Origin: an uncultured Planctomycetia bacterium | GTDB taxonomy: Bacteria; Omnitrophota; Gorgyraeia; Taenaricolales; CAZCCH01 | Direction: 5' to 3' | Length of the DNA: 64,000 bases | Assembly (NCBI GenBank): GCA_964497315.1 | Contig: CAZCCH010000004.1 | Coordinates: 18,307-82,306 of the forward strand | Shown here: in pieces, positions 1 through 64,000 of the stretch | How the letters are laid out: each line of letters opens with the position of its first letter | How positions within the stretch are numbered: the first letter of the stretch is position 1 | The notes under the pieces: generated by a model | What the model was told of the DNA's origin: nothing | Databases searched by the model: none | What the model saw: only the letters and a program-made list of their open reading frames with translations | Program-made: the position numbers and the translations under genes

Positions 1-150
1 ACTTCTGCCAGGGCAGTAAAGGGAGGGCAAACTACAATATCTGCTTCAGTAATATCATAGAGTTCTCTTTTTAAGCCATTGACTAACTCAATGGCCTCGG
101 TTAAGGTTTTATACATCTTCCAATTGCCTGCTATAATTGGTCTTCTCATA
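1..150 (-). CDS. tpiA: Triosephosphate isomerase, N-terminal ~50 aa only (gene continues beyond the window start).
   Basis: The reverse-complement of 1..150 translates to MRRPIIAGNWKMYKTLTEAIELVNGL...CPPFTALAE, with the TIM signature IAGNWKM. It lies immediately downstream of pgk on the same strand, the classic gap-pgk-tpi order. It is absent from the ORF track because it is truncated. Confidence 0.75.
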
Positions 151-164
151 TTATACGCTCCATT

Positions 165-1349
165 TTACTTGGCTAAGGCTGCTATACCAGGAAGTGCTTT
201 TCCTTCTAAAAATTCCAAAGATGCACCCCCTCCTGTTGAAACATGTGACATTTTATCCTTTAGCTCCAACTTGGCTATTGCAGCAGCCGTATCACCACCA
301 CCTATAATTTTAACTGCATCCATACTAGCTATAAACTGTGCGATTTGTCTTGTTCCTTCTGAAAATTCATCTATTTCAAAAATTCCTAAAGGACCATTCC
401 AAATAATCGTCTTTGCATCTTTCAAGCAAAATTTAAAATTTTCAACCGTGTCTGGCCCAATATCAACCCCAAGGTATCCATCAGGTATATCTTCTTGAAC
501 ATGTTTTATATTTGTTTTTGTCTCTATATTGTCTGTAATAACATGATCGACTGGCAATTCTAACCTTACATTCGCATCCTTTGCTTTGTTTATTAAATCA
601 GCGGCTATATCTATTTTATCTTGTTCTAGCTTAGATGAACCAATTTGTTTCCCCTGTGCCTTTAGGAATGTATAAGCCATTCCACCACCTATAATCAAGG
701 CATTAACTTTCTCTAACAGGTTTTCTATAACTGCGATTTTATCCGAGACTTTAGCACCGCCTAAAATTGCCGCAAAAGGCTTGGCAGGACTCTCAAGGGC
801 ACCACCGAGATATTCTACTTCTTTTTCCAATAGAAATCCAGCAGCTACTGAATCCAAATACTTGGTTATTCCTTCCGTTGAGGCATGCGCTCTATGTGCT
901 GTCCCAAATGCATCGTTTATGTAGACCTCACCCAATGAGGCAAGCTGCTTGGCAAATTCGGGGTTATTGTCTTTTTCCTCTGGATGAAATCTTAAATTTT
1001 CAAGCAGGATGATATCTCCTTCTTTCATCGCATCAACCGCTTTCTTCACATCATTGCCTATACAGTTATCCATTTTCTTTACAGATCTACCTAAAAGCTC
1101 TGATAACTTCTTTGCGACAGGGTCCATCCTTAAAGAATCATTTACCTTTCCCTTTGGTCTACCAAGATGACTCATTAAAATAAGCTTAGCCTTTCTATTC
1201 AAGGTGTACCTTATCGTAGGTAAGGCAGCGTTTATGCGAGTATCGTCTGCAACCTTTAAACTATTCGTCAAGGGTACATTAAAATCTACCCTCATTAATA
1301 CTCTTTTTCCCCCAAGTTCTAATTCTTTTATAGTAGGAATCTTTGCCAT
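165..1349 (-). CDS. pgk: Phosphoglycerate kinase.
   Basis: The 394-aa product starts MAKIPTIKELELGGKRVLMRVDFNVPL and carries PGK hallmarks (hinge and nucleotide-binding GGGASLE motif). Length is typical. Confidence 0.95.
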   Translation of the reverse strand: MAKIPTIKELELGGKRVLMRVDFNVPLTNSLKVADDTRINAALPTIRYTLNRKAKLILMSHLGRPKGKVNDSLRMDPVAKKLSELLGRSVKKMDNCIGNDVKKAVDAMKEGDIILLENLRFHPEEKDNNPEFAKQLASLGEVYINDAFGTAHRAHASTEGITKYLDSVAAGFLLEKEVEYLGGALESPAKPFAAILGGAKVSDKIAVIENLLEKVNALIIGGGMAYTFLKAQGKQIGSSKLEQDKIDIAADLINKAKDANVRLELPVDHVITDNIETKTNIKHVQEDIPDGYLGVDIGPDTVENFKFCLKDAKTIIWNGPLGIFEIDEFSEGTRQIAQFIASMDAVKIIGGGDTAAAIAKLELKDKMSHVSTGGGASLEFLEGKALPGIAALAK

Positions 1350-1361
1350 TTCTTTACTCCT

Positions 1362-3376
<2,015 letters not shown>

Positions 3377-3402
3377 TTTTAATTCACTTCGCTAGTTAAA
3401 AT

Positions 3403-4434
3403 CTATGGTTTTATCTCTCTTAAAAACTTGGCAGCATCTTCTGGTGAAGTTGAGTTAATATAAAACCCAGTACCCCACTCAAAACCTGCAACCCTTGTTA
3501 AGCGTGGTATGATTTCAATGTGCCAGTGATAATCACGTTCTATTGTTGTCCAATATCCAGTCTTCGCCTTAGTTCTAAAAGGTGCTGTATGCAAAACAAA
3601 ATTATATGGTACATCCTTTATGAGCCTGGATAATTTCAACAAGGCCAATTTTAAAACTTTTGCAAGTTGTTTTGTCTGTGCCTCTTCCATCTTATGAAAA
3701 TCACAAGAATGTTTTGTGGGTAATATCCACATTTCAAAAGGAAATCTGGAAGCAAAGGGAGCAAGTATCGCAAATCCGTCTTGTTCGGTTATTAGGCGCT
3801 CACCACTTTTTAGCTCTTGCTTTATTATATCGCAGAAAATGCAACGTTCTTTATAATCAAAGTACTGCCTTGCACCATTTAGTTCTTCTTTTACCCGCTT
3901 TGGGTTAACTGGCATAGCCATTAATTGAGAACGGGCATGTTCAATACGGCCGCCACCTGCAATCCATCCGTAATTTTTAAACAAGAGCACGTACTTTAAT
4001 CTCTCATCTTTTTGAAGCTCTGTAATTCTGGCAATATAGGTTTTAATTATTGACTCTACCTGTCCAATGGGCAATTCTGCAAAGTTTGAGGTGTGTTCAG
4101 GTGTTTCTACAATAATTTCATGAGCACCCACGCCATTTATGACATCATACATCCCAACACCCTGTCTATCTAATTCACCTTCTTTTTCCAACATGGGCGC
4201 GATACTTGGGACCACTCTTACATTCCAACCTGGTTTATTGGGTTTTGAGTTAGGTTTTCTTATTGCGAATATCTCAGGTGGAGTATGTTGTTCATTGTGT
4301 TCACAGAAAGGACAAGGCCCTGGCCATGGCCTCTGCTTTTCTTTTATGAGTTTATAATCGTTAGGTCGTCCCGCGCGTTCTGTGGCGATTATAACCCATC
4401 TGCCTATTATCGGATCTTTTCGTAATTGTGGCAT
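3403..4434 (-). CDS. GalT-like HIT-family nucleotidyltransferase, tandem paralogue 2.
   Basis: The product is 343 aa, with CPFCEHNE, an HARSQLMAMP triad and the N-terminus MPQLRKDPIIGRW. Its domain layout is colinear with the 2378..3376 product. Confidence 0.75.
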   Translation of the reverse strand: MPQLRKDPIIGRWVIIATERAGRPNDYKLIKEKQRPWPGPCPFCEHNEQHTPPEIFAIRKPNSKPNKPGWNVRVVPSIAPMLEKEGELDRQGVGMYDVINGVGAHEIIVETPEHTSNFAELPIGQVESIIKTYIARITELQKDERLKYVLLFKNYGWIAGGGRIEHARSQLMAMPVNPKRVKEELNGARQYFDYKERCIFCDIIKQELKSGERLITEQDGFAILAPFASRFPFEMWILPTKHSCDFHKMEEAQTKQLAKVLKLALLKLSRLIKDVPYNFVLHTAPFRTKAKTGYWTTIERDYHWHIEIIPRLTRVAGFEWGTGFYINSTSPEDAAKFLREIKP

Positions 4435-4452
4435 TTTAAATATAGTTATTAG

Positions 4453-5394
4453 TTAATTGCCTAATGTGTCCCCTGTTTTTAAATCATGGCCTGCCAAAAA
4501 TGCAGCAATATCCATTTGCTTTGAGTTAGCAGGTTGCAATCTATTTATCTCTAAAACCTCAGAACCTGTTGCGATCTGAAGTTTATTATCCTTTTTGGAA
4601 ACCACTTCACCCGGCTTTTTACCTTCTGCTTTTATTGCACTTATTCTTGCCTCCCAAACCCTAAGAAGCTTACCCTTTAAAAAAGTGTGTGCAATTGGCC
4701 AAGGAATAAAAGCCCTAACTCTGTTGTGTATTTGCCTGGCAGACATCTTCCAGTCAATTAATCCATCCTGCTTTTTTAATTTAGGTGCGTAAGTTGTCTT
4801 ACTTTCATCCTGCGGAGTGAAGGTTGCGCGTCCTTTTTCTATGGAATCTATTGTTTCTAACAGCAAGTCTGCGCCTGCCTGAGCTAATTTTTCTGATAGG
4901 CTAAGATAAGTATCGGTTTCTTTTATGGGAATTTGGGGACTCTGGGCAATAATGTCACCTGCGTCCATAGTTTGGTTCATTCTTATAATGCTAAGTCCTG
5001 TGGCCTTCTCACCATTTACTATTGCCCAGTGCATAGGGCTTGCACCCCTGTATTTTGGAAGAAGGGAACCATGCATATTTATACAAGATTTATCCGGTAA
5101 AGTCAATACTTTATTACATAATATATGACCATAAGCTATAACACAGAAAAGATCTGCCTTATATGCTGCTATATTTTCAATGAACTTTCCAATTGAAGGA
5201 TCTGGTGGTTGATATATATCTTTTATGCCATGTTTTAACGCCTCTATCTTTATTGGGGGTTGGGATAGCTTCAGATGGCGTCCTTTTTTTCTATCAGGCT
5301 GAGTTACTACAGCCAAAACCTCATGTTTGGAGGCTACTAGTTTTCTCAAGCTTGGAATGGCAAATTCTGATGTCCCAAAAAATATTACTTTCAT
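4453..5394 (-). CDS. fmt: Methionyl-tRNA formyltransferase.
   Basis: The product is 313 aa. It has the formyltransferase core HGSLLPKYRGASPMHWAIVNGEKATG followed by the Fmt C-terminal domain. Confidence 0.9.
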   Translation of the reverse strand: MKVIFFGTSEFAIPSLRKLVASKHEVLAVVTQPDRKKGRHLKLSQPPIKIEALKHGIKDIYQPPDPSIGKFIENIAAYKADLFCVIAYGHILCNKVLTLPDKSCINMHGSLLPKYRGASPMHWAIVNGEKATGLSIIRMNQTMDAGDIIAQSPQIPIKETDTYLSLSEKLAQAGADLLLETIDSIEKGRATFTPQDESKTTYAPKLKKQDGLIDWKMSARQIHNRVRAFIPWPIAHTFLKGKLLRVWEARISAIKAEGKKPGEVVSKKDNKLQIATGSEVLEINRLQPANSKQMDIAAFLAGHDLKTGDTLGN

Positions 5395-7397
5395 TATGTT
5401 GGATCCACGTCTATTGTTAAACGAACTCCTGAATACCTAGGGCACTGTTTTAATGTCTGTTTCAGGTAAAAGCGTGCATCTTTGACATCTTTTGCCCTTA
5501 TGAAGACATTCCATCTATAGTGCATCTTTAATCTTGGGATAATTGCAGGTGCGGGACCCGTTATGTGTATTTTTTTATTAATGGATTTGGCCTTTGCGAC
5601 TACTGATCTTAGAAGACTGGCAAAGTTAGAGGCTTCTTTGCTAGTCTTATCATGGTTTCTCCCCTTTACCGTAATGCATATTATATGGGTAAAAGGAGGA
5701 AGTTTCAAGCTTTTTCGCTGCAGAATCTCTTTTTTATAAAATTCTGCGTAATCATGTCGACTGGCTGCTGCTATGCAATAATGCTTTGGTGTATAGGTTT
5801 GCACTATGACTTTTCCTTGCACGTGCCCCCTACCTGCCCTGCCTGCCACTTGAGTCAAAAGGCTAAATGTCCTTTCATCTGACCTAAAATCAGGTATGTG
5901 TAAAGCAGTATCTGCTGATACAACACCCACTAGGGCAACCTTTGGGTAATCAAGGCCCTTGGCAATCATTTGCGTTCCTATAAGAAGTTGAATTTTGCCT
6001 TTTTGGAAATCCTTCAGTATTTTTTCATGACTACCTCTTTTTCGTGTAGTATCAGTATCCATCCGTTCAATTTTTGTATCTAAAAAGAGCCTGTGCATCT
6101 CAGATTCAACCTTTTCTGTACCCATTCCAAAATAGTTTATATGTGCACTCTTACATTCAGGGCACATATGCGGAGGAGCTATTTTATAATTGCACCAGTG
6201 ACATATTAGTTTTTTATCGCAAAAGTGATATGTAAGTGTCGTACTACAATTTTTACACTTAAGTACAAACCCACATTTTTTACAATGCATATATGTAGAA
6301 AACCCCCTCCTATTTAAAAAAAGGATCGCTTGTAAACCTCTCTCTAAAATATCCCTTACATTTTCTTCTAATATTTTTGAAAATATAGAGAATTTCTTTA
6401 GGTTGTATTCATTTTTCATATCGATTATTTCCACCTTCGGTAAATCTTTTTCTTTTATTCTTTCTGTAAGGCGGGCAAGTTTATAAATATTCTTTTCTGC
6501 CTTATAATAAGACTCCAAAGATGGAGTGGCACTGCCTAATATCACTACTGCCTTTGATAACTTCGCCCTGTAAATAGCAACATCTCTAGCGTGATACCTT
6601 GGTATGTCTTGCTGTTTATATGTATTCTCATGTTCTTCGTCTACTACAATAAGCCCGATATTTTTCAATGGTGCAAAAATAGCGGATCTTGCACCAACAA
6701 CAATTCTTGCCTTTTGCTCTTTAATCTTCTTCCACTCAGTAAATCTTTCACCGGCAGTTAAACGACTGTGTAAAATTGCTACCTCTTCTTGAAACCTTGA
6801 CTTAAATCTTTCAACAGCCTGAGGGGTAAGAGATATCTCAGGAACAAGCACAATGCTTGAGCGCCCTTGAGCTAATGCAGAACCTATTGCCTGTAGGTAT
6901 ACCTCTGTCTTCCCGCTACCGGTTATGCCGTGTAGCAAATAAACATGATGTGTGTTGGTGTTTAAATCATTGCAGATTGCCCGCAACGCCCTATCTTGCT
7001 GAACAGTAGGTTTTAAATCCCTTGTTGGTTTAAACTGGCCTATTGCGCTAGGTTTTCTTTGCTTTATGTTGCTTTTTCCCTTCTTTAGCCCCCCTGGAAT
7101 AACCGCCTGTATTGCTTCACCCCAACTGCAAAAATAATACTGTGAAATCCATTTAGTCAACTCGAGCAGTTCTTTATCTAAAATAGGTTCCTCATCAATA
7201 ATTGAATGAATAGGTCTGGTTTGCTTTAACACAGTTTTATCTGAAAGGCCTACTATATAACCCACTAATTCTCTTGTTTTAAAAGGTACCCATACCCTCT
7301 TGCCAATTGCAGCAAAGTCAACTAATTCATCTGGTATGGAATAATCAAAAGGGCCTTCTACGGGAAGACCCACTACAACTTTAGCAAACCTTTTCAT
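5394..7397 (-). CDS. priA: Primosomal protein N' (PriA helicase).
   Basis: The product is 667 aa. It has a Walker A GITGSGKT, a DEEH box (VVDEEHENTY) and a Cys-rich zinc finger CKKCGFVLKCKNCSTTLTYHFCDKKLICHWC inside the helicase core, which is PriA-specific. Confidence 0.9.
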   Translation of the reverse strand: MKRFAKVVVGLPVEGPFDYSIPDELVDFAAIGKRVWVPFKTRELVGYIVGLSDKTVLKQTRPIHSIIDEEPILDKELLELTKWISQYYFCSWGEAIQAVIPGGLKKGKSNIKQRKPSAIGQFKPTRDLKPTVQQDRALRAICNDLNTNTHHVYLLHGITGSGKTEVYLQAIGSALAQGRSSIVLVPEISLTPQAVERFKSRFQEEVAILHSRLTAGERFTEWKKIKEQKARIVVGARSAIFAPLKNIGLIVVDEEHENTYKQQDIPRYHARDVAIYRAKLSKAVVILGSATPSLESYYKAEKNIYKLARLTERIKEKDLPKVEIIDMKNEYNLKKFSIFSKILEENVRDILERGLQAILFLNRRGFSTYMHCKKCGFVLKCKNCSTTLTYHFCDKKLICHWCNYKIAPPHMCPECKSAHINYFGMGTEKVESEMHRLFLDTKIERMDTDTTRKRGSHEKILKDFQKGKIQLLIGTQMIAKGLDYPKVALVGVVSADTALHIPDFRSDERTFSLLTQVAGRAGRGHVQGKVIVQTYTPKHYCIAAASRHDYAEFYKKEILQRKSLKLPPFTHIICITVKGRNHDKTSKEASNFASLLRSVVAKAKSINKKIHITGPAPAIIPRLKMHYRWNVFIRAKDVKDARFYLKQTLKQCPRYSGVRLTIDVDPT

Positions 7398-8071
7398 TTT
7401 TTAAGCTCGTTTATAATCTTTTTTAAATCCTGCCAGGCTAAAATTTTACCGTTTGGATTCCGTAATAAATATGCAGGGTGAAATGTTGGCATGGTCTTTA
7501 TTCCGCGAAAATCACAAAATTTGCCGCGCAATGTAGTAATGGGTTCCTTTTTGCCTAACAAGGCAAACACAGCATGTCTACCAAGACAGCAAATCACCTT
7601 TGGTGCAATAATATCAAGTTGTTTTAGGAGATAACTTCTGCAAATGGCTATTTCCGTAGGAAAGGGGTCGCGATTTTGCGGTGGCCTGCATTTAAGAACA
7701 TTGCATATAAAAACATCTTCTCTTTTTAATTTCATCGCCTCAATCATCTTTGTAAGGAGTTGTCCGGCCCTACCAACAAATGGTCTTCCTTGTTTATCCT
7801 CTTCAAAACCCGGTGCTTCTCCGACAAATACAAGCTTAGCCCCAGGATTACCCTCTCCTAATACAATATGTGACCTGCCCCTATGAAGTTCACATTCTTC
7901 GCAGGATAAAATTTTCTTATGAAATTGTCTTAATTGTTCTGCCTTGCTTTTCTTTGTTTCATTGGTCTTAATCGCTGAGGTATTCTTTAAATGGTACCCC
8001 TTTATTCCTGTTTCTTTTTCAGCAGAGATATAAGCTTTAACAGATTTTATTAACTCTTTGGTTTTCCTCAT
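7394..8071 (-). CDS. Uracil-DNA glycosylase, family 4 (4Fe-4S type).
   Basis: The product is 225 aa. The motif [35 protein letters not shown] matches the family-4 UDG signature GE[GA]PG...F.G.AG. The preceding CEECELHR cysteines fit the Fe-S ligands. Confidence 0.8.
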
Positions 8072-9186
8072 TTGTCCTCAATGGCTAATTCAATAATTCT
8101 TTTTGCAGAATTAGGTTTTGCCAATTTAGAAACACCATTTTTTAATTGCATAAGCTTTGTAGGATCAGTTATAAGTTCGGTGAGTCTTTCTTTTGCCTCT
8201 TTGACGTTTTTTACTTTTACAGCAGCTTGTAATTGCACTAAAGCTTTACAATTACCCGATTCTTGTCCAGGTATCGGTCTTAGCACAATCATCGCAAGAC
8301 CAGATGTAAGTGCCTCTGAGGTAGTCATACCCCCAGATTTACTTATCAACACATCGCTTACGCTCATAAGTTGGTGTATTCTTTCAGTAAATCCAAAAAT
8401 TTTAACCCTGTTGCATGCAGCATATTTCTTCTGTAAGTTTGTAAAAAGTCTTTTGTTTTTACCACAAACTACAATAAAATTAGCCTTCTCTGATACATTA
8501 ACTAATGAATCGGTTAATTTTCCAAGCGGCCCCACACCAAACCCACCTCCAATTATCAAAGCAATAAATAGGTTCTGCTCTAATCCTAGTTGTTTTTTAA
8601 GGGTTTTTTTATCATGGGGTTGTTCAAATTTTGGACTCACAGCTACACCTGTAACAGCTATTTTTTTATAATCAACCCCTCTGTCTATTAAATCCTGCAT
8701 TGTTTTCTCTGCAGCCACAGCATAAGTATCGACCTCCTTAGCTATCCAGAAAGAGTGAACTTTGAAATCTGTTACAGCAGTAACTAAGCGGCAATTGAGC
8801 CTGCCTTTCTGTTTCAAATAAGAAACTATCTCATTAGTCATGAAATGTGTTGCAATAACCACATCAGGTTGATAGTCACAAAGAAAACGTTCAAACTTTT
8901 TTAAGGCACATCCATTTATTAATCGCCTTATGGAGTTCGTTAGCTTATAAATCCTTTGGTTATCAAGGGAATAATAAAAAAATCCCCAGATAAGTGGAAG
9001 ATAATTTATTAAAGTTATATATTGCCTTCCATAGAGCCATTTAAAAAAGTGGCTTGAATAATCAAGCGAATCAATGAGTTTAATGTCATGTTCTGCGCTA
9101 GGTGTAAGTCTAAGTGCTTCATATAAGGCTTCTGCGCACTTTTTATGCCCTGCACCTGCTGAAGCGTATACGATTAAGATTTTCAT
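8068..9186 (-). CDS. MGDG-synthase/UgtP-like glycolipid (diacylglycerol) glycosyltransferase, GT28.
   Basis: The product is 372 aa. The N-terminus MKILIVYASAGAGHKKCAEALYEAL has the GxGH motif of the UgtP/YpfP/MGD family. The C-terminal half has GT-B-type UDP-sugar-binding features. Confidence 0.65.
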   Translation of the reverse strand: MKILIVYASAGAGHKKCAEALYEALRLTPSAEHDIKLIDSLDYSSHFFKWLYGRQYITLINYLPLIWGFFYYSLDNQRIYKLTNSIRRLINGCALKKFERFLCDYQPDVVIATHFMTNEIVSYLKQKGRLNCRLVTAVTDFKVHSFWIAKEVDTYAVAAEKTMQDLIDRGVDYKKIAVTGVAVSPKFEQPHDKKTLKKQLGLEQNLFIALIIGGGFGVGPLGKLTDSLVNVSEKANFIVVCGKNKRLFTNLQKKYAACNRVKIFGFTERIHQLMSVSDVLISKSGGMTTSEALTSGLAMIVLRPIPGQESGNCKALVQLQAAVKVKNVKEAKERLTELITDPTKLMQLKNGVSKLAKPNSAKRIIELAIEDK

Positions 9187-10089
9187 TTATTTTTTTATAA
9201 TTTTAGCAATTTGGCGGATGTGCTCAGGGGTACTACCGCAACATCCTCCGATGATGTTAATCTTTAGATTTAATAATTCCGGCAAGACCTTTGTGAAATC
9301 TTCTGGTGTTTCGGTAAAAATAGTTTTATCATTTTCCAGCTTAGGCATACCTGCATTTGACTGGGCAATAAGAAATATATCGTTTCTTTTTAACTCATCT
9401 AGTCGTTTTCTCATTAATTCTATGACTTTTACCATTTGTTTTATGCCGCATCCACAGTTTGAACCCATTATCTTAACACCCATATCAAGCATCTTATCGA
9501 CTGCCTCATCAGTAGAAACCCCCATCATTGTTTTACAGATGCCCGGTTGAAATGTCATGCTAGCTATCACTGGAAACTCGCTGCCAATGTTTAAGGCGGC
9601 TTCTTTGGCAGCCATAAAGGCTGCTTTTAATTCTCCTAAGTCAGCCATCGTTTCAATAATAATACCATCTACACCGGCTTGTACAAGTATCTCTGCTTGG
9701 TTTTTAAATACGTCAAAAAGTTCTTCGTACTTTAAATTTCCCACGGGTTCTATAAATTCCCCTGTTGGACCTATATCACCAAGCACATAGGTAGAATCTC
9801 CTGTTACTTCTTTAGCTAATTGCACAGCTTTCAAATTAAAGTCACTAAGTTTACCCTCAAGTCCTGCACGTTTTAACTTAAGGCTATTTGCTCCAAAGGT
9901 ATTTGTTGTGATAATGTCACACCCTGCATCAACATAGCTTTTATGGATAGATTTTATAACCTCAGGATGTGATAAATTCCACTCTTCTGGAAAATCACCT
10001 GTCTTTAGGCTTTGCTCTTGCAGGGCAGTACCCATAGCACCATCACAAATTAATACTTCTGACTTTAGCTTCTCTAATAAAGGTTTCAT
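9187..10089 (-). CDS. Stand-alone homocysteine S-methyltransferase (Hcy-binding) domain protein.
   Basis: The product is 300 aa. It has the N-terminal ICDGAMGTALQ and the C-terminal zinc-binding GGCCGSTPEHI motifs of the S-methyl_trans (MetH N-domain / MmuM) fold. Confidence 0.75.
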   Translation of the reverse strand: MKPLLEKLKSEVLICDGAMGTALQEQSLKTGDFPEEWNLSHPEVIKSIHKSYVDAGCDIITTNTFGANSLKLKRAGLEGKLSDFNLKAVQLAKEVTGDSTYVLGDIGPTGEFIEPVGNLKYEELFDVFKNQAEILVQAGVDGIIIETMADLGELKAAFMAAKEAALNIGSEFPVIASMTFQPGICKTMMGVSTDEAVDKMLDMGVKIMGSNCGCGIKQMVKVIELMRKRLDELKRNDIFLIAQSNAGMPKLENDKTIFTETPEDFTKVLPELLNLKINIIGGCCGSTPEHIRQIAKIIKK

Positions 10090-10092
10090 AGG

Positions 10093-10635
10093 TCAGTCCT
10101 TTTTTAAAATAACCTCTTTAACAGCCTGGAACAAATCTTTACATGTTTCATCTGGTTGAAACTCTAAAGTATCTAAATTCTCTTTCTTTGTTTTTCCGGA
10201 AAATACAAGTATCGTCTTGCAACCTAAATTCTTACCAGCCTCAATATCTCTTTCGTCATCACCTATGAAATAAACATCTTTAAAGCCACTGCTGAGGTTA
10301 CCTGCTGCTTGTTTAAAAAGTGTTGTTTTAGGTTTTCTGCAATCACAGTCATCTTTATGGGTGCAATAAAAAACACCCGCTATCTCACCTTTGTTCTCTT
10401 TAAGTCCTGAAAGCATCTTTTGTGTTATTTTATCTAAATCCGCTTGAGTGAAAAGCCCTTTACCGACACCCCTTTGATTTGAAATAACATATATCTTATA
10501 CCCTGCCTCTGTAAGTAGTCTTATTGCCTCAAGAGAACCGTCTATAAAATGGAAATCTTTTGCGTTTGTGACATACTCTCCATGACCAGGATATACATTT
10601 ATTACACCATCTCTATCGAGAAAAATTATCTTCAT
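10093..10635 (-). CDS. gmhB: D-glycero-D-manno-heptose 1,7-bisphosphate phosphatase (HAD-IIIA).
   Basis: The product is 180 aa. It has the HAD motif I FLDRDGVIN and the GmhB-type zinc site CTHKDDCDCRKP. The length fits GmhB. Confidence 0.75.
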   Translation of the reverse strand: MKIIFLDRDGVINVYPGHGEYVTNAKDFHFIDGSLEAIRLLTEAGYKIYVISNQRGVGKGLFTQADLDKITQKMLSGLKENKGEIAGVFYCTHKDDCDCRKPKTTLFKQAAGNLSSGFKDVYFIGDDERDIEAGKNLGCKTILVFSGKTKKENLDTLEFQPDETCKDLFQAVKEVILKKD

Positions 10636-10661
10636 TTAATTAAATGCCTTTTTGTTACTCT

Positions 10662-11297
10662 TTAGGCTTTAACAGCAATAATATTTAAATTCAAAGCCAG
10701 CTCTTCTCCTGGAAATACTTCATTGTTTATATCTTCTATTTGAAACCCGTTGCGGCCTAACAATTCTTTTATAGTAGCTTTGGTAAAAATATCCTTATGC
10801 AGTTGATAGGGTGAATTCTTTAGCGTGGGGTCACCATGGGTCAACCTATAAACCTCAAAAAGGTCAAATCTTTCACTGGAAATGCCCTTTTCTTGTTTAA
10901 TGTAGGCATCAATAATGGCATCGAAATCTGGGAGCCATTTAATAATAAGACGGCCGCCTTTTTTCAGTATCCTGTGAAAATCCTTTAGTATCTTATCCTG
11001 ACTATATCGGTAGAAATGCTCAAAGACAGCCTCCAACCTTACTTCAGAAGCTATGTCGGAGGGTACAAGATGAAGGTCTTCTGAGACATCCAACGCCGCA
11101 TCTGTGCCTTCTGTAGGGACTATATCTATATTGACGTAGTCTTTTAGCTTTTTATCTCCGCAGCCAATGTAGAGCTTCACGCCATCTTTCAATAAATCTT
11201 CTATCCTGGTCCTTAAAATCCTTTTTCTCCTGCACGAAATCCATGTCCACCTTCGCCAGATCTGCCTGGAATTTTTTGCTATCTTTTTATGCAACAT
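10662..11297 (-). CDS. Class I SAM-dependent methyltransferase.
   Basis: The product is 211 aa. It has the glycine-rich motif I LYIGCGDKKL and motif-post-I acidic residues, in a Methyltransf_11/23-like layout. Confidence 0.6.
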   Translation of the reverse strand: MLHKKIAKNSRQIWRRWTWISCRRKRILRTRIEDLLKDGVKLYIGCGDKKLKDYVNIDIVPTEGTDAALDVSEDLHLVPSDIASEVRLEAVFEHFYRYSQDKILKDFHRILKKGGRLIIKWLPDFDAIIDAYIKQEKGISSERFDLFEVYRLTHGDPTLKNSPYQLHKDIFTKATIKELLGRNGFQIEDINNEVFPGEELALNLNIIAVKA

Positions 11298-11344
11298 GGC
11301 TGCACCTTTTGGTTTTTGTCATCATTTTCATATTTGGCTCCATT

Positions 11345-12820
11345 TTAAAGGGGTAATGTTCCTTGGTTACTACTATATTTCTTTCGTATCGCAGGTAATA
11401 CTTCCTCACGGGTTCGCTTTAAATCATGGATTGTGTCATTATCATTCCAGAGAAGTCCAGTTATGCTTTCGATGCACAGCCTGTGCCCTTTGAACACCAG
11501 ATGTTCAAATGCTTCCATAAGGTACGCCCAGGCATTGCCTTCTCTTATTATTCTGTCTATCTCATTTATCAAAACCGCGGCCCCCCATCGGTTAAACTTG
11601 GCAATACCGATGAATTCACCGTAGGCCTTATCGGAAGATATGCATTTATGCTTCGGGAAGGGCAAAGAATAGTAGTCTTCCGGAAGGGTCATTATATTCC
11701 CTGCCGCGCAGATCTTTTCATCTTCCTCGTCACAGGCCTTTTCGTCTGCCCCCAGCACAATTTCATTAGGGTTTCTGATAATTTTTTTCAATATCTCGGG
11801 CTCAAAAATTATATCCCCATATATGACTATAAAACCCTTATGTAAAAATTCGCGTACGAGCCAAAACGTAATTAACATATTTGAACTCTCGTACCAGGGA
11901 TTATATACTATATTGATATCCGTCTTCTTTAGTTTCTCGTAAACAAAATTACGCACAAGGGCATCTCCCTTGCCAGTTGCGATGATAATATCCTCATCGT
12001 GAATATTGCATTTTTTAAACGCATCTAACTGTGTTTCTAAGATAGTTGTTCCTCCTGCATCCACTAAGCAGGTGTGGTGGGTTGCAGTCAAAGCACCCAT
12101 CCCCAAAGAAGGACCGGCAGAAAGAAGCACTATCTTGTATTTATCCTCCAGTTCTCTTATTATTTTTTTTACTATATCTACAGAGTGCTGGGAATACTCG
12201 CCGATGGCCGTTTCTTCGGAAAGCATGATAAAATCGGAACCGTCGGAAATAGCGTTGGCTATATCTACTACTTCTGACTTTGTAGGTTCTGATTTCTCTA
12301 CCATGGACAGAAGGAACTCCGTAGCTACAATTACCAGTTTCCCCTGTCTATTGCATTTACGTATAATCCTCTTCTGCGCATGCGGCAATTTCTCTATGCC
12401 TATTGCCGTAGCCAAATCTCCCCTGTCTATCATCACTACATCAGAGAAAAAAATAATGTTATCTAAATCTTCCAGCGCCTCGGCAGTTTCTATTTTGGCT
12501 ACAATCTTTATGTCAAGTCCTTTGAATTGATTCCTGAATTTTTCTACATCCTTATGGTGCTTAACATATGACAGGGCCACATAGTGTGGATTTATTTGTT
12601 TTGTTAGCCTAAGCAGATCTTCAAATGATAAGTTGTTAGTCCGAGTCTTTTTTCTTTCAGTAGGCAAGTCTAATAATAACTGATACCCCCATGCATCTTT
12701 TATTTTAGCTGCCAGGCTATGTATTTCTTCTTTCGTTCCAAAAGCACAGTTTATCCTGCCCACATCTATTCCCTGTAGTTTTTCTGTGTAAGGACTAACA
12801 GTTGAAATTATTTTGACCAT
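11345..12820 (-). CDS. Fusion protein: pyruvate-kinase-like TIM-barrel (PEP-binding) domain (N) plus LicC/MobA-like nucleotidyltransferase domain (C).
   Basis: The N-terminal ~240 aa align to the PK barrel (IVAKIETAEALEDLDNII..MIDRGDLATAIG; VIVATEFLLSM; PTKSEV.DIANAISDG.DFIMLSEETAIGEY, compared with PK MLSGETAKGKYP). They lack the PK B- and C-domains. The C-terminal ~240 aa carry an NTP-transferase glycine loop LLSAGPSLGMG and a LicC-like NPWYESSNMLITFWLV....IVIYGDIIF segment. Confidence 0.55.
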   Translation of the reverse strand: MVKIISTVSPYTEKLQGIDVGRINCAFGTKEEIHSLAAKIKDAWGYQLLLDLPTERKKTRTNNLSFEDLLRLTKQINPHYVALSYVKHHKDVEKFRNQFKGLDIKIVAKIETAEALEDLDNIIFFSDVVMIDRGDLATAIGIEKLPHAQKRIIRKCNRQGKLVIVATEFLLSMVEKSEPTKSEVVDIANAISDGSDFIMLSEETAIGEYSQHSVDIVKKIIRELEDKYKIVLLSAGPSLGMGALTATHHTCLVDAGGTTILETQLDAFKKCNIHDEDIIIATGKGDALVRNFVYEKLKKTDINIVYNPWYESSNMLITFWLVREFLHKGFIVIYGDIIFEPEILKKIIRNPNEIVLGADEKACDEEDEKICAAGNIMTLPEDYYSLPFPKHKCISSDKAYGEFIGIAKFNRWGAAVLINEIDRIIREGNAWAYLMEAFEHLVFKGHRLCIESITGLLWNDNDTIHDLKRTREEVLPAIRKKYSSNQGTLPL

Positions 12821-12825
12821 AACTT

Positions 12826-13983
12826 TCAGCCTTTCCCAGTGAGAATGTCAGTAATACACCGAGCTGCTATATCTGAAGACTGCCCGAAGGCATATATACT
12901 CTCATTCCTAAGCTGGGCAATGCGTTGTCTATTGGTGTCAGTATGTGCAATTAACCTGGAGATAACCTTAGGCACCATATCTAGTTTGTCCGGAACAACT
13001 ACCTCTCCTATTTCAGAACGGATAGAAACCTCTAACGGCTCAAGTCCCAATTCTTTATAATTGGGGTTTTTGGCCGCAACAGGTACATCAATAGAAATAA
13101 CCGGTTTCTCAGTACCAAAGGCATATTCAAGAGCAACACCTGAGTAGTCGCATATCAGACAGTCAGCACGAATCAGCGAATCATCAGTGGCTACGGATTT
13201 CTCCAAGATGAAATGCGGGTTTGATCCAAATTTAAAAACAAGCGAGGCTATTAACTCCGGAGAACGCTTTGTGGTTTCTGGATGCGGCCTCATAATTACT
13301 GCAAAACCTGCTTTTAAGAGTATGTCGGTCAGGCGCTCACCGCAGCTTTCGAGAAGATTACTATCTCCCCACGAAGGCGCAATAAGAACCATTGTCTTTT
13401 CCTCCGAAGATAAATCCTTTGCCGATAAGTATTTTTGATACGCAGCATAGATTCGTTCCAGCCGGTAATATCCACCTTCAAGGAGCTTTTTGGATTTTAG
13501 CCCAGCAAGTTCCTCACGCCTGCGAATTTCTTTCATGTGGTAGGGGCCAGGGCACAATATATAGTCATAATGATCATAAGACCCTTCGCGGAATTTCATA
13601 TGCGTGCTGGCGAGGGAGTGAAAAATATAAACATACTGGACCGGATTGTATGAGCGTTTAAGGTGAAACTGATTGAGGTCAGTCAGGGTAATAACAAAAA
13701 CCCTGCAATTTACAAAGAGCATAAAAACAGCAAGTAATTTGTCTAGGTAAAAGGCATTTATCTTCTCTGTCTGTTTTTCAAAAATCGGGTCGTTAAAATC
13801 TGAGGTAATATAACATAGGTTTCGACTGTATTTTTCCGTAAGCTCTGCAATTACACCCTCAAAGTAGGGGTAATAACCCTCGTGTTCTGAATAAAAAATT
13901 ATTTCCTTTTTCTTTATCGGTGTCCTGAAGAAAAACCTACAGAAATCTGCAATTTCTCGAAAAAAATTGGATGTGCGATACAA
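12826..13983 (-). CDS. TagB/TagF-family CDP-alcohol (CDP-glycerol-type) phosphotransferase.
   Basis: The product is 385 aa. Glyphos_transf-like motifs include VLIAPSWGDSN (compared with ILYAPTWR) and IMRPHP (compared with KPHP). The size and layout match teichoic acid primases and polymerases. Confidence 0.6.
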   Translation of the reverse strand: MYRTSNFFREIADFCRFFFRTPIKKKEIIFYSEHEGYYPYFEGVIAELTEKYSRNLCYITSDFNDPIFEKQTEKINAFYLDKLLAVFMLFVNCRVFVITLTDLNQFHLKRSYNPVQYVYIFHSLASTHMKFREGSYDHYDYILCPGPYHMKEIRRREELAGLKSKKLLEGGYYRLERIYAAYQKYLSAKDLSSEEKTMVLIAPSWGDSNLLESCGERLTDILLKAGFAVIMRPHPETTKRSPELIASLVFKFGSNPHFILEKSVATDDSLIRADCLICDYSGVALEYAFGTEKPVISIDVPVAAKNPNYKELGLEPLEVSIRSEIGEVVVPDKLDMVPKVISRLIAHTDTNRQRIAQLRNESIYAFGQSSDIAARCITDILTGKG

Positions 13984-14062
13984 TTCTCACAACTCCTTTT
14001 TTATGGTATTTTATCCTTCAACTTCTATTTCTAAAAAAGACAGCATGTCACAAGTGTGTTTT

Positions 14063-15247
14063 CTATTTAAAAATATTCCCTTTCTGCCTACTCTGTTTTT
14101 TTATCCACTGGCTAATTTCTGGCCTCATGAATTCTTCAGGCGGAGTCATTCCTTCGCCAAACATCTTGCGTATCTTTGTCCCACTTATCTGGATTCTGCA
14201 GGCCTGGGGGTGAGAACAAGTTTTCTCTGTAGCTACTGCTCTACACTTTTTGCAATAAAATGGGCCGTTGAACCGCAACGGAGCAATGCCCAAGTCAGTG
14301 AAATTATCAAAAATTTTATGGGCCGCGTAGGTATCGTAGTAACCTTTTACTCCGGCATGATCCCTTCCTATAACTATGTGCGTGCAGCCGTAATTTTTCC
14401 TTACGATCGCATGAAACAGTGCTTCCCTTGGACCCGCAAACGCCATCTTCATATTAAGCGGCGCCAAAAGCACCCTTGCCTTGGGGTAATAATGTCGGAT
14501 AAGAAGCCTATAACTTTCAAGAACAAGAGTGGGAGAAAAATCGCCTTCTTTTGTCTGGCCAACTATGGGGTTTATGAATAAACCGTCCACAAATTCAAGC
14601 GCGCACCTCTGTAGGTATTCGTGTGCCCTGTGAACGGCATTTCTCGTATGAAACGCACAGATTGTCTTCCAGCCAAGCTTTTTAAAAATCTTTCTCGTCT
14701 GATGCGGGTCCATTATCATGTCCCTGAAGGGCAGCTTCGGCTTGTTTAGCAATATAATCTCACCGCCTAAAAGCACATCGCCCATTGCATCTACGGCTGC
14801 AACGCCGGGATGATCCGGATTTGCTGTACCATAGACAGCTTCACACCTCTGGGCTTTTTCATGTACGAATTTTTCTTCTACAAAAATCACCGCCACGGCT
14901 TCGTTTTGCGTGCTTGTAATAAGTAATTGTTGCCCGGACTTTATTCCGGAGGCATCTTTTTCGCTGACCGAGAACGTTACGGGTATGCTCCAAGGGGTTC
15001 CGTCTGAAAGTCTGCTTCTTTTAAGTACCGAAACATAATTCCGCTTTTTCATAAATCCGGTAAGCGGGCTAAAACCACCAACAGCAATCTGCTCTATATC
15101 AGTAAGTACATTGGTATCAACAGCAATTTTTTGCAGCTTTGCAACGTGTGCTAAAATTCTCTTTCGCTTTTTGCCTGCGGCAACTCTGTTTACTAATATG
15201 TTCTTCATGTCACATAAAAGGCCTCCCGTCCATATCCTTGAATTCAT
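14063..15247 (-). CDS. sat: Sulfate adenylyltransferase (ATP sulfurylase).
   Basis: The product is 394 aa. It has GFSPLTGFM, AFHTRNAVHRAHE (a QTRN-HRAH-type motif with Q replaced by H) and IGRDHAGV motifs. There is no fused APS-kinase domain. The start codon is uncertain; an internal Met (MKNILVNR) is an alternative. Confidence 0.8.
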   Translation of the reverse strand: MNSRIWTGGLLCDMKNILVNRVAAGKKRKRILAHVAKLQKIAVDTNVLTDIEQIAVGGFSPLTGFMKKRNYVSVLKRSRLSDGTPWSIPVTFSVSEKDASGIKSGQQLLITSTQNEAVAVIFVEEKFVHEKAQRCEAVYGTANPDHPGVAAVDAMGDVLLGGEIILLNKPKLPFRDMIMDPHQTRKIFKKLGWKTICAFHTRNAVHRAHEYLQRCALEFVDGLFINPIVGQTKEGDFSPTLVLESYRLLIRHYYPKARVLLAPLNMKMAFAGPREALFHAIVRKNYGCTHIVIGRDHAGVKGYYDTYAAHKIFDNFTDLGIAPLRFNGPFYCKKCRAVATEKTCSHPQACRIQISGTKIRKMFGEGMTPPEEFMRPEISQWIKKQSRQKGNIFK

Positions 15248-17285
15248 CCTCGGGAATACCTAGGATTTTCAATATCGTGGGTACCACATCAACTATTGCC
15301 GGATTTGCAGCTTCTATCTTTCTGTTGGTAAAAAGAACCCCGGGCAAAAGGGACGGATCAGAGAGATGGTCGCCGCTCCAGGCCTTTTTGTTATCTTCAA
15401 TTATTTCCTCAGGCACGCTGCCTAAAGCGGTCTGCCAGGAAGAGCGGTAACCGATGTTATATCCAACAAGCAAGTCCGGCGCCTCATTTATATAAGGCCC
15501 CCAGAAAATCTCGTCTCTGTTATAGACTTTGTTTATTACATTGCTGGCGAATTTTTCATCATAAAGGGAGGTCAGCCTATCTGCGATCTCTTTTTTTATT
15601 TTTTGCGTCTCGGCCCCGGGCCGTACGCACCCCTTTGCCTCCCGGCCGATCTGATTAACAAAAATTTCACCAAAACCTACGCTGTAGGCTGTGGTACGAG
15701 ACCAGTCTACATCCTTAAAAAATTCGCCTCCTTTAACCGCGGCTGGATCTTCCAGGAAAAGAAACCCATTTTCCCTAAGCCATGTGTTCAAATGAACCGA
15801 TCTCCGAAACGTCTTAAATCCATGGTCAGACAAAACTATCAAAAGCGTATCCTCATCCGTCTTCGCAAACACCCTGCCTAGAATATTATCCATCCTCTCA
15901 TACATCTTATCAATCACACCCGAGTAAACAACAGCTAATTCTTCGTCATATGCCGGATGCTGAGGGTCTATAAAACGCCAGAATGCATGCTGAATGAAAC
16001 TGGGCGAGTCAAGATAATAGAAAAAAACGCCTTTTTTGAAACGCTCAAGTTCGATATCAAGCATTTGTTGTTTTTCCTCAATAATCATATCGGCCTGTTC
16101 TAAAAACGCAACTTCATCAAGTTTATTTTCATTTAGCGCCCATGTATCATGAGGCATGCCCAAGGTATGATAGAGGCCCAGCCTATCTGCGAGCTCTTTT
16201 GAATAACCAGCAGGGTATGATATCGCAAAAGGTGGATCCCGGGGGTCAAAATTGATGGGGGAGATATAAAGTTCGAATTCCGGTGTTATGCTCTTGAGGT
16301 AAAATTTACATATCCCCTTGACCCTCTTGAAAAAATTAATTTTAAAAGTAAAGGCCTGCCATTGACTCCACTGTTTAGGCCTAAGCATGAACTGGTTTCC
16401 TCCAACATCAACAGTTGCAGTTTGGGCCTGTTCATCTATAGCCACCTTCATGGGTATTATTATATCATTTGCTTTTCTTAAAGATGTGTCCACGGGGCCG
16501 GATAAATAGGTATTTATATTAGCTCCTCTTTTGGTAACTTTAATGAGTCGACCTCCAATATCCTTGCCTTTTTCAATGTCTGCTGTGGTATAAAAAGAGG
16601 ATGTACCCATAGTCCCCCGTATATCCGGCACGCCCATACCTGAAAGCAAGCGGCCGTAAACCTTATCAGGTGGAAATGCATTGGGGCAACACAGAAGGAC
16701 TGTGGGAATTTTATATTTACGCGTAATATTCCAGAAAGGCGTACCGCCAGCTACCCTCTTAAGCTTCTTTGTATCTTTATCAACCCGGCTGAAAGCCAAA
16801 TATGGCATGTATGTATTTGGGTCACGTTTTAGGAAACCATAGGCACCGTGTTTACCTGCATTGGATCCGGTAGCAAAGTTGGTCCAGGCCACTAGCGATT
16901 CCGCAGGATAAGAAGTAGCTAAACGCGCATAAGTACCTTGCTCTTTCAGTTTTTTGAAATTGGGAAGCTTGCCTTCTCCCATCAACCGTTCCATAATCTC
17001 AGGCTCCAGACCATCCAACCCAATTATGACTATTTTTTCTTTGCAGCCCGCCACTTCTTTTGTGATATTTATATAAAACACAACGCCGGCAATAACAGCC
17101 GTTAGAATTAACAGCCATAACAGCTTCTTTCCCTTGAGGAAAAATCTTAAAATGCGTCTCGCCCAGAAAAGCAGCCCGCCAAGGAAACCTATTATGACTC
17201 CCAGGATAATCGAACCCATGGTAAAAAACGGCAGTCCCACTCCTGGATCTATGTATCCAAAGTTTATTAGTCTAAATATCTCCAT
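15210..17285 (-). CDS. Membrane-anchored alkaline-phosphatase-superfamily enzyme, type I phosphodiesterase / nucleotide pyrophosphatase (NPP)-like.
   Basis: The product is 691 aa. Two N-terminal hydrophobic helices are followed by the PF01663-type IVIIGLDGLEPEIMERL opening and metal-site-like residues. The gene overlaps sat by a few codons. Confidence 0.6.
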   Translation of the reverse strand: MEIFRLINFGYIDPGVGLPFFTMGSIILGVIIGFLGGLLFWARRILRFFLKGKKLLWLLILTAVIAGVVFYINITKEVAGCKEKIVIIGLDGLEPEIMERLMGEGKLPNFKKLKEQGTYARLATSYPAESLVAWTNFATGSNAGKHGAYGFLKRDPNTYMPYLAFSRVDKDTKKLKRVAGGTPFWNITRKYKIPTVLLCCPNAFPPDKVYGRLLSGMGVPDIRGTMGTSSFYTTADIEKGKDIGGRLIKVTKRGANINTYLSGPVDTSLRKANDIIIPMKVAIDEQAQTATVDVGGNQFMLRPKQWSQWQAFTFKINFFKRVKGICKFYLKSITPEFELYISPINFDPRDPPFAISYPAGYSKELADRLGLYHTLGMPHDTWALNENKLDEVAFLEQADMIIEEKQQMLDIELERFKKGVFFYYLDSPSFIQHAFWRFIDPQHPAYDEELAVVYSGVIDKMYERMDNILGRVFAKTDEDTLLIVLSDHGFKTFRRSVHLNTWLRENGFLFLEDPAAVKGGEFFKDVDWSRTTAYSVGFGEIFVNQIGREAKGCVRPGAETQKIKKEIADRLTSLYDEKFASNVINKVYNRDEIFWGPYINEAPDLLVGYNIGYRSSWQTALGSVPEEIIEDNKKAWSGDHLSDPSLLPGVLFTNRKIEAANPAIVDVVPTILKILGIPEDEFKDMDGRPFM

Positions 17286-17300
17286 ATCGTCAATCCTGTT

Positions 17301-19199
17301 TTATTGTAAATATCCAAGTCCTTGTAATTGCCGTTTTGTTGTTTCGTCAATCTTCACCGACTCCGTAGAACCCTCCTTGGACTTAGAACCCATTTTTTCT
17401 GAAAGTATCATATTTTCAAAAATATAATTAACTATCAGCCCGTGACACATCTCGGTGGCCTTCGGCTCTTTGCCGATAAGATTATTCTGTTCTTGAGAAT
17501 CTATATCTATATTGTACAACTCTCGTTTTTTACTCCATAGGTTATATATGTATTTCCATGGCGGGATCCTCACGGAAACCAGATGGCTGTCAGGAAGCAT
17601 GAATGTAGGTCCTAATTCACTGAAGGCTGGCCTTGGGCTTGCCTTTTGCGGTTCCTGCGACAAAATCCCCTGCATATCCATGCCCTGCATGATATCTTCC
17701 GGCTCCAGATCCAGGACAGACAATATAGTAGGCATAATGTCTATACCCTGCACCTGTTCTTGAAGCTTTAGGCCGGAAGGAAAAACTCCAGGCAATCTCA
17801 TTACAAGAGGTATCTTTATATCATCTTCATATAAGAATTCCCCGGGTTTTATCTCATCTAACTCATCCAGACTCCTACCATTATCCGCACTAACAATAAT
17901 AAGGGTCTTATCCTCTATTCCCAGCTTACGCAACTTTTCCATCAATAGACCTATATGATAATCTGTATACCAAACCTGAACCTCATACATAGAAACTTCC
18001 GTTTTGCTGGGATGTGCAGAACCTACTTCATCGGCATATACAAAATCGGTATTTGATAAATCGTGCCTTATATGTGGTCCGTGAACATCCATATAATGAA
18101 GATATAGGAAGAAATTTTTGTCTTTGAATTTATCTATCCAATTAATGGCTTCGGCGGTAAGTAAATCCGCCGTTGGATAACAGCTGGGAGGAGTTTTTAA
18201 TAGGTCTGAATGCGTCCCCAGCTTATAATACAAGTCGTACCATCTAGATGCATCTCTCTCTATAAGGTTTACATAAAAATCAAAGCCCTGGTCAAGATTG
18301 AACTGCTTCGAAACCCATGGATCGGTCATAAAAGCGCAGGTTGCATATCCATTTGCCTGCAATACTTCAGCAATAGTAGTCATCGACTCAGGAAGACCTT
18401 TATTTTCATCGACTACACCGTGAACTGAGGGATAGGTGGAGGTAAAAAGAGATGGAACTAAGGCGTGCGTCCAGTTGGTCTGGGTTATGGCATTTAAAAA
18501 AACCGTTCCTTCCCCTGCAAGAACATCTACGTTAGGACTTAAGCGCTTTAATTGTCCGTAAGCTCCTAATTTAGCTGGAAGTAATGAATCTACAATTATC
18601 AGAATTACGTTTAAGTCTTCACCTCGCGCAAATTCCGAAAAGGCCTTTTTAAAAGAAAATCCGCGCTGTACATATCCTGACGCCAACCACTCCCCAGATA
18701 GAAACAGCACTAGGATAATGCTTATGGTTATAATTCTAATGGGGCGGTTGCTTTTTGAAATAATTTTCAATAGCATAAAAAATATAAGAAAAAACAACAC
18801 CGCATATACAACCAGAAGAAAATCCGCAACCCAATGAAAAAGATAGTGTCTGTATCCGAAAAATATATTACTAAGCCACCAGTCAACCGCATACGCGGCT
18901 GCAAAGGAGAAAAACAAGGTAAGGTATATGGATATGAGCCGACCCGTAGAAACTTTTTTCTTGTAAATTAGTCTGGCCGCAACAAATATTAACCCAAATA
19001 CAATCCCGCTAAGGCCGCAAAATATGCCGTAAATCGCCAGGTTGGCTAAAAAGGGGTGTGTGCCTTCTGTAAAATAGAGGTATGGCGAAGCAAATAGCAC
19101 CTTAACCACGCTAATAAAAAACGCGAATGCAACCCCCGTCAAAAGGCCCACGCCTACAGCTTTAATAAAGTAATCTATTTTACTGCGGTATGCCACCAT
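17301..19199 (-). CDS. LtaS/EptA/MdoB-like membrane phospho-transferase (sulfatase fold, Thr nucleophile).
   Basis: The product is 632 aa. About five N-terminal TM helices precede an extracytoplasmic sulfatase-fold domain starting ILIIVDSLLP. The sulfatase signature position reads THALVPS...YPSVHG, with T in place of the formylglycine Cys/Ser. LtaS and phosphoethanolamine transferases have the same substitution. Confidence 0.6.
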   Translation of the reverse strand: MVAYRSKIDYFIKAVGVGLLTGVAFAFFISVVKVLFASPYLYFTEGTHPFLANLAIYGIFCGLSGIVFGLIFVAARLIYKKKVSTGRLISIYLTLFFSFAAAYAVDWWLSNIFFGYRHYLFHWVADFLLVVYAVLFFLIFFMLLKIISKSNRPIRIITISIILVLFLSGEWLASGYVQRGFSFKKAFSEFARGEDLNVILIIVDSLLPAKLGAYGQLKRLSPNVDVLAGEGTVFLNAITQTNWTHALVPSLFTSTYPSVHGVVDENKGLPESMTTIAEVLQANGYATCAFMTDPWVSKQFNLDQGFDFYVNLIERDASRWYDLYYKLGTHSDLLKTPPSCYPTADLLTAEAINWIDKFKDKNFFLYLHYMDVHGPHIRHDLSNTDFVYADEVGSAHPSKTEVSMYEVQVWYTDYHIGLLMEKLRKLGIEDKTLIIVSADNGRSLDELDEIKPGEFLYEDDIKIPLVMRLPGVFPSGLKLQEQVQGIDIMPTILSVLDLEPEDIMQGMDMQGILSQEPQKASPRPAFSELGPTFMLPDSHLVSVRIPPWKYIYNLWSKKRELYNIDIDSQEQNNLIGKEPKATEMCHGLIVNYIFENMILSEKMGSKSKEGSTESVKIDETTKRQLQGLGYLQ

Positions 19200-19214
19200 T
19201 ACACCTCCGTTTTT

Positions 19215-20192
19215 TTATCTTTTATACAAATAAAAGCATGCCGAATCGCCTTCTGCCTTTTTGTTGAGCTCAACGGCTGCACTGTCGAAATCCTTTATTT
19301 GTCTTTCTGAAAAAATAGACGCCTGAGGACTTACATAATAAGACTTGCTGTCCCTGAGGGGTATATCCCTACGGTATTGCTCACTACCCCAAAATTGAAA
19401 TGCAGTTGAGTCAAACGTAATATTCCTAAGTTCTAAACCTGTTTGTTCTGCTAAGATTTGAATACTTTTGGGTGTATGTAAAAAAAGATGACGCGGTACA
19501 TCAAGTTGAACCCAATCAACACCATATTTCCTCCATGCAAAACACCCAGATACGGGTGTCTTAATCAAAATACACCCCTTGGTCTCCAATCGGAGATATA
19601 ATTCCTTAAATACAGCTAAAGGTTCCTGCATGTGCTCAAAAGAATCGTGTAGCATAATAAAATCAAACTGTCCTTCTAGTTCGAATATAGACTTTTTAAA
19701 AATCCTTACACTGTTCTCATAGTGGATATCATCTCTGATAAAAGGATCTATCCCAGTAAGATTTGAAAATCCATATTTTGCTAGTTCGAGAAGGAGGCCT
19801 CCCCCGCCGCAACCTATATCCAGGATTTTTGACTCAAATTTTACTTTTGACATCCTTAGCCAATCAAAATAATGAGGTTTTTTCCTTCCAATAGAAAGCA
19901 ATATACCTATAAGGTTTTTCTCATAAAGCCAATACCTTGCCCTTTGGTGTCTGCGAAATCTTTTAAAAAAATTAGGCCTAGAATAATTTAACCCTTGAAA
20001 CGAATAGTAATCTTTGGGATAGTATTTCGTTGGGTTAGTTAGAGCTTCTTTTATCTGCAAGCATCCACATTTTGCACATTCAAAATATTCAAATTTATCT
20101 CTATAGCCAAACATCATTTCTTGTACGATGTAGGATTTATTATTGCTTACATTATTACATATTTTACAAATAGATATATCGCTTTGACTCAT
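19215..20192 (-). CDS. SAM-dependent methyltransferase with N-terminal zinc-ribbon (Methyltransf_13-like Zn domain plus class I MTase).
   Basis: The product is 325 aa. A CKICNN..(27 aa)..CAKCGC four-Cys ribbon is followed by the ILDIGCGGGGLLLELAK motif I. This layout is typical of NDP-sugar C- and O-methyltransferases. Confidence 0.6.
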   Translation of the reverse strand: MSQSDISICKICNNVSNNKSYIVQEMMFGYRDKFEYFECAKCGCLQIKEALTNPTKYYPKDYYSFQGLNYSRPNFFKRFRRHQRARYWLYEKNLIGILLSIGRKKPHYFDWLRMSKVKFESKILDIGCGGGGLLLELAKYGFSNLTGIDPFIRDDIHYENSVRIFKKSIFELEGQFDFIMLHDSFEHMQEPLAVFKELYLRLETKGCILIKTPVSGCFAWRKYGVDWVQLDVPRHLFLHTPKSIQILAEQTGLELRNITFDSTAFQFWGSEQYRRDIPLRDSKSYYVSPQASIFSERQIKDFDSAAVELNKKAEGDSACFYLYKR

Positions 20193-20228
20193 AACTGTTT
20201 TTCGTTGTTCATATTAAAAACTTAGCTG

Positions 20229-21668
20229 TCAATTAAGCGTAGCCTTTCTGGAATTCAATTTATTAACTATGGACCTTAAATTCTTTCGATAATAAAAGTT
20301 ACACATTGATATGGGGTGATGTTGTATATGATATTTTTTAAAATTTCCCTTATTTAAAGGTCCAACGATCTCTTTTTGGATTTCGTGGGTTAATTCAATA
20401 AACCTATCTGAAGAAATCTTGGTAAAGTTTTGTGTACAATCCGTACAATCATTCCATTCGATTTTATAACCTCTATTCAAGAGTTCTTTATAGGCACATG
20501 TTCCAGGCAAAGGCCAAAACTGGTTGAAATGAGCAAAATACGGCCTTATAGATTTAATAAAATTTGCAGACAGCATAAAATCTTCTTCTGTTTGGTCAAC
20601 ATAACCCTTGATCATATTTGCCCTAAAATTTAAACCTACGTCATGGGCCGCCTTTGCTGCTTCGCAATACCTTTCTACATTAATGTTCTTATTCATCCTA
20701 TTTAGTTCTTGTTGTGAACCTGATTCAAAACCGCATTCAACTAATACACAACCCGCGCTTTTCATTAATTTCAAAATTTTTGCTTTTGCCGCAACAGCTG
20801 TAAGCTGACAAATCCATTTGATCTTTTTATGCAAACCTTTTTTCTTAATCATTTCGCATATAGTCTCTGTTCTTTCCACATTGCTCAAAAACATATCGTC
20901 AGCAAAATAAATATAATCAACTTTGTAAGAGCAGATAATTTTTTCCATCTCTTCTAAGACATAATGTGGAGAATGATATCGCACCTTTCCTGGGAACATT
21001 AATGGGCCTGCACAATAATGGCACCTCCTAACACAACCGCGAGAAGAAAATATTGTTGTATGCTTACCTAGGAGATGTCGTTCTTCAACAGGTTTCAAAT
21101 AAAAGTTCATATTCAATAAACTTCTATCTGGAATAGGAATCTTATCTAAATTTTGTATCATTTCCCTTTTGCCAACAGTGTAGAAATCTTCACCCTTCCT
21201 GCTCCATACTCCAGGCATATCAAAAGAGGGAAGGTTATTGACTATATCTAACATGGTCATCTCTCCTTCCCCATCAACTACTAAGTCTATGTCTGGACAG
21301 CACATCAATGTCTCTTTTGGCTCAGCAGTAGGATGTGGTCCTCCTACAATATTAATAACATTAGGGTGAACTCGTTTAATCTTTTTAGAAAAATGTATAA
21401 CATCATACATAAGAGGTGTAGTAGCACTAAAACCGACAAGTTGAGGCTTAAATGATTTTATTCTTTCTAAAAGCTCTTGGTCTGTTGCGGCCAAGTCGTA
21501 ATTGTTCTTAATCAATAATTCATTCCTATCAGCTATCTTTACCTTATGTCCGTTATTTTGCAAGACTGTGGCAATATAAACTAATCCAAGTGGTGGAAAT
21601 GGGTGGTAACCATGAGAGAATTTATCTATTTTTTGAAGGACCAAAGGGTAAATAAAGAAAACGTTCAT
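20229..21668 (-). CDS. B12-binding-domain radical SAM enzyme (class B).
   Basis: The product is 479 aa. An N-terminal cobalamin-binding Rossmann region (PLGLVYIATVLQNNGHKVKIAD) is followed by the CxxxCxxC cluster motif SRGCVRRCHYC. Confidence 0.8.
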   Translation of the reverse strand: MNVFFIYPLVLQKIDKFSHGYHPFPPLGLVYIATVLQNNGHKVKIADRNELLIKNNYDLAATDQELLERIKSFKPQLVGFSATTPLMYDVIHFSKKIKRVHPNVINIVGGPHPTAEPKETLMCCPDIDLVVDGEGEMTMLDIVNNLPSFDMPGVWSRKGEDFYTVGKREMIQNLDKIPIPDRSLLNMNFYLKPVEERHLLGKHTTIFSSRGCVRRCHYCAGPLMFPGKVRYHSPHYVLEEMEKIICSYKVDYIYFADDMFLSNVERTETICEMIKKKGLHKKIKWICQLTAVAAKAKILKLMKSAGCVLVECGFESGSQQELNRMNKNINVERYCEAAKAAHDVGLNFRANMIKGYVDQTEEDFMLSANFIKSIRPYFAHFNQFWPLPGTCAYKELLNRGYKIEWNDCTDCTQNFTKISSDRFIELTHEIQKEIVGPLNKGNFKKYHIQHHPISMCNFYYRKNLRSIVNKLNSRKATLN

Positions 21669-21687
21669 TATAAATAACTTCCTATAT

Positions 21688-22794
21688 TTAGACTATAACC
21701 TCAGCTTTATGAATAAGCTTAAGTTTTTTAAAAATCTCTGCAGAATTTTTATCGTTTGTTATTATTGAATCATACTTTTTTCGCTTTTTTAGCACTCTCC
21801 AAATACACCTTAAAATGAAAAAATTATCAGGTAAAATGAATACCTTAATTCTAAAATGATCGCATAGTTTAATTTCTTTCGCTATATTCTTTTTAAAATA
21901 GACAAAAACACTTGAGGCCTTGTTGGCTTCCTGTCTTGTCTGCTTTTTAAGATTTTGCAAATATGAAGTATCTCTAGATGAAACTATATACACTAGGCGT
22001 TTCGGCTTATCCCATTTTTTATAAAACACTTCTGCATTTTTTGTGAAGATTCTTTTCGCATCGGTTGAGTCTGACCAAGAAGCACCTCCTATGTGCCATA
22101 CGTATGCCCTTTCTGCCATAACGCATCTATAGCCAATGGCCTGAATTCTCCTGCAAAAATCTACTTCTTCAAAATACCCCATGCCAAAGGTTTCATCAAG
22201 ATATCCAATTCTTTCTATTAGCTGACGCTTTATCAGCATGCAAAAGCCTTCACCGCTGTGAATCTCAATCGAGCGGCTATAAGAAGATTTTATTCTTTTT
22301 GCATATTCATCAATTGTTTCATTTGTTCTGGGATTTTTGCTAAAGGTATTACTAGCAGGTGTAACTACGCCTATTGACTCATCGCTTTCTGCGACAGCGA
22401 TTATTTCGCTTAACCAACCATCTGTGACTAATATATCATTATTTAAAAGACAAACATAATCGGCACTAGATTGCTTCATTCCTATATTCATACCTTTAGG
22501 ATATCCCTCATTGGCTTTATTAAATAAAACCGTAATACTTATCAAGTCATTGCCCTTTAGGTTTCTTAAATACCCCATAAAGTCTTCATTCTTGCTGCCA
22601 TTGTCAACAATTATAAGCCTGGTGGGTACGTGCGTATGTTTCAATATGCTCTCAATGCAAGGCTTGGTAAGCTTTAAGTATTCCCATGTTAAAAGAATTA
22701 AATCACAGCTTTTCGTCATTTTTACAAATTTCCCAATATTTTGCCCATCTTGAAAAATCAACCCAGGAAAAAAGAACTGCAAAAATAAACCCAT
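21688..22794 (-). CDS. GT2 glycosyltransferase, paralogue of the N-terminal module of 29308..31422.
   Basis: The segment CDLILLTWEYLKLTKPCIESILKHT..RLIIVDNGS has a DxD-type core. Its C-terminal FFILRCIWRVLKKRKKYD segment is colinear with the 29308 protein. The real start is probably the internal Met near 22719, because the upstream part overlaps the preceding gene. Confidence 0.7.
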   Translation of the reverse strand: MGLFLQFFFPGLIFQDGQNIGKFVKMTKSCDLILLTWEYLKLTKPCIESILKHTHVPTRLIIVDNGSKNEDFMGYLRNLKGNDLISITVLFNKANEGYPKGMNIGMKQSSADYVCLLNNDILVTDGWLSEIIAVAESDESIGVVTPASNTFSKNPRTNETIDEYAKRIKSSYSRSIEIHSGEGFCMLIKRQLIERIGYLDETFGMGYFEEVDFCRRIQAIGYRCVMAERAYVWHIGGASWSDSTDAKRIFTKNAEVFYKKWDKPKRLVYIVSSRDTSYLQNLKKQTRQEANKASSVFVYFKKNIAKEIKLCDHFRIKVFILPDNFFILRCIWRVLKKRKKYDSIITNDKNSAEIFKKLKLIHKAEVIV

Positions 22795-24280
22795 GCATAC
22801 CTTCTAGAAAACCTTTCTTTTTGATGTATAGCTTACGAAATATTTTTAAAGGTCTAAAAATTAATTTTTTACGCAACTTTTTATCTAGCATGCTTCCTTT
22901 TTGTTCATACATCTCAATGGCTTCATAGGTGGTATAACGATTGTGCCTGGCTATAAAGGTTTCTATATCCTTAAAAGGGTAATGCTCTATTTCTTCTTCT
23001 AGGGTTCCTATTTTGCCATTTACAATAAGTTCATGGTGCACTCTCCCTTTATATCTGGCAAATCCCTTTTTGAAAAAATGCAAAGAATAATGATACCACC
23101 CTCCGTATTTCATTGGACGTCCTAAAAAGAAATTTTTGCGTCTAAATTTATAGGCTACGAACTCCGTAGGACAGCTTAAAACTTCCATAACCTTCTTTTT
23201 AAAGGCCTCTGTGACTATTTCATCTGCGTCTAGCTGCACTATCCAATCTCCACTAGAGTTATCAATGCCTATATTTCTTTCCAGTCCAAAATCGCCCTCA
23301 AATTCATGCTGGATAACCTTGGCACCATATTCATTGCAGATATCAACTGTCTTATCAGTACTCATGCCGTCAACTACTACAATTTCATCTACCCATTTAA
23401 TAGACTCAAGGCAATTTCTGATTTTTTCTTCTTCATTTTTGACTATTAAAACTGCTGTAATTGCCTGCCTTTCATTATTCTGCATAGTGCTTCCTGCTTG
23501 TGTTTTTTGAACCATGGGTTGATTTTTATCTAATAGCATTTCCCACAATTTAGCAAAGGTTAAGATTTGATAAAATCCTGCAAACACAGCAAGGATAAAT
23601 CCCCAAGAACCATCCTTGTAACCTTTTTTTCCAACAAGACTGCGCCAGAATCTATCAATGGTCCTGCGTAGAGATCTACTAAAACCCATTTTTTTTTCTG
23701 CCCTGGCTTGCTTCTGCGCTTCTCTTGTTGTTTGATTATTGAGTTTGATTAAAAAATCTTCAATATCCCTGTAAGAGCAATGAATTATATCACTTTTTAA
23801 ATTGCCACATTCGCCTCCCATAAAGGCCCTCGGATGGACTTCTACCTCTTCATATCTGAATTCACTTTTTTTAAACAACTTAAGTTGTGCACTGGGGTAC
23901 CATCCGCCATATCTAACCCAATAATTACCAATGTAGTTTCTTCGCGCGATGTTATATCCATTCGCCGTTGGTGCAGTCTTTAATAAAGCTTCTATTTCAT
24001 CCATGAGTTCTGGCGTAGCCCGTTCATCAGCATCAAGGCTCAAAATCCATTCATTGTCTGCTAGTGAGTATGCGTAGTTTCTATGCTTGCCTTCTATGTC
24101 CATCTTGCGCTGATATACCTTAGCGCCAAGACTGCGGGCAATCTCTACTGTATCATCCTGGCTAAAATCATCCAGGACTACTACTTCATTCGCCCTTTTG
24201 ACAGATTCCAAGCATTCTTTAATTCTGTCTTTCTCATTCTTCGTGATTATTACAATTGATATTGGAATGTTTTCTTTCAT
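22703..24280 (-). CDS. Tandem double-GT2 glycosyltransferase (two GT-A domains in one polypeptide).
   Basis: The product is 525 aa. Two repeats of the GT2 opening are present: ISIVIITKNEKDRIKECLESV..DDFSQDDT and ITAVLIVKNEEEKIRNCLESI..VDGMSTDKT. Each is followed by LDADE or DADE catalytic motifs. Confidence 0.8.
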   Translation of the reverse strand: MKENIPISIVIITKNEKDRIKECLESVKRANEVVVLDDFSQDDTVEIARSLGAKVYQRKMDIEGKHRNYAYSLADNEWILSLDADERATPELMDEIEALLKTAPTANGYNIARRNYIGNYWVRYGGWYPSAQLKLFKKSEFRYEEVEVHPRAFMGGECGNLKSDIIHCSYRDIEDFLIKLNNQTTREAQKQARAEKKMGFSRSLRRTIDRFWRSLVGKKGYKDGSWGFILAVFAGFYQILTFAKLWEMLLDKNQPMVQKTQAGSTMQNNERQAITAVLIVKNEEEKIRNCLESIKWVDEIVVVDGMSTDKTVDICNEYGAKVIQHEFEGDFGLERNIGIDNSSGDWIVQLDADEIVTEAFKKKVMEVLSCPTEFVAYKFRRKNFFLGRPMKYGGWYHYSLHFFKKGFARYKGRVHHELIVNGKIGTLEEEIEHYPFKDIETFIARHNRYTTYEAIEMYEQKGSMLDKKLRKKLIFRPLKIFRKLYIKKKGFLEGMHGFIFAVLFSWVDFSRWAKYWEICKNDEKL

Positions 24281-25779
24281 TTCCTTCTATATATAATTAC
24301 CTTGTGAGGCCAATTCGCTACAGTCTTAAATTTATGATATCCTGGATCAGGCCGGTTCTCGAATCTTATATCAGGAACCGGCAGGTGTATTTTTTCATAT
24401 AAAGACTCTATTCTTTTCTGGTACCTACTACCAATAAATTCCTGAGGTTGCCAATCCCTGCGATAGACTATCCATTCCGGATAGGTTTCAGCCATAAAGG
24501 GTCCATTATCGACCTTCAAGTCAGTGTAGAATATCGCAGCGAAATCTCCATAATTCATTTTAACTGTATCGGCAGGATCAGCCTCTTTCTTTAAATATTC
24601 CACTATACCTTCGGCTGGACCATCATAGTCGTGATTTACCTCCCAGAGGTAATCATATAAATGCAACTTTGTTTGTTTTGCAAATGGTGCTCCGGTATGA
24701 AATATATTTGTAAAACCCACAAGTATAAACAAGCTAAATGCTAAGAGGCTCGATTGCTTTTGCCATCCGGCTAAGACAAGTGCCATTAACATAAAACATA
24801 ACGGTACTAAGTGGATTATATATCGCAACTGCCTTTCATCCGCTAATAATAGAAAAAAGATAGTAGAAATGATAACTATGATGGGTAACCATAAAGACGA
24901 TTTATCCAAAGGATCCTCTAAAACCGGAAACCGCCTCCTAATCCGAAAATACACTAAAGAAATAAATACAAATAGCAACGGGAATATATACTTGTTCAAA
25001 ACTCTGACATAGAATTCCAGGTGATCCTCTGTGCGCTCCAAAGAAAACTGCCCGCTATATTCGAAGCTACCTAAGTAAAGCAAGGAAGGTGCAGTCAATA
25101 TAAACACTGCAAACAATATAATTGATATTATTCTTAGCTTAAGTACATTTCTATGGAATAAAATATAATGAACGAAAATCGCACTCAAAACAGGAAAAAA
25201 TATCCCATAATTGCTATGAAATAAACACGCAGCAGAAATTATAAATCCGAAAGCAGGGGCAATTTTTCTATTCCGCAATAAGTCCAAATAGGATAAAACT
25301 AGCCATAGTGTAAAAAATATAGTCAGGGCATACCAGCGACACTGCCGTACATACAAAAGGAAGGGAACGAAAAATACCATTAAAGCAACACTAACGCGGG
25401 ATACAAATCTGTTTTTAAAAAGTCTATTAGCTAAAAGAAAACACATAGGCACACAACCAAGACCAAACAGCACAAAAACTAATCTGGCGGTAAATGTAGA
25501 TTCCCCGAATAACCAAAAGATACCTGCTACAAGATAGAATTGAAGCCAAGCAGCGTATTTCCAACCTTTATTTACACATGGATCTTCATATATATTCCTA
25601 ACTAAATTTTTACCATCATATGCCTGTGGAATTCCGAACTTGAGAGTATTTCTAGCCAAAACCGCCGTCTCTGCCTCATCCTGCCAAAGATATACATTGC
25701 CTAAATTGGTAAATAAAAGTACTCCTGCCAATAGACAAAGTAAAACCAATATTAAGTCTCTTCTGCCATGCTCCATCAT
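24277..25779 (-). CDS. ArnT/PMT-like GT-C glycosyltransferase (polyprenyl-phosphate-sugar dependent; GT83/GT39-like).
   Basis: The product is 500 aa and polytopic. The first periplasmic loop reads LWQDEAETAVLARN (compared with ArnT LWQPDETRYAEISREM), followed by the WLFGESTF segment. Confidence 0.7.
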   Translation of the reverse strand: MMEHGRRDLILVLLCLLAGVLLFTNLGNVYLWQDEAETAVLARNTLKFGIPQAYDGKNLVRNIYEDPCVNKGWKYAAWLQFYLVAGIFWLFGESTFTARLVFVLFGLGCVPMCFLLANRLFKNRFVSRVSVALMVFFVPFLLYVRQCRWYALTIFFTLWLVLSYLDLLRNRKIAPAFGFIISAACLFHSNYGIFFPVLSAIFVHYILFHRNVLKLRIISIILFAVFILTAPSLLYLGSFEYSGQFSLERTEDHLEFYVRVLNKYIFPLLFVFISLVYFRIRRRFPVLEDPLDKSSLWLPIIVIISTIFFLLLADERQLRYIIHLVPLCFMLMALVLAGWQKQSSLLAFSLFILVGFTNIFHTGAPFAKQTKLHLYDYLWEVNHDYDGPAEGIVEYLKKEADPADTVKMNYGDFAAIFYTDLKVDNGPFMAETYPEWIVYRRDWQPQEFIGSRYQKRIESLYEKIHLPVPDIRFENRPDPGYHKFKTVANWPHKVIIYRRK

Positions 25780-26468
25780 GATGTAAACCTCAAGATTATC
25801 AATTCTACAATCGTAATTATTACATTCAGCGGTAAATCTCCCTTTGCGATTCCCGCTTTCCTAGGAAGATAATCCACCTCTACTTCTTTAAAGTTACAGC
25901 CATTGCGTTTTGCCTTAAATATGACCTCAGCATCCACGCATATACCTCTTGATGTAATTTCCATATTTTTAAATACATCTTTTTTGAAAAGTTTTACCCA
26001 GTTTACATCTTTTAAAGTAATACCAAATAGAAAAAACATTGCCAACCTAAAAACTTTGGTTTTTATCCTTCGAAGTAAAGGATCTGTGTGTCTATATTTA
26101 CGACAGCCCACAATGACATCAAAATCTTTCCATTCTATAAATTTATCTAAATCATCTATGTTGAATTGTCCATCCGAAGGCACAAGTGTTAAATAATCGT
26201 ACCTTGCTGACAATATGCCTGATTTCTGCGCCCCGCCATAACCTATATTAAAAGGATGGTGAATTACTTTAATCATTGCATGTTCGCTAGACAGCCTTTC
26301 TGCAATTTTACGAGTTGCGTCTTTACTGCCATCATTGACTATAAGTATTTCATATTCTTTTGCTAGGGAAGGTAGCTTATTTCTAACTGCTTCAACTACA
26401 ACTTCTAATAACTCTTGTTCATTAAAGGCTGGTATAACTACTGTTAAATTCGGAAGTAGCTCTTTCAT
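25776..26468 (-). CDS. GT2 polyprenyl-phosphate glycosyltransferase, DPM1/GtrB-like, soluble catalytic domain.
   Basis: The product is 230 aa. It has LTVVIPAFNEQE...EILIVNDGSKDAT and DGQ motifs. The C-terminal TM hairpin is absent. Confidence 0.7.
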   Translation of the reverse strand: MKELLPNLTVVIPAFNEQELLEVVVEAVRNKLPSLAKEYEILIVNDGSKDATRKIAERLSSEHAMIKVIHHPFNIGYGGAQKSGILSARYDYLTLVPSDGQFNIDDLDKFIEWKDFDVIVGCRKYRHTDPLLRRIKTKVFRLAMFFLFGITLKDVNWVKLFKKDVFKNMEITSRGICVDAEVIFKAKRNGCNFKEVEVDYLPRKAGIAKGDLPLNVIITIVELIILRFTS

Positions 26469-26470
26469 AT

Positions 26471-27877
26471 CTAAATAAAATCCTCTCGCGTTTTATCTTT
26501 AGAACAAACTAAATGGCTAATTAAATAAAAACCTCCCCGCATGGATTCCAAAGGGTATCTAATGAAAAATTTGGCCCTGGAAGCTATATACTTTGGCCTG
26601 AGATAGTATTCTTTTAAAAACCTACCCTCCCATGCAGTTAATTTCTTCTCAAATTCAACATCTTTTAAACGGTTTTTGTATGGAAAAAGCGAAAAATCTA
26701 TTTTCTCTTTCATGTCATTGAAAAAGGCTGTACCAGGATATGGAACAGTTTTAAAAATGGTACAGTAGTCTAGTTTGCACTTCTTTGCCAACTTTAGTGT
26801 CTCATTGAAATCTTCTTCTGTTTCAATAGGAGCTCCAACCATAAAAAACCCTGCTACTTCTATTTTGGCCTTATTAACAAGATTTATTTTCTCAGGTATC
26901 TCTTCCACCTTGTATGACTTTTTGTAATAATCTAAAATTTTCTGCGAACCGCTTTCTATTCCTATGTACAACCGCTTACAACCTGCCTTTTTCATTGCCC
27001 CAAGCATATTCCCATCAAGGGTATTAATTCTACTTAAAGCTGCCCAATTGACCTTTAGGCCTTTTTCTAATATCAAGTCACATATCTTTATAACGCGTTC
27101 TTTTTTGACCGTGAAGGTATCATCTAGAAATCTAATGTTTCTTATTTTAAAGCGCTGGACGATTTCCTCTATTTCTGCAACTACACTTTCTGCTGAACGA
27201 AATGCAAGTCTATTTCCGTATGTCCGTACACAATACGTACAAGCATAGGGGCAACCCCTCGAAGTAAGGATTGTAGTAAATGGTTTGCCTAAAAAAAGAT
27301 CATTGTAAAGTCTATTGTCTATGAGGCTACGCTCAGGATGGGGTAATGAGTCTAAATCCTTTATTCTGCCTCTGGGTTCATTAATGGTTACATTGCCGTT
27401 ACGCTTAAATGCAATACCGTTTATATTGCCTATGTCCTCATTTTTAATTAGGCTATCGCAAAAAACTGAGAATGTCTCCTCGGGTTCATCCATTATTATA
27501 ATATCTACCTTAGATTTATTGAGTATTTCTTCAGGAAATAGGGTTGGATAATAACCTATTGCTATAAACTTTGTAGTTACAAGTTTGCCTTTTAAAAAAT
27601 CCAAAACTTCTATATCTTCACCAAATATCTCAAAGCCTGGCATAAATACTAAAAGGTCTGGCTTTGCTTCTTTTAGCCTTTCAGAAACCGCCTCAGCATT
27701 CATTCCCTGGGCGATTGCATCGATTATCTCTGTTTCTACACCCTCCTTTTTATGCGCTACTGCAGCTAAATACATCAACTCTATTGGAGGAAACAAAAAA
27801 TTTGGTGCATTATAAGAACACATGTATCTACGAATAACTTTATTTCTATTTGGTAGGTTTAAAAATGTTATTTTCAT
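26471..27877 (-). CDS. B12-binding-domain radical SAM enzyme.
   Basis: The product is 468 aa. It has an N-terminal B12-like domain and the cluster motif SRGCPYACTYC. Confidence 0.8.
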   Translation of the reverse strand: MKITFLNLPNRNKVIRRYMCSYNAPNFLFPPIELMYLAAVAHKKEGVETEIIDAIAQGMNAEAVSERLKEAKPDLLVFMPGFEIFGEDIEVLDFLKGKLVTTKFIAIGYYPTLFPEEILNKSKVDIIIMDEPEETFSVFCDSLIKNEDIGNINGIAFKRNGNVTINEPRGRIKDLDSLPHPERSLIDNRLYNDLFLGKPFTTILTSRGCPYACTYCVRTYGNRLAFRSAESVVAEIEEIVQRFKIRNIRFLDDTFTVKKERVIKICDLILEKGLKVNWAALSRINTLDGNMLGAMKKAGCKRLYIGIESGSQKILDYYKKSYKVEEIPEKINLVNKAKIEVAGFFMVGAPIETEEDFNETLKLAKKCKLDYCTIFKTVPYPGTAFFNDMKEKIDFSLFPYKNRLKDVEFEKKLTAWEGRFLKEYYLRPKYIASRAKFFIRYPLESMRGGFYLISHLVCSKDKTREDFI

Positions 27878-27889
27878 AGTGCAATCTTT

Positions 27890-29311
27890 TTAGATGCCCC
27901 CTGCTATGGCTAGAAAACCATCGAAGTAACGTTTGATATCATTCAAACTTCTAATTTGTTTAATCTGTTGAAAAATATATTTTGGCCTGAGATAAAACCT
28001 TTTATGTATAACAGAAGATATTGAGCGTAATTGTTCTTCAGTCATCCCTTTGGGTATATAAGCAATATCTGCCGAATCCGGGATGTTCAACTGGCAAAAT
28101 TGACTCCATTTTCTATGAAGAAGCGTCCCTTCTTTTGATGCAATATCAAACAATTCATTTCCAGGGTATAGCGTCACATTATAAAAATTGGCTATATCTA
28201 TAGGTAAGGATTTAGCAAATTCCAAGCTGCGGTTTATGGAATCGAGGGTATCTCCTGGCATGCCAATAACAAAAAATGCCCTCACGTTAAGCCCTGCCTT
28301 TTTTGCCTGCTTAACTGCTCTGGAGCTATCCTCTATGGTCATGCCCTTCTTCATGCTAGCTAAGATAGCTGGATCTCCTGATTCTAGGCCGAATCCTATC
28401 TGCCAGCACCCTGCTTGTTTCATAAGTCTTAAAAGTTCTTCATTCACACAGCGCACATGTGAGAGACAAGACCAGATAATATCTAATTTCTTTTTTATTA
28501 TCTGTTGGCATATAGCCATAGCTCTTTCTTTATTAACTGTGAAAGTATCATCGAAGAATTTTATCTCTTTAACACCATATTTAAACTTAAGCTCTTCTAT
28601 TTCCTCTAATACGTTTTGTACTGAACGAGCTCTAAACTTATTGCCAAATACCTTCCTATCGCAAAATGTACATCCAAAGGGACACCCCCTACTGGTCATC
28701 ATATGTGCAAAAGGCAACTTTCTATATGAAGCAGCAACAGGTTTGTAATACTTTAAGTCAGGATAGAGATGGCGTGCCGGAGGTGGTAATTTATCCAAAT
28801 TGTCTATATAACCAGCTCTTTGTGTTATTTTTATACGACCATTTTCTTTATACGCTACACCTTCTATCTTTTCTAGTTGCAGGGAATTTTCTTGTATTTG
28901 TTTTGCTAATTCCAAAAATGCATACTCGCCTTCTCCTATAATACCTATATCAAAATTAGAATTCTGCATTGCTTCTTCTGGAATAGCGGTCATGTGGGGT
29001 CCTCCTAATACCAGAAAAACCCCTGACAATGCATCTTTTATCTTTTTTGCAACTGAACAGGCATTCGGATAAGAAAGTGTTGTGGCGGTTATTCCAATAA
29101 TTTGCGGGTTAGCCTCCTTAAGCATACCAACTAACTCCTCTTCTTGTGTATTTAAAGGACGACTGTCGATTATGCTAATATCAAAACCTTCTCTTTCTAA
29201 AACTGCAGCTATATAACCCAGCCCCAAAGATGGTAAAACATTGGCTATCCTCTTAAATTTTCCAGCATATTCTGGCCTAGATAAAGGGGGGTCTATTAAG
29301 CAAATCTTCAT
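27890..29311 (-). CDS. B12-binding-domain radical SAM enzyme.
   Basis: The product is 473 aa. An N-terminal B12-like domain (LGLGYIAAVLEREGFDISIID) is followed by SRGCPFGCTFC. Confidence 0.8.
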   Translation of the reverse strand: MKICLIDPPLSRPEYAGKFKRIANVLPSLGLGYIAAVLEREGFDISIIDSRPLNTQEEELVGMLKEANPQIIGITATTLSYPNACSVAKKIKDALSGVFLVLGGPHMTAIPEEAMQNSNFDIGIIGEGEYAFLELAKQIQENSLQLEKIEGVAYKENGRIKITQRAGYIDNLDKLPPPARHLYPDLKYYKPVAASYRKLPFAHMMTSRGCPFGCTFCDRKVFGNKFRARSVQNVLEEIEELKFKYGVKEIKFFDDTFTVNKERAMAICQQIIKKKLDIIWSCLSHVRCVNEELLRLMKQAGCWQIGFGLESGDPAILASMKKGMTIEDSSRAVKQAKKAGLNVRAFFVIGMPGDTLDSINRSLEFAKSLPIDIANFYNVTLYPGNELFDIASKEGTLLHRKWSQFCQLNIPDSADIAYIPKGMTEEQLRSISSVIHKRFYLRPKYIFQQIKQIRSLNDIKRYFDGFLAIAGGI

Positions 29312-31422
29312 AATTCAACCCTTGTTAATTCCATATTGGCGCAATGGTTAACTACCTCGGCAGGTGTGGTAACCCAAGCTTTCGTATCTTTAGTAACAAT
29401 TTCCAAAAAACTTCTATATATATCAAAAATCTTTCCTTTCATGCCAAAGTGAGAATCTGGATGTATATTTAAAGTAGCCAAGCCACCCATTTCCTTTATC
29501 CAGCTTAATTTATTAAGCCATAATTTCAAAATTTCCTCTGGTGTCTTTTTCAAAAAAACACAAGTAGAGTCTTGTGGCAAGGTTAATGGTAATTCCATAA
29601 GTTTACCCAAACGATATGGAAAAATGCTGCAGCAACCGCTTCTATAAGGAGGCCTTGCAGAAATTTCAGTATCTGGGAATGTAGAATCGTATTCAAAAAA
29701 TTCTGAAATTGCACGCAATAAAGTCGGCGTCCTCAACAATGAAGGTGATCTAAAACCCTTCATGTTGTATTCCTTTATTGTATTTCGATATTTCTCTAAC
29801 CTAGAACATATCTCTGATTGCGAAAGATAAGGTAAACTTTCATCGTGGTTATCGCCATGACAGGCTACTTCATTTTCTCCTTTAAGTACTTCATGGAAAA
29901 ACCGCCCACCAAACTCTACATTCTTCAATACAACAAACCAGCAGGATTTAACACCAAATTCTGCTTCAAGGTGTAGGAATTTTTCTGCTGGCTTAAAACC
30001 TTTGTTTGTATCTATGTCATGCGTTAAACATACAGCATATTTTTTTTCTTCGGGCCATTTAATCTGACTAAGTTTACCTCTTATAGTCCTTTTTAGTAAA
30101 TCAACTGTTATGTCTTCAGGCCAATTTGGAAAGTTTACACGTTGTCTTTTTAAACTATGTAAACCTGTCAGCCACTGGGCAATCAAAACCCTTATTGAAC
30201 CAGGTACTAAATGATAGTGAAAAGGTAAGTATGAAGTCCAGGGTCTTTTGGATTTTAGGTATCTTTCTGCTAAGATGCAATCTATGGTATCATTTATGTC
30301 CAAATCAAGATTTAGTCTTTCTTTAAAGTTAACATATTTGGCAGGGATTCTCCGTAACGCCTCAAGCACCCCTTTGGTTATGCTCAAAGTTACCCTTGCC
30401 TTATTCAAGAATCTTACTTTATTAAACTGCTCTGCCAGTTTTACATCTGGACAAAAAATGATATCATAACGTTTTTTCTTTACACTGCTTCGCCATAGAC
30501 AGCGTAGATTAAAAAATTGTGCAGGAAAATCCATGGTACGTAAATCACTATGAGAAATATTATTAGATAAACCATTTCTAACTTGTGATTTGCTTGTAAA
30601 ATCTACAAAATTACCTTGCCTGGCTATTTCAAGGCATTTAAGATGAAAATCTCTTAAAAAATCTAAATCTGTGTTTGAAGTAACTGCCATAATTCTTAAT
30701 GGCCTGCCCCATTTTTGATAAAACCTTTGTCTACTCTCGTCAAATTTCTTCTGGCGGTCACTTAATTTTTGAACAGATTTGTGTTCATAATGATGAACGT
30801 AAGCACCCTTTGCAATTACACAAATAAACCCAATCTCTTTGGCCCTATAAGAATAATCTGTATCTTCAAAAAAGAACCCACTTAAAAAATCATCTAGATA
30901 TCCTATTTTTTCTATTAACTGGCGTTTAACCAACATGCAAAAACCTATCGTACTGCCGATTTCGCGAAATCCACCACCTTCTAACTTGAGTAGTTCTTTA
31001 GATAAAGTATCTACTGTCTCAGATCCCTTAAGGCAAATACCAAAGTTATTGCTATTTGGATTAACTATGCCTATGTCTTCCCTTAGGTTTGCAACCCGAA
31101 TCATTTCAGAAAGCCACCCCTTAGTTACTAAGGTATCATTATTGAGAATACAGGAAAAAGGTGCGCTTGAGGCCTTCAGTCCTACATTATTTCCACCTAC
31201 AAACCCGAGGTTTTCTTTATTCGTAATCAATTTAATTTCAACATGTTCTGTGGACTTAAGGTTTTGTAGGTATAGCTTAGTTAAATTATCGCTATTATTA
31301 TCTACAATAAGAAGGCGTGAGGGGCATGTGGTTTTTTTTAAGACGCTTTCAATGCAAGGCTTTGTATATTCAAGGTTATTCCAAACCAAAACTATAATAT
31401 CGCAAATAGGAGTTTTCTTCAT
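29308..31422 (-). CDS. Bifunctional GT2 glycosyltransferase (N) plus ArnD/NodB-like polysaccharide deacetylase/deformylase domain (C).
   Basis: The product is 704 aa. The N-terminal ~360 aa are colinear with the 21688 GT2. The C-terminus carries the CE4/ArnD-type motifs CLTHDIDTNKG (compared with ArnD RIDVDT) and VACHGDNHD. Confidence 0.65.
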   Translation of the reverse strand: MKKTPICDIIVLVWNNLEYTKPCIESVLKKTTCPSRLLIVDNNSDNLTKLYLQNLKSTEHVEIKLITNKENLGFVGGNNVGLKASSAPFSCILNNDTLVTKGWLSEMIRVANLREDIGIVNPNSNNFGICLKGSETVDTLSKELLKLEGGGFREIGSTIGFCMLVKRQLIEKIGYLDDFLSGFFFEDTDYSYRAKEIGFICVIAKGAYVHHYEHKSVQKLSDRQKKFDESRQRFYQKWGRPLRIMAVTSNTDLDFLRDFHLKCLEIARQGNFVDFTSKSQVRNGLSNNISHSDLRTMDFPAQFFNLRCLWRSSVKKKRYDIIFCPDVKLAEQFNKVRFLNKARVTLSITKGVLEALRRIPAKYVNFKERLNLDLDINDTIDCILAERYLKSKRPWTSYLPFHYHLVPGSIRVLIAQWLTGLHSLKRQRVNFPNWPEDITVDLLKRTIRGKLSQIKWPEEKKYAVCLTHDIDTNKGFKPAEKFLHLEAEFGVKSCWFVVLKNVEFGGRFFHEVLKGENEVACHGDNHDESLPYLSQSEICSRLEKYRNTIKEYNMKGFRSPSLLRTPTLLRAISEFFEYDSTFPDTEISARPPYRSGCCSIFPYRLGKLMELPLTLPQDSTCVFLKKTPEEILKLWLNKLSWIKEMGGLATLNIHPDSHFGMKGKIFDIYRSFLEIVTKDTKAWVTTPAEVVNHCANMELTRVEL

Positions 31423-31447
31423 TAAATGTTTTCTTGCTTAAAACTTT

Positions 31448-33271
31448 TTAAATATCTCTAAACTGCATATCATACAACTTCTTATACAATCCATCTGTTT
31501 CCATAAGGTCGTCGTGTTTTCCAATGGCTTCTATTTTACCTTTTTCCAACACAATAATCTTATCTGCATTACGCACAGTAGATAACCTATGGGCTATAAC
31601 AAAAACGGTTCTGTTCTTCATTAATTTATTAAGGGCTTCTTGAACTAATTGTTCCGATTCAGTATCTAACTGAGAGGTAGCTTCATCCAAAATTAGTACA
31701 GGCGGGTTTTTCAACAATGCCCGTGCGATTGACAACCTTTGCCTTTCTCCTCCTGAAATAGTATGCCCCCTATCTCCTATAAACGTATCGTAGCCCTCTG
31801 GGAATTTTGTTATAAAATTATGCGCATTAGCAGCTCTGGCTGCGTTTATAACGTCTTTCTCCGATGCATCTTCTCTGCCATAGGAAATATTGGCAAAGAT
31901 TGTATCATTAAACAATATTGTTTCCTGAGTAACTAAACCTATTTGTGCACGTAGTGAATCTAAGCTAGCAACTCTTATATCCTGGTTATCTACTAATATT
32001 CTTCCTGATGTAGGATCGTAAAAGCGAGGGATTAAATTTACAAAGGTGCTCTTGCCTGCACCGCTTGGTCCTACGATAGCGATGATTTCACCTTTTTTAA
32101 CTTCGATAGATATAGAGTCTAAGGTCGGTTTTGTATCATAGCTAAAATTAACGTTATCAAAAACTATTTTTTCATGTAATGGTTTTAGCTTAACTGCACG
32201 CTTTGCCTCTATCACTGTGGGCTTTTCATCTAGGATATGATATACCCTCTCACTCGCTGAAATTGCCTGTTGGTTTATCATATGAACTTTACTGAGACGT
32301 TTTATTGGTCTTATTAATGAAAGCAAGGCTGCCAAAAAGGCGATAAATGCTCCTGGGCTTAAGCCTTCATATATAACCTGTTTTCCACCAAGCCACAAAA
32401 CTACTGCTACAGCTAACATGCTCAAAAATTCCGTAATAGGCCTTACGGAATTCATCCTTTTAACGGATTTCATCGAAAGTCTGTAAAATTTCTGGTTTTC
32501 TTTGCGGAATTTTTCAGATTCAGATTTCTCCATAGTAAAGGCTTTGACAACCTGCATACCAGATATAGCCTCAAGCAAAAGGGAATTTATATCTGCTGTC
32601 TTTACCTGGCTTTGCGTAGTAATTCTTTTTAGGCGGCTGCCTATTTTTATAATTGGATAAGCCATTAAAGGGAGCAGGGCAGCTATAATAAATACAAAAC
32701 TCCAGGAAATTGAGAAGTAATTTCTAATCACAAGAAGCATTGTTAAATACACTAAAAATTGCACTGGCTGATAAAATATTTCAGTTAAACCCTCAGCAAT
32801 TGCCTGCTGTATCAAAGCGGTATCATTGGTTATCCTACTCATTAGAGTAGCAGTTTTATTACGATGATAAAAATTCATGGATAACCCCAGTAATTTGTTG
32901 TAAATTCTATTTTGAACATCCCTCACTGACCTTTTGCTGGCAGCTACCATCAAATAAGAATGAGCAAATACAAGGACTTCCTTAAGCACAACCATGCCCA
33001 TAACAATTAATATGATATAGTTTAATAGAGTACCTCGTGGCAGGGTATTGATTTTATTCACTAACCCCTTGACTATTTCTGGTATGGCATTAGAATTTGG
33101 TAAGATAATTTCTTTACCGGCAAGTATCTTATCTACCAATGGAATTATCATGCCCACAGAAACACCATCAAACAGCGATGACAAAATCATACATACCACC
33201 GCAAATGCCAGAATTTTGGTGTGGGGACCTATGAATTTTAACATGCGAAAATAATTTTTGATATTAATCAT
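31448..33271 (-). CDS. ABC transporter, fused permease/ATPase, MsbA-like lipid/glycolipid exporter.
   Basis: The product is 607 aa. Six predicted TM helices are followed by a Walker A GPSGAGKST, the ABC signature LSGGERQRLSIARAL and a Walker B ILDEATS. Confidence 0.85.
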   Translation of the reverse strand: MINIKNYFRMLKFIGPHTKILAFAVVCMILSSLFDGVSVGMIIPLVDKILAGKEIILPNSNAIPEIVKGLVNKINTLPRGTLLNYIILIVMGMVVLKEVLVFAHSYLMVAASKRSVRDVQNRIYNKLLGLSMNFYHRNKTATLMSRITNDTALIQQAIAEGLTEIFYQPVQFLVYLTMLLVIRNYFSISWSFVFIIAALLPLMAYPIIKIGSRLKRITTQSQVKTADINSLLLEAISGMQVVKAFTMEKSESEKFRKENQKFYRLSMKSVKRMNSVRPITEFLSMLAVAVVLWLGGKQVIYEGLSPGAFIAFLAALLSLIRPIKRLSKVHMINQQAISASERVYHILDEKPTVIEAKRAVKLKPLHEKIVFDNVNFSYDTKPTLDSISIEVKKGEIIAIVGPSGAGKSTFVNLIPRFYDPTSGRILVDNQDIRVASLDSLRAQIGLVTQETILFNDTIFANISYGREDASEKDVINAARAANAHNFITKFPEGYDTFIGDRGHTISGGERQRLSIARALLKNPPVLILDEATSQLDTESEQLVQEALNKLMKNRTVFVIAHRLSTVRNADKIIVLEKGKIEAIGKHDDLMETDGLYKKLYDMQFRDI

Positions 33272-33298
33272 TGCCGCGCCCTCTATTTGTATTAGAAG

Positions 33299-34180
33299 TT
33301 ACAATTGCAATTCTTTAAATTTAGTTCCAAAATTTCCACGAATTAGCTGGAACATTTCCTCAACGCGGTTGCGATATGTGTGGCTCTTAATAGCTTGTTC
33401 GTATCCATTTTTGGCAATTACCTCCCTTTTTTCTTCATGCGCTAAATAATAATCTATAAGTTTAAAAAGTTGCCGTCTGTTTTTATACATCACAAGATGC
33501 ATGTCATTTTGAAATCCTAATTCTTCTATGCGGCAATCTTCTATCCAATTGTTCAAAAGTAACGTTTGGCAACAAAGTATTTCAAAAAATCTCATATTAC
33601 ATCCAACCTTTTTCCCTCTGTGTCTTATTGCATAATTAAAACCTATTTTTGCAGATGAATAAATTTCATCCAACTGCTTGAAATCTGCCTTACCTATGAA
33701 ACTGTTAGGATATCTTTTTTTTAGGCGTCTTAACAATTTTGGCCTGTAGCCCTTGCCCTCTGTTCCAACAAAAGCTAGGTCATATTTCTTATCAGCTGCT
33801 CTGGGTTTGTGAACTGAGGGGTCACAGGCAAATGGTATCCAATAGGCATTAATTCCTAGTCTTTGCATCTGTTGTGCGCTTTGTTTGAGCGCACAAAATA
33901 CCAAGTCATAGTTAACCGCTTGTCTGACTATCTTTCTTGAGGGATGTTTTAAGTGTGTATCCAACGCCCAGAAAACCTTTGGTTTTAAATTAAGGGGTAA
34001 ATCATGTTGATAATCACCATGGTCTATCCTGCAATACAAATCATACTCTGGCTGAATATTACCAACATCACTGGTGTTAAAATGATCTACCTTAAGATGT
34101 GGGCTATCCTTTAGGATCCTTTCTATATAAAAACCCGTAGTTCCTTCTCTGTCTTTGTTAAAAACCAATGCTATTTTCAC
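33299..34180 (-). CDS. CgeB-like putative glycosyltransferase (DUF3880 / Glyco_trans_1_2-type C-domain).
   Basis: The product is 293 aa. It has YDLAFVGTEGKGYRPKLL and a C-terminal E..REVIAKNGYEQAIKSHTYRNRVEEM region typical of CgeB-family proteins. Confidence 0.45.
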   Translation of the reverse strand: MKIALVFNKDREGTTGFYIERILKDSPHLKVDHFNTSDVGNIQPEYDLYCRIDHGDYQHDLPLNLKPKVFWALDTHLKHPSRKIVRQAVNYDLVFCALKQSAQQMQRLGINAYWIPFACDPSVHKPRAADKKYDLAFVGTEGKGYRPKLLRRLKKRYPNSFIGKADFKQLDEIYSSAKIGFNYAIRHRGKKVGCNMRFFEILCCQTLLLNNWIEDCRIEELGFQNDMHLVMYKNRRQLFKLIDYYLAHEEKREVIAKNGYEQAIKSHTYRNRVEEMFQLIRGNFGTKFKELQL

Positions 34181-34183
34181 GAT

Positions 34184-35293
34184 TTAAGAACCAACTATGT
34201 CTGTAAGTTGAGAGATAACATATTCAATCTCAATTTTTGTTAGACCAGGATATATGGGAAGTGAGATAACCTCTCTGCATAGTTTTTCTGCAACTGGGAA
34301 TTTCCCTTTCTTATATCCTGAATCCCTGTATGCGCCTTGGAGATGCAAAGGTATTGGATAATGTACCAATACCTTGATCCCTCTTTTAGAAAGTTCTTTG
34401 ATAACGTGATTACGCCTAGGCACTCTCACTACATACTGATGATATACATGTTTTGCATATGGTGCTTCTAGTGGGGTAATCACATTAGCCTTTGATCTTG
34501 TGAATAATTTATTGTAAATTTTTGCATTTAATCTTCTTTTGTTATTCCATTCGTCCAATTCATTCAACTTTATATTCAATATAGCTGCTTGAATAGAATC
34601 AAGGCGCGAATTGTAGCCTTTTATCATATGTTCATATTTTGACTTTCTGCCATAATCCCTTAAAAGCAACAATTTTTTATATATCTTGCTGTTATTGGTA
34701 ACTGCTACTCCGGCATCTCCATATGCACCTAGGTTTTTGCCTGGGTAAAGACTGAAAGCACCTATATCCGAAAAGCGCCCTACCTTTTTACCTTTATATT
34801 TTGCACCATGGGCTTGAGAAGCATCTTCGATTATCTTCAGGCCATGCCTTCTAGCTATTTTTCTGACAGAATCCATATCGCACGGTTGGCCGTATAGATG
34901 GACTGGTATAATTGCCTTTGTCTTTTTTGTGATAGCCTTTTCTATTTTATCTACATCTATGTTGTATGTTATTGGATCAGCATCTACTAGCACTGGCCTG
35001 GCACCGGTAAAGGAAATAGCCAATGCAGTAGCTATATAAGTATTCGCTGTAGTAATTACTTCATCGTTTGCGCCTATGCCTAATGCTAGAAGCGACAAAA
35101 ACAAAGACTCTGTACCGTTTGCCACTCCTACTGCATATCTAACACCGCAATATTTGGCAAATCGCTCCTCAAATATCTTAACATCAGGACCAAGTATAAA
35201 GGAACCCTTAGCTATTGCCTTCTTTACAGAAGATTCTATCTGTTTAGAAACTTTTGCGTCCTGTTTTTTTAAATCCATAAAAGCTACCTTCAC
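34184..35293 (-). CDS. DegT/DnrJ/EryC1/ArnB-family PLP-dependent nucleotide-sugar aminotransferase.
   Basis: The product is 369 aa. It has FILGPDVKIFEERFAKYCGVRYAVGVANGTESL and the PLP lysine region DASQAHGAKYKGK. Confidence 0.85.
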   Translation of the reverse strand: MKVAFMDLKKQDAKVSKQIESSVKKAIAKGSFILGPDVKIFEERFAKYCGVRYAVGVANGTESLFLSLLALGIGANDEVITTANTYIATALAISFTGARPVLVDADPITYNIDVDKIEKAITKKTKAIIPVHLYGQPCDMDSVRKIARRHGLKIIEDASQAHGAKYKGKKVGRFSDIGAFSLYPGKNLGAYGDAGVAVTNNSKIYKKLLLLRDYGRKSKYEHMIKGYNSRLDSIQAAILNIKLNELDEWNNKRRLNAKIYNKLFTRSKANVITPLEAPYAKHVYHQYVVRVPRRNHVIKELSKRGIKVLVHYPIPLHLQGAYRDSGYKKGKFPVAEKLCREVISLPIYPGLTKIEIEYVISQLTDIVGS

Positions 35294-35916
35294 TTTTTAC
35301 CTCCTGTATATGGTTTTTGTCTTTTATTTAAACCTGTTACGCACTTCAACTTTCTAACATCCTTCCTAACGCGTGCAGGATTTCCGTAAACCAGGGCATT
35401 CTTAGGAACATCTTTGGTGACTACACTCCCTGCGCCTATTAGACTATTCTCACCTATTTTCACAAAAGGCAAAATAGTTACATTTACCCCAATCTTGGCA
35501 TTCTTTTTTATAACAGGTCCTCTTTGGCATTCTCTTGAAAGCCTGCACCCAGGATGTATATCATTGGCTATGGTTACGCCCGGCGCTAAAAATACCCCAT
35601 CTTCTATTCTGGTATACTGTGCCACATAACAGTTTGAGTGTATTTTTACATCTTTTCCAATGTTACAGCCATAGTCAACAATAGAGTTGTTCCAAATTTT
35701 AAAATCATCTCCGATCTTATTCTCTTCTCTTATAACTACCCCATGACCTGTCTCTAAATTTTTACCTATGCTTGAGCCCTCATATACAACCGTTCCGCAT
35801 CTTATCTTGGCGTTTTTACCTATGCGGAGCATGCGATTCTTTATCTTCCTTGGGCAGGCATAGCCTATCTTTACGTCATCATCAATCTTAGAGGGTTTTA
35901 CGATACTAACCTTCAT
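35290..35916 (-). CDS. Left-handed beta-helix (hexapeptide-repeat) sugar N-acetyltransferase, WbpD/PglD-like.
   Basis: The product is 208 aa. Repeated [LIV]G..xx hexapeptides are visible across the length (for example IGKNLETGHGVVI and IGKDVKIHSNCYV). Confidence 0.8.
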   Translation of the reverse strand: MKVSIVKPSKIDDDVKIGYACPRKIKNRMLRIGKNAKIRCGTVVYEGSSIGKNLETGHGVVIREENKIGDDFKIWNNSIVDYGCNIGKDVKIHSNCYVAQYTRIEDGVFLAPGVTIANDIHPGCRLSRECQRGPVIKKNAKIGVNVTILPFVKIGENSLIGAGSVVTKDVPKNALVYGNPARVRKDVRKLKCVTGLNKRQKPYTGGKK

Positions 35917-36989
35917 AGCTTTACCACCTTTCCTCTGTTTCTTAGAGATTCTTCGACGGCATTTATAACCCTCACAACATCCTCTCCGTTTTTGGCATCC
36001 GAAATTGGTGTATTTTTATTTTTAATACAATCTAAGAAATGCTGACATAATAACTTCACCGGTTCTTGCAAGTCAATCTTCGGACTTACTATGTCTCCGT
36101 CCCTAAGTATATACTGAAATTCTCCGAAATTATCATAGGGCTTATCCGTAGAAATGCCTTTTTGAAAAAACTTTATCTTTTCTAAGTTGTCTAAATCGTT
36201 AAAAACAATTCTAGCATCACTTCCAACTACCCGTACTTCCCTAACCTTATTGGAATCAGCCCAGGAAACATGTATGTTGGCTATAATATTATTCTCATAT
36301 ACTAAGTTGATAAAAGCTACGTCTTCACGTCCTTCCTTGAGATAAGTTCCTCCAATAGCAGAAACCTCAACTGGGTTACTATCTAAAAGGAAGGAAAATA
36401 TAGAAATATCATGGGGTGCTAAATCCCAAACGGCATTCACGTCTTCTCTTATAAGTCCTAAATGCGTCCGCGTAGAATGTAGGTAGTATATCTGGCCAAG
36501 TTTTCCTTCTTTTATGTATTCTTTCATCTTTGCAATAGCTGGATTATACAAAAAAGTATGGGATACCATCAGCATAACATTCTTTTTTTTTGATAGCCCG
36601 CCTAGTTCTTGACATTGCCTGTAATCAAGGGTCAGGGGTTTTTCTACTAAGGTATGCTTGCCTGCCGATATAGATTCCTTTGCAAGTTGGTAGTGAGTTT
36701 TTGTTGGGGTCGCTATCACAATCGCATGAATCTCATCGTTTGAAAGCAAATCTTTATAATCTGTTGTGGTATTAACATTATGAAACTGCTGTTTAATCTT
36801 TTTTAATTTACTTTTATCCAGGTCGCAGCAGAAAAGCACATCTAAGTCATCCAAAGAGTTGAAATTTCTGATATAGTTCGGTCCCCAATGTCCACAACCT
36901 ATGACGCCAACGTTAATCATTTCATATCCTCCTATTTCCTGCAAATTCCAATAAATCCCGCAAAATCCCTGCTCTTTCATTAAATACAC
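35913..36989 (-). CDS. Gfo/Idh/MocA-family NAD-dependent nucleotide-sugar oxidoreductase (WbpB/GnnA-like).
   Basis: The Rossmann opening is INVGVIGCGHWGPNYIRNF. The likely true start is the internal MINVGV Met near 36920, which removes the overlap with the upstream gene. Confidence 0.8.
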   Translation of the reverse strand: MYLMKEQGFCGIYWNLQEIGGYEMINVGVIGCGHWGPNYIRNFNSLDDLDVLFCCDLDKSKLKKIKQQFHNVNTTTDYKDLLSNDEIHAIVIATPTKTHYQLAKESISAGKHTLVEKPLTLDYRQCQELGGLSKKKNVMLMVSHTFLYNPAIAKMKEYIKEGKLGQIYYLHSTRTHLGLIREDVNAVWDLAPHDISIFSFLLDSNPVEVSAIGGTYLKEGREDVAFINLVYENNIIANIHVSWADSNKVREVRVVGSDARIVFNDLDNLEKIKFFQKGISTDKPYDNFGEFQYILRDGDIVSPKIDLQEPVKLLCQHFLDCIKNKNTPISDAKNGEDVVRVINAVEESLRNRGKVVKL

Positions 36990-37809
36990 TTAAGGCCCTT
37001 TTGCCATCTTGTACATATCCATGGAGGGTTTCTTTGGCCTTTTTCATTCCAAATATATTTATGAAATTTAGTGTCGTCTTATCTTGCTTGGTATGCTTCC
37101 CTAGCTTCCCATCTGAAACTGTAACACTTAAAATATCATCAGCCATCTGGAATGCAAGACCCAAGTTTCTCCCGTAGCTCTTTAGGGCATTTAGCTCTTT
37201 AACTTTAGCATCACAAAGAAGTCCTGCCATCTCGCAACACGATATAAAAAGAGAGGCTGTCTTTTTAAAATGTATATCCTTGATAGCCTTCTTGCTTATC
37301 CTTTTAGACTTTGTCTTTAGATCTTCAAATTGTCCCGCTGTAACACCTGCTACGCCCATCGCGCCAGAAATGGAACTTATCAGTTTCTTTGCTGTTAGTA
37401 TATTAACTTTACGTCGCCCTAAATCTTTCACCATTAAATCAAATGCCAGCATTTCCAATGCATAGGAAGCTAAAATAGCTGTGCTTTCTGAAAATTTTAT
37501 ATGGGTAGATGGTACGCCTCTTCTAAGATTCGAATTGTCCATACAGGGTAAATCATCTAGTATTAATGTGGATGTGTGTAAAAGTTCCACTGCACAAGCA
37601 AAGGCCAAAACCCTAGCTTTGTCTTTGCCTAACATATCTGCTATTGTCAGCATCAATATAGGTCTGATCCTTTTGCCACCAGATAACATTGAATGATTTA
37701 AAGATTTATATAAATCTTTGGGGGAAGCTGTTTTTAGTGATAAAAGATATTTTCTAATAGCTGTATTTACATAAGCTCGATCTTTTTTAAAGATCTGCTG
37801 TATCTTCAT
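36922..37809 (-). CDS. trans-Polyprenyl diphosphate synthase (FPP/GGPP-synthase family).
   Basis: The product is 295 aa. It has the first aspartate-rich motif LILDDLPCMDN and the second FQMADDILS. Confidence 0.8.
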   Translation of the reverse strand: MKIQQIFKKDRAYVNTAIRKYLLSLKTASPKDLYKSLNHSMLSGGKRIRPILMLTIADMLGKDKARVLAFACAVELLHTSTLILDDLPCMDNSNLRRGVPSTHIKFSESTAILASYALEMLAFDLMVKDLGRRKVNILTAKKLISSISGAMGVAGVTAGQFEDLKTKSKRISKKAIKDIHFKKTASLFISCCEMAGLLCDAKVKELNALKSYGRNLGLAFQMADDILSVTVSDGKLGKHTKQDKTTLNFINIFGMKKAKETLHGYVQDGKRALSVFNERAGILRDLLEFAGNRRI

Positions 37810-37882
37810 TTAAATCTCCAATTACTAGTTAACCTTTTCTCAGACTTCAAGAATAATCCTCTGATCTCTACCGGTTTACTTT

Positions 37883-38971
37883 TTAATCGTTTTTTAACTT
37901 AAGCAGCTGTTGTGCCGCTTTTATGGTTTCATCAAAATTTATAGAATTAAGGCAAATCTGATTATTGCATTTCTCATTGAATCTAAATTTTTCATAACAA
38001 GGTCTGCACTCTACATCAGCCTTTATTACAATATGATTAGGACTTGGTGGATATGGTCCGTATACAATTTCATCTACAGGTCCAAAAACTGAAACAGTCT
38101 TAGTCTCTACGGCTACTGATAAATGGAGTGGACCGCCATCATTACATATTAAAAGATTGCACTCACTAAGAAGACCGGCAAACTGCCTAAGGTCTGTCTG
38201 TCCACATAGATTAGTCGCATTGAATGACATAGAATTGGCCATTTCCTGGCAAATATCTGTCTCATTTCGGGTTCCAAAAATGATAATCTTGGCATCATGT
38301 TTGGATATTAGTATATCTGCCAGTTTTGCAAAGTTTTCATACGACCAATGCTTGTAAGGAGCTTGCTCTCCCCAGCTTGCTCCTCCTGCAGGAGCAAAAC
38401 CAATTACTAAATCTCCCTGCTTTATCTCTTTGTCCTGCAAGAAATCTCTTGCCTCTTTTTTTTCCTGTTCACTCAAATAAACGCTTAAGTTCTCCCCCGC
38501 CTTTGAATGAAAATCACCCAGAGATTCTAAAAGTAAATTATAGTATTCAACCATATGCCTATTGGAATATCCATCTATTTCTACTTTCGATGTTAAAAAC
38601 CTCCCCCTTCCCTTGAAATCATATCCAATCCTTTTAGGTATCCCTAAGAACATAAGGAAAAAACTATACTGACTGTTTAAAGAAAAATCAAAAACAACAT
38701 CAAAGTGTTCGTTTTTAATTTCACTTAAGAAACCCTTGAGTTTTTTTAAAAAATCTATCTTGGAATTTTTCCACAGGCTTCTATATTCATCCTTTTCAAA
38801 GATCCATATTTTATCTATTGCTGGATTATTAACAAGCAAAGGTTGTGTTCGTACATTACATATGTACCCTATAAAACTCTCAGCAAAGTTTTCTTTAAGC
38901 GCAGCAATAAAAGGTGTAGTAAAAAGAACATCTCCTATGCCGAAAGGGTTTAATATTAAAATTTTTTTCAT
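37883..38971 (-). CDS. GT9 ADP-heptose:LPS heptosyltransferase-family glycosyltransferase.
   Basis: The product is 362 aa. The N-terminus KKILILNPFGIGDVLFTTPFIAALKE matches the GT9 opening. The GT-B C-terminal half includes the CNDGGPLHL region. Confidence 0.75.
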   Translation of the reverse strand: MKKILILNPFGIGDVLFTTPFIAALKENFAESFIGYICNVRTQPLLVNNPAIDKIWIFEKDEYRSLWKNSKIDFLKKLKGFLSEIKNEHFDVVFDFSLNSQYSFFLMFLGIPKRIGYDFKGRGRFLTSKVEIDGYSNRHMVEYYNLLLESLGDFHSKAGENLSVYLSEQEKKEARDFLQDKEIKQGDLVIGFAPAGGASWGEQAPYKHWSYENFAKLADILISKHDAKIIIFGTRNETDICQEMANSMSFNATNLCGQTDLRQFAGLLSECNLLICNDGGPLHLSVAVETKTVSVFGPVDEIVYGPYPPSPNHIVIKADVECRPCYEKFRFNEKCNNQICLNSINFDETIKAAQQLLKLKND

Positions 38972-38974
38972 AAA

Positions 38975-40078
38975 TCAAATGGCTGATTTAAAAATATCCA
39001 GCATACGCTCTGCAGTTTTTTCCCAGGTAAACTCTCCAGCCCTCCTACGTCCTTTTTCTATCAATTGTTCCCTTAGGTCCTTGTCTACCAAAATGCATTC
39101 TATTGCATCAGCTATCTCGCTTGGTTTGTATGGATTAATTAGATAGGCAGCATCTCCTGCAATTTCAGGTAGACAAGACGCATTTGAACAAATAACTGGC
39201 AAGCTACAACTGAATGCTTCCAGTATAGGTAATCCTGCGCCTTCGTAAAAAGAAGGATAAATAAACATATCTGCCAAACAATAAAAAATCCCTACTTGAT
39301 CCCTAGGCACATACCCGGTGAAGATTACATCTTTAGCCAGACCACGTCTTTTCACAAAGGCAAAAACCTCATCATGCATCCAGCCCTTCATACCTACAAT
39401 CACAAGCTTATGCCTATTGGTCTTATTGTGCGACTTAAACAAAATGAATGCTTCAAGAAGGCCCTTAATGTTCTTCCTCGGTTCTATCGTGCCTACATAA
39501 AGTATATAGTCACCGTCTATATTGTATTTTTTTCTAACTAAATCTAAAGAGGCCTTATCAGTCCTTGTAGAAAGACTAAGTATTTCATCAACTCCGGGAT
39601 ACACAACCTCTATTTTGTCAGCTGCAACAGGATAGTGTGTAAGCAGCTCTTTACGTGAATAGTCTGCATCGACAATTATTTTGCATGCGCGCTCTAAAAA
39701 AACCTCTAGGTCTCTGTCTAATCTATCTATCGTATCCTGCGTATGTCCTTCTGGAAAAACCTTAGGTATTATATCGTGTATTGTACCTATTAATTTGGTG
39801 CTCTCATGCGGGAGCAGGTCAAAACTAGAAGTATGGTATAAATCGCACTCTTTGCCAATGCGGTTGCTAATAGGTTTCAGGTGATACACCTTATGTTTAA
39901 AATTCTTACTAGGCAGACAAGGTAGTTTCTTATTAAAGTTAAAAAATTTAATATAGCTAAAAAGTTGATATCTATTTAGCTTATCAATTTCACCGAGGGC
40001 ATTTATTAAATTCAGAGTATAATAGCCAATCCCTGTTTTTCTCTTCAGCGTTGGCCTTATATCAACACATATCTGCAT
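38975..40078 (-). CDS. GT4 (GT-B, Glycos_transf_1) glycosyltransferase.
   Basis: The product is 367 aa. A conserved E..G.P..EA-type region (EGAGLPILEAFSCSLPVICS) is present in the C-terminal domain. Confidence 0.75.
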   Translation of the reverse strand: MQICVDIRPTLKRKTGIGYYTLNLINALGEIDKLNRYQLFSYIKFFNFNKKLPCLPSKNFKHKVYHLKPISNRIGKECDLYHTSSFDLLPHESTKLIGTIHDIIPKVFPEGHTQDTIDRLDRDLEVFLERACKIIVDADYSRKELLTHYPVAADKIEVVYPGVDEILSLSTRTDKASLDLVRKKYNIDGDYILYVGTIEPRKNIKGLLEAFILFKSHNKTNRHKLVIVGMKGWMHDEVFAFVKRRGLAKDVIFTGYVPRDQVGIFYCLADMFIYPSFYEGAGLPILEAFSCSLPVICSNASCLPEIAGDAAYLINPYKPSEIADAIECILVDKDLREQLIEKGRRRAGEFTWEKTAERMLDIFKSAI

Positions 40079-40082
40079 ATTA

Positions 40083-41867
40083 TTACTTGGATATAATCTC
40101 TGTCATCCATCTGCAGGTTACATTTGCCTTTTCGCAACTATATAAAATTTCAGCTCTTGCCTCTTCTGTTAAGGAAGAAATAGCTACAATGATCTCAGCA
40201 ATTTTATATTTATTGGTAAGCTTAGCTATATCCTGCCTGCTGCCCAATATAGGTATCCCATGTATTTTCTTGTCAAATTTAGTTGGGTTATCATCCAAGA
40301 AACCAATAGGCTTGAGATTTAACACTTTATTGCGGCGCAATTCTCTTAAGAGAAGCTCACCGGCGTCACCAGCACCCATTATAAAAACATCTTTTTTGCC
40401 TTCTTTGGAAAAATTAACGAATACCTCGCTAAAAATTCTTAAAACTACTCTTATGCCAGAAACTGCCACAAGTAAAATCAACCAGTCAATAAAAAACAAT
40501 GCCCTGGAATAGCCCTGGAATCTAAAAAGAAGCACCAATGTCATAACTGACAAAACAGAACTCACAGTAACAGCTTTAAAAATAGCAATAAGGTCATAAA
40601 GTCCTGCATACTTCCAAACTCCCCTGTACAATCCAAAACGGAAAAAGGTAATAAGCCTTATGATGATTATTATCGGCAATGAATCCACAATAAGTTTAAG
40701 ATTTATACTAGAGATAATACCTTCAAACCTCAAAAGATAGGCGGAAATATAAGATAAGCATATTATTATCAAATCTACAAAAAATTCCAAAATTCTGCGC
40801 TTGTAATAGACCATACCGCTTAAAATTATCTTGTTATTCTGTCTTCTATTATTGGTTTTAGGTTCTTCGGAATATGCCTTGACGTCACTTAGAAAAAGCC
40901 CAAAAAACAAAAGTAGAATAATGCCTGAAACAATTAAAACCAGGCTAATTGCCAAATTTAATACGCCCTGTAAGAGCACGAGGGCAGTAAAGGCTGCACT
41001 TACAGCATACAGAGTCAACACGGCTCTTCTTTCTGACATACCTAAAACTACTAATCTATGTGAGGTATGATCTCTGCCGCCCCTGTAAATAGATCGACCG
41101 TTAGAAGAACGTGTCAATGCAACAAAGATTGTATCAAACACAGGAACTGCCAATACTAAAACCGGGATGGCCAGAGTGATAAGCAAGTTTGAAATATCTC
41201 TTGAAGATCCAAGCGCCGCACATGATGCCAGCATAAAACCCAAAAACATAGAACCGCAGTCTCCCATAAATATCTTGGCAGGATAAAAATTGTACAATAG
41301 AAATCCAAGGTTTGAAGCTAGTAAAAGAGCCGCGCATAGCGCAATTATATAGTCTCCGTTAAATCCATAATATAAAAATAGACCTGCTGATGCTATGGTA
41401 GCTATTCCAGCACAAAGACCGTCCATATTGTCTAATATATTGACTGCGTTCATAACTATTACAAACCAAAAGATCGTTACCGGAATGTTTATTAAGGGGT
41501 TGGCAATGATTTTGAAACTCATTCCCATCAAAACCATAGTACAAGCTATTATTACCTGAGTGGCTATTTTGGAATATGGAGTAATGTGAAATATATCATC
41601 AAATAAACCTAACCCAAAAGACATAACAGCGCCTAGGAGGAATGCATAAAAAATGTTATTTTTATCAGGAGTGAACAAGGCAAATGGTATAATAAATGCA
41701 AAAAATATTGCAATGCCACCATACAGAGCTGTTGGATGTTTGTGCCACCTGTCTTCTTTGGGCAAAGATAAGAAATTACACCGTACAGCCCATAATCTTA
41801 CGGCGGGCGTCAATAATAGCGACAAAAAGAGACTAATGCTAAATGCCTGTAGATATTTTTCTATCAT
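40083..41867 (-). CDS. WecA/MraY-family polyprenyl-phosphate HexNAc-1-phosphate transferase fused to a C-terminal cytoplasmic Rossmann-like (CoA-binding-like) domain.
   Basis: The product is 594 aa. The N-terminal ~330 aa form a polytopic domain with NILDNMDGL, a D..D motif and the FMGDCGSMFLGF motif. The C-terminal ~130 aa carry VFIMGAGDAGELLLREL..GFLDDNP, resembling the N-domain of WbpM/PglF/WbaP. Confidence 0.75.
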   Translation of the reverse strand: MIEKYLQAFSISLFLSLLLTPAVRLWAVRCNFLSLPKEDRWHKHPTALYGGIAIFFAFIIPFALFTPDKNNIFYAFLLGAVMSFGLGLFDDIFHITPYSKIATQVIIACTMVLMGMSFKIIANPLINIPVTIFWFVIVMNAVNILDNMDGLCAGIATIASAGLFLYYGFNGDYIIALCAALLLASNLGFLLYNFYPAKIFMGDCGSMFLGFMLASCAALGSSRDISNLLITLAIPVLVLAVPVFDTIFVALTRSSNGRSIYRGGRDHTSHRLVVLGMSERRAVLTLYAVSAAFTALVLLQGVLNLAISLVLIVSGIILLLFFGLFLSDVKAYSEEPKTNNRRQNNKIILSGMVYYKRRILEFFVDLIIICLSYISAYLLRFEGIISSINLKLIVDSLPIIIIIRLITFFRFGLYRGVWKYAGLYDLIAIFKAVTVSSVLSVMTLVLLFRFQGYSRALFFIDWLILLVAVSGIRVVLRIFSEVFVNFSKEGKKDVFIMGAGDAGELLLRELRRNKVLNLKPIGFLDDNPTKFDKKIHGIPILGSRQDIAKLTNKYKIAEIIVAISSLTEEARAEILYSCEKANVTCRWMTEIISK

Positions 41868-42823
41868 CTTTTAAAATACTCAATTACTTTCATTGTAATC
41901 GCATCTAAATTTAAGGTTGGTTTATATCCGATGAGTCTTTTTATCTTATTAATATTAGGTGTGCGCCTCTGCATATCTTCAAAACCTATTCCGTAAGCTT
42001 TCTCATATGGTATATAAATAATTTCTGATTCGCTACTTGCCAACTTCTTTACCTTCTTGGCCAAATTCTTTATAGTAATCTCCTCTTCGCTGCCAATATT
42101 GAATACATCTCCAACTGCCTTAGGGTGTTCCATAAGTTTTATCACAGCACCTACTACATCTGATACATAGGTAAAACTTCTGCTTTGGTTGCCAGTCCCA
42201 TATACGGTAATGGGTTTATTTAAAAGTGCGCTCTGGACAAAATTCGGCAGGACCATGCCGTAGGCACCTGTCTGCCTGGGGCCTACTGTATTAAAAAATC
42301 TTGCCACTATCACAGGGAGTTTTTTCTCAATGTAGTATGCAAAGGCCAAAAATTCATCTAGGGTTTTAGAGCATGCATATGCCCATCTTCTTTTCCTGAC
42401 TGAACCCATAACTCTATTATCGTCTTCCTTCAAAGTATGCTGTAAGTGGTTTCCATAAATTTCTGAAGTAGAGGCAACAAGTACTTTCTTTTTGTATTTG
42501 TTGGCGAGCCTTAAGACAATTTCTGTACCGTTAACATTTGTCTCCAATGTTTCAATTGGCCTATCCATTATAAGCTTAACCCCAACAGCTGCTGCTAAAT
42601 GATAAATATGGCTACATTCGGAAACCAACCCTTCCATTAGCTTTTTATTCATTATTGTGTCTATATGATAAGAAAAATTCTTGTCTTTCATTAAGCTAGA
42701 AATATTATCTAAACTACCTGTAGATAAATTATCTACCGCAGAAACCTTGTGTCCGTTGGACAAAAGCCTTTCCGCTAAATGCGACCCGATAAAACCAGCT
42801 CCTCCCGTAATCAATATGTTCAT
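41864..42823 (-). CDS. NAD-dependent epimerase/dehydratase (extended SDR), UDP-glucuronate decarboxylase (UXS/ArnA-C)-like or UDP-sugar 4-epimerase.
   Basis: The product is 319 aa. It has MNILITGGAGFIGSHLAERLL and the catalytic YACSK. Confidence 0.75.
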   Translation of the reverse strand: MNILITGGAGFIGSHLAERLLSNGHKVSAVDNLSTGSLDNISSLMKDKNFSYHIDTIMNKKLMEGLVSECSHIYHLAAAVGVKLIMDRPIETLETNVNGTEIVLRLANKYKKKVLVASTSEIYGNHLQHTLKEDDNRVMGSVRKRRWAYACSKTLDEFLAFAYYIEKKLPVIVARFFNTVGPRQTGAYGMVLPNFVQSALLNKPITVYGTGNQSRSFTYVSDVVGAVIKLMEHPKAVGDVFNIGSEEEITIKNLAKKVKKLASSESEIIYIPYEKAYGIGFEDMQRRTPNINKIKRLIGYKPTLNLDAITMKVIEYFKR

Positions 42824-42825
42824 CT

Positions 42826-44001
42826 TTATGCAATCCCCTTTTCTTGTAATAATTTATTGTAAAGGTCTTCCATATTATTTATCAATTTATCCTTTGAAAA
42901 TTTATCTTTGACGATTTCACGACCGCGCATGCCAAAATCTATCCTTTTTTGTTCGTTGTTTAACAGCTCCTCAATGACTTTCGCAAACCCTTCAGAGTCT
43001 TCGGATTTCACTAAGATTGCTGTATTTCCATCTACAACAATATCTCTAGTGCCTCCCACATCAGTAGCTACTACAGGTTTGCCAGAGGCCTGGGCCTCTA
43101 TCAAACTTACTGGTGTTCCTTCATTAAGCGATGTTAGGCAAACTATATCTAAATCTGCATATATTACATCAAGGTCTCTTCTCCAACCCAAAAAGATTAC
43201 ATCATCAGCAAGGCCAATGGCCTTTGCGTATTCCTCCAGCTCCCTTCTCAGCTCACCGTCACCTACTATAATAAATTTGATTTTTAACTCTTCATTTCTA
43301 ATTTTCAATTCTCGTGCTGCGTCCAAGAACATCTTATGGCCCTTAATAGGCACTAAACGGCCTACTATACCTACTAAATAGCAATATTGTATTATATTTA
43401 GCTCATATCTTAGCTTGCCCTTGTGCTTCTCACATTTTAGGAACTTTTCTAAATCAAAACCCAAACGTATCACCTTGACTTTATCTGCAGGTGCAATTTT
43501 GTATTTGTTGCAAAGTTCTTCTTTTACTCTTTCTCCAACAGCGATTACTCTGTCAGTAAATCTGGCTAAAAATCTTTCTATCCAGATAAAACACTTTGTC
43601 TTTGCAGGGCTAAAATAACTATTGAATATATGCCCATGAAATGTGTGTACTTTCACTGGGACTCCTGCTAAAATTGCCGCACACCTACCCAATGTGCCTG
43701 CTTTAGCAGTATGGGTATGCACTATACAGGGTTTTTCCTTTTTAATCAAGTAAAATATCTTCCACAACCCCATAATGTCACCCAGCCACCTTATATCTCT
43801 GCCTAATCCTTCTATGACAACGGGGAAAATTTTTTCCTCGTGGGCAAGGTAAGAAATATCTCCCTCTTGTGAACCTATCTGCCCTGTAACTAAAACAGAT
43901 TCAAATTCCTTGCTTAATCCTTCTGTAAGCAAAATAGCATTTATGGCAGGACCTCCAATATTCAACCTTGCTATTATGCGCATTATCTTTATTGTCTTCA
44001 T
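42826..44001 (-). CDS. GT4 glycosyltransferase.
   Basis: The product is 391 aa. It has the typical GT4 opening MRIIARLNIGGPAINAI and a C-terminal EGTPVSLIEAQASGKPVVATDVGG. Confidence 0.75.
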   Translation of the reverse strand: MKTIKIMRIIARLNIGGPAINAILLTEGLSKEFESVLVTGQIGSQEGDISYLAHEEKIFPVVIEGLGRDIRWLGDIMGLWKIFYLIKKEKPCIVHTHTAKAGTLGRCAAILAGVPVKVHTFHGHIFNSYFSPAKTKCFIWIERFLARFTDRVIAVGERVKEELCNKYKIAPADKVKVIRLGFDLEKFLKCEKHKGKLRYELNIIQYCYLVGIVGRLVPIKGHKMFLDAARELKIRNEELKIKFIIVGDGELRRELEEYAKAIGLADDVIFLGWRRDLDVIYADLDIVCLTSLNEGTPVSLIEAQASGKPVVATDVGGTRDIVVDGNTAILVKSEDSEGFAKVIEELLNNEQKRIDFGMRGREIVKDKFSKDKLINNMEDLYNKLLQEKGIA

Positions 44002-45014
44002 ATGACAATATCATTCAGCTTTATCGCTAATCCGTTTTGCCTCAAGGATTCTTGTGCAGCTTCAATAATTTGTACCACCTTAAGGCCATTTATTCCATCG
44101 CTACGCGGCTTGGTGTCTTTACTAAGGCAATCTATAAAATGTTGACATTCTAGTCGTAAAGGTTCAATCATGTCCACGTGGGGTATTTTAACATCGCCAA
44201 ACCGTAATGCAAGATAATCTCCATATGTTTCAAAGTCTCTTTTTTCCACGCCTTTGTCATATATCTTTATTTTACTCGAGGTCTCCATATCATCAAATAC
44301 CACCATCTTTTTGCTGCCAACTATTGTGGTCTTTCGTACCTTATGGGGATCAAGCCAACTCAGCTGTACATGTGCCATTTTTCTATCTTTGTAGTGCAAA
44401 GAGGCAAAAACTACGTCTTCTACTCCTCTTTGAAGGTAAGATTGTCCCCGGGCACTTACATTGTCAGGTATTTCTCCTAGGAGATAATTAATTACAGATA
44501 TATCGTGTGGTGCGAGGCTCCAAAGTGCGTTCTCCTTCTGTCTAACTTGTCCCAAATTTACTCTTTGAGAATAAATATAATACACATCTCCTATTTGACC
44601 TGAAGCTATGAGGTCCTTAATCATTATTAGCGCAGGATGATAGAGCAACAAATGTCCTGTCATTAAAATACATCTTTTCTCTTTTGCAAGCTCAACTAGT
44701 TTATTAGCTTCTTTAGTGCTCAAGGCCAAGGGTTTCTCAACAAACAAATGCTTACCCGTCAAAATGCTATCTTTGGCTATTGTATAATGTGTTTCTGCAG
44801 GGGTGGAAATTACCAAGGCATCTACAGTTGAATCTTCTAAAATCTCCTCTAGTTTACAAGTAGATTTTATAGCAGGATAAGAAAACTCCACCCAAGAAGT
44901 CCTTTCCTTATCAATATCACAACAATACTTCACTTCACAGTCGCTAAGTCCAGTAAATATTCTTAGTAAGTTTTTACCCCAATTTCCTATACCAACACAG
45001 GCAATCTTTACCAT
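43998..45014 (-). CDS. Gfo/Idh/MocA-family nucleotide-sugar oxidoreductase, second paralogue.
   Basis: The product is 338 aa. It has KIACVGIGNWGKNLLRIF and shares the LAPHDIS block with the 35913 product. Confidence 0.8.
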   Translation of the reverse strand: MVKIACVGIGNWGKNLLRIFTGLSDCEVKYCCDIDKERTSWVEFSYPAIKSTCKLEEILEDSTVDALVISTPAETHYTIAKDSILTGKHLFVEKPLALSTKEANKLVELAKEKRCILMTGHLLLYHPALIMIKDLIASGQIGDVYYIYSQRVNLGQVRQKENALWSLAPHDISVINYLLGEIPDNVSARGQSYLQRGVEDVVFASLHYKDRKMAHVQLSWLDPHKVRKTTIVGSKKMVVFDDMETSSKIKIYDKGVEKRDFETYGDYLALRFGDVKIPHVDMIEPLRLECQHFIDCLSKDTKPRSDGINGLKVVQIIEAAQESLRQNGLAIKLNDIVI

Positions 45015-45018
45015 TCGG

Positions 45019-46962
45019 CTATATTCCCTTCGTCAATAAGTTCCTTCTCTTGTCTCTATCAATGAATATCCTGTGCCAAAGTTCGAGATTTAATAAACTC
45101 CATATCTTAGCACCATTATTAACCTTGCCGCTGACATGTACATCTAAAATTTCTTTTATCTTATCTTTCCTGAAATATCCTCGACTCATTGCCTTCGAAT
45201 CCAGTAAAACATCATACGCATAATCTTTTAGTTCGTCCCTAAACCATCTTCCAACCGGAACGCCAAAACCCAATTTTTCTCTTCTTAAGATACTGTCAGG
45301 TAATATTTTTTGGAAGGCTTTCTTTAGGATATATTTAGTAACAATACCTTTGATCTTTAGACGTGAAGGTAGTTGAGCGCTGAATTCCAAAAACTTATGA
45401 TCTAAAAATGGCGATCGCGCCTCAAGTGAATTAGCCATTGAGGTTATGTCTACCTTAGGCAACAAATCCCCAGGCATATAGGTCATTAAATCAACATAAA
45501 GTGTTGAATCTATTAAATCCTTTACGCCTGATTTCTGATATTCTTTCGATATAACTCGGGGCCTTTCATTTTTACCTATTTCTTCTCTTAAGCGATCGGA
45601 ATAAATTTCCATTCTTTTATTTTCACTAAAAATGGCCATGAGTTTTGAATATCTACTTTCTCTATTCAGATTGGATATACTTAAAAACCTTTTTATTCTG
45701 TTTATTTTATCCTTTTTATGCATTGATTCCGGTATATTTTTTATAATTTTTCCAAATAGGTTATTAGCAATGACTGATGGAATTCTATAATGTTCCGCCA
45801 TCAGATTAGCAACATAGCGCTCATACCCCCCGAAGGATTCATCTCCGCCATCACCATTTAAAGCCACGGTTACATCCTGACGTGTCATTTTGGAAAGATA
45901 GTATGTCGGAATAGCTGACGAATCTCCATATGGCTCGCCAAAGCGTGTAATTAGTTCTGGCAATACTTCTAATGCATTTGGCTTTACTATAAACTCTTTA
46001 TGCTCTGTGTTAAATTCTTTAGCAACTATTCTGGCAAACTTGGTCTCATCAAAAGTCTTACCTTCAAATCCTATCGAAAAAGTCTTTACCGGTTTATTCA
46101 TAAATTGAGCCATCAATGCCACGACAGAACTTGAGTCTACGCCCCCACTTAAAAAGGCCCCTAAGGGAACATCACTTATAAGCCTAATCCTTAAGGCTTC
46201 TTTAAATAAATCTAATGTCCTTTCACAATATTCATCTTTCTTCAAATTTAGTTTTTTTGAGTAATCCAATTTCCAGTATCTATTTAATTTTACTTCTCCA
46301 TTCTTCCACATTAAAAAATAAGCTGGAGGCAATTTCTTAATCTCTTTAAATATACTATGCGGTGCTGGAATATATTGATAATTTAAAAAATCGTCTATAC
46401 TAGCTAAATCAATATCTTTTCTTACGTTTCTATCCTGCAATAATGCGTTTATCTCAGATGCGAAAGTCAAATTACCGTTCTTGAAGGAATAAAATAGTGG
46501 TTTTTGCCCCACCCTGTCCCTGGCAAGCATAAGACTTTTTCTTTCTTGATCCCAGATCGCAAATGCAAACATCCCTCTTAAATATTTCAGGCAATCTGTA
46601 CTCCTGGACTCATAAAGATGTATGATAACTTCGGTATCTGTGTGCGATTTAAATTGATGCCCCTCCCTTACCAACATCTCACGAAGTTCCTGAAAATTAT
46701 ATATCTCACCATTCATTACTATCCAGATAGTCCCTTTTTCGTTACTCATTGGTTGATGGCCCGCAGAAGACAAATCAATAATACTTAATCTTCTATGTCC
46801 CAAACCAACCCTGCTTGCTAATGAATGGTCTCCGACCTCTGAAAGATAAATACCTTCATCATCGGGTCCTCTATGCGCCATAGCAGAAGACATTTTGCCT
46901 ATTAACTCTTCATTTACAATATTTTCAGTTCCTATATTAATTTTTCCGCATATACCGCACAT
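45019..46962 (-). CDS. Asparagine synthetase B-family glutamine amidotransferase (WbpS-like sugar-carboxylate amidotransferase candidate).
   Basis: The product is 647 aa. It starts MCGICGKI (Cys2 nucleophile) and has a PP-loop SGGVDSS. Confidence 0.85.
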   Translation of the reverse strand: MCGICGKINIGTENIVNEELIGKMSSAMAHRGPDDEGIYLSEVGDHSLASRVGLGHRRLSIIDLSSAGHQPMSNEKGTIWIVMNGEIYNFQELREMLVREGHQFKSHTDTEVIIHLYESRSTDCLKYLRGMFAFAIWDQERKSLMLARDRVGQKPLFYSFKNGNLTFASEINALLQDRNVRKDIDLASIDDFLNYQYIPAPHSIFKEIKKLPPAYFLMWKNGEVKLNRYWKLDYSKKLNLKKDEYCERTLDLFKEALRIRLISDVPLGAFLSGGVDSSSVVALMAQFMNKPVKTFSIGFEGKTFDETKFARIVAKEFNTEHKEFIVKPNALEVLPELITRFGEPYGDSSAIPTYYLSKMTRQDVTVALNGDGGDESFGGYERYVANLMAEHYRIPSVIANNLFGKIIKNIPESMHKKDKINRIKRFLSISNLNRESRYSKLMAIFSENKRMEIYSDRLREEIGKNERPRVISKEYQKSGVKDLIDSTLYVDLMTYMPGDLLPKVDITSMANSLEARSPFLDHKFLEFSAQLPSRLKIKGIVTKYILKKAFQKILPDSILRREKLGFGVPVGRWFRDELKDYAYDVLLDSKAMSRGYFRKDKIKEILDVHVSGKVNNGAKIWSLLNLELWHRIFIDRDKRRNLLTKGI

Positions 46963-46996
46963 TTATAAAATGACCTATTGTTTAAAAACCTTTTTT

Positions 46997-48442
46997 CTAT
47001 TTGCTTAGCAAGGTGTATTTAAAAAGCGACAAAAATCCTTTGAGGCTGGCGAAAAAATTGCCCAAATTTCGCATTCTTAACAGATGGTGAAATATTATTT
47101 TTGGCCGCATATAAAACCTTTTAAAAGCTAACCTGTTATATTTCACTAAAATATCCTCGGTTAAACCAAAAGGAATAAATGTCGGTTTTTTATGCATGTG
47201 TAGTTCTGACCATTCAAGATTTGAAGACCCGTATTTGTTAATCTCGCTATGAATTTGTGATCCTGGAAACGGTGCCAAATAATTTATTTTAAAATCATCC
47301 AATTCTAGTTTTAACGCAAAATTAACTGAATCCTGTAAATCTTTTTCTGTTTCTGTTGGAAGCCCCATCATAAAAAAACCTATCGTCTTAATACCCACCT
47401 TGCGAGTTAAGCTAACGGCGTTTTCAATCTGCTGTAAACTTATTTTTTTATTTATCGCATTAAGAACCTCTTGCGAACCACTTTCTATGCCATAGCGTAT
47501 TTGCCAGCATCCTGCTCTCTTCATTATCCGCAGAAGACCTTCATCTGCATCATCCACTCTCCCTAAGCACGACCATGAAATATCCAGTTTTTCCTTTAAA
47601 ATCCTGCTGCATACATTTTTAACGTGATTTTTATCTAACATAAACTCATCGTCATTAATACGTATGTCCCGAATTCCATATCTAAAAATTAGATCCTTCA
47701 TCATTTCAATAATATATTCAGGGCTGTGTTTTCTGTACCTATTGCCAAATACACTTCTATCGCAAAATGTACATTTAAAACTACAACCTCGAGACGTAAC
47801 CAAGGAAAACGAAGGAAATCTATTGACAGCATACCCCGTAGGTTTATAGTGTTTTCTTATATCAGGTAAAAGATTCCATGCTGGCATTGGTAAAGAATCC
47901 AAGTCCGAGATTAAATTGTTTCTCTCGGTTTGAAAAATATTTCCGTCACGCCTAAACACTATTCCTCTTATACTTGATAAGTCATTTCCATTTTCTAGGC
48001 TTTTAAGGAGTCTAATAATCGTGTCCTCGCCTTCTCCTATAATACCCACATCAAAACATTCGTATTTTGCAAAAGTTTGTTCTGGCTCAGCTGTTATGTG
48101 GCTACCGCCTATCAAAATCTTTAGACTTGGATTACTGTTTTTTAAAATGCTTGCCAGCTTAGCAGCATTATCGACAGCTAATGATACAGCAGTAAACCCA
48201 ACATAATCTGGCTTCTTGCTTGCAATAATATTGGCTGCTTCATTAAGAGATAAATTTAGAGCTGGCATATCTACTATTTCTGTAGCTAGACCTTCACTTT
48301 TCGTAATTGCAGCCAGATAGCATATACCTAAAAGGGCCTCGGTGCTACCCCCGCCAGCCAGCTCTCCATACAATTCCTCCTGGGATATTATAGGGCTTAC
48401 AAAAACTATTTTTGGTTTTTTAAAATTTCTTGAATTATCCAT
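46997..48442 (-). CDS. B12-binding-domain radical SAM enzyme.
   Basis: The product is 481 aa. It has a B12-like N-domain and SRGCSFKCTFC. Confidence 0.8.
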   Translation of the reverse strand: MDNSRNFKKPKIVFVSPIISQEELYGELAGGGSTEALLGICYLAAITKSEGLATEIVDMPALNLSLNEAANIIASKKPDYVGFTAVSLAVDNAAKLASILKNSNPSLKILIGGSHITAEPEQTFAKYECFDVGIIGEGEDTIIRLLKSLENGNDLSSIRGIVFRRDGNIFQTERNNLISDLDSLPMPAWNLLPDIRKHYKPTGYAVNRFPSFSLVTSRGCSFKCTFCDRSVFGNRYRKHSPEYIIEMMKDLIFRYGIRDIRINDDEFMLDKNHVKNVCSRILKEKLDISWSCLGRVDDADEGLLRIMKRAGCWQIRYGIESGSQEVLNAINKKISLQQIENAVSLTRKVGIKTIGFFMMGLPTETEKDLQDSVNFALKLELDDFKINYLAPFPGSQIHSEINKYGSSNLEWSELHMHKKPTFIPFGLTEDILVKYNRLAFKRFYMRPKIIFHHLLRMRNLGNFFASLKGFLSLFKYTLLSK

Positions 48443-48443
48443 G

Positions 48444-49211
48444 TTACTTTTTTTTGAAGCTGATCGTTACTCCCCAACTTTCATGTTTTATTATAGGAAT
48501 ATGCGAAAATATTGAATCAATAAATATCAATATCCGAGATACAATAGTGTTGAATGCAATGTATCGCATAACAGGAATAAAATCTGGTAGGCCACATAAA
48601 GGAAATGCTAAAAACCCAAATTTTTTCACCCTTACTTTCTCAAATCCATATTTTTTGAATTTATCAATAATTTTTTTTGTAAAAAATGACTTGTGATGGC
48701 CTGAAATCTTTCTCGATCGCCTCCTGTAATACCACCTAGGAAGACGCAATAGCCAAGAATCTGCACAAGGCTCTGAAATAACAAAAAAGCCACCGGGAAT
48801 GAGAATTCTATGCACCTCTTTAATTACGCTTTCGGTTCTTGCTGTGTGGTGCAATGACCCTCTGCACACAACTACCTCAATTGTATTATCTTTGATTGGC
48901 AAAGTTTCCATATCCATGTTAACTAGCTTGTGTTTTTGTCTTGCATTCATTAGCATATCTAAAGATAGGTCTAGCCCATAAATCCTTTTAAATCTATGAT
49001 TACTTGACAAAAAATTGAGTAAAATTCCAGTTCCACAGCCACAATCAATGGCAATTTCACAAAACTTTTTCGGAAGAAAACTAATAATCTCTTTATTCCA
49101 ATGTTCGTGGTAGATCTTTGAAAATTCCAGCTCTTCTCTTAACCGGTAATCACTGGTTAACCTTTTATGGGTCAATATTTCTTCTTTTTTCTCAATGCAC
49201 AATTTTTCCAT
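48444..49211 (-). CDS. Class I SAM-dependent methyltransferase.
   Basis: The product is 255 aa, with the motif I AIDCGCGTGILLNFL. Confidence 0.6.
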   Translation of the reverse strand: MEKLCIEKKEEILTHKRLTSDYRLREELEFSKIYHEHWNKEIISFLPKKFCEIAIDCGCGTGILLNFLSSNHRFKRIYGLDLSLDMLMNARQKHKLVNMDMETLPIKDNTIEVVVCRGSLHHTARTESVIKEVHRILIPGGFFVISEPCADSWLLRLPRWYYRRRSRKISGHHKSFFTKKIIDKFKKYGFEKVRVKKFGFLAFPLCGLPDFIPVMRYIAFNTIVSRILIFIDSIFSHIPIIKHESWGVTISFKKK

Positions 49212-49214
49212 CTT

Positions 49215-50186
49215 TTATTCGATAATTTCTCTGATGTAAAAAGTTTTAGACCTATCCAATTCATGATAAACCTTGCTGACAATTTCACCAAGAAGGCCAA
49301 GTGTTAAAAACTGTATGCCTGTAATAAAGAGGAGTATGGAAAGAATAAAAAGAACGGGCCTGTGCACAAGTATCCCAAGGCCAAAGGCATACTTTAAAAA
49401 GATAAGATAGGACATTACAGTAAACCCTGCCAATGAAACAAACAGTCCGAATGTCCCAAAAAACTGAAGCGGTCGTGAAAGATATCTAGATAAAAAATTA
49501 ATTCTTAATAAATCGAAAAATACTGTCCATGTCCGCAACAGGTTGTAGCTCGACCTACCCCGGTTCCTTTCAATATTTTTTATAGGTATTTCAATAATGG
49601 AAGCTCCAGTTTTAGAAGCTAAAACAGGTATAAATCTATGGAAATCACCATAAAGCTTTACATTCTTTATCACTTCTTTCCTGTAGGCCTTAAACGTTGT
49701 GCCAAAATCATGCAGCTTTATGCCTGACATTTTAGCCATTGCCATGTTAGCAATAAACGAAGGTATTCTTCTTAGCCAAAAGTTATCGACCCTATTTTTT
49801 CTCCATCCACTGACAACATCGTAACCTTTATCAATATGCCTAATAAATGACGGTAAATCTTCCGGGTCATGCTGTAAATCTGAATCCATGAGTACAATAA
49901 TGCTGCCGTGAGAATATTCTATGCCTGCGGATAAAGATGCAGTTTGGCCAAAATTTCTTTTTAATCTGACAATCTTAACTTTTTCATCCTTATGGTTTAT
50001 CTCTTTTAGGAGTGCGGCTGAATTGTCAGTTGATCCATCATCCACAAAAATTAATTCATATGTTCTTTCAAGCTTAACAAGTACAGCGCTGAGTTTATCG
50101 TAAAGCTCCTGTAGATTTTCTTCTTCATTAAAAACTGGCAATACAACAGATATATCGCATGGATATTGCGTATTAGTCTCTTCCAT
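49215..50186 (-). CDS. ArnC-like undecaprenyl-phosphate glycosyltransferase (GT2 with C-terminal TM hairpin).
   Basis: The product is 323 aa. The segments ISVVLPVFNEEENLQELYDKL..ELIFVDDGSTDNSAALL..DSDLQHDPEDLP are nearly colinear with E. coli ArnC. Two C-terminal TM helices are present. Confidence 0.8.
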   Translation of the reverse strand: MEETNTQYPCDISVVLPVFNEEENLQELYDKLSAVLVKLERTYELIFVDDGSTDNSAALLKEINHKDEKVKIVRLKRNFGQTASLSAGIEYSHGSIIVLMDSDLQHDPEDLPSFIRHIDKGYDVVSGWRKNRVDNFWLRRIPSFIANMAMAKMSGIKLHDFGTTFKAYRKEVIKNVKLYGDFHRFIPVLASKTGASIIEIPIKNIERNRGRSSYNLLRTWTVFFDLLRINFLSRYLSRPLQFFGTFGLFVSLAGFTVMSYLIFLKYAFGLGILVHRPVLFILSILLFITGIQFLTLGLLGEIVSKVYHELDRSKTFYIREIIE

Positions 50187-51592
50187 TACGCTTTTCCTTT
50201 CTTGTGAATTACATCATTTTCATTTGCAGGGTGATCTGATAATCTTTTTAACGCATATGTCAGTGCAAAAGTAAACCATAAAAATCTAAAATTCATTATG
50301 TCCATATCAATGCCTTGGATTGTAAAAGCCACCAAAATTGAAAAAAATGTCCACGCAAGAAATTTTTCATGCTTGGTATGAGCTGCCTTATGTGCATTAA
50401 AGGAATATTTTAAAAAATAAACCCAAACCATTAAAAGTGAAAAAAGGCCCAGGATGCCTGTTTCCGCCAATCTACCCAAAAATGTACAATGAGGATCAAG
50501 GAGTGGAAATTTTTCGGGCAGTTTAGAGGTCTTGCGTAAATAGGCTATTTTATCACGAAATGTCCCAAGCCCAATTCCAATATAAGGTTTTGTTAAAAAT
50601 TCTTTATATGCGAATTTTTTAAGTGCTAAATAATGCGTTTCTGTTATACCAAGGCTAAAATTGGCTCTTAATAGGCCCTTTATGGGATCTACGATGGATG
50701 TATCCTCTACTACATTAAATTCTTTATCGTAATAATGATTAAATTGCACCTCAACTGGTTCCCACAGAGAAATACATATAATAAATATTCCAAAGACAAT
50801 AACAAAAAGAAGTAAAAAATTCTTTGCGAACTTCATTAAAAAACTCGCGTTTTGTACTTTAGTCATCATTAAACATAAACACACAGCAAGACCTAGCCAT
50901 CCGCGTGAAAAAGTAAAGAATAAAGCAAGAAACAATACACATAAACTGATAATCCAATAGTTTCTTTCTTTTTTATTTTTCGAAGCATGCGCTTTCCAGA
51001 TGGTCAATGGTATTCCGATAGTCAAATAGCTGCTTAAAAATTTAGCATTTGGCATAAAAGTAGAGCGGGCCCTAAACACATGCCCTAAATATGGAAACAC
51101 CTTATATTCCATTACAAGAAAAGTATTAATTTTAAAGAAGCATGCCAAAAATATTCCAAGGACGCCCAGTGATGCAACAGCAATGCTGGTAAAAATCCAC
51201 AAATCTACTGCAAGATGTAAACGTTCTTTGCTTCTAATTACCTCAATAAGCAAAGCGAATAACAAAACAGTATACACAATGCTGGCAAACTCAACTATGC
51301 TCTCTTTTACATTGATTGAATTCATAAATGAAGGCAGAGAACATAAAATATACAGCAATAAAACATAATGGACATTTTTGGCTTTTAATGTAATTTTACC
51401 TTGAAAAATTTTCAACATAAACGAGGCAAAAAGGAGTATAAACGCAAAATCTGCCAATTGAACTCTTCCGCCAAGCGGCTGCTGAAATAGTGGGCTCTCA
51501 GGTGTATTTAACATTATAGGTACAGATATTAGCAATAAAACAAAGGCAAAAAGTCCAAAATCTGTAATTATATTCTTAATAATACGAAACAT
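50186..51592 (-). CDS. Polytopic membrane protein, O-antigen ligase/polymerase (Wzy_C)-like.
   Basis: The product is 468 aa with at least 10 predicted TM helices. It has an FTFSRGWLGL segment like the O-antigen ligase family, and a large loop toward the C-terminus. Confidence 0.45.
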   Translation of the reverse strand: MFRIIKNIITDFGLFAFVLLLISVPIMLNTPESPLFQQPLGGRVQLADFAFILLFASFMLKIFQGKITLKAKNVHYVLLLYILCSLPSFMNSINVKESIVEFASIVYTVLLFALLIEVIRSKERLHLAVDLWIFTSIAVASLGVLGIFLACFFKINTFLVMEYKVFPYLGHVFRARSTFMPNAKFLSSYLTIGIPLTIWKAHASKNKKERNYWIISLCVLFLALFFTFSRGWLGLAVCLCLMMTKVQNASFLMKFAKNFLLLFVIVFGIFIICISLWEPVEVQFNHYYDKEFNVVEDTSIVDPIKGLLRANFSLGITETHYLALKKFAYKEFLTKPYIGIGLGTFRDKIAYLRKTSKLPEKFPLLDPHCTFLGRLAETGILGLFSLLMVWVYFLKYSFNAHKAAHTKHEKFLAWTFFSILVAFTIQGIDMDIMNFRFLWFTFALTYALKRLSDHPANENDVIHKKGKA

Positions 51593-51593
51593 A

Positions 51594-53444
51594 TTATAAA
51601 TACCCTTTCCAGAAGTAATAAATAATGCTTACGTATTCATGTATAATGGCGCGTATGTGCTTGGCCATCACAACTTTTCTGTCGGCAAAAAATAGACTAT
51701 GGGATACTGGAGCATAGGTAACAACCAAATGAGGAGCTATTTTTTTATAAATTAAGGATACCCTCCTCATATGATAAGGCGAACTCACTACAAGAACTTT
51801 CTTCCAATTATAAGAAAAGGCTATCTTATTAGTGTAGAGCACATTTTCATATGTGCTGGCTGCCTCTTTATCCAGTAAAATAACGCCTGCAGGAACCCCC
51901 ATAGAAATGGCCAAATCTTTCATTTTCTCTGCTTCTTGCAGCATATAAACATAGCCCGAAGAAAATACCAAATAATCCACAAAACCTCTTTTATACAAGC
52001 TTACGGCATGCGCAACCCTTTCTTCATACCCCTGCCCTGCCTGTCCTGACTCACCTACTCCTCCGGCAAAGACTACAGCGGCATCTGCTGATGCCGGAGG
52101 CTGTCTTATTTCTAAAGGCCTTGCAATAAACCACAAAAACTGTGTATGGAATAACAATAAATAGGCTAAGATACATATTGCGGCTATTCTGACTGTCTTT
52201 TTCCGAGATGCCCTGTAAAATTGCAGTAGGCTTTCTTTCCACAGCAGGTCTTTACCACGCTTCCTCTCTTCTACTGCCTGTTCTATCAAATTACTCATTT
52301 GATCAATCCTGTTCTTCCAGGTATTCTCATGGGCTATCTCAATCTTTCTTTGTATGTCTTCTTCGCGATTCACGTCTTCAACCGCATTCCTGATACCCTC
52401 AGTAAAATCTTTGGAGGTTTTACACATAGAAACCACATCCTTATATCGCTTATTGAACTTTTCTATTTCTGGAAGATCTGTAGATACCACCGGCTTACCA
52501 AGAGCCAAATATTCGTTTAGCTTGGTAGGATAGACATTCATTGTATAATCTGTTAGGATATACGGAATTATTCCCACATCAAATAAATTAACATAATATG
52601 GCAATTGTTCATGAGGCTTATGTCCTAAGAAATAGACATTTTTTATTTTTGATAACTTAGAAACGTTTTCTTGAAGCGGGCCCACGAAAACAAAAGAATA
52701 ATGCGGAAATTCCCTAGCCAAACTTCCAATTAAATCTTGATCAACCCACTTATGTATGCCGCCTACATAACCAATTACAGGACCTTTAATTTTTCTTAAG
52801 TCTTCGGGAACATAAGGCTGTTCTTCAAGCCTTGTCTTATCAAAATTTTCAATGTTTACGCCAAAAGGAAATTTATAAACTTTTTCATTGTATGCCAAAC
52901 AGTAATTATACAGCTCTTCTGCCGTAACAAATACAACATCTGCCTGTGAAATGAAATTTTGCTCTGACCGTTTTATTTTATGTACTGCTGGCGAACTTGC
53001 AGAAAAATTATCAATACAATAATAAATACTAACTTTAACATCCAGACTGTTAATAAGATCTAACGATAACGCTGTAGGTAAAAATGACCATACGACAACA
53101 TCGTTAAAACCCATAACCTTCGTCCATTTTCTTAAATTAGTCAATAATAGCCTTTTATTAATCCATCTTGCTATGCGTGAATATGGGAATGGTAATACTA
53201 CAGGTGAAAACACATAGAGATTTTCTCTTTCTTTTCTTATGCCGCTAATACCCCTGCGCCAGTTAAGTAAACGTTTTTTTAAACGTGGTAAATCTCGCAA
53301 TCTTGGTACCCTAACACCCGTATTTTCTATAAAAAGGACTCTATTACCATTATCTGCCAACCTAGACATTATTTCTTGATGCCCCTGCCAGATAAAATCC
53401 CAATCTATAGAAGATATGCATATAATATTTTCATTCTTTAGCAT
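51594..53444 (-). CDS. Fusion: GT4-type glycosyltransferase (N) plus membrane segment plus DUF218 (SanA/YdcF/ElyC-like) domain (C).
   Basis: The product is 616 aa. It has a TuaH-like opening ICISSIDWDFIWQGHQEIMSRLA and GT-B features in the N-terminal part. A TM helix follows near aa 410. The C-terminal DUF218 block is VVFAGGVGESGQ...VVSSPYHMRR. Confidence 0.6.
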   Translation of the reverse strand: MLKNENIICISSIDWDFIWQGHQEIMSRLADNGNRVLFIENTGVRVPRLRDLPRLKKRLLNWRRGISGIRKERENLYVFSPVVLPFPYSRIARWINKRLLLTNLRKWTKVMGFNDVVVWSFLPTALSLDLINSLDVKVSIYYCIDNFSASSPAVHKIKRSEQNFISQADVVFVTAEELYNYCLAYNEKVYKFPFGVNIENFDKTRLEEQPYVPEDLRKIKGPVIGYVGGIHKWVDQDLIGSLAREFPHYSFVFVGPLQENVSKLSKIKNVYFLGHKPHEQLPYYVNLFDVGIIPYILTDYTMNVYPTKLNEYLALGKPVVSTDLPEIEKFNKRYKDVVSMCKTSKDFTEGIRNAVEDVNREEDIQRKIEIAHENTWKNRIDQMSNLIEQAVEERKRGKDLLWKESLLQFYRASRKKTVRIAAICILAYLLLFHTQFLWFIARPLEIRQPPASADAAVVFAGGVGESGQAGQGYEERVAHAVSLYKRGFVDYLVFSSGYVYMLQEAEKMKDLAISMGVPAGVILLDKEAASTYENVLYTNKIAFSYNWKKVLVVSSPYHMRRVSLIYKKIAPHLVVTYAPVSHSLFFADRKVVMAKHIRAIIHEYVSIIYYFWKGYL

Positions 53445-53457
53445 AACTGCCCACTTT

Positions 53458-54786
53458 TCACTTTATAGCTTCTTCCAGCACTTCCTTTAACTGTCTCGTA
53501 AGCCGTCTTCTGTCAAATTTTTTCACAATATAATCATTTATCTTTCTGTTTTGGTCTTCTCCTGCCTTGTACTTGCTATAGAATTCATACACTGCATTGC
53601 TAATAGCCTTGATATCCTCTGGAGAAACAACTTTGCCGCATTGAACTTCTTGAACAACTTCACTGATAGCTCCCTTGTTACACAAAGCCAAAATAGGACG
53701 TCCTGCCCCAATATAATCAAAGATTTTAGCCGACAGAAATCTATGTGCAATTTCTACTTGGTCCTCTATAAACAAGAGAAGGTCGCTGCTAATCATACGG
53801 CTCAAGGTATCCCTGTAACTCAAGAATCCAGAAAAGGAAACGATTTTCTTAAGTATCGGGCTATTAACTAATGAGATTATCTCTGGTTCAATGTCACCTA
53901 TAAATGAAAGATTTATGTCATCTGCGATGTGCGGGTTTTTACTTATTAAATTCTCCAAGCCCATAAGAAAATACTTAGGTGAGCGGTGCTTGTAAAGAGA
54001 ACCAGCGCATATAATAGAAAATTTCTCTTTTCTACTGATTTTAACGTTAGTAAAATCATCAAGATCAAAACCGTTTGTGATACAAACAAATTTATGTTCA
54101 TAAGCCCTGTATCTTCTTCTAAAATTTTCTACAATGGGCTCTGTTACAGATATGACTGTATCAGAGTTTTTAATTACAAATCTCTCCATATTCTCTTCTA
54201 TCTTGCATCTTAGCTTTTTCTTCTGTGGGAAAAAATACCTATTAAATTCAACCCATTCATCGCGAAAGTCAACAATAAGAGGCTTGCGGGTGATGAATTT
54301 CAATAAGACCCCTGTAAGAAAGCTGGAAAATGGCTCTCCCGTTGCATAGATAACATCTACTTTCTCATTTTTTATGACTGAGCTACCTTTTAATACTGCA
54401 AATGGAATCCAACCCACCCTTGTATCCGGAATCAGTATCCACCACTTTAGTTTTGATAAAAAAGAATAGAATATGTCTTTAATCATGCTAAATTTTTTGG
54501 TGGTTTTGGTATTCTCTGGTTTTAGGATGTTTGATATACGGTTATTAGATTCTATGGAATTAGTTCTGATAATTTTAATATCCTGGGGTATTTCATTTAT
54601 TAAATCGTAATCGTACACCGAAACAGACGGTTTCTTAACCGTCAAGACAATGGGTTCCCATTCGAATTCTTTTAAATATTTTACGAATTTTAATATCCTT
54701 CGTACTCGGCCTCCCCCAACAGGTGGGAAGCTATATGCTATCATCAATATCTTTTTCATATTGCCACTATTTAAAATATCTTTCAT
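53458..54786 (-). CDS. GT4 glycosyltransferase.
   Basis: The product is 442 aa. It has the N-terminus KKILMIAYSFPPVGGGRV and the C-terminal GT-B nucleotide-binding half. Confidence 0.7.
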   Translation of the reverse strand: MKDILNSGNMKKILMIAYSFPPVGGGRVRRILKFVKYLKEFEWEPIVLTVKKPSVSVYDYDLINEIPQDIKIIRTNSIESNNRISNILKPENTKTTKKFSMIKDIFYSFLSKLKWWILIPDTRVGWIPFAVLKGSSVIKNEKVDVIYATGEPFSSFLTGVLLKFITRKPLIVDFRDEWVEFNRYFFPQKKKLRCKIEENMERFVIKNSDTVISVTEPIVENFRRRYRAYEHKFVCITNGFDLDDFTNVKISRKEKFSIICAGSLYKHRSPKYFLMGLENLISKNPHIADDINLSFIGDIEPEIISLVNSPILKKIVSFSGFLSYRDTLSRMISSDLLLFIEDQVEIAHRFLSAKIFDYIGAGRPILALCNKGAISEVVQEVQCGKVVSPEDIKAISNAVYEFYSKYKAGEDQNRKINDYIVKKFDRRRLTRQLKEVLEEAIK

Positions 54787-56671
54787 GCCAATTAGTTAGG
54801 CACAAGAGGCTCCATATGTGATTTGAATCCATAAGTGCACTCTTAAACAACCCATCAATCTTTTTTTTATCAACAACCCCCAATTCATAAAGTGCTCCTG
54901 AATTAAGTGATTCCTCAATATAGCTCTTCAATGATCTACTTGCCCACAATTTAAAAGGAGTATTAAAACCAACCTTATCTTTTCTGTTAAGAATTGCATC
55001 AGGGAGGAGGTCTTTACCAGCTTCCCTTAGGACCTTTTTGGTTGCTAAATTTCCAATTTTTATCTCCTCTGGTATAGAAAAAGCCAGCTCAGCAATTCTG
55101 TAATCCAATAACGGAGATCTTGCCTCAACCGATGAAACCATGCTAATTCTATCATCTACGTGTAATAACGCAGGTAAATAAACCTTGAAATCAAAATATA
55201 GCATTTTATCCAAAATCCCGGCTCTATGACCTTTATTAAAAATTTGCAAAAATCTTTCGATTTGGCTCTTTTGTCTATTCCTTATAAAATCTTTCATATA
55301 AAAATGTTTTTGTCTGTTCATCGTGTTCATTAAATAGTAGTATCTTCTACCTAAATCACAACCAGACCTTGTAGCCAGAAACGTCAATAATTCTTTAATT
55401 GTAACTTTTGAAAAAATGCTCTTTGCTGCAGATAACACCGCCTTTCTCTTCTTTAACGACCTTATAAATATCTCCTCTGAATATGTCCTAATGTATCTAT
55501 GGTAACCTCCAAAAAGTTCATCTCCTCCTTCACCGCCAAGCAAAACTTTAACATGCGCCCTTGATGCCTCTTTTGCAATAAAATGCTGTGCGTACATGCC
55601 GGGGCCGCCTGCCGGTTCATCAAGATGCCAAATTAGATCTGAGAAAATACGTGAAAAATCCTCTGTGGATGGAATAACTTCGTTATATTTAATATTAGTC
55701 TCTTTAGCTAAAAGTCTTGCATAATGAGATTCGTCATATTGGGGATCCTCTGTAAATCTTCCGTTAAAACTTGTGATAGACTTGGGGGATTCTCTCGTCG
55801 CAATCATCCCAACAATACTTGAGTCTATACCTCCGCTTAATGAGAGACCAACAGATACGTCAGACCTTAACCTTAATCTTACAGAATCATATAATAAATC
55901 CTTTAATTGAATCGCATAATCTTCTTCAAGTCTATTCTCATAATTAAATTTAATATCCCAATAACGAGCGCTTTTAACATTATCTTTGGTAATTACGAGA
56001 TAATGTGCGGGTTTTAGCTTTTTTATGCCTTTAAAGAATGTAGCATCGCCAAGTGAAAACTGAAATGAAAGATAATCATAAATTGCATCTAGCTCTGGAG
56101 TTTTCTTAAAATTATCATATTCCAAAATTGACTTTATCTCGGAAGCAAATAAAATTTTGTCAGGGCCTATGGAATAATATAGCGGTTTTATGCCAATTCT
56201 GTCTCTTGCTAAAAATAATGATTTTTGTTTGCAGTCCCAAATTGCGATTGCGAACATACCGTTAAAACGCTGTAAGCAATCCACTCCAAATTCTTCATAA
56301 GCATGCAGGATTACTTCTGCATCTGTCTTTGTCTTAAATATATGCCCCTTACTTTTAAGAAAACTCTGCAGTTCAATATAATTATAAATACATCCATTAA
56401 ATACTAACCACACAGACCCATTCTCGTTGCTCATCGGCTGCTTAGCCGATTCAGATAAATCTATAATGCTCAGCCTACGATGTCCCAGTCCTATATCTCT
56501 GTCTTTATAAAACCCTTCATTGTCAGGGCCTCTGTGTGAAAGCATTGCTGTCATTCTTTTTAAAGACAGCTCATCGACATTCTTTCCATTTCGGTTATAG
56601 ATTCCGGTTATGCCGCACATATGTTTATTTCTCCAGAAAAATATAGAGGAAAAACCCAAATCTTTTTTCAA
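54767..56671 (-). CDS. Asparagine synthetase B-family amidotransferase, second paralogue.
   Basis: The mature start is probably the internal MCGITGIY near 56620, because the catalytic Cys must follow the initiator Met. It has the PP-loop SGGIDSS. Confidence 0.85.
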   Translation of the reverse strand: MKKDLGFSSIFFWRNKHMCGITGIYNRNGKNVDELSLKRMTAMLSHRGPDNEGFYKDRDIGLGHRRLSIIDLSESAKQPMSNENGSVWLVFNGCIYNYIELQSFLKSKGHIFKTKTDAEVILHAYEEFGVDCLQRFNGMFAIAIWDCKQKSLFLARDRIGIKPLYYSIGPDKILFASEIKSILEYDNFKKTPELDAIYDYLSFQFSLGDATFFKGIKKLKPAHYLVITKDNVKSARYWDIKFNYENRLEEDYAIQLKDLLYDSVRLRLRSDVSVGLSLSGGIDSSIVGMIATRESPKSITSFNGRFTEDPQYDESHYARLLAKETNIKYNEVIPSTEDFSRIFSDLIWHLDEPAGGPGMYAQHFIAKEASRAHVKVLLGGEGGDELFGGYHRYIRTYSEEIFIRSLKKRKAVLSAAKSIFSKVTIKELLTFLATRSGCDLGRRYYYLMNTMNRQKHFYMKDFIRNRQKSQIERFLQIFNKGHRAGILDKMLYFDFKVYLPALLHVDDRISMVSSVEARSPLLDYRIAELAFSIPEEIKIGNLATKKVLREAGKDLLPDAILNRKDKVGFNTPFKLWASRSLKSYIEESLNSGALYELGVVDKKKIDGLFKSALMDSNHIWSLLCLTNWHERYFK

Positions 56672-57473
56672 ACCATCTCATGCGATCTAAAAAACGTTCG
56701 TGACTCCCCCTTATATCAAAATCAATCTTCGAAAAATTTCTTACTAGTTCACTTGCTGCCTGTTTTGTATAGACCTTTGTTACAGGGTTTGCCCTGCCAT
56801 CGCTAACCCTTATTGCATATTGCGTAAGATCTTGCCAAGAAAACACGCTAACATCTTTTTTAATATCTTTTACGGAAGGCTTTAATCTGGCAATTAAATC
56901 TATCGTTGCGTTAGGCAGCAATTTAATTAAGAGGTATTTGAGCCGTAGTCTTACCAAAACATCCCAGTAATAAAAAATTGAATTTTTGTAATAAAGCATC
57001 AGGATGGCGTCGCCTCCTTTTTTTAAAACCCTGTAAATTTCATCTGCCGCCTTCTGAGTATCTACGGTATGGTGAATAACCCCGAGTGAATAGATCCTGT
57101 CAAAGGTATTATTTCCGTAAGGAAGATTTTCTGCATCGGCCTGCATAACCCTTGCTTTTTTGCCAAAGGTTTCAAATCGTTTTTTTGTAATAGAGGTTGA
57201 TCTAAAATTAAAATCAAGCGCGTAAAATTCCTGTGCGTAACTAGCCATTTTTAATGAGTGGCTCCCCATGCCACAACCTACCTCCAGAACTCTTTTATCG
57301 AAACAGCTACCATACTGCAGTATGGATGAATAAGGATATAACCTCTCAATAAGTTTATCATGCGTAAGGAAAAATTCATGCGTGCCTTCTTTAAGCTCGA
57401 TTCGATCAAAAGAACAGGGATTTTTATTCCAGAATTCTTTCACTCTGTTTTTTAGCAAGTTTTTTTTCTTCAT
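56625..57473 (-). CDS. Class I SAM-dependent methyltransferase.
   Basis: The product is 282 aa, with the motif I VLEVGCGMGSHSLKMA. Confidence 0.6.
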   Translation of the reverse strand: MKKKNLLKNRVKEFWNKNPCSFDRIELKEGTHEFFLTHDKLIERLYPYSSILQYGSCFDKRVLEVGCGMGSHSLKMASYAQEFYALDFNFRSTSITKKRFETFGKKARVMQADAENLPYGNNTFDRIYSLGVIHHTVDTQKAADEIYRVLKKGGDAILMLYYKNSIFYYWDVLVRLRLKYLLIKLLPNATIDLIARLKPSVKDIKKDVSVFSWQDLTQYAIRVSDGRANPVTKVYTKQAASELVRNFSKIDFDIRGSHERFLDRMRWFEKRFGFFLYIFLEK

Positions 57474-57574
57474 TTTGAATTACATTTAAACCTTTTACAT
57501 ATTCCAGCAAAAACCGAATTCTTTAATTAGACTAACGCCTGCGCGTTTCTTAAGGACTACCTATGATTTCTGGC

Positions 57575-59014
57575 TTAATGCAACAGGGAATATCCATAAT
57601 GTTTGACTCTATCCTTCCACCAACCGGCAATCTCATTCGGCAAGGCTACCCAGGCATTCTCTTTTGATAAATACTCCAGTATGTTTTTATAGACTTCAAT
57701 CCACCCGGGATATGCCTTAGTATCCCAAACCCTTAAATGCCACAGTATGCACGCAAAGCCGTTAAACTCTTTAATCTTCTCTAAAATCTGTATACATTTT
57801 CTTGTGGCTTCTTCGACTCCAAAATTTAATTCCATAAATAACGCGCTATCCATTATCACAAGTGGTAGCTCCAGAATCATATGCGCTCTTTTTAATGTCC
57901 GGTTATAAGGAAAAAATGGGAAGGCCGCTCCAGCACGGAAACCAAGGGCCTCATTATAGCCTAAAGACATATCATATTCAATACCGCTCTCGCGTTGGAC
58001 ATCCCAAGTTTTTTGATAGTCCAACCTGAGATAATGCTGACAAATACCTCCTACTTTATTCTTGATCACTCTTTCAAGCATATTCTTTTCTTCGGACAAT
58101 TTATCCTTATCAAGATAGCTCTCGTAGCTTCCGTGCAGACCTATTTCCCATCCACGTGCCTTTATTAATTCCATTATCTTAATAATTCTTGAATTATATA
58201 TCGAATATGTTGGATCATAAAGAATATTGCCCTGGTCAATTAAGGATGCAAAATTAAAAATAGACTTAAATCCGTATTTCCCCTCAAGTTTAATATAATC
58301 CTGAAAATTACAATATGGGTCTTTCAACTTAAAAGCTTTGTATATGAAACCCCAGATTATATGCTTGGTAGCCTGCTTTATTCCTTTAAACTTGTGTGCA
58401 TAACGCTTGAGCATATTAAGGCCTGAGTAAATATCTCCCTTAAATGGCTGATCCACATCATGTATAAGGCAAACTGAGAATTTCTTATTATCTTTATTTA
58501 AAGCTGTATAATCAAACTCCGCAGGAAACAATTTATCTAAAAGCTGCTTGAGAAGAAACGCGTAACTATTGACTACTGGAAAATCCAAAACTCCTAATTT
58601 TTTTAAAATTGTATAATTTCCAGAAAAACACCCCCAGGTATCGCGCCTTTTGTCTAACCTTTCTTCCTCGCGAGATAATAAATAAAAACTAGCTGCAATG
58701 ATATCAAATGTCAGATTGATTGCCTCATCTTCATAAAAATAAAGCGAGTCTCGTTTGGGCTTTTCTACGTACATTACAGGTATTCCATCTCGCCAATCTA
58801 GGGAAGGTTGATTCTCTAGCCATTTTTGATAATTGTCCGATGGAATTCCGATAGACTTCTCTTTGGCTTTGTAGCCATAACACAGGTGAGCCTTTTCATC
58901 GTCTCTTACAATTTTAAAACAAATACCCAGAACATAACCGTAGGTTTGGAAAATATATCTTGCCTCTTTTGCAAATGATAACTCTGGGTTAATTTTTACG
59001 TTTATAGTCTTCAT
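57575..59014 (-). CDS. ArnD/NodB-like polysaccharide deacetylase-domain protein, paralogue of the C-terminal module of 29308..31422.
   Basis: The product is 479 aa. It has CLIHDVDQPFKG and IGLHGSYESY motifs, colinear with the C-terminal domain of the 704-aa fusion. Confidence 0.5.
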   Translation of the reverse strand: MKTINVKINPELSFAKEARYIFQTYGYVLGICFKIVRDDEKAHLCYGYKAKEKSIGIPSDNYQKWLENQPSLDWRDGIPVMYVEKPKRDSLYFYEDEAINLTFDIIAASFYLLSREEERLDKRRDTWGCFSGNYTILKKLGVLDFPVVNSYAFLLKQLLDKLFPAEFDYTALNKDNKKFSVCLIHDVDQPFKGDIYSGLNMLKRYAHKFKGIKQATKHIIWGFIYKAFKLKDPYCNFQDYIKLEGKYGFKSIFNFASLIDQGNILYDPTYSIYNSRIIKIMELIKARGWEIGLHGSYESYLDKDKLSEEKNMLERVIKNKVGGICQHYLRLDYQKTWDVQRESGIEYDMSLGYNEALGFRAGAAFPFFPYNRTLKRAHMILELPLVIMDSALFMELNFGVEEATRKCIQILEKIKEFNGFACILWHLRVWDTKAYPGWIEVYKNILEYLSKENAWVALPNEIAGWWKDRVKHYGYSLLH

Positions 59015-60018
59015 GCGTCCTTATACATAAATTTTCTATATACCCTCTTCAATGACTGTACTCCTTTAGATCTTAAGCTCATAGCTTTGCTTATCTGGTA
59101 ATGCGGGATAAGCCTGACTCCAAACGTACTTTTGTAATCTGCTATGGTCTCTATATCTGCGCCCACGAAGTCTGTAATTGAATAATGCGGGGTTATTTTT
59201 TCCAAAATTTCCTTTACTATAAGCTGGTTGCCTCCAGTATTTAACAGTTGTGGATTGGAAGCAGCCATCCAATAAAAAAGCCTGTCATCATCTATTAAAA
59301 GAATTGCTCCGGAAATAACTCTATTATCTCTTGTTTTTGCTAAAAGCAGCTTGATGGATGATTTAGCAAAAAGATCTTTAAAAAAATCTAAAAATTTATC
59401 TTCGTCAAGATTTATGCATATTTTTTTCTTGCTAAACATTTGCTTCCATAAAATATAAAACTCTTTTATATCTTTGCTGTCTTCAATAAATACCCCATTA
59501 TCATGGGCATAAGCAGCTCGTCTTTCGATGTCTCTGCTGAGAGGTATTTCGTCGTTTTTGTTTCTGTAGTAAGTATATCGGACCGCGGTAGACCACCTCC
59601 TCCATATAAATGGCCTTATGTCCAAAAATCCTGGAGAATTAATAATAGTTACATAATCAAAGTTGTCTTCCAGGTAATCAATAATGCCATTCGATATGTC
59701 TTTGACATCGTTTTCAGACTTATAGTTATACTTTAGTGCTTTCAGCTCCACAATCAGGCCATTATATGGCGTAAGAAAAGGAACTTCTGCTATTCTGCCT
59801 TCCAGAGATTGCCTTACTCTTAAGCAACATCCCCCTACAATTCTCTCTCCTGAATAACAACACACAATCTTGAGATTTTGATTTGTCGCATGAGCAAATG
59901 AATCATTCCATAAAGATGAGTAAAATATTGGGCTTTTCGAATGTTGTTTAATAAAGTCTTCCCATCTGTCTAAGTCTTTACTTTGCAATTCTTTTACTAT
60001 ATATTTATTAGAATTCAT
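59011..60018 (-). CDS. Putative GNAT-fold FemAB/Acetyltransf_6-like (BioF2-like) acyl- or aminoacyl-transferase.
   Basis: The product is 335 aa. This is a weak family-level match only, resting on size, predicted fold pattern and the frequent presence of this family in exopolysaccharide loci. Confidence 0.3.
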   Translation of the reverse strand: MNSNKYIVKELQSKDLDRWEDFIKQHSKSPIFYSSLWNDSFAHATNQNLKIVCCYSGERIVGGCCLRVRQSLEGRIAEVPFLTPYNGLIVELKALKYNYKSENDVKDISNGIIDYLEDNFDYVTIINSPGFLDIRPFIWRRWSTAVRYTYYRNKNDEIPLSRDIERRAAYAHDNGVFIEDSKDIKEFYILWKQMFSKKKICINLDEDKFLDFFKDLFAKSSIKLLLAKTRDNRVISGAILLIDDDRLFYWMAASNPQLLNTGGNQLIVKEILEKITPHYSITDFVGADIETIADYKSTFGVRLIPHYQISKAMSLRSKGVQSLKRVYRKFMYKDA

Positions 60019-60938
60019 AGGACCTTATAGCTCTCAAAAAGCAAGTTATGATCTTGGCATCCAACCAACAATCTATTCTTCTTCATCGATATTATGTCGC
60101 CTATCTCTGATTCCTTTTTACCCAAATCACGTTTTATTATCCTGGGTTCTCCGACCAGTATTTTTCTGTTATTCGAGATAATATAGGTTTTAACAAACGG
60201 TGTTGATGCCCTGAAACATCTGCAAATATCTGCAGCGGATTTATTCAAGTCAAGAAATTGGTCTTCGACATTTTTATAATATGACTCCCTGTCCTTGCCC
60301 TGCGCTATCCGTTTAACACTACCATTGGCAATAGAATTTAAAACTGAGCGTACGTTCCTACCTGCTAATTTGGCACATTTCTCTGCGAGGCTGCCTGCTG
60401 TATCATTAATATCTATACTAACCTTATCTTTCAATATAATGTCACCTGTATCTATGCCAAGATCTATATAATGGAATGTAAAACCTGTTTCTTGCTCATC
60501 GTTAATTATGATCCAATAAAAGGGGTTGGGACCCCTGAATTTCGGTAGTAATGACGGGTGGCAATTTATGCATCCATAACGCGGAAAGTTTATCAGGGTG
60601 CTTGATAATCTTTCTTCCCAGCCTGCAACTAAAATTAAATTCACATGCTTCCTTTCCAGTAAGTGGCGAAATGAAGGACTATTAGTGGACTCAGTAATAA
60701 TTATAGGAACTTTAAAACGGGTCACAGCTGCATACAACTTATTACTTCTAAAATTAAAGCGTAGTTTTAGAAATAAAGAAATTCGGAATAAGGTTTTGCG
60801 AATCACACTAATCTTGAAACGTACAGCATAACTTTTAGGAATGAGAAATGTTATGCCCTTTACATTATGTCCTGAAGTCACGATGGGATCGATTAAATAT
60901 CTGGCCCATTCAACGCCAAAGAATAAAACAATATTCAT
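60015..60938 (-). CDS. Formyltransferase-domain protein (ArnA-N / sugar N-formyltransferase-like).
   Basis: The product is 307 aa. The core CHPSLLPKFRGPNPFYWIIINDEQETGFTFHYIDLGIDTGDIILK aligns to the formyl_trans_N motif, with the catalytic His and Asp. The N-terminal ~90 aa are atypical. Confidence 0.65.
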   Translation of the reverse strand: MNIVLFFGVEWARYLIDPIVTSGHNVKGITFLIPKSYAVRFKISVIRKTLFRISLFLKLRFNFRSNKLYAAVTRFKVPIIITESTNSPSFRHLLERKHVNLILVAGWEERLSSTLINFPRYGCINCHPSLLPKFRGPNPFYWIIINDEQETGFTFHYIDLGIDTGDIILKDKVSIDINDTAGSLAEKCAKLAGRNVRSVLNSIANGSVKRIAQGKDRESYYKNVEDQFLDLNKSAADICRCFRASTPFVKTYIISNNRKILVGEPRIIKRDLGKKESEIGDIISMKKNRLLVGCQDHNLLFESYKVL

Positions 60939-61669
60939 CTCACCTTCCTAAATAATAGCACCATCTCTGAAAAATCCTGCCTAAATAATGAATTAAAAGA
61001 ACTTGGGATTTTATTTGCGGAAATAAAAAGGTTATATCCACAAAATGGGCATATCGTGCGCATTGGCCTTCTCTCTGATCTATTGAAAACAATCTGTTTC
61101 AGACGCATTGTCAGATCATGCAATTTAAAACGTGGTGGTTCGCAGTACTTGAAATCCAAAAGTTCAAAATTTGGAAAAATTTCCAATATACTATCCTTGG
61201 TAAAACTCCTTGCGTGCCAGTTTAAATGAAATACCTCACCACATCCGGGACACTTTGTGGTGTTTAAGGTTATATCCTCGTTGTTGGGTACATTAATAAG
61301 TATATATTTGCTACTTAGTGCCTGCACCTGACTTATGACCCTGGATAAAAGCTCATCGCTTAAATGTTCTAGGATATCGCTCAGTAAAATTAAATCAAAT
61401 GTGCCCTTCTTGAACGGGAGATTCTCTGCGGCAGCCTGTAATTTCTTTGCTTGTACATGTATCAATGCCTCTATGCTAAAATCGATAGCGACAACATCAA
61501 ATCGTTTTGCTAATGGATTACATATGATACCGTCACCGCACCCAACATCAAGTACGGTTTTCACATCATCCGGTATAGTAAGGTTAATAGCATTTAACCT
61601 GCTTACCTCATGATCACCTATCTCTGCAGCGCTTTTCCCATCGCGAGGCAAGTCATAGTATGTCAGCAT
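60935..61669 (-). CDS. Class I SAM-dependent methyltransferase.
   Basis: The product is 244 aa. It has the motif I VLDVGCGDGIICNPLAKRF and C-terminal CxxC pairs (CPGCG...CPFCG). Confidence 0.6.
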   Translation of the reverse strand: MLTYYDLPRDGKSAAEIGDHEVSRLNAINLTIPDDVKTVLDVGCGDGIICNPLAKRFDVVAIDFSIEALIHVQAKKLQAAAENLPFKKGTFDLILLSDILEHLSDELLSRVISQVQALSSKYILINVPNNEDITLNTTKCPGCGEVFHLNWHARSFTKDSILEIFPNFELLDFKYCEPPRFKLHDLTMRLKQIVFNRSERRPMRTICPFCGYNLFISANKIPSSFNSLFRQDFSEMVLLFRKVR

Positions 61670-62628
61670 AATGATTTCTCTCGATTATTAATTAGATCAA
61701 ACTGCAATGACTGTTTTAACCTCCAAAAAAACCACATCCTATAAATAGACATCTTCTCTCTCATAGTTTTATCATGCGGAGACCATCTATCTGCAGCACC
61801 CTTAAAGGCTTCCTCTCTTGTGATATCGTAAAGGGATAACAATAGGCAAAAATTAAATTTATTATACATTCTATCCGACAATTTTTTTCCAGGATAATAC
61901 CAACTCCACAAGTTATTAAAATTCCAAATAGATATCTGCCTGGTTAGGGTATTAATGCCTTCATCAAACAAAATTTTTGCTCGGCTGGAATTTGTGTATT
62001 TAAATGCATCGTATAAACCCAATAGAGCGACCAAAAAACCGTCTAATATGCGTACTGAATCATTGGTGCCATGATATTCTTCATAAAATACAAGTCCTTC
62101 TCTTTTAGACTTCACGCCACCATCTCTTACTTCTGTCTCAAATAAATTTAAGATATTCTCAAAATCCTCAATATATCTTTCATCATTTTTAAGTCTATAA
62201 ACCCTACTCAATAAACTTAACGCCATGCCATGACCCATAGCTGATATCCAAGGAGGCGTAAGTAAAATTCCGTCTTCCACCCAAGGATAGTCATGAGCCC
62301 AAAAACAACCCCTCTTATTATCTCTCGAAACATTTTTTATAAGCCAATCTGCTTGCTTATAGGTTTTTCTAAGCCATTTTTCTGACTTATTTTTCAAATA
62401 GCTCTGCAAGCAAAATATTCCCCATATAGCAACAAATAAATAGTTTCGCTGGACTCCAATAGGAGATTTGTATTTTCTTAAAGGAATTTTATCTTCATCG
62501 AAAGTCAGGTGAAAATAATCTGCAACATCCATGCCTGTAAAGTCAACATAATAATTTATGTCTCCTGATGCATCTGACACATGTAAGGGAAAATCTAAAT
62601 TTAGGTAATTTCTGAGCATCTTAAGCAC
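61663..62628 (-). CDS. D-glucuronyl C5-epimerase C-terminal-domain homologue (C5-epim_C).
   Basis: The product is 321 aa. WISAMGHGMALSLLSRVY matches metazoan GLCE WISAMAQGQAIS.LVRAY. YEEYHGT...ILDGFLVALLGLYD matches YEEYPTT..VLNGFMYSLIGLYD. RWSPHD matches RWKSY. Confidence 0.55.
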   Translation of the reverse strand: MLKMLRNYLNLDFPLHVSDASGDINYYVDFTGMDVADYFHLTFDEDKIPLRKYKSPIGVQRNYLFVAIWGIFCLQSYLKNKSEKWLRKTYKQADWLIKNVSRDNKRGCFWAHDYPWVEDGILLTPPWISAMGHGMALSLLSRVYRLKNDERYIEDFENILNLFETEVRDGGVKSKREGLVFYEEYHGTNDSVRILDGFLVALLGLYDAFKYTNSSRAKILFDEGINTLTRQISIWNFNNLWSWYYPGKKLSDRMYNKFNFCLLLSLYDITREEAFKGAADRWSPHDKTMREKMSIYRMWFFWRLKQSLQFDLINNREKSLC

Positions 62629-63731
62629 GCCGGGTATACTCCATTTCTTTTTAACTTTTTCCTAAAATCACGGAAATTGCTATTATTCCATATAAATCTA
62701 AAGCTTGACTTATGGATATTTCCAAAAACAACATTAAAGCAACGCATTCTAGGGATTACTTCACCTCTTGCTGTAATCTGCGCCATAACCCAAGGAGACT
62801 GACACCTACTGCCATCATATAGAACTTTTTCCGGATCGCAATAATAAGTACCTAAAAGATCTCTACTAAGTATCTTAGTATAAATCCTAATTCCTGAGGC
62901 CCTCCCCAGTTTCTTAGCATCTTTTAACTGCTGTAAAAGTACGGGGATATCAATTCTGTCCAAATCTTGACCATTAATACCACTCTTAGAAACAGTAATA
63001 TCAGGGTGCTTTAAGTTATGTTTCTGTGCAACCTCCTCAGTTATAAAGTTTAAATGCGAAAAAGTAATTGAAGATAACCCTTTTTCCTTTATAGCTTCTA
63101 CTGTTTCTACTAAATTATGAAAATTTGAGTTTGAAATCGTATATATTATGTGCATTTTAGGACTTCGAATGCCGTATTGTTTTTTAAAGTGCTTTATTCT
63201 TTCAATGCCATCTAGGATTTGTTCATATATCCCTATTTTTCCGCGAATTTTCTCATGCACGGCCTTTGTGCCATCTAGTGAAATAAAAATATCGTCAAGC
63301 TTTAATTTTACAAGTGACTCTGCATGCCTGACCAAAAACACCCCATTTGTCGTCAGGCTGCAATGCAACACATTCTCTTTTACATAACCGACAATTCTGG
63401 CTATATCAGGGTGCAAGAGAGGTTCACGAGAAGTCAAAGAGATTGAAGGTTGGAAAAATTTCACGTTATCAACTATATTCTTAAAGTTATCAAATGAAAG
63501 AATTGCGTTTTCGCTTACGGTTCCGGCGTTTTTTGTAAAGGTAGAACTTGGCAAATTCTTAGCCGCATCGCACATCTCGCATCTTAAATTGCAAGTGGTA
63601 TTAACGGCTATGAATAATACTGATGGGGATAAAGCGCGCCCGTTACCAAGATAGTAAAACACTCTTTTATTTAATTCGTACCTAGCTTTGGAATAAAGCT
63701 TACCGTAATTGATATTAATGAGTTTACGCAT
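62601..63731 (-). CDS. Radical SAM enzyme (SPASM/twitch-like C-terminal Cys).
   Basis: The product is 376 aa. It has the N-terminal cluster motif NTTCNLRCEMCD and the C-terminal cysteines CQSP....CLRCSE. Confidence 0.75.
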   Translation of the reverse strand: MRKLININYGKLYSKARYELNKRVFYYLGNGRALSPSVLFIAVNTTCNLRCEMCDAAKNLPSSTFTKNAGTVSENAILSFDNFKNIVDNVKFFQPSISLTSREPLLHPDIARIVGYVKENVLHCSLTTNGVFLVRHAESLVKLKLDDIFISLDGTKAVHEKIRGKIGIYEQILDGIERIKHFKKQYGIRSPKMHIIYTISNSNFHNLVETVEAIKEKGLSSITFSHLNFITEEVAQKHNLKHPDITVSKSGINGQDLDRIDIPVLLQQLKDAKKLGRASGIRIYTKILSRDLLGTYYCDPEKVLYDGSRCQSPWVMAQITARGEVIPRMRCFNVVFGNIHKSSFRFIWNNSNFRDFRKKLKRNGVYPACLRCSEIT

Positions 63732-64000
63732 GATATGAGCTAAATAAGTTTGTGCATCTGTAACCAGCTGGAAATAGTTTGTTTTTCCTAAGGCGCTTTC
63801 TAAATTCTTTATACGGCTTGCCTAACCATATATCTTTGAAATCTTTTTCATTTACATTGCCCATTTTTAAGCCGAAACACTTAAAGCCTGGCGTCACATC
63901 GCCATTGGGTAATAGCCAACAGTATTTCCACGGATAATAACAGCGGTTAAAATGGCTTACCGGCTCTAGGTGCTTTTTATAATAGGTGATGAGGTCATCG
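63724..64000 (-). CDS. C-terminal SPASM-domain fragment of a further radical-SAM-type protein (gene continues beyond the window end).
   Basis: The reverse-complement frame reads ..CYYPWKYCWLLPNGDVTPGFKCFGLKMGNVNEKDFKDIWLGKPYKEFRKRL..RCTNLF..*. Its stop overlaps the start of the 62601..63731 gene. It is not in the ORF track because it has no in-window start. Confidence 0.5.
   Translation of the reverse strand, partial: DDLITYYKKHLEPVSHFNRCYYPWKYCWLLPNGDVTPGFKCFGLKMGNVNEKDFKDIWLGKPYKEFRKRLRKNKLFPAGYRCTNLFSSYHA

Follow-up and report, generated by a model that had tools for sequence, protein, structure and literature searches.

The 64-kb window (the whole stretch of DNA that was analysed) is read in one direction throughout. 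Using ORFs of ≥100 aa and the longest-ORF rule, we found 52 ORFs tiling positions 165 to 63731, all on the minus strand and without a single strand switch, and the coding fraction across the window is 0.990. 21 of the 51 junctions are overlapping, 12 of them by 4 nt (ATGA/GTGA type), the spacing is ≤15 nt at 39 junctions and gaps do not exceed 47 bp at 48. Overlaps of 38 and 68 nt are only apparent and stem from the longest-ORF rule, as the source gene calls give 381 aa for g14 and 335 aa for g30. No tRNA, Rfam family, transposase or integrase domain was identified in the window. These data bear out a first-pass annotation of the same DNA regarding the uniform strand, the frequent 4-nt overlaps and the three widest gaps, whose coordinates agree exactly (Table 1). 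Its count of about 46 biosynthetic and about 8 housekeeping genes had to be corrected to 45 genes from position 8068 onward and 7 housekeeping genes, and the latter, at low coordinates, lie downstream in the direction of transcription and not upstream as it had stated. The bounds given there (8068 to 64000) are likewise too narrow: 8 more co-directional genes, 7 of them of glycan type, are present upstream of 64000 on the source contig, and past 8068 the same-strand run continues downstream through about 15 unrelated housekeeping genes.

Table 1. Gene blocks and widest gaps of the window, listed in the direction of transcription.
Feature	Position	Strand	Predicted products in gene order, or description	Basis
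g52-g47, amino-sugar N-acyl remodelling block	57575..63731	minus	radical-SAM/SPASM; C5-epimerase-like; methyltransferase; sugar-type formyltransferase; FemAB/VimA-like acyltransferase; VimE-like (DUF7033) deacetylase	Pfam, NCBIfam
Largest intergenic gap	57474..57574	minus	101 bp
g46-g39, variable cassette	46997..57473	minus	methyltransferase; AsnB-type amidotransferase; GT4; GT1+DUF218 (g43); Wzy_C membrane protein (ligase or polymerase); ArnC/GtrB-like polyprenyl-phosphate sugar transferase; methyltransferase; B12-radical-SAM	Pfam, NCBIfam
g38-g26, syntenic backbone	31448..46962	minus	WbpS-like amidotransferase; GFO dehydrogenase; GT4; SDR epimerase/dehydratase; WecA/MraY-type initiating transferase fused to CoA_binding_3 (g34); GT4; GT9 heptosyltransferase-II-like; FPP/GGPP synthase; WbpB-like dehydrogenase; hexapeptide N-acetyltransferase; DegT aminotransferase; Glyco_trans_1_2; MsbA-like ABC exporter (g26)	Pfam, NCBIfam
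Gap, GT9 gene to polyprenyl synthase gene	37810..37882	minus	73 bp
g25-g17, decoration block	19215..31422	minus	704-aa GT2; two B12-radical-SAM; PpgS-like polyprenyl-phosphate sugar synthase (g22); ArnT/PMT_2-like GT-C (g21); double GT2; GT2; B12-radical-SAM; methyltransferase	Pfam, NCBIfam
g16-g11, compositionally distinct island (GC3 0.40-0.45)	10662..19199	minus	membrane sulfatase/alkaline-phosphatase-family protein; type I phosphodiesterase-family protein; ATP-sulfurylase; TagF-like glycerophosphotransferase; pyruvate-kinase half-barrel + NTP-transferase fusion; weak methyltransferase	Pfam, NCBIfam
Gap within island, ATP-sulfurylase to TagF-like gene	13984..14062	minus	79 bp
g10-g8	8068..10635	minus	GmhB-like heptose bisphosphate phosphatase; homocysteine S-methyltransferase; MGDG/diglucosyl-DAG-synthase-like GT28
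g7-g1, housekeeping	165..8071	minus	UDG; PriA; Fmt; two GalT-like HIT proteins; GAPDH; PGK

Pfam and NCBIfam matches support the earlier description of an envelope-glycoconjugate locus as regards initiation, nucleotide-sugar tailoring, glycosyl transfer, export, ligation or polymerisation, and heavy methyl and radical-SAM tailoring: besides 15 glycosyltransferase-like genes, the window holds genes for a WecA-type initiator, a polyprenyl synthase, an ABC exporter of MsbA-like type and a Wzy_C protein, as well as tailoring genes for four B12-radical-SAM enzymes, one radical-SAM/SPASM enzyme and four to five class I methyltransferases. WaaA, LpxA-D, GmhA, HldE, WbpA and Wzz were not found in the window. 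NCBIfam gave 529 bits for MsbA_lipidA and 655 bits for the eps_aminotran_1/WbpS family (g38), and the Wzy_C match of g42 (39 bits) exceeds its cut-off of 31.7. Below their cut-offs are heptosyltransferase II (127.5 bits vs 134.6), GmhB (168 vs 178), ArnC for g41 (219 vs 529) and VimE (145 bits, E = 2e-42, vs 440), and also, by far, the best matches of the B12-radical-SAM genes, HpnJ and BchE. Because most equivalog-level NCBIfam scores are under the curated cut-offs, individual enzyme specificities and the pathway steps proposed below are assigned from family membership only.

The order and strand of the backbone are kept in three relatives (L099, L100 and L101), its genes being 55–81% identical in L099. 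Genes g36 to g26 are retained in all three and are not adjacent in more distant Omnitrophota. The variable cassettes differ, L099 carrying NeuB, CTP_transf_3 and Polysacc_deac_1 in place of the Wbp genes. Contig k141_67083 (372 kb) has the backbone ~38 kb upstream of pgk with matching orientation, an arrangement shared with the window. The synteny comparison suggested by the first-pass annotation, which had named scattering of sub-blocks in close relatives as evidence against a single array, thus found a backbone of ~12 genes with order and chromosomal position kept, so that scattering does not apply to this part. Past the species level only 4 to ~12 genes are syntenic. The sub-core g38-g36-g35-g34 (AsnB-GT4-epimerase-WecA fusion) recurs in some 70 loci spread over four phyla (Omnitrophota, Nitrospirota, Acidobacteriota and Desulfobacterota); the nearest g34 loci are from Omnitrophota MAGs and SAGs, and the top named PGK matches (65–75% identity) are all Omnitrophota. 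In three relatives the GT9 and polyprenyl synthase genes overlap by 4–10 nt, and the 73-bp gap between them is therefore not a conserved unit boundary. The polyprenyl synthase itself had been read as supplying the lipid carrier; the gene is indeed present, and is embedded in the backbone of three relatives, but it is an IspA-type FPP/GGPP synthase by NCBIfam and not the carrier-making undecaprenyl-diphosphate synthase.

On either side of the backbone we found cassettes of differing conservation. Homologues of g43 with 46–55% identity are located upstream of the core in six Omnitrophota loci (L007, L009, L011, L012, L014 and L099), with differing genes between them and the core. The amino-sugar block has four consecutive overlaps of 4 or 7 nt and extends upstream of the window (L085) with two more rSAM-SPASM genes, a Wzx-like flippase and Epimerase_2, a stretch that also holds hexapeptide transferases and GT1. 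The 101-bp gap downstream of this block contains neither a terminator-like nor a strong promoter-like match, only a short hairpin (AACGC-GCAG-GCGTT) without T-run. Paralogues within the decoration block share only 27–41% identity. The order MGDG_synth-UDG-PriA(-Fmt) is kept in L087, L095 and L106, in the latter two with GmhB immediately upstream and the homocysteine methyltransferase missing.

Among the 52 genes the top six in GC3 are g11-g16 (0.40–0.45 vs 0.27–0.38 elsewhere), and they are contiguous, an arrangement with a chance probability of 47/C(52,6), ~2e-6. The closest relative is without these genes at this position; L106 lacks the island between the epimerases and GmhB, and L095, where a g20-like GT2 gene is directly next to GmhB, lacks it there too. 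TagF-like, ATP-sulfurylase (70% identity) and PK+NTP_transf_3 genes are adjacent on contigs of GC 0.46 from the same samples, one of which carries the nearest island homologue, and the TagF-like/ATP-sulfurylase pair was found in another glycan locus too. We therefore regard g11-g16 as a probable laterally acquired high-GC3 cassette, with no flanking repeats found around it. Amino-acid or expression constraints could in principle raise GC3 in the same way, but the GC3 pattern argues against them. The earlier statement that the array contains no insertion is doubtful in view of this block. The GC3 step and the related cassettes on other contigs from the same samples could also point to an assembly or binning chimera of different genomes. 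This we consider highly improbable, as identical proteins encoded at both ends and in the middle (PGK, ATP-sulfurylase and polyprenyl synthase) occur on 7–8 contigs, which come from independent samples and assemblers and of which the longest listed for each has 89,832 bp, JGI contigs of 62.9 kb and 73 kb from different samples each cover stretches of the window, and the junctions at the edges of the island are short spacers of an ordinary kind. The gene comparisons show an array built from modules, namely a cross-phylum four-gene core, a close-lineage backbone, variable cassettes and one high-GC3 cassette. By predicted content they include LPS-core genes, a sugar pathway of Wbp/Vim type, two decoration units (polyprenyl-phosphate-sugar/GT-C) and a cassette for phospho-substituents.

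In our view this is probably a composite modular LPS-type locus (core plus O-antigen-like) of an uncultured marine Candidatus Omnitrophota, with modules of differing depth and an orientation that does not amount to one operon. The GT9 heptosyltransferase and the MsbA-like exporter within the conserved backbone, together with GmhB and Wzy_C elsewhere in the array, point to LPS and argue against a product that is mainly exopolysaccharide or capsule, or a glycan that modifies or anchors surface proteins (an EPS of PEP-CTERM/exosortase type, or a linking sugar of Wbp/Vim type like that of the Porphyromonas type IX secretion system). Such a product would fit the best match of g38, which is to the XrtA/PEP-CTERM amidotransferase family (655 bits), the matches of g36 to the stp2 PEP-CTERM glycosyltransferase (191 bits), of g43 to TuaH/stp3 and, weakly, of g48 to pepcterm_femAB (NCBIfam), as well as the C-terminal half of g34, which is similar to the N-terminal portion of phosphoglycosyl transferases of EPS type. 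VimE-like and VimA-like proteins are present as well, and in P. gingivalis the protein-linking sugar is the product of such a pair (PMC7468200). However, the supporting scores are all under curated cut-offs, and exosortase, a sortase-like protein, the Wza/Wzc export pair and T9SS genes are missing from the window and the 17 kb of flanking DNA covered. We consider a mainly non-LPS product unlikely.

For the LPS-type locus we propose the following route, with the Wbp/Vim pathway logic taken from PMC7468200. Cytoplasmic enzymes of Wbp/Vim type would yield a 2,3-diamino-2,3-dideoxy-uronic acid (3-dehydrogenases g30 and g37, aminotransferase g28, N-acetyltransferase g29), which AsnB-type g38 and g45 may amidate before g47 removes an acetyl group and g48 and g49 re-acylate or formylate the sugar. 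WecA/MraY-type g34 would prime polyprenyl phosphate, GT4 and GT2 enzymes would elongate the chain, and class I methyltransferases and B12-radical-SAM enzymes would decorate it. Transfer across the inner membrane may be by the Wzx-like flippase encoded a little upstream of the window, by MsbA-like g26 or by both, and g42 may polymerise or ligate the product. Periplasmic decorations could be added by two units of polyprenyl-phosphate-sugar synthase and membrane transferase (g22/g21, g41), and GT9 (g32) and GmhB (g10) would provide the link to a heptose-containing LPS core.

Size, co-orientation and compactness had been taken as a sign of tightly coordinated expression of one glycan, an argument that fails since unrelated housekeeping genes share the same features. 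Same orientation and 4-nt overlaps link MGDG-synthase, UDG and PriA and tie the housekeeping genes g7-g1 to the glycan genes, and the orientation runs on through fmt, galT, gap and pgk and, past g1, tpi, secG, two TPR genes and oppABCDF (14 of 14 genes in the downstream flank). Strand bias was sampled in Omnitrophota near pgk and near the glycan core, in pieces of ~21 kb: around pgk 22 of 22 genes are co-directional in L105, 22 of 22 in L106 and 22 of 23 in L107, in stretches that include glycolysis, replication, glycogen, opp and TCA genes, while strand switches are present at some loci (L006, L011). Because these features join unrelated genes and recur in housekeeping stretches of relatives, they carry no information on co-regulation. 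Uniform orientation and 4-nt overlaps are thus best described, on the gene maps compared, as a compact co-oriented regional or lineage architecture in Omnitrophota and no one-operon signature. The coding-strand third-position GC skew of +0.11 is consistent with co-orientation with replication.

That the whole array of at least 56 kb nevertheless works as a single unit (a super-operon or a small number of tightly coupled operons) making one elaborate glycolipid or glycan would agree with the unbroken strand, the 99% coding density, the twelve 4-nt overlaps, the lack of minus-strand terminator-like sites in any intergenic gap and the presence of all stages from initiation and tailoring through glycosyltransferases and flippase/ABC exporter to ligase, as well as with the order and position of the backbone in relatives and their gene overlap at the 73-bp gap. 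We doubt it, since besides the shared features of housekeeping genes the conserved synteny is short, relatives differ by exchange of the other cassettes and one block has a foreign composition. Moreover, several acceptors or products are indicated by the core heptosyltransferase, the two polyprenyl-phosphate-sugar decoration units, the TagF-like phospho-transfer module and the diacylglycerol glycolipid synthase. Expression from several units, with putative promoters inside coding sequence, is probable. Promoter-like totals in our scan were no higher than in shuffled sequence, and the 79-bp gap has one weak match (TTTAGA-16-TAAAAT, 14035-14008). As to spacing, very long polycistrons would account just as well for the gaps of ≤47 bp at 48 of the 51 junctions.

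In the ORF listing of the window we found that all 52 ORFs of at least 100 aa (g1 to g52, numbered from low coordinates, against the direction of transcription) are located on the minus strand and tile positions 165 to 63731 without interruption, and that every listed plus-strand ORF is antisense to minus-strand ORFs. The coding fraction of the window is 0.990. Neighboring ORFs overlap at 21 of the 51 junctions (12 times by 4 nt in ATGA or GTGA, twice by 1 nt), and 39 junctions are 15 nt or shorter; some long overlaps arise only because the longest ORF was taken in each case, the ATP-sulfurylase g14 having 381 aa and g30, a WbpB-like gene, 335 aa in the gene calls of the source. The single strand without a switch reported in the first-pass annotation was thus confirmed, as were its three largest gaps, down to the exact coordinates. 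Its gene counts needed correction, from about 46 biosynthetic and 8 housekeeping genes to 45 from position 8068 onward and 7, and the housekeeping genes it had placed upstream are downstream in the direction of transcription. Neither of the proposed bounds of the array, 8068 and 64000, ends the co-directional run, as same-strand genes lie on both sides. Upstream of 64000 there are eight further genes on the same strand up to the contig end, seven of glycan type (two radical-SAM/SPASM genes, a Wzx-like Polysacc_synt flippase, a UDP-GlcNAc-2-epimerase-family gene with Epimerase_2, two hexapeptide transferases and a GT1) and one of 116 aa without a domain, and downstream of pgk the same strand carries tpi, secG, two TPR genes and oppABCDF, so that the run comprises at least about 81 kb and about 68 genes. 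The window contains no tRNA detectable by tRNA scan and no Rfam family at gathering thresholds, and none of the 52 products has a transposase or integrase domain. The reported array is real and not trivial in statistical terms, and the first-pass annotation labelled its function correctly as envelope glycoconjugate synthesis.

An assembly chimera was rejected as the source of this arrangement, since the same proteins recur on many independent contigs; proteins identical to those of the window were found in metagenome assemblies of several marine samples, and one of these contigs, a JGI contig of 72,999 bp, contains the window. All named top matches of the phosphoglycerate kinase belong to Candidatus Omnitrophota (65-75% identity, among them Ca. 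Gorgyraea atricola), and the nearest genomic loci for the initiating transferase g34 are Omnitrophota MAGs and SAGs at about 50% identity.

The first-pass annotation had taken the size, common orientation and tight packing of the array as pointing to tightly coordinated expression for one product. By its junctions, on the same strand and short or overlapping, the array does look like a single operon, and the housekeeping genes look the same: UDG shares 4-nt overlaps with the MGDG-synthase-like gene on one side and with PriA on the other, and PriA and fmt overlap by 1 nt. This inference fails, since by that reasoning genes of glycolysis, the primosome and LPS synthesis would form one operon. 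The alternative, that co-orientation is a property of the region and not of the cluster, is what we observed in relatives. Around pgk, three Omnitrophota relatives have 22 of 22, 22 of 22 and 22 of 23 genes in one direction over about 21 kb, with antitoxin and response-regulator genes as well as genes for replication, translation, glycolysis, glycogen, peptide transport and the TCA cycle. Even inserted genes take the prevailing orientation in one of them: in L105 (contig k141_67083, 2184-5736) the PriA-Fmt-GalT stretch is interrupted on both sides of Fmt, towards PriA and towards the GalT-like genes, by genes for a MazE-like antitoxin, a methyltransferase and a response regulator and by small ORFs, which are all read from the prevailing strand. 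On the coding strand the GC skew at third positions is +0.11, and the GC skew of the window keeps one sign throughout, which fits genes that all lie on one replichore and are read in the direction of replication. Strand switches are present in some Omnitrophota loci (L006, L011), so the bias is strong, not absolute; our literature search found no paper on strand bias in Omnitrophota.

Promoter mapping had been proposed for the three gaps of about 100 bp. We scanned 1-60 kb for sigma-70 and intrinsic-terminator patterns against shuffled sequences, and with this consensus, which may not be that of the host, neither promoter-like nor terminator-like counts rose above the shuffles; between 20 and 40 kb promoter-like sites were even fewer than expected. 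No terminator-like site on the minus strand fell into any intergenic gap of the scanned region, and the three gaps show weak sequence features only, nothing convincing. Such scans therefore cannot define the transcription units. As unrelated housekeeping genes are joined equally tightly, co-orientation, 4-nt overlaps and tiny gaps give no basis for assuming functional linkage here, and this warning, that adjacency and overlap do not imply linkage in this genome, is the main value of the analysis; linkage has to be argued from synteny in relatives. In all three Omnitrophota relatives examined for this (L105, L106, L107) we also noted that the tandem GalT-like genes g3 and g4, which are 48% identical to each other and lie between fmt and gap, occupy the same position.

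The functional categories named in the first-pass annotation were supported and sharpened by Pfam and NCBIfam (table). The fusion protein g34 has the features of an initiating polyprenyl-phosphate sugar-phosphate transferase of the WecA/WbaP type. A Wzx flippase is found outside the window, a 425-aa Polysacc_synt/Polysacc_synt_3 protein on the same strand (4249-5526 of L085, the upstream part of the source contig), about 2.3 kb upstream of the window end and about 2.5 kb upstream of the start codon of g52. One Wzy_C protein is present, g42 (39.2 bits, cut-off 31.7), with a domain shared by ligases and polymerases, and no second Wzy/WaaL candidate was identified. The 52 window proteins and flanking calls gave no Wzz-type Pfam match, and a Wzz/PCP regulator may lie elsewhere in the genome. 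GmhA, HldE, HldD and WaaA were not found in the window, and no WbpA (UDP-GlcNAc 6-dehydrogenase) was seen in window or flanks. Candidate LPS-type markers of the window are g10, g26, g32 and g42, and g28, g29, g30, g37, g38, g45 and g47 to g49 would make up an amino-uronic-acid pathway of the Wbp/Vim type. In total the window carries 15 glycosyltransferase-like genes, 4 B12-radical-SAM genes, 1 SPASM radical-SAM gene and 4-5 class I methyltransferases. Among the GT2 proteins two resemble polyprenyl-phosphate-sugar synthases (g22, PpgS-like, and g41, ArnC-like with 219 bits), and the ArnT/PMT_2-like GT-C protein g21 adjoins g22; these genes are putative units of periplasmic decoration. The polyprenyl synthase g31 had been assigned to lipid carrier supply; it is an IspA-type FPP/GGPP synthase (238 bits, cut-off 275) and not the cis-prenyltransferase that makes undecaprenyl diphosphate. 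The homocysteine S-methyltransferase g9 and the ATP-sulfurylase g14 are at most indirectly glycan genes. Recent duplication was rejected as the origin of the repeated enzyme types, as the paralogues in the window are old, with an identity of only 27-41%.

Gaps and genes of the array with their positions in the window and best assignments
Feature	Position	Strand	Assignment
g3, g4	2378-4434	-	tandem GalT-like genes, HIT family
g9	9187-10089	-	stand-alone homocysteine S-methyltransferase, MetH N-terminal type
g10		-	GmhB-like, 168.3 bits (cut-off 178)
Island g11-g16	10662-19199	-	weak methyltransferase, PK half-barrel/NTP-transferase fusion, TagF-like, ATP-sulfurylase, type I phosphodiesterase-family, membrane sulfatase-family
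Module g12, g13, g14	11345-15247	-	PK-barrel C-terminal half + NTP-transferase fusion, TagF-like glycerophosphotransferase, ATP-sulfurylase-family protein
Second gap	13984-14062	-	79 bp
Four B12-radical-SAM genes	20229-21668, 26471-29311, 46997-48442	-	best matches HpnJ and BchE, far below cut-off
g26		-	MsbA-like ABC exporter, best model MsbA_lipidA 528.8 bits (cut-off 602), other ABC exporter families near-equal
g28		-	DegT aminotransferase
g29		-	hexapeptide acetyltransferase
g30, g37		-	WbpB-like, UDP-GlcNAc 3-dehydrogenase 184 and 172 bits (cut-off 450)
g32		-	GT9, PF01075 127.7 bits; heptosyltransferase II 127.5 bits (cut-off 134.6)
Third gap	37810-37882	-	73 bp
g34	40083-41867	-	initiator, PF00953 Glycos_transf_4 110.8 bits (cut-off 27), with CoA_binding_3; ECA_wecA 1e-29
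g38		-	AsnB-type amidotransferase, WbpS/eps_aminotran_1 family 655 bits (cut-off 817)
g45		-	second AsnB-type amidotransferase
g47		-	VimE-like deacetylase, 2e-42, 145 bits (cut-off 440), adjoins g48
g48		-	FemAB/VimA-like, weak match
g49		-	sugar-type formyltransferase
Largest gap	57474-57574	-	101 bp

To survey the core of the array, loci around g34 homologues were compared in 80 genomes (L005-L084). The core of AsnB-type amidotransferase, GT4, epimerase and WecA fusion (g38-g36-g35-g34) is kept in Omnitrophota, Nitrospirota, Acidobacteriota (Pyrinomonadaceae) and Desulfobacterota, and in Omnitrophota g33, the GT9 gene g32 and the GT1-DUF218 gene g43 are often near it; in more distant Omnitrophota g31-g26 were mostly undetected within 10 kb. 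Three close homologues of the synthase g31 were looked up (identities 62%, 48% and 45%; their sources are the same water column, a 372-kb contig and Omnitrophica CG1_02_43_210), and all three share the context of the window, GT4-epimerase-WecA-GT4-GT9-polyprenyl synthase-(GFO-hexapeptide)-DegT-Glyco_trans_1_2-(GT4)-ABC exporter. In all three the GT9 and synthase genes overlap, so the third gap is not a conserved boundary and the synthase belongs to the backbone. At the 3' end, MGDG_synth-UDG-PriA(-Fmt) is kept in L087, L095 and L106, with GmhB directly upstream in L095 and L106. A PriA scan of metagenome contigs gave 12 distant loci (at most 45% identity over most of the protein), two of which were useful for the GmhB-MGDG_synth-UDG-PriA junction; the others show mixed strands and are probably from other phyla. 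The distance from backbone to pgk is about 38 kb on the 372-kb contig, in the same orientation, and about 36 kb in the window. Chromosomal position and backbone are conserved, in contrast to the fill. The first-pass annotation had called for a synteny check on the sub-blocks, which gave a divided answer: core, backbone and position are kept, the other cassettes vary among relatives, L099 for example carrying NeuB, a CMP-sugar synthetase and a polysaccharide deacetylase. The block order as a whole is not conserved, as g36 to g26 are found in three close lineages only and the remaining approximately 30 genes vary. The initiator g34 is an unusual protein in its own right: CoA_binding_3 normally forms the N-terminal part of WbaP/WcaJ-type transferases and is here fused to the C-terminus of a WecA/MraY-type transferase, a fusion found at 40-53% identity across the four phyla of the survey, nearly always adjacent to the same epimerase, GT4 and AsnB-type genes.

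The absence of any insertion, which had also been claimed, has to be qualified. GC3 is 0.40-0.45 in g11-g16 and 0.27-0.38 in the other 46 genes, and the six top values of 52 are contiguous, for which the chance is about 2e-6. The closest relatives of the ATP-sulfurylase (70% identity) were found on contigs of GC 0.46 from the same samples, flanked by TagF-like and PK+NTP_transf_3 genes; a homologue of 50% identity also adjoins a TagF-like gene in a glycan locus, and other matches are at about 50% in many phyla. At the homologous position the island is missing in L106, where two epimerase genes abut GmhB, and in L095, where a g20-like GT2 does. No integrase, transposase or tRNA target was found at the island, and flanking direct or inverted repeats are limited to short chance-level matches. 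With deviant composition and patchy presence combined, we read g11-g16 as a putative laterally acquired substituent cassette. Its genes g12, g13 and g14 recur as a module in glycan loci of different organisms and in different gene orders, with all three adjacent in L102 (1055-4622) and L103 (3-3615) and the TagF-like/ATP-sulfurylase pair only in L104 (8626-10822). The module may serve to form an unusual phospho- or sulfo-substituent, activated on a nucleotide, and to transfer it; we know of no described pathway composed of PK/NTP-transferase, TagF-like protein and ATP-sulfurylase.

The best-supported reading is that of a composite, modular LPS-type locus in a uniformly oriented, extremely compact chromosome region of this lineage, and the locus belongs with the large unidirectional O-antigen/LPS loci, such as Pseudomonas wbp, Bordetella wlb and Leptospira rfb. 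The B-band wbp cluster of Pseudomonas aeruginosa O5 and Bordetella wlb are Wzx/Wzy-dependent O-antigen loci for di-N-acetylated 2,3-diamino-uronic acids. Like these, the array is co-directional and has a WbpB-like dehydrogenase, a WbpE-like aminotransferase, a WbpD-like acetyltransferase, a WbpI-like 2-epimerase (upstream of the window), an AsnB-type amidotransferase, an SDR gene beside the WecA-family initiator (as in WbpK/WbpL), GT4s, Wzx and a Wzy_C protein. In contrast to them it is 3-4 times longer, shows no WbpA, WbpM or Wzz in view, has its initiator fused to CoA_binding_3, and adds GT9, GmhB, the MsbA-like exporter, the FPP synthase, four B12-radical-SAM and three SPASM genes and the TagF-like/ATP-sulfurylase cassette. 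The Wbp steps are summarised in PMC7468200, which also covers the enzymology of the Wbp/Vim pathway in Porphyromonas and the vimA and vimE genes adjoining full Wbp sets in Pseudomonas mosselii, Aeromonas and Vibrio. As in the Wbp/Vim systems of Porphyromonas gingivalis and Tannerella forsythia (PMC7468200), a VimE-like gene lies beside a FemAB/VimA-like one, together with Wbp genes and a WbpS-like amidotransferase. Here, however, the matches stay below the equivalog cut-offs (for VimE by some 300 bits), an extra formyltransferase and methyltransferase lie between the Vim-like pair and the epimerase, neither a T9SS nor a sortase-like partner was seen, and the genes are clustered, whereas in P. 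gingivalis they are scattered.

Leptospira rfb loci, which encode the LPS O-antigen, are very large, and almost all of their genes share one strand. The array resembles them as a very long, compact and essentially unidirectional LPS locus in which conserved and (there serovar-)variable blocks are mixed; the Leptospira locus, whose role is described in PMC10958091, differs in phylum, in its rhamnose/fucose genes and in a MarR regulator at the 5' end, and in Omnitrophota the unidirectional run also spans flanking housekeeping genes. Within the phylum, a hyper-variable O-antigen/capsule cassette of about 26 kb with evidence of exchange has been described on an Omnitrophota chromosome (bioRxiv 10.64898/2026.05.20.726742). 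Its O-antigen ligase, LPS exporter, heptosyltransferase II and multiple glycosyltransferases have candidate counterparts in the array, but it also has Etk/Wzc, AlgI/AlgJ and a mobile-episome association, whereas in the array, which is longer, neither kinase nor mobile-element genes were seen. Finally, analogues of enterobacterial arn (pmrHFIJKLM) genes are present for ArnB (g28), ArnA (g49 with the SDR g35), ArnC (g41), ArnD (g47) and, weakly, ArnT (g21). An arn-type operon for lipid A aminoarabinose was nevertheless rejected, as none of the scores comes near its equivalog cut-off and the genes lie dispersed over 40 kb. ArnE/F are missing as well, and the likeness more likely reflects the generic logic of a polyprenyl-phosphate-sugar synthase combined with GT-C decoration.

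The gene set of the window comes close to a full parts list for an LPS-type glycan of Omnitrophota, with a conserved backbone (WecA-CoA_binding_3 fusion, GT4 and GT9 genes, embedded FPP synthase, Wbp genes, MsbA-like exporter) and exchangeable cassettes outside it; its unusual elements are the many radical-SAM enzymes, the embedded FPP synthase, the WecA-CoA_binding_3 fusion and the PK/NTP-transferase-ATP-sulfurylase-TagF-like module. Omnitrophota are abundant, mostly uncultured and very small, and some are thought to attach to or prey on cells, so surface chemistry is likely to be central for them. A much bolder reading, which we consider improbable, would hold both that stretches of at least 80 kb in Omnitrophota are read as a few giant heterogeneous polycistrons, with glycan and housekeeping genes alike co-oriented and translationally coupled, and that the locus builds an unprecedented LPS. 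This would contain N-formylated or aminoacylated diamino-uronamides, C-methylated or rearranged by the four B12-radical-SAM and three SPASM enzymes, with a phosphodiester- or sulfate-linked substituent from the previously undescribed module of PK-half-barrel/NTP-transferase, ATP-sulfurylase and TagF-like protein, and would possibly serve as a surface-protein anchor like the Wbp/Vim sugar in Bacteroidota.

Three further observations concern single enzymes of the array. Three consecutive radical-SAM/SPASM genes, g52 and two upstream of it (L085 5540-8961; window 62601-64000, one gene being cut by the window end), lie directly downstream of the Wzx-like flippase gene, an uncommon arrangement in a polysaccharide locus. 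The methyltransferase gene g9 is located between GmhB and the MGDG-synthase-like gene and is absent from that position in L106; it may provide methyl-cycle support for SAM- or B12-dependent enzymes or be a passenger. The four B12-radical-SAM genes are 27-36% identical to each other. HpnJ, one of their best matches, is a hopanoid-associated enzyme thought to rearrange a sugar ring, and the four enzymes could act in sugar remodelling rather than in simple methylation.

What the first reader, a model, noticed from the sequence alone, without database searches (positions are those of the whole stretch)
8068..19199. Teichoic-acid-type machinery (UgtP-like glycolipid synthase, TagF-like, LtaS-like, NPP-like) inside an LPS-type locus
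A GT28 diacylglycerol glycosyltransferase (8068..9186), a TagB/TagF-family polymerase or primase (12826..13983), an LtaS/EptA-like enzyme with five TM helices and a Thr nucleophile in place of the sulfatase formylglycine (17301..19199), and a two-TM NPP-type phosphodiesterase (15210..17285) all occur together. They sit with heptosyltransferase, GmhB, ArnT and MsbA homologues. These functions are normally lineage-segregated between Gram-positive and Gram-negative bacteria. Their co-occurrence suggests either phosphodiester-linked head-group decoration (phosphoglycerol, phosphoethanolamine or phosphocholine) of an LPS-like molecule, or a genuinely hybrid glycolipid-anchored polyol-phosphate polymer in a diderm.
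Basis: partly seen in the sequence, partly recalled or inferred. Interest (0 to 1): 0.7.

Follow-up and report, generated by a model that had tools for sequence, protein, structure and literature searches.

The report
Glycan head-group cassette with ATP sulfurylase
Inside the very large surface-sugar gene cluster of an uncultured, probably Omnitrophota bacterium sits a portable gene set (ATP sulfurylase, a pyruvate-kinase-like fusion protein, a teichoic-acid-type transferase and two membrane-anchored phosphatase-family enzymes) that most likely adds a small charged group to surface sugars by a route I could not find described.

Summary
The four domain calls are correct. 8068-9186 is a GT28/MGDG-synthase-like transferase and 12826-13983 is TagF-family. 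15210-17285 is a 2-TM NPP-fold protein. 17301-19199 is a 5-TM sulfatase-fold protein with Thr in place of formylglycine.

The "Gram-positive machinery in a Gram-negative locus" reading is not supported. This fusion lies next to a sulfurylase in all 20 informative loci (Omnitrophota, Planctomycetota including Kuenenia, Margulisiibacteriota). Ordinary PK loci never do (0/141). One contig fuses the PK barrel to the sulfurylase.

The TagF-like protein belongs to a family 55-63% identical across bacteria and DPANN archaea. It is always paired with a donor-making enzyme and a membrane-anchored AP-superfamily protein. A Woesearchaeota genome carries the same TagF–PK–Sat–5TM-sulfatase-like cassette.

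The 632-aa catalytic domain resembles S1 sulfatases, not LtaS or EptA. GT28 and the GmhB-like gene belong to a conserved backbone.

Best reading: a mobile head-group decoration cassette involving activated sulfate. Its chemistry is unresolved and I found no description of it.

The parts
17301..19199 (-). 632-aa membrane protein with five N-terminal TM helices (N-in) and an extracytoplasmic S1-sulfatase-fold domain. Thr244 is the nucleophile in place of formylglycine (motif W-T-H-A-L-V-P-S-L-F-T-S). Metal ligands are D204 and D439-N440, with H373. The C-terminal tail is ...LQGLGYLQ.
   Evidence: Pfam Sulfatase 1.3e-41 and SGSH_C 1.2e-11. Alignment to 3ed4. Hydropathy. AF2 pLDDT 81 with 5 helices. 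Foldseek top 50 are all S1 sulfatases, PMH or choline sulfatase. T244 is invariant. The topology comes from the positive-inside rule read on the sequence (inference).
15210..17285 (-). 691-aa NPP/AP-superfamily protein. It has two N-terminal TM segments separated by a +6 loop, so the catalytic domain is predicted to be outside. The catalytic set is intact (GLDG Asp, Ser in the nucleophile column, H433, D487-H488, H640). It carries a roughly 150-aa insertion relative to soluble relatives. Its N-terminal motif is G-Y-I-D-P-G-V-G.
   Evidence: Pfam Phosphodiest 9.8e-31. TM segments. Alignment with five soluble module homologues at 26-32% identity. No PDB sequence hit.
14063..15208 (-). ATP sulfurylase (sulfate adenylyltransferase, PUA_2 plus catalytic domain). 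The likely start is the Met at 15208, directly after the NPP stop codon.
   Evidence: Pfam ATP-sulfurylase 9.1e-86 and PUA_2 1.1e-45. NCBIfam NF003166 scores 482 bits against a cut-off of 387. Gene callers give 381 aa. The HRAHE and GRDHAG motifs are visible in the sequence.
12826..13983 (-). 385-aa TagF/TagB-family (Glyphos_transf) transferase, about the size of a single catalytic unit.
   Evidence: Pfam PF04464 8e-12. No NCBIfam or PDB sequence hit. The family is 55-63% identical across phyla and domains. Contexts. Invariant FH, STHM, APS-G, RPHPET and DxSG motifs.
11345..12820 (-). 491-aa fusion. Residues 1-228 form a pyruvate-kinase A-domain barrel without the B (lid) or C domain; the PEP/Mg ligands are kept. 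Residues 229-491 form a PntC/LicC/IPCT-like nucleotidyltransferase fold that lacks the canonical GxGTR Arg and PK Lys.
19215..20192 (-). 325-aa class I SAM methyltransferase with an N-terminal Cys-rich segment. A methyltransferase recurs beside the module in L007, L011 and L174, so it may belong to the cassette.
   Evidence: Pfam Methyltransf_23 4.5e-21. Related methyltransferase in L011 at 1.5e-16. Methyltransferases in L007 and L174.
10662..11297 (-). 211-aa weak methyltransferase-like protein downstream of the fusion. Membership in the cassette is uncertain.
   Evidence: Pfam Methyltransf_23 1.3e-3, below cut-off.
10093..10635 (-). 180-aa HAD-IIIA phosphatase, GmhB-like. It is a backbone gene that stays with GT28/UDG/PriA in relative L090.
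   Evidence: NCBIfam NF006506 scores 168 bits against a cut-off of 178. L090 orthologue at 9e-83 in the same position.
8068..9186 (-). 372-aa GT28 MGDG-synthase/UgtP-like glycosyltransferase. It is a backbone gene, not demonstrably part of the cassette.
   Evidence: Pfam MGDG_synth 8.9e-32. NCBIfam UgtP equivalog scores 227 against a cut-off of 500. L090 orthologue at 2e-129 next to UDG-PriA-Fmt.

Best explanation
Window positions 11345-19199, perhaps extending to 20192, hold a horizontally mobile head-group decoration cassette. It is embedded in a glycan-assembly locus of more than 55 kb (LPS or O-antigen type) in an uncultured, probably Omnitrophota bacterium.

Proposed mechanism:
1. The ATP sulfurylase makes APS. 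The enzyme identity is shown; its use is inferred.
2. The lid-less pyruvate-kinase barrel spends PEP to drive or extend this unfavourable activation. It could supply or regenerate NTP, or phosphorylate a nucleotide held by its fused PntC/LicC-like domain. This step is inferred from the invariant adjacency and from a PK-barrel::sulfurylase fusion.
3. The TagF-family enzyme, at the cytoplasmic face, transfers the head group from an NMP-leaving-group donor to a lipid-linked glycan. The head group would be a tetrahedral anion. This step is inferred from the family's contexts.
4. After export, the 5-TM Thr-type sulfatase-fold enzyme and the 2-TM NPP-fold enzyme relocate or trim that group on the outer face through a covalent Thr/Ser intermediate. 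LtaS, EptA and OpgB work this way. This step is inferred from topology and catalytic residues.

The head group most likely contains sulfate. I cannot tell whether it is sulfate alone (from APS) or a sulfated or PEP-derived phospho-compound activated by the PntC-like domain; I rate the two about equally.

The GT28 and GmhB-like genes are backbone neighbours, not cassette members.
For: Enzyme identities are given.

Sat and the PK fusion are coupled:
- The fusion lies next to a sulfurylase in the window plus 19 other informative loci: L010-L021, L090, L091 and L094-L098. These span Omnitrophota, Planctomycetota (including Ca. Kuenenia, L018) and Margulisiibacteriota.
- None of 141 ordinary PK loci has a sulfurylase.
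- L099 encodes a PK-barrel::Sat fusion flanked by three AP-superfamily genes and a second Sat.

AP-superfamily partners recur:
- A soluble Thr-type sulfatase-like protein occurs in 7 of 13 loci and a soluble NPP-like protein in 5 of 13.
- The NPP-likes share the nucleophile-W-x-x-F-x-TG-x-x-x-GKHG motif with the window protein.

The TagF-like family context is consistent:
- The family is 55-63% identical across phyla.
- It sits with PepM-NT/Ppd/Fe-ADH phosphonate genes in L173 and L177, and with a canonical LicC-type NT plus MFS in L176 and L178.
- It sits with PK plus Sat in the window and in the Woesearchaeota locus L174.
- Every one of these contexts has a membrane-type AP/sulfatase-like gene nearby, TM-anchored wherever the gene is intact.
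- L174 repeats the window's cassette: TagF-like 58% identical, Sat 46%, 5-TM sulfatase-like 28%, plus PMT GT-C, MT and GT2.

In Sat contexts the TM-AP domain is S1-sulfatase-like with SGSH_C. In phosphonate/NT contexts it belongs to a different AP branch.

The closest structural relative of the fusion's second domain is PntC. PntC is often fused to PEP mutase in cell-surface phosphonate pathways (PMC6697681), which is a direct architectural precedent.

No other nucleotidyltransferase and no Pfam sulfotransferase is present in the 64-kb window.
Against: - No step has biochemical support, and the head group is not identified.
- The PntC-like domain lacks the Arg and Lys that canonical relatives use for NTP/PPi, so it may not be a nucleotidyltransferase at all.
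- The Omnitrophota PK barrel lacks the lid domain and the His of the SHG motif, so ADP phosphorylation is doubtful.
- No APS kinase, APS reductase or known sulfotransferase lies in the cassette, so the fate of APS is unknown.
- The window's two TM-anchored AP proteins are only distantly related to the soluble module versions (80 and 128-176 bits). They face the periplasm, where nucleotide donors are absent.
- L090, the closest syntenic relative, has TagF-like (a divergent one), Sat and PK-NT but no AP-family genes.
- In Planctomycetota the pair sits outside glycan loci, beside a PAP2 membrane protein. The target there may be a lipid.
- The taxonomic assignment rests on best hits (71% identity to an Omnitrophota MAG), not on marker genes.
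Confidence: 0.5

Rival explanations
1. This is a PAPS-independent glycan sulfation route with new enzyme chemistry. APS is the direct donor. The TagF-family enzyme in the cytoplasm, and/or the Thr-type sulfatase-fold enzyme, acts as a sulfotransferase. The PK-like barrel uses PEP to pull sulfate activation, in place of APS kinase or pyrophosphatase.
For: - In TagF-like contexts a canonical nucleotidyltransferase is present in 4 of 4 non-Sat loci and absent in the Sat loci (the window and L174). Sat, itself a nucleotidylyltransferase that makes an NMP-linked tetrahedral anion, occupies that slot.
- L174 and L099 have no NT domain at all.
- The NT-like domain in the window has lost its PPi-binding residues.
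- The TM-AP domain in Sat contexts is S1-sulfatase-like.
- No canonical sulfotransferase or APS kinase lies nearby.
Against: - No TagF-fold or AP-fold sulfotransferase is known.
- The window's TagF-like protein is about 60% identical to homologues in phosphonate clusters, and all catalytic motifs are invariant. This argues for the same phosphoryl or phosphonyl chemistry and the same nucleotide.
- The sulfatase-fold protein lacks the sulfate-binding Lys/His of S1 sulfatases in the 3ed4 alignment.
- The window's AP enzymes are periplasmic, away from APS.
Confidence: 0.2
2. This is ordinary envelope decoration from phospholipid donors. The 5-TM Thr enzyme would be an EptA/OpgB-type phosphoethanolamine or phosphoglycerol transferase and the NPP protein a periplasmic phosphodiesterase. 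Both would act on LPS independently of Sat, PK-NT and the TagF-like protein, which would merely be neighbours.
For: - The protein has 5 TM helices, an outside AP domain, a Thr nucleophile and Asp/His metal ligands.
- The window has LPS-type neighbours: GT9, Wzy_C and an MsbA-like exporter.
- Weak NCBIfam hits to YejM, LtaS and MCR families.
Against: - The family scores are far below the cut-offs: 15-22 bits against 825-1250.
- Fold neighbours are S1 sulfatases, with the SGSH_C subdomain that EptA and LtaS lack.
- The same gene combination recurs in an archaeon that has no LPS.
- AP-family genes recur beside Sat/PK in many loci.
Confidence: 0.12
3. A glycosyl-diacylglycerol anchor made by GT28 would be extended with a polyol-phosphate chain by the TagF-like and LtaS-like enzymes, giving a teichoic-acid-like polymer in a diderm.
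For: GT28/UgtP-like, TagF-family and LtaS-architecture genes lie within 11 kb on one strand. TagF-like polymerases do make teichoic-acid-like capsules in Gram-negatives (PMC5974469).
Against: - There is no TagD, TarI/J or GtaB-type precursor gene in the window.
- GT28 is syntenic backbone with UDG/PriA in L090, where the AP genes are absent.
- The 632-aa protein is not in the LtaS family.
- The TagF-like family elsewhere accompanies small head-group (phosphonate) pathways, not polymer loci.
- The 385-aa size is that of a single catalytic unit.
Confidence: 0.05
4. The clustering is coincidental and the genes are housekeeping. Sat would serve assimilatory sulfate reduction and the PK fusion would be the cell's glycolytic pyruvate kinase with an unusual regulatory domain. 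Their position in the glycan locus would have no functional meaning.
For: - Housekeeping genes flank the region: PGK, GAPDH, Fmt, PriA, UDG and homocysteine methyltransferase.
- In Planctomycetota the pair is not in a glycan locus.
- An NT-like domain without catalytic residues could be an allosteric module replacing the PK C-domain.
Against: - The adjacency holds in 20 of 20 loci across four phyla, and there is a covalent PK::Sat fusion.
- The Omnitrophota PK lacks the lid domain.
- No cysH, sir or cysC lies beside Sat in any locus examined.
- The pair recurs with TagF-like and AP-family genes.
Confidence: 0.05

Closest known systems
Phosphonate tailoring (Pnt) pathway: PEP mutase fused to the cytidylyltransferase PntC, followed by a phosphotransferase to cell-surface glycans (PMC6697681); Fom1 in fosfomycin synthesis is built the same way (own knowledge)
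   Different: The barrel is pyruvate kinase, not PEP mutase. There is no phosphonopyruvate decarboxylase. The NT-like domain has lost the canonical Arg and Lys. An ATP sulfurylase is the invariant partner.
Lic pathway (LicA/LicC/LicD phosphocholine decoration) and the IPCT/DIPPS cytidylyltransferase-phosphotransferase pair
   Different: There is no choline or inositol kinase or synthase. The transferase is TagF-family, not LicD. Sulfurylase and PK barrel are involved.
TagF-like capsule polymerases of Gram-negative pathogens (PMC5974469) and TagB/TagF/TarL of Gram-positive wall teichoic acid synthesis
   Same: The Pfam Glyphos_transf domain scores above the gathering threshold. The gene sits in a diderm-type glycan locus.
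   Different: There is no detectable sequence similarity to solved TagF or TarL chains, even with a family profile. There is no fused GT domain and no CDP-polyol supply genes. The family spreads across CPR, DPANN and Chloroflexota with about 60% identity.
LtaS / EptA (MCR) / OpgB / YejM: polytopic membrane enzymes with an outside AP-superfamily domain
   Same: The protein has five TM helices, an extracytoplasmic domain, a Thr nucleophile and Asp/His metal site residues.
   Different: The catalytic domain is of the S1-sulfatase branch with the SGSH_C subdomain. The NCBIfam scores are negligible. It is genetically tied to a sulfurylase.
PAPS synthesis modules in glycan or Nod-factor loci (Sat-CysC fusions, NodPQ) and the Campylobacter O-methyl-phosphoramidate pathway (own knowledge)
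   Same: A sulfate- or anion-activation gene is embedded in a surface-glycan locus and paired, or even fused (L099), with a phosphoryl-transfer enzyme. Methyltransferases lie nearby.
   Different: The partner is a PK barrel, not a P-loop APS kinase. No classical sulfotransferase is present.

Membership tests
LtaS (lipoteichoic acid synthase) | Five N-terminal TM helices followed by an extracellular AP-type domain | tested here: met
   Hydropathy. AF2 gives helices 7-36, 49-79, 85-114, 120-149 and 152-178. The charge distribution gives N-in/C-out (my reading of the sequence).
LtaS (lipoteichoic acid synthase) | Thr nucleophile with Asp/His metal ligands | tested here: met
   T244 aligns to the formylglycine position of 3ed4. 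T244, H373 and D439 are invariant; D204 is at least 90% conserved. The window protein has N440 where relatives have H.
LtaS (lipoteichoic acid synthase) | Sequence membership (NCBIfam NF053595) and closest solved relatives being LtaS/LtaP | tested here: not met
   19.5 bits against a cut-off of 970. LtaP 4uop scores 1e-7 against arylsulfatase 3ed4 at 5e-27. No LtaS, EptA or PbgA among the 50 best Foldseek matches.
EptA/MCR phosphoethanolamine transferases | Sequence membership in curated family models | tested here: not met
   MCR-12 and MCR-13 models score 17 and 15 bits against cut-offs of 1200 and 1250.
S1 formylglycine sulfatases | C/S-x-P-x-R formylglycine motif | tested here: not met
   T-H-A-L-V stands at that position. 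The family consensus is W-T-x-P-S with no Arg.
S1 formylglycine sulfatases | Overall fold including the C-terminal subdomain | tested here: met
   Pfam Sulfatase plus SGSH_C. Foldseek E about 1e-22 to 1e-24 and target TM-score about 0.7 to S1_16, S1_19 and related sulfatases.
TagF/TagB glycerophosphotransferases (PF04464) | Pfam domain above the gathering threshold | tested here: met
   45.2 bits against 22.1, residues 15-297.
TagF/TagB glycerophosphotransferases (PF04464) | CDP-glycerol or CDP-ribitol supply (TagD, TarI/J) in the locus | tested here: not met
   No CTP_transf_like or IspD-type gene is present in the 64-kb window.
TagF/TagB glycerophosphotransferases (PF04464) | Catalytic His residues of TagF | tested here: inconclusive
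   The invariant F-H and R-P-H-P-E-T motifs resemble the W-H-G and H-P motifs I recall from TagF. No alignment to a solved TagF could be obtained.
NPP / type I phosphodiesterase (PF01663) | Domain plus nucleophile and two-metal ligand set | tested here: met
   Pfam 9.8e-31. The GLDG Asp is conserved in all members that cover that column. Ser (Thr in relatives) sits in the nucleophile column, and H433, D487-H488 and H640 are invariant.
UgtP/YpfP diglucosyl-diacylglycerol synthase | Equivalog-level sequence membership | tested here: not met
   NF010135 scores 227 bits against a cut-off of 500. Only the MGDG_synth and GT28_C domains are met.
ATP sulfurylase (Sat) | Curated family score and catalytic motifs | tested here: met
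   NF003166 scores 482 against 387. H-T-R-N, H-R-A-H-E and G-R-D-H-A-G are visible in the sequence. Gln of the usual QTRN motif is His here.
Pyruvate kinase | A-domain barrel with PEP/Mg ligands (Lys, Glu, Asp; Arg/Asn of the N-terminal strand) | tested here: met
   K109, E111 and D135 align with the PK catalytic residues. They are invariant in 60 homologues, and R22/N24 are at least 90% conserved.
Pyruvate kinase | B (lid) domain and C (regulatory) domain; curated family score | tested here: not met
   The B domain is deleted in the Omnitrophota clade. The C domain is replaced by the NT fold. TIGR01064 scores 192 against a cut-off of 306.
PntC/LicC-type cytidylyltransferases | Fold | tested here: met
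PntC/LicC-type cytidylyltransferases | G-x-G-T-R and P-K signature residues for the NTP | tested here: not met
   In the HMMER alignment to LicC, Arg is replaced by Gly and Lys by Thr. Stand-alone relatives at 33-37% identity keep both.

The most novel reading that the evidence does not exclude
The cassette encodes a sulfation route that needs neither APS kinase nor a classical sulfotransferase. A pyruvate-kinase-derived barrel uses PEP to drive sulfate activation. In one contig this barrel is fused to the sulfurylase; elsewhere it is fused to a nucleotide-binding PntC-like fold. A TagF-fold enzyme and/or a Thr-type sulfatase-fold enzyme then transfers the sulfuryl group from APS to surface glycans or lipids. 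The route would be shared by Omnitrophota, Planctomycetota (including anammox bacteria), Margulisiibacteriota and DPANN archaea.
Probability: 0.2. Interest if true: 0.85.

Novelty: new variant of a known kind. Interest (0 to 1): 0.6.

Why it matters
Nucleotide-activated head groups such as phosphocholine, phosphoethanolamine, phosphonates, phosphoramidate and sulfate shape how microbial surfaces are recognised by hosts, phages and partners.

This finding points to a further, undescribed supply route. It is built from an ATP sulfurylase and a remodelled pyruvate kinase. It is conserved across several phyla that are mostly uncultured, many of them ultra-small epibionts, and also across anammox Planctomycetota.

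If the sulfate reading is right, it would add a new way to activate and transfer sulfate. It would also assign functions to two large families now labelled only 'sulfatase-like hydrolase/transferase' and 'CDP-glycerol glycerophosphotransferase family protein'.

The finding also shows that a TagF-like enzyme paired with a polytopic AP-superfamily enzyme is a general two-compartment design. It is not a Gram-positive hallmark.

Tried and rejected
- I looked for a recurring PHP phosphoesterase, which could be a pAp phosphatase supporting a PAPS route. The 280-aa PHP-like ORF of L091 has no counterpart in any other locus or in the PAP2 proteins, so I dropped the idea.
- I looked for residues that separate TagF-like proteins of Sat contexts from those of NT/phosphonate contexts. 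With four sequences on each side, only a few conservative differences near the FH/STHM motif appeared. This does not decide the question.
- A profile search of the TagF-like family against PDB sequences found nothing, so the catalytic residues could not be mapped on TagF.
- I scanned 54 further ORFs around the module for classical sulfotransferases or APS kinase. None is among the recurring families. PAP2 (6 ORFs) and PTS_EIIA_2 (4 ORFs) recur in Planctomycetota.
- Literature searches for the gene combination, for AP-fold or APS-dependent sulfotransferases, and for Sat-PK fusions found nothing relevant.
- The metagenome scan returned only seven further module loci because the pattern also matched ordinary pyruvate kinases.
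- I considered ComA-like phosphosulfolactate synthesis. I set it aside because no APS reductase or other source of sulfite lies in the cassette.
- I considered PPDK-like recycling of AMP plus PPi. I set it aside because there is no phospho-His domain.
- I considered APS used as an adenylyl donor. I set it aside because it gives no energetic gain over ATP.

Full report
**Setting.** All ORFs of 200 aa or more in the 64-kb window lie on the minus strand. From about 8 kb to the end the window is one long glycan-assembly locus. It holds many GT2, GT4 and GT9 glycosyltransferases, a WecA/MraY-type initiating transferase, Wzy_C and an MsbA-like ABC exporter. It also holds a GT2/PMT_2 (GT-C) pair, sugar-modifying dehydrogenases, aminotransferases, acetyl- and formyl-transferases, and two AsnB-type amidotransferases. 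Four B12-binding radical SAM enzymes and several methyltransferases complete it. Below 8 kb lie housekeeping genes: UDG, PriA, Fmt, two GalT/HIT-family genes, GAPDH and PGK. Identical proteins occur on marine or environmental metagenome contigs (ENA SUTE22-1 series, JGI 3300009127). The closest relatives of the key proteins are from Candidatus Omnitrophota MAGs, at 71% identity. The organism is therefore probably an Omnitrophota bacterium. This phylum belongs to the PVC group and consists mostly of ultra-small, host-associated cells (PMC10066038).

**Checking the observation.** The four calls are right. 8068-9186 has MGDG_synth plus GT28_C. 12826-13983 has the TagF-family Glyphos_transf domain above threshold. 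15210-17285 is an NPP/Phosphodiest protein and 17301-19199 is a Sulfatase-family protein.

The 632-aa protein has five N-terminal TM helices, by hydropathy and in an AlphaFold model. The distribution of Arg and Lys (N-terminus +2, loop 2 +5, loop 4 +3, loops 1 and 3 about 0) places the catalytic domain outside the cytoplasm. This is my reading of the sequence. In the alignment to E. coli arylsulfatase 3ed4, T-H-A-L-V occupies the place of the formylglycine motif S-S-P-S-R. This Thr is invariant in 30 and in 60 relatives, together with H373 and D439. D204 and H440 are conserved in at least 90% of them, and the window protein has Asn at position 440.

The 691-aa protein has two TM segments separated by a loop with six positive charges. 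That predicts an N-out/C-out topology. It keeps the full AP/NPP catalytic set, with Ser where its relatives have Thr.

**What 'LtaS-like' does and does not mean.** The architecture of the 632-aa protein is that of LtaS, EptA and OpgB, but its catalytic domain is not from that branch. Its best solved relatives by sequence are formylglycine sulfatases (3ed4 at 5e-27, against LtaP at 1e-7). The curated LtaS, YejM and MCR models score 15-22 bits against cut-offs of 825-1250. It carries the SGSH_C subdomain typical of S1 sulfatases. The 50 best Foldseek matches of the model are all S1 sulfatases, choline sulfatase or phosphonate monoester hydrolase.

Only three full-length 5-TM homologues were found, at 52-55% identity. 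The catalytic domain belongs to a large, uncharacterised Thr-type family annotated 'sulfatase-like hydrolase/transferase'.

- 14063-15208 is a bona fide ATP sulfurylase. NF003166 scores 482 bits against a cut-off of 387.
- 11345-12820 is a fusion protein.
  - Residues 1-228 are a pyruvate-kinase A-domain barrel. It keeps the Lys/Glu/Asp and Arg/Asn ligands for PEP and Mg.
  - It has neither the B (lid) nor the C domain. The lid is present in the roughly 580-aa Planctomycetota versions.
  - Residues 229-491 adopt a nucleotidyltransferase fold. The model has pLDDT 93.
  - In the alignment to LicC, the signature Arg of G-x-G-T-R is Gly and the Lys of P-K is Thr. Stand-alone relatives at 33-37% identity keep both residues.

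**A conserved Sat/PK-fusion module.**
- In 12 of 12 GTDB genomes that encode the fusion, an ATP sulfurylase gene is its immediate neighbour.
- The same holds in L090 and L091 and in five further metagenome contigs. L007, L008 and L092 are the same contigs as L010, L012 and L020 and are not counted again.
- With the window, that makes 20 of 20 informative loci. One further contig starts at the fusion gene and is uninformative.
- The taxa are Omnitrophota, Planctomycetota (including Ca. Kuenenia) and Margulisiibacteriota.
- None of 141 loci around ordinary or stand-alone lid-less pyruvate kinases has a sulfurylase.
- Contig L099 encodes a single protein made of the lid-less PK barrel and a complete sulfurylase. 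It is flanked by an NPP-like, a Thr-type sulfatase-like and a third AP-superfamily gene, plus a second sulfurylase. This fusion ties the PK barrel functionally to the sulfurylase rather than only to the NT-like domain.
- Soluble Thr-type sulfatase-like proteins (370-388 aa, no TM) occur in 7 of 13 loci and soluble NPP-like proteins (504-559 aa) in 5 of 13.
- In Planctomycetota the pair lies outside glycan loci, next to a large PAP2 membrane protein and a PTS_EIIA_2 gene.
- No APS kinase, APS reductase or Pfam sulfotransferase was seen in any of these neighbourhoods or anywhere in the window.

**The TagF-like family.** The 385-aa protein has no detectable similarity to solved TagF or TarL sequences. 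It belongs to a family whose members are 55-63% identical in Omnitrophota, Bipolaricaulota, Chloroflexota, Patescibacteria and DPANN archaea. That level of identity indicates horizontal spread under strong constraint. Six independent contexts were read:
- L173 and L177 carry PEP mutase fused to a nucleotidyltransferase, phosphonopyruvate decarboxylase, Fe-ADH (plus TauD in L177) and a further LicC-type NT. This is a cell-surface phosphonate pathway of the kind described in PMC6697681.
- L176 and L178 carry a canonical LicC-type NT and an MFS transporter.
- The window and the Woesearchaeota locus L174/L175 carry PK plus Sat.

In all six contexts a membrane-type AP/sulfatase-like protein is encoded nearby, and it is TM-anchored wherever the gene is intact. 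L174 repeats the window's cassette almost gene for gene:
- a TagF-like gene (58% identical);
- PK, with the lid but without an NT domain;
- Sat (46% identical);
- a 64-aa TM ORF;
- a 5-TM sulfatase-like protein (28% identical, Ser at the nucleophile position);
- a PMT-type GT-C, a methyltransferase and a GT2.

An archaeon has no LPS, so the cassette is not an LPS-specific device.

**What belongs to the cassette.** L090, a syntenic relative, has the order MsbA-GT2-PMT_2-GT2-...-(divergent) TagF-like-Sat-PK/NT-GT2-GT2-epimerases-HAD-GT28-UDG-PriA-Fmt-GalT-GalT. Its HAD and GT28 are clear orthologues of the window's (9e-83 and 2e-129) and stay with the housekeeping block. The AP-family genes are absent there. 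I therefore treat GT28 and the GmhB-like phosphatase as backbone, and 11345-19199 (perhaps with the methyltransferase at 19215-20192) as the cassette.

**Mechanism.**

Shown by the analyses:
- the identities and folds of the enzymes;
- the retained or lost catalytic residues;
- the predicted topologies;
- the conserved gene partnerships.

Inferred:
1. Sat makes APS.
2. The PK barrel spends PEP to push or pull this unfavourable step, or to phosphorylate a nucleotide presented by the fused NT-like fold or by Sat itself. The lid that normally holds ADP is dispensable exactly where such a partner domain is fused.
3. The TagF-family enzyme transfers a tetrahedral anionic head group from an NMP-leaving-group donor to a lipid-linked glycan.
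4. The two outward-facing AP-superfamily enzymes relocate or trim it through a covalent Thr/Ser intermediate.

Two variants remain open, and I rate them roughly equal.

In the first variant the head group is a phospho-compound activated by the PntC-like domain and probably sulfated. In its favour:
- the roughly 60% identity of the TagF-like protein to homologues in phosphonate clusters, with all motifs invariant;
- the PntC fold;
- a CDP-alcohol phosphotransferase gene directly after the fusion in L091.

In the second variant the head group is sulfate itself, transferred from APS. In its favour:
- Sat takes the place that a canonical NT occupies in every non-Sat context;
- L174 and L099 have no NT domain;
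- the NT-like domain has lost its PPi-binding residues;
- the TM-AP domain is S1-sulfatase-like only in Sat contexts.

**Comparison with known systems and novelty.** The design, a PEP-binding barrel fused to a PntC-like fold plus a transferase in a glycan locus, is closest to phosphonate tailoring. It is more distantly related to the Lic and IPCT/DIPPS systems. The cytoplasmic transferase combined with a polytopic outside AP enzyme recalls the division of labour in teichoic acid and LPS decoration. TagF-like enzymes in Gram-negative bacteria are already known (PMC5974469).

What I could not find described is the invariant partnership of a sulfurylase with a remodelled pyruvate kinase and its link to TagF-like and Thr-type sulfatase-fold enzymes. 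I class it as a new variant of a known kind of system. There is a real possibility, about 0.2, of new sulfuryl-transfer chemistry.

**Limits.**
- The taxonomic placement rests on best hits.
- The topologies come from hydropathy, charge and AlphaFold helices, not from a dedicated predictor.
- Context sampling of the TagF-like family is small (six loci).
- Whole genomes could not be inspected for cysC, cysH or sulfotransferases.
- Nothing here is biochemical.

Noticed in passing
window 15210-17285 (N-terminus, residues 9-17) and L174 11306-11500: The N-terminal anchor of the NPP-fold protein carries G-Y-I-D-P-G-V-G followed by a TM helix and a basic stretch. In the Woesearchaeota cassette the same Y-I-D-P-G-T-G/TM/basic unit is a separate 64-aa ORF between Sat and the 5-TM sulfatase-like gene. 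It may be a detachable membrane-anchor module.
   Followed up: partly
window 17301-19199 (C-terminus ...LQGLGYLQ); L007 5195-6784, 7505-7732; L008 4685-6364; L011 1511-3166; L091 6216-7865; L099 27-1541: A shared C-terminal tail, acidic stretch then L-[KQ]-x-L-G-Y-[LIV], ends the window's sulfatase-fold protein, most of its Thr-type relatives (consensus L-x-S-L-G-Y), the soluble NPP-like proteins and a 75-aa ORF in L007. The window's own NPP-fold protein lacks it. It could be a common docking peptide.
   Followed up: partly
window 20229-21668, 26471-27877, 27890-29311, 46997-48442, 62601-63731: Four B12-binding radical SAM enzymes and one SPASM radical SAM enzyme lie inside the glycan locus, with at least six SAM methyltransferases. 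This suggests heavy C- and O-methylation of the sugars. B12-rSAM genes also sit beside the cassette in L007, L091 and L176.
   Followed up: no
window 61663-62628: An ORF has a D-glucuronyl C5-epimerase C-terminal domain (4.9e-34), the family that acts in heparan-type polymers. Together with a sulfurylase in the same locus, this hints at a uronic-acid-containing, possibly sulfated polysaccharide.
   Followed up: no
window 2378-3376 and 3403-4434: Two tandem GalT/HIT-family genes (GalP_UDP_transf, DUF4921/DUF4931, Ap4A_phos_N hits) are conserved in the same place in L090. From general knowledge, this branch of the HIT superfamily includes ADP-sulfurylase and nucleotide phosphorylases. A link to APS metabolism was not examined.
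   Followed up: no
window 1-64000: All ORFs of 200 aa or more (about 60 genes) are on one strand across the whole 64 kb, with GC skew negative throughout. This is an unusually strict co-orientation.
   Followed up: no
L022-L089 and L100-L172 (for example L022 1546-2268, L028 9992-10678): Stand-alone lid-less pyruvate-kinase barrels of about 225-240 aa, 37-41% identical to the window's PK domain, are common in CPR bacteria, DPANN archaea and Dehalococcoidia. They are never next to a sulfurylase, and their function is unclear.
   Followed up: partly
L008 7784-9736, L092 7871-9709 and five further Planctomycetota loci: In Planctomycetota the Sat/PK-fusion pair is preceded, divergently, by a 610-650-aa PAP2-family membrane protein and often a PTS_EIIA_2 gene. 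The target there may be a membrane lipid rather than a glycan.
   Followed up: partly
window 9187-10089: A stand-alone homocysteine S-methyltransferase domain (MetH N-terminal type, 300 aa) is inserted between the GmhB-like gene and GT28. It is absent from the syntenic relative L090.
   Followed up: no
L173 1572-2927 with 21-1070 and 14851-15438: In the phosphonate-type context L173 the AP/sulfatase-like gene appears split or truncated (349-aa and 195-aa pieces without TM segments) next to a DDE transposase. This is consistent with the cassette being mobile and sometimes decaying.
   Followed up: no

Follow-up and report, generated by a model that had tools for sequence, protein, structure and literature searches.

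A pyruvate kinase barrel fused to a LicC/PntC-type nucleotidyltransferase accompanies ATP sulfurylase and may activate head groups for envelope decoration

INTRODUCTION

In the phosphonyl-tailoring (Pnt) pathway, PEP mutase is fused or adjacent to the PntC cytidylyltransferase, as in Tde1415 (PDB 6PD1) and Fom1 (Rice et al. 2019, PMC6697681). Nucleotidyltransferases (NTases) of this kind carry the canonical signature GXG(T/S)R-X4-8-PK, whose Arg forms the pyrophosphate (PPi) site and whose Lys contacts the alpha-phosphate (PMC6697681). The PntC mutants R15A, K25A, and K153A each have <10% activity, and that study (PMC6697681) was taken as the functional benchmark for Arg15, Lys25, and Lys153. 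The combination of a kinase, a cytidylyltransferase, and a phospho-alcohol transferase also underlies LicA/LicC/LicD phosphocholine and TagD/TagF CDP-glycerol teichoic acid synthesis. In the Campylobacter O-methyl-phosphoramidate (MeOPN) pathway, the corresponding enzymes are the glutamine kinase Cj1418, the cytidylyltransferase Cj1416, the hydrolase Cj1417, and the APS-kinase-like kinase Cj1415; here a kinase of the PEP-utilizer family and an NTase lead to a CDP-linked small anionic group. Classical sulfation relies on ATP sulfurylase and APS kinase (NodPQ, CysDNC, or PAPS synthase) together with a PAPS sulfotransferase and a pAp phosphatase.

Here we analyze a gene that likewise joins a PEP-binding TIM barrel to a LicC/PntC-type NTase. 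In contrast to the Pnt enzymes, its barrel is that of pyruvate kinase (PK), not PEP mutase. The gene was examined in its window, the whole 64-kb stretch of DNA under study, and in homologous loci.

RESULTS

The fusion open reading frame (11345..12820, minus strand) is uninterrupted in the ORF listing and encodes 491 amino acids. Pfam and PDB profile matches agree with the two-domain architecture described in an earlier note on this DNA: a PK A-domain barrel, without B or C domain, followed by a LicC/PntC-type NTase. Seven public contigs carry the identical protein. A search for homologs combining both domains yielded 462, spread over Omnitrophota, Planctomycetota (including Ca. Kuenenia), and Margulisiibacteriota; a frameshift merger confined to one assembly, which the note had named as grounds for abandoning its reading, is thereby excluded. 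A profile of the NTase half detected 709 proteins at E ≤ 1e-30, among which the fusions fall into their own clusters. No description of a PK-NTase enzyme was found in the literature, nor had the note's author been aware of one. Judged from its sequence and distribution, the fusion is a genuine bifunctional enzyme that is widespread and uncharacterized.

The PK-type half comprises residues 1 to 225 (12146..12820, minus strand). Residues 70 to 214 match PF00224 at profile positions 182 to 328 of 328 (E 2.6e-44), and NCBIfam pyruvate kinase models score 192 bits, far under their equivalog cutoffs (TIGR01064, 191.6 bits against 306.4), so that the protein does not qualify as a whole pyruvate kinase. 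Nevertheless, alignment with solved PKs and homologs showed that the PEP/Mg2+ catalytic set of the PK (beta/alpha)8 barrel is in place. Equivalents of R73, N75, D113, K270, E272, D296, T328, S362, and E364 are all retained (the catalytic set R73, K270, E272, D296, T328, S362, and E364 follows human PKM numbering). R22, N24, D51, K58, K109, E111, D135, S201, and E203 are invariant among the fusion homologs. Four sequence blocks quoted previously were confirmed (VAKIET, MIDRGDL, ATEFLLSM, and MLSEETAIGEY), whereas the one given as DG.M..RGDL in fact reads SDVVMIDRGDL. An AF2 model has a pLDDT of 89.5, and its Foldseek matches are exclusively PKs.

After beta3, where PKs carry the B (lid) domain, the query has an 11-residue basic loop, DLPTERKKTRT; the NTase stands in the place of the C domain, which no member of the fusion family has. 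The barrel without B and C domains is thus correctly described for the query, but loss of the B domain is clade specific: most fusion homologs, of ∼580 amino acids, retain it. These long forms align across the full A and B domains of solved PKs (E 1e-84) and, by sequence, look like complete K+-independent pyruvate kinases. In the A-domain barrel of the fusion, a Lys at the position of PK E117 marks the K+-independent type. B-less PKs sharing the same basic loop occur in Dehalococcoidia as apparently ordinary PKs.

The NTase half comprises residues 226 to 491 plus the stop codon (11345..12145, minus strand). Its Pfam match to NTP_transf_3 is weak (E 4.6e-4, under the gathering score). Searched as a profile against the PDB, it matches the PntC domain of 6PD1 end to end (positions 4 to 248, E 3.6e-15), followed by LicC (1JYK), the second-best solved match, and 2XME; an HMM built from 121 canonical stand-alone relatives gives it 195 bits. 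The similarity to the LicC/PntC clade (COG1213/COG4750; NTP_transf_3) therefore extends over the full length, and the proposed LicC-like identity of the C-terminal half holds. The canonical relatives are themselves found fused to LicD, to TagF-like plus GT2, or to CDP-alcohol phosphotransferase (CDP-OH_P_transf) domains.

A residue census of the NTase halves of 106 fused and 121 canonical proteins revealed that the family has lost part of the canonical signature. The PPi loop of the query reads G236-P-S-L-G240 ... H249-T250, with G240 in place of the Arg and H249/T250 in place of the Pro-Lys. The Arg is present in 121/121 canonical proteins but only 4/106 fusions, 96% of which have G, S, or A instead. 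Likewise, the alpha-phosphate Lys occurs in 118/121 canonical proteins and in none of the 38 short fusion forms; the long forms retain it. The G-x-G-x-[RK] loop, on whose presence the earlier note had made its proposal depend, is thus missing from the query, and the downstream "PK" Lys is Thr250. Given this loss, the standard reaction of CTP with X-phosphate is doubtful. Other active-site positions (D336, K369, K392, E402, D462, and D466) are common to fused and canonical NTases; D336, D462, D466, K369, and K392, which include the metal-binding Asp and the phosph(on)ate-binding Lys (PntC Lys153, the "EKP" Lys), are invariant. The nucleoside pocket and metal ligands of the NTase half are preserved, as are both Lys residues holding the beta group. 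Where PntC/LicC use acidic residues to bind the amine of AEP or choline, the fusion has Tyr334 and Leu/Met, and the family has gained D254, W309, Y334, E368, D460, and N461. Extra metal ions on the gained acidic residues could stand in for the lost Arg and Lys. The long forms, with their Lys kept and the look of a complete PK, are compatible with ordinary NTP chemistry. Of 19 nonredundant fusion loci, only 1 has a further close canonical NTase.

The one partner common to the whole fusion family is ATP sulfurylase (sulfate adenylyltransferase; Sat). In the window, Sat (14063..15247, minus strand) has PUA_2 and ATP-sulfurylase domains, scores 481.7 bits against NCBIfam NF003166 (cutoff 387), and matches PDB 8A8D at E 1.9e-108. 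Its motifs HTRN/HRAHE/GRDHAG correspond to the canonical QTRN/HxxH/GRDHAG; the Q-to-H change in QTRN is shared by the window and loci L005, L016, and L093. The connection between Sat and the fusion had been missed in the earlier note. Across three phyla, Sat is adjacent to the fusion or one gene off in 20/20 informative nonredundant loci, compared to 0/65 loci with ordinary PK only. The stop and start codons of the two genes often overlap, and the linkage is seen even in minimal three-gene operons. This adjacency does not prove direct substrate handover from Sat to the fusion. Neither an APS kinase nor a PAPS-type sulfotransferase was detected by Pfam among window ORFs of ≥150 amino acids or in the annotated homolog loci, which leaves the cluster without the genes of PAPS-dependent sulfation. 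The PEP mutase that would mark a phosphonate (Pnt) cassette was also absent: tblastn with the PEP mutase of L093 found none in the window or in 20 fusion loci, and PF13714 matched no window ORF scanned.

Five nucleotides upstream of the fusion lies a TagF-like (Glyphos_transf) transferase gene (12826..13983, minus strand; 385 amino acids, TTG start). Its match to PF04464 (E 8e-12; 45.2 bits, gathering cutoff 22.1) bears out the earlier assignment to the TagB/TagF family; no NCBIfam equivalog matched. It is not the conserved partner of the fusion, a place taken by Sat: a TagF-like gene occurs in only 2 of ∼21 fusion loci, and the second case (L005) is not an ortholog. The ortholog in L093 is 38.5% identical over 366 amino acids and overlaps Sat. 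At least 464 metagenomic relatives were found, most of them in cassettes that also contain a truncated PK-like gene, a TM-AlkP gene, an NTase, or PEP mutase; members of the window's subfamily keep company with an NTase in 18/59 cases, PEP mutase in 10/59, and a truncated PK-like gene in 25/59. Because TagF-like orthologs in phosphonate clusters adjoin, and often overlap, PntC-like NTases and PEP mutase, the analogy drawn earlier to Fom1 and PEP mutase is apt. The cassettes in which a truncated PK-like protein accompanies this subfamily are mostly without Sat, and the PK-like component may therefore act independently of sulfate.

Other neighbors belong to families that recur with the fusion. 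A membrane-anchored type I phosphodiesterase/AlkP-family protein (15210..17285, minus strand; PF01663, E 1e-30; 2 TM by TM scan), whose ORF overlaps the Sat start by 38 nt, is related to the ∼550-amino-acid Phosphodiest partners in L003, L007, and L088. Beyond it, a 5-TM Sulfatase-family (AlkP) protein (17301..19199, minus strand; PF00884, E 1.3e-41; TM scan) has Thr at the nucleophile position, an LtaS/EptA-like architecture, and weak LtaS/YejM/MCR matches. Among the fusion loci, the variable partners are Thr-type Sulfatase-family enzymes (9 or more), Phosphodiest proteins (5 or more), CDP-OH_P_transf enzymes (4), the 2 TagF-like transferases, and phosphoesterases of the PHP, PAP2-PHP, HAD, or Metallophos type; cog0613-type enzymes are similar to the PHP domain (3E0F, E 5e-13). 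No AlkP-family gene was found nearby in L004, L005, and L017. In L090 the cytosolic Sulfatase-like partner also comes after a CDP-amidate (MeOPN-like) pathway, and in L093 it is part of a phosphonate cluster. The window's HAD-IIIA (GmhB-like) phosphatase (10093..10635, minus strand; NCBIfam PRK08942, E 1e-49, just under the cutoff) is kept with the fusion in L005/L006 (71% identity); its membership is uncertain, and it may be either a cassette phosphoesterase or part of a heptose pathway. The surrounding cluster is LPS/GAG-like, with GT9, Wzy_C, and a glucuronyl C5-epimerase domain.

DISCUSSION

The fusion cassette shares elements with each of the described systems. PntC is the best solved relative of its NTase, and phosphonate clusters contain the same TagF-like subfamily and Sulfatase-family partners; unlike the Pnt pathway, fusion loci lack PEP mutase and phosphonopyruvate decarboxylase, the PPi-site Arg and Lys have been lost, and Sat is obligatory. 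The Lic and Tag systems resemble it in the LicC match and the Glyphos_transf-family neighbor, but its kinase-position domain is of PK type rather than a choline kinase fold, the amine-binding acidic residues are gone, and the Sat linkage is its own. On a Thaumarchaeota contig, the cytosolic Sulfatase-like protein that accompanies the fusion comes after a pathway homologous to that for MeOPN, and both systems show cross talk between a sulfate-activation-type enzyme and glycan decoration. However, glutamine kinase and amidase are missing from the fusion loci, whose kinase-like domain is of PK rather than PPDK type, and the sulfate pathway enzyme is a sulfurylase, not an APS kinase homolog. With classical sulfation the cassette has in common a Sat gene placed in a glycan cluster beside an obligate partner, along with recurring phosphoesterases, yet that partner is the PK-NTase.

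Since the fusion always stands beside Sat in envelope sugar or lipid clusters, it probably helps to build an unusual activated group, most likely sulfate carrying, for decoration of the cell surface. Our main reading, to which we assign a probability of about 45%, is that the fusion gene is the hallmark of a conserved cytoplasmic cassette that activates head groups for decorating envelope glycans or lipids, with APS sulfate taking the place of phosphonate. Its plan would be that of the phosphocholine (LicA/C/D), phosphonate (Ppm/PntC), and phosphoramidate (Cj1416-1418) tailoring pathways, in each of which an enzyme of a PEP family or a kinase works with a LicC/PntC-type NTase to produce a cytidine-nucleotide-linked small anionic group that a transferase installs. 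The transferase of the cassette would be TagF-like in the window and elsewhere either a CDP-alcohol phosphotransferase or an alkaline-phosphatase-family enzyme with a Thr nucleophile. Sat would make APS; given that PEP mutase is absent and Sat is obligatory, we infer that the activated group carries the APS sulfate. The acceptor here would be an LPS/O-antigen-like glycan.

How each half would act is more doubtful. It is unlikely, though worth stating, that the NTase half handles a nucleoside 5'-phosphosulfate rather than an NTP and X-phosphate, for example by moving the sulfuryl group from APS onto CMP. We prefer this mechanism because the three downstream transferase families use cytidine nucleotides, either in known systems or, in these loci, by their context. 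The PK half, its PEP/Mg2+ site intact, would contribute phosphoryl transfer driven by PEP, through NDP-to-NTP regeneration or phosphorylation of an intermediate, and so make the very unfavorable sulfurylase step pay. The APS-to-CMP swap itself requires no PEP, however, and the role of the PK half is unaccounted for by it. We know of no precedent for nucleoside-phosphosulfate use by a TagF-like enzyme, a CDP-OH_P_transf enzyme, or the NTase fold. In its widest form, a PAPS-independent, PEP-powered sulfation route that treats sulfate like phosphonate in Omnitrophota, Planctomycetota (including anammox bacteria), and Margulisiibacteriota, the proposal is rather speculative. There, the remodeled PntC-like domain would reattach the sulfuryl group to a (cytidine) nucleotide or convert APS in some other way into a new nucleotide-linked donor, and the TagF-like, CDP-alcohol-phosphotransferase-like, or Thr-type AlkP-family enzymes would be sulfuryl or phosphosulfate transferases acting on LPS-like glycans or membrane lipids.

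The cassette might also work without sulfur, along the lines of the earlier note with its enolpyruvyl (CofC-like) or PEP-driven alcohol kinase chemistry, which we regard as somewhat improbable. The PK half would phosphorylate a small alcohol or 2-hydroxy acid from PEP (or ATP), or present PEP; the NTase, with an unusual metal-assisted PPi pocket, would make CDP-X (e.g., CDP-glycerate, CDP-enolpyruvate, or a CDP-alcohol); and TagF-like, CDP-OH_P_transf, or AlkP enzymes would pass on phospho-X, with Sat colocated for separate sulfation of the same polymer. The NTase clade and its Rosetta-stone fusions, the overlap of TagF-like orthologs with PntC-like NTases, and the position of the fused NTase as normally the sole NTase of its locus all favor such a route, as do the intact PK site, the conserved K369, K392, and metal ligands, and the gained acidic residues, which could bind extra Mg2+ in place of the Arg and Lys. 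Left unexplained are the frequently translationally coupled Sat and the absence of two residues that, when mutated, cripple PntC/IspD/FrbH; nor is there a universal candidate for the separate sulfotransferase, three loci having no AlkP-family gene nearby. At the other end, it is scarcely credible that the PK half is a mere local NTP-regenerating pyruvate kinase or that the NTase-like half is a noncatalytic nucleotide sensor replacing the PK regulatory C domain. The NTase occupies exactly that place, the long forms are complete A+B PKs, and the Dehalococcoidia enzymes with the same loop seem ordinary, but the polar NTase active-site residues are strictly conserved in three phyla, unlike those of degenerate NTase-like domains, and the idea would leave both the Sat linkage and the transferase partners unaccounted for.

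Two further possibilities make direct use of APS. As a nucleotidyl donor, it would give up AMP, with sulfate leaving, to a nucleophile from the PK half, so that the NTase half forms an ADP-X or adenylyl-amidate type of product and sulfate is only catalytic. HIT-family enzymes (EC 2.7.7.51) are known to transfer adenylyl groups from APS, a smaller and less charged leaving group suits the loss of the PPi-stabilizing Arg, and the obligate Sat would be explained. We nevertheless find this very unlikely: it brings no net thermodynamic gain over direct use of ATP, the Lys still needed for chemistry at the alpha-phosphorus is lost in all short forms, and the downstream transferase families use cytidine nucleotides in known systems. 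The fusion also holds the gene position usual for CysC beside Sat in a window where no APS kinase was found. It could accordingly be imagined that APS, bound by the NTase-like half, receives a phosphate from PEP through the PK half and becomes PAPS or an isomer, which would pull the sulfurylase reaction, while the recurring phosphoesterases (among them the cog0613-like PHP) recycle the bisphosphate by-product. This is highly improbable, given that PK chemistry targets a terminal phosphate oxyanion rather than a ribose hydroxyl. Moreover, only ∼4 residues join the last PK helix to the first NTase strand in the AF2 model, placing the NTase loop apparently at the far side of the barrel; the PAP2-PHP domain is presumably periplasmic by the positive-inside rule; and a classical sulfotransferase occurs in no locus.

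If the main reading is true and an activated sulfate donor is made without APS kinase or classical sulfotransferases, the cassette would represent a new mode of sulfating surface polymers and lipids. Several hundred genes that now carry the label "pyruvate kinase" or "choline kinase," together with the "sulfatase-like" genes next to them, would also receive a function; they belong to poorly known phyla that include the anammox bacteria. On a conservative reading, this would be the first pyruvate kinase barrel recruited to a nucleotide-activated head-group pathway, with an NTase family that dispenses with an Arg/Lys pair held essential in its relatives. In either case, shared TagF-like and Thr-type Sulfatase-family transferases link phosphonate, phosphoramidate, and fusion-cassette decoration, a connection that helps to annotate marine phosphonate clusters.

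A pyruvate kinase barrel fused to a nucleotidyltransferase

The fusion is encoded by an uninterrupted 491-aa ORF on the minus strand (11345-12820), and the TagF-like ORF (12826-13983, minus strand, 385 aa) lies 5 nt upstream of it. The first ~225 residues form a pyruvate kinase (PK) A domain: the Pfam match (PF00224, E = 2.6e-44) covers the second half of the profile, and the N-terminal strands are covered by alignments to solved PKs and to homologs. In the alignments, equivalents of R73, N75, D113, K270, E272, D296, T328, S362, and E364 are retained. A basic loop, DLPTERKKTRT, takes the place of the B domain, and the C domain is missing. The AlphaFold model of the fusion is confident (pLDDT 89.5, pTM 0.72), and a PDB fold search with this model returned pyruvate kinases alone. 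ORF, Pfam, profile, and alignment evidence agree with the earlier note, which had described a truncated PK barrel without B and C domains, joined to a LicC-like nucleotidyltransferase (NTase) and followed by a TagF-like gene. The same note had named a generic HpcH/aldolase barrel and two genes merged by a frameshift as ways in which this reading could fail. The former is excluded because the barrel matches PKs strongly and specifically and has the complete set of catalytic residues, with weak PF03328 matches limited to a few homologs; a frameshift or assembly artifact is excluded because the identical protein occurs on seven public contigs and the two-domain architecture is common to 462 homologs. 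In the AlphaFold model, a linker of ~4 residues joins the last barrel helix to the NTase half, which would make it unlikely that the two halves of a chain share an active site.

Homologs of ~480 aa (short form) were found in Candidatus Omnitrophota, which makes this phylum the probable source of the window, and those of ~580 aa (long form) mainly in Planctomycetota; a genome scan extended the family to Ca. Kuenenia stuttgartiensis, Margulisiibacteriota, and others. Long forms retain the B-domain insert and match canonical PK over the whole of both its A and B domains (E = 1e-84), so only the Omnitrophota clade has lost this insert. B-less barrels also exist outside the fusion family. DPANN archaea and CPR bacteria (comparison loci L024, L029, L032, L036, L040, L045-L047, L059, L085, and others) encode stand-alone A-domain-only proteins of ~226 to 270 aa that have neither B nor C domain and whose catalytic motifs are preserved. 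Dehalococcoidia PKs of ~385 aa (L023, L025, L027, L035, L039) have the C domain, lack the B domain, and carry a PGxKRRxG loop resembling that of the query. MLSEETA is present in all B-less PKs collected because this motif was the search pattern. Judging from these proteins, PK-type chemistry may survive without the B domain. Public annotations call the fusion "pyruvate kinase," "choline kinase," or "NTP transferase domain-containing protein." The literature searched yielded no description of the fusion, of a cassette combining it with ATP sulfurylase (Sat), of any Sat-PK linkage, or of TagF-like or AlkP enzymes dependent on nucleoside phosphosulfates.

The nucleotidyltransferase half is remodeled

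The NTase half (residues ~226 to 491) matches NTP_transf_3 weakly in Pfam. Against the PDB, its profile aligned end to end with the PntC cytidylyltransferase domain of 6PD1 (E = 3.6e-15), followed by LicC and IPCT. An NTase-only profile retrieved 709 proteins at E ≤ 1e-30 from a representative protein set; the fusions fall into few clusters, and the next ~130 matches are stand-alone NTases of ~240 aa. These stand-alone relatives keep the AAGxGxR...PK signature (Arg in 121/121, Lys in 118/121). Among the fused proteins, only 4 of 106 have the Arg; all 68 long forms carry Gly and Lys at the two positions, and the Lys is absent from all 38 short forms, the query having G240 and T250. In PntC, the signature Arg builds the PPi site and the Lys touches the alpha-phosphate, and replacing Arg15, Lys25, or Lys153 with Ala leaves <10% activity in each case (Rice et al. 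2019, PMC6697681). The G-x-G-x-[RK] loop, on which the earlier note had staked its proposal of a CDP- or NDP-activated phospho-compound, is missing from the query, which makes a standard CTP + X-phosphate reaction doubtful. An idea that the basic loop of the PK half compensates for the lost Lys is excluded, since B-less A+C PKs of Dehalococcoidia have the same loop.

Other parts of the NTase site are kept. The metal-binding Asp residues, K369, and K392 are invariant in fusions and common to canonical relatives, the two Lys being those that hold the incoming phosph(on)ate. D254, W309, Y334, E368, D460, and N461 are additionally fixed in the fused family. Where PntC and LicC bind the amine of AEP or choline through acidic residues, the fusion has Tyr334 and Leu/Met, so its ligand is not a choline- or AEP-like cation. 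Canonical NTase relatives carry fused LicD, TagF-like+GT2, or CDP-OH_P_transf domains, which indicates that this NTase clade serves phospho-alcohol transferases.

The fusion is linked to ATP sulfurylase

Neighborhoods were taken from precomputed gene annotation and from our own ORF/BLAST census. In 20 of 20 informative non-redundant loci, a PUA_2 + ATP-sulfurylase gene lies beside the fusion or one gene off (the latter in the window and in fusion locus L088), and in many of them stop and start codons overlap. The sole exception was L010, where the fusion sits at a contig edge. Sat was found in none of the 65 loci with ordinary or stand-alone PKs. The window copy (14063-15247, minus strand) is canonical, scoring over the NCBIfam cut-off with its catalytic motifs present; its closest solved structure is the Methanothermococcus thermolithotrophicus ATP sulfurylase (E = 1.9e-108). 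Use of a non-standard anion by Sat is unsupported, the motifs being canonical save for a Q-to-H change in four loci. This change, HTRN for QTRN in the sulfate-binding motif, occurs in the window, in fusion loci L005 and L016, and in L093, a locus with a phosphonate cluster; three of the four also have a TagF-like gene.

The genes of the window cassette share a strand, with gaps of 0 to 79 nt between them; their order is AlkP-family gene, Sat, TagF-like gene, fusion, a weak methyltransferase-like ORF, HAD phosphatase, and further genes, and the AlkP-family gene (15210-17285) overlaps Sat by 38 nt. No APS kinase or PAPS-type sulfotransferase was detected among 60 scanned window ORFs of ≥150 aa, a set without 11 ORFs that lie in other reading frames and overlap the coding series. 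Among fusion loci, only the Omnitrophota locus L089 (4855-6559) has another close NTase, a canonical IPCT/IspD-like enzyme; its gene and that of a divergent GAPDH paralog are placed directly upstream of the Sat and fusion genes.

Transferase and phosphatase partners vary

Recurrent partners include a cytosolic Sulfatase-family protein of ~380 aa, with 46% identity between phyla and Thr at the Cys/Ser (formylglycine) position of true sulfatases, and a cytosolic Phosphodiest protein of ~550 aa. In Ca. Kuenenia stuttgartiensis (L019), the fusion, Sat, and a Sulfatase-like gene make up one operon. Membrane-anchored AlkP-family proteins also recur, in the window as a 2-TM Phosphodiest protein and a 5-TM LtaS/EptA-like protein. 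CDP-alcohol phosphotransferases of the AIP-synthase/DIPPS type were found in four fusion loci, in both phyla. In Planctomycetota, a ~620-aa PAP2 membrane protein with a C-terminal PHP domain is encoded divergently upstream of the fusion (L004:7975-9834, minus strand; also L001, L007, L012, L013, L016, L017, L020, and L022). Its PAP2 domain is LpxE/PgpB-like, and the PHP domain lies between the last two TM helices; from the predicted topology, both are probably periplasmic. A stand-alone PHP protein lies between Sat and the fusion in L088, a Metallophos protein occurs in L089, and a HAD protein in the window and L005. A role of PHP domains in cytoplasmic pAp recycling is weakened by the positive-inside reading of PAP2-PHP and, for the L088 protein, by its resemblance to TM0559/CehA-McbA and not to an established pAp phosphatase.

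The window TagF-like protein belongs to Glyphos_transf (TagF/TagB family), over the Pfam gathering score. Of about 21 loci with the fusion, only 2, the window and L005, have such a gene, and the one in L005 is no ortholog, which excludes a TagF-like gene as the defining partner of the fusion. An ortholog of the window protein (38.5% identity, E = 1e-96) overlaps Sat in L093, where a Sulfatase-like protein lies within a phosphonate cluster with PEP mutase, TPP decarboxylase, and Fe-ADH. L093 also encodes a truncated relative of the B-less PK barrel (9351-9923, minus strand; 190 aa) that has kept the RxN and KIE motifs and the DLPxGRxK loop and lacks the last two strands; it recurs in about 29 of loci L097-L176. 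In marine cassettes of low GC content (~29%), whose gene set is u57/TagF-like/u190/TM-AlkP u536, the gene for this protein is conserved next to that of the TagF-like subfamily and often overlaps it.

Scanning metagenomes with the TagF-like subfamily brought up at least 464 relatives. In the 59 loci of ≥4 kb, neighbors were TM-AlkP (35), a 57-aa ORF (26), truncated PK-like (25), NTase (18, often overlapping), PEP mutase (10), and Sat (1). The PK-like/TagF-like adjacency is conserved in its own right. The earlier proposal that the NTase feeds the TagF-like enzyme thus gains genuine support, as does the analogy to Fom1 and PEP mutase. PEP mutase is absent from the window and from each of 20 fusion loci, which excludes a phosphonate pathway there.

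The Sulfatase-like partner forms a small family with a sharp boundary. In L090 (2961-8158), a contig whose Thaumarchaeota label comes from the public annotation of this protein, homologs of MeOPN (Campylobacter phosphoramidate) genes, namely a PRK05849-type PPDK_N/PEP-utilizer kinase, a gamma-glutamyl-CDP-amidate-hydrolase-like amidase, and an NTase, are followed by a Thr-type Sulfatase-family protein. The annotated L090 stretch contains no APS-kinase-like gene.

The surrounding glycan cluster

The remainder of the window is a large LPS/O-antigen-like cluster with GT2, GT4, and GT9 glycosyltransferases, a WecA-like initiator, Wzy_C, an ABC exporter, DegT, AsnB-like amidotransferases, several B12-radical-SAM enzymes, and a glucuronyl C5-epimerase domain. 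It includes a 300-aa stand-alone homocysteine S-methyltransferase (S-methyl_trans, 9187-10089, minus strand), five B12-binding radical-SAM genes (20229-21668, 26471-27877, 27890-29311, 46997-48442, and 62601-63731, the last with SPASM), and many SAM methyltransferases, which together suggest a dedicated methyl supply or cobalamin methylation for a heavily methylated glycan. At the far end, a protein with the D-glucuronyl C5-epimerase C-terminal domain (61663-62628, minus strand), typical of heparosan/GAG-type polymers, overlaps the radical-SAM/SPASM gene (minus strand). Tandem GalT/HIT-family paralogs (2378-3376 and 3403-4434, both minus strand) give GalP_UDP_transf, DUF4921, and Ap4A-phosphorylase-like matches and are conserved, in synteny with the cassette region, in a related Omnitrophota contig (L005:20385-21434). 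Within this superfamily, certain enzymes use APS/ADP-type nucleotides.

A sulfate-containing donor as the favored product

The cassette is robustly inferred to be of the Lic/Pnt/MeOPN type, combining a PEP-family enzyme, a LicC/PntC-type NTase, and a transferase; sulfate activation would take the place of the phosphonate branch. Since only Sat and the fusion are universal, the substrate of the variable transferases must come from the two together. Making APS would serve no purpose unless it were consumed, which favors a sulfate-containing, nucleotide-linked donor as their product, a reading to which we give a probability of about 45%. Retention of the nucleoside, metal, and beta-group sites with loss of the PPi pocket fits handling of a nucleoside 5'-phosphosulfate. 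Because TagF, CDP-alcohol phosphotransferases, and, by context, the Sulfatase-like transferase use cytidine nucleotides, a sulfuryl swap from APS to CMP is the mechanism we would prefer, tentatively and at a rather low probability; we know of no precedent for it. The PEP site of the PK half is intact, and long forms have a complete ADP-type site; this half would presumably supply PEP-driven phosphoryl transfer, offsetting the very unfavorable sulfurylase equilibrium. The truncated PK-like protein also occurs in Sat-free phosphonate cassettes, so the sulfate model leaves the PK component unexplained so far.

The service of the NTase clade to phospho-alcohol transferases is consistent with the proposal of the earlier note, a sulfur-free CDP-X; the lost signature and the constant presence of Sat make it the less probable reading, although the strongest competitor. 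APS might instead be an adenylyl donor with sulfate acting catalytically, which would give Sat a purpose but sits poorly with cytidine-using transferases; we consider this improbable. Slightly less probable again is a PEP-dependent PAPS surrogate, which would suit the window's missing APS kinase but has no PAPS-type sulfotransferase there to serve. That the fusion merely regenerates NTP or regulates is very unlikely, as it would leave the universal Sat linkage unexplained.

Returning to the sulfate-containing donor, it is possible, though rather unlikely, that the cassette conceals a categorically new sulfation chemistry. From its gene content, the cassette would belong with nucleotide-activated head-group tailoring, as a variant not yet described.
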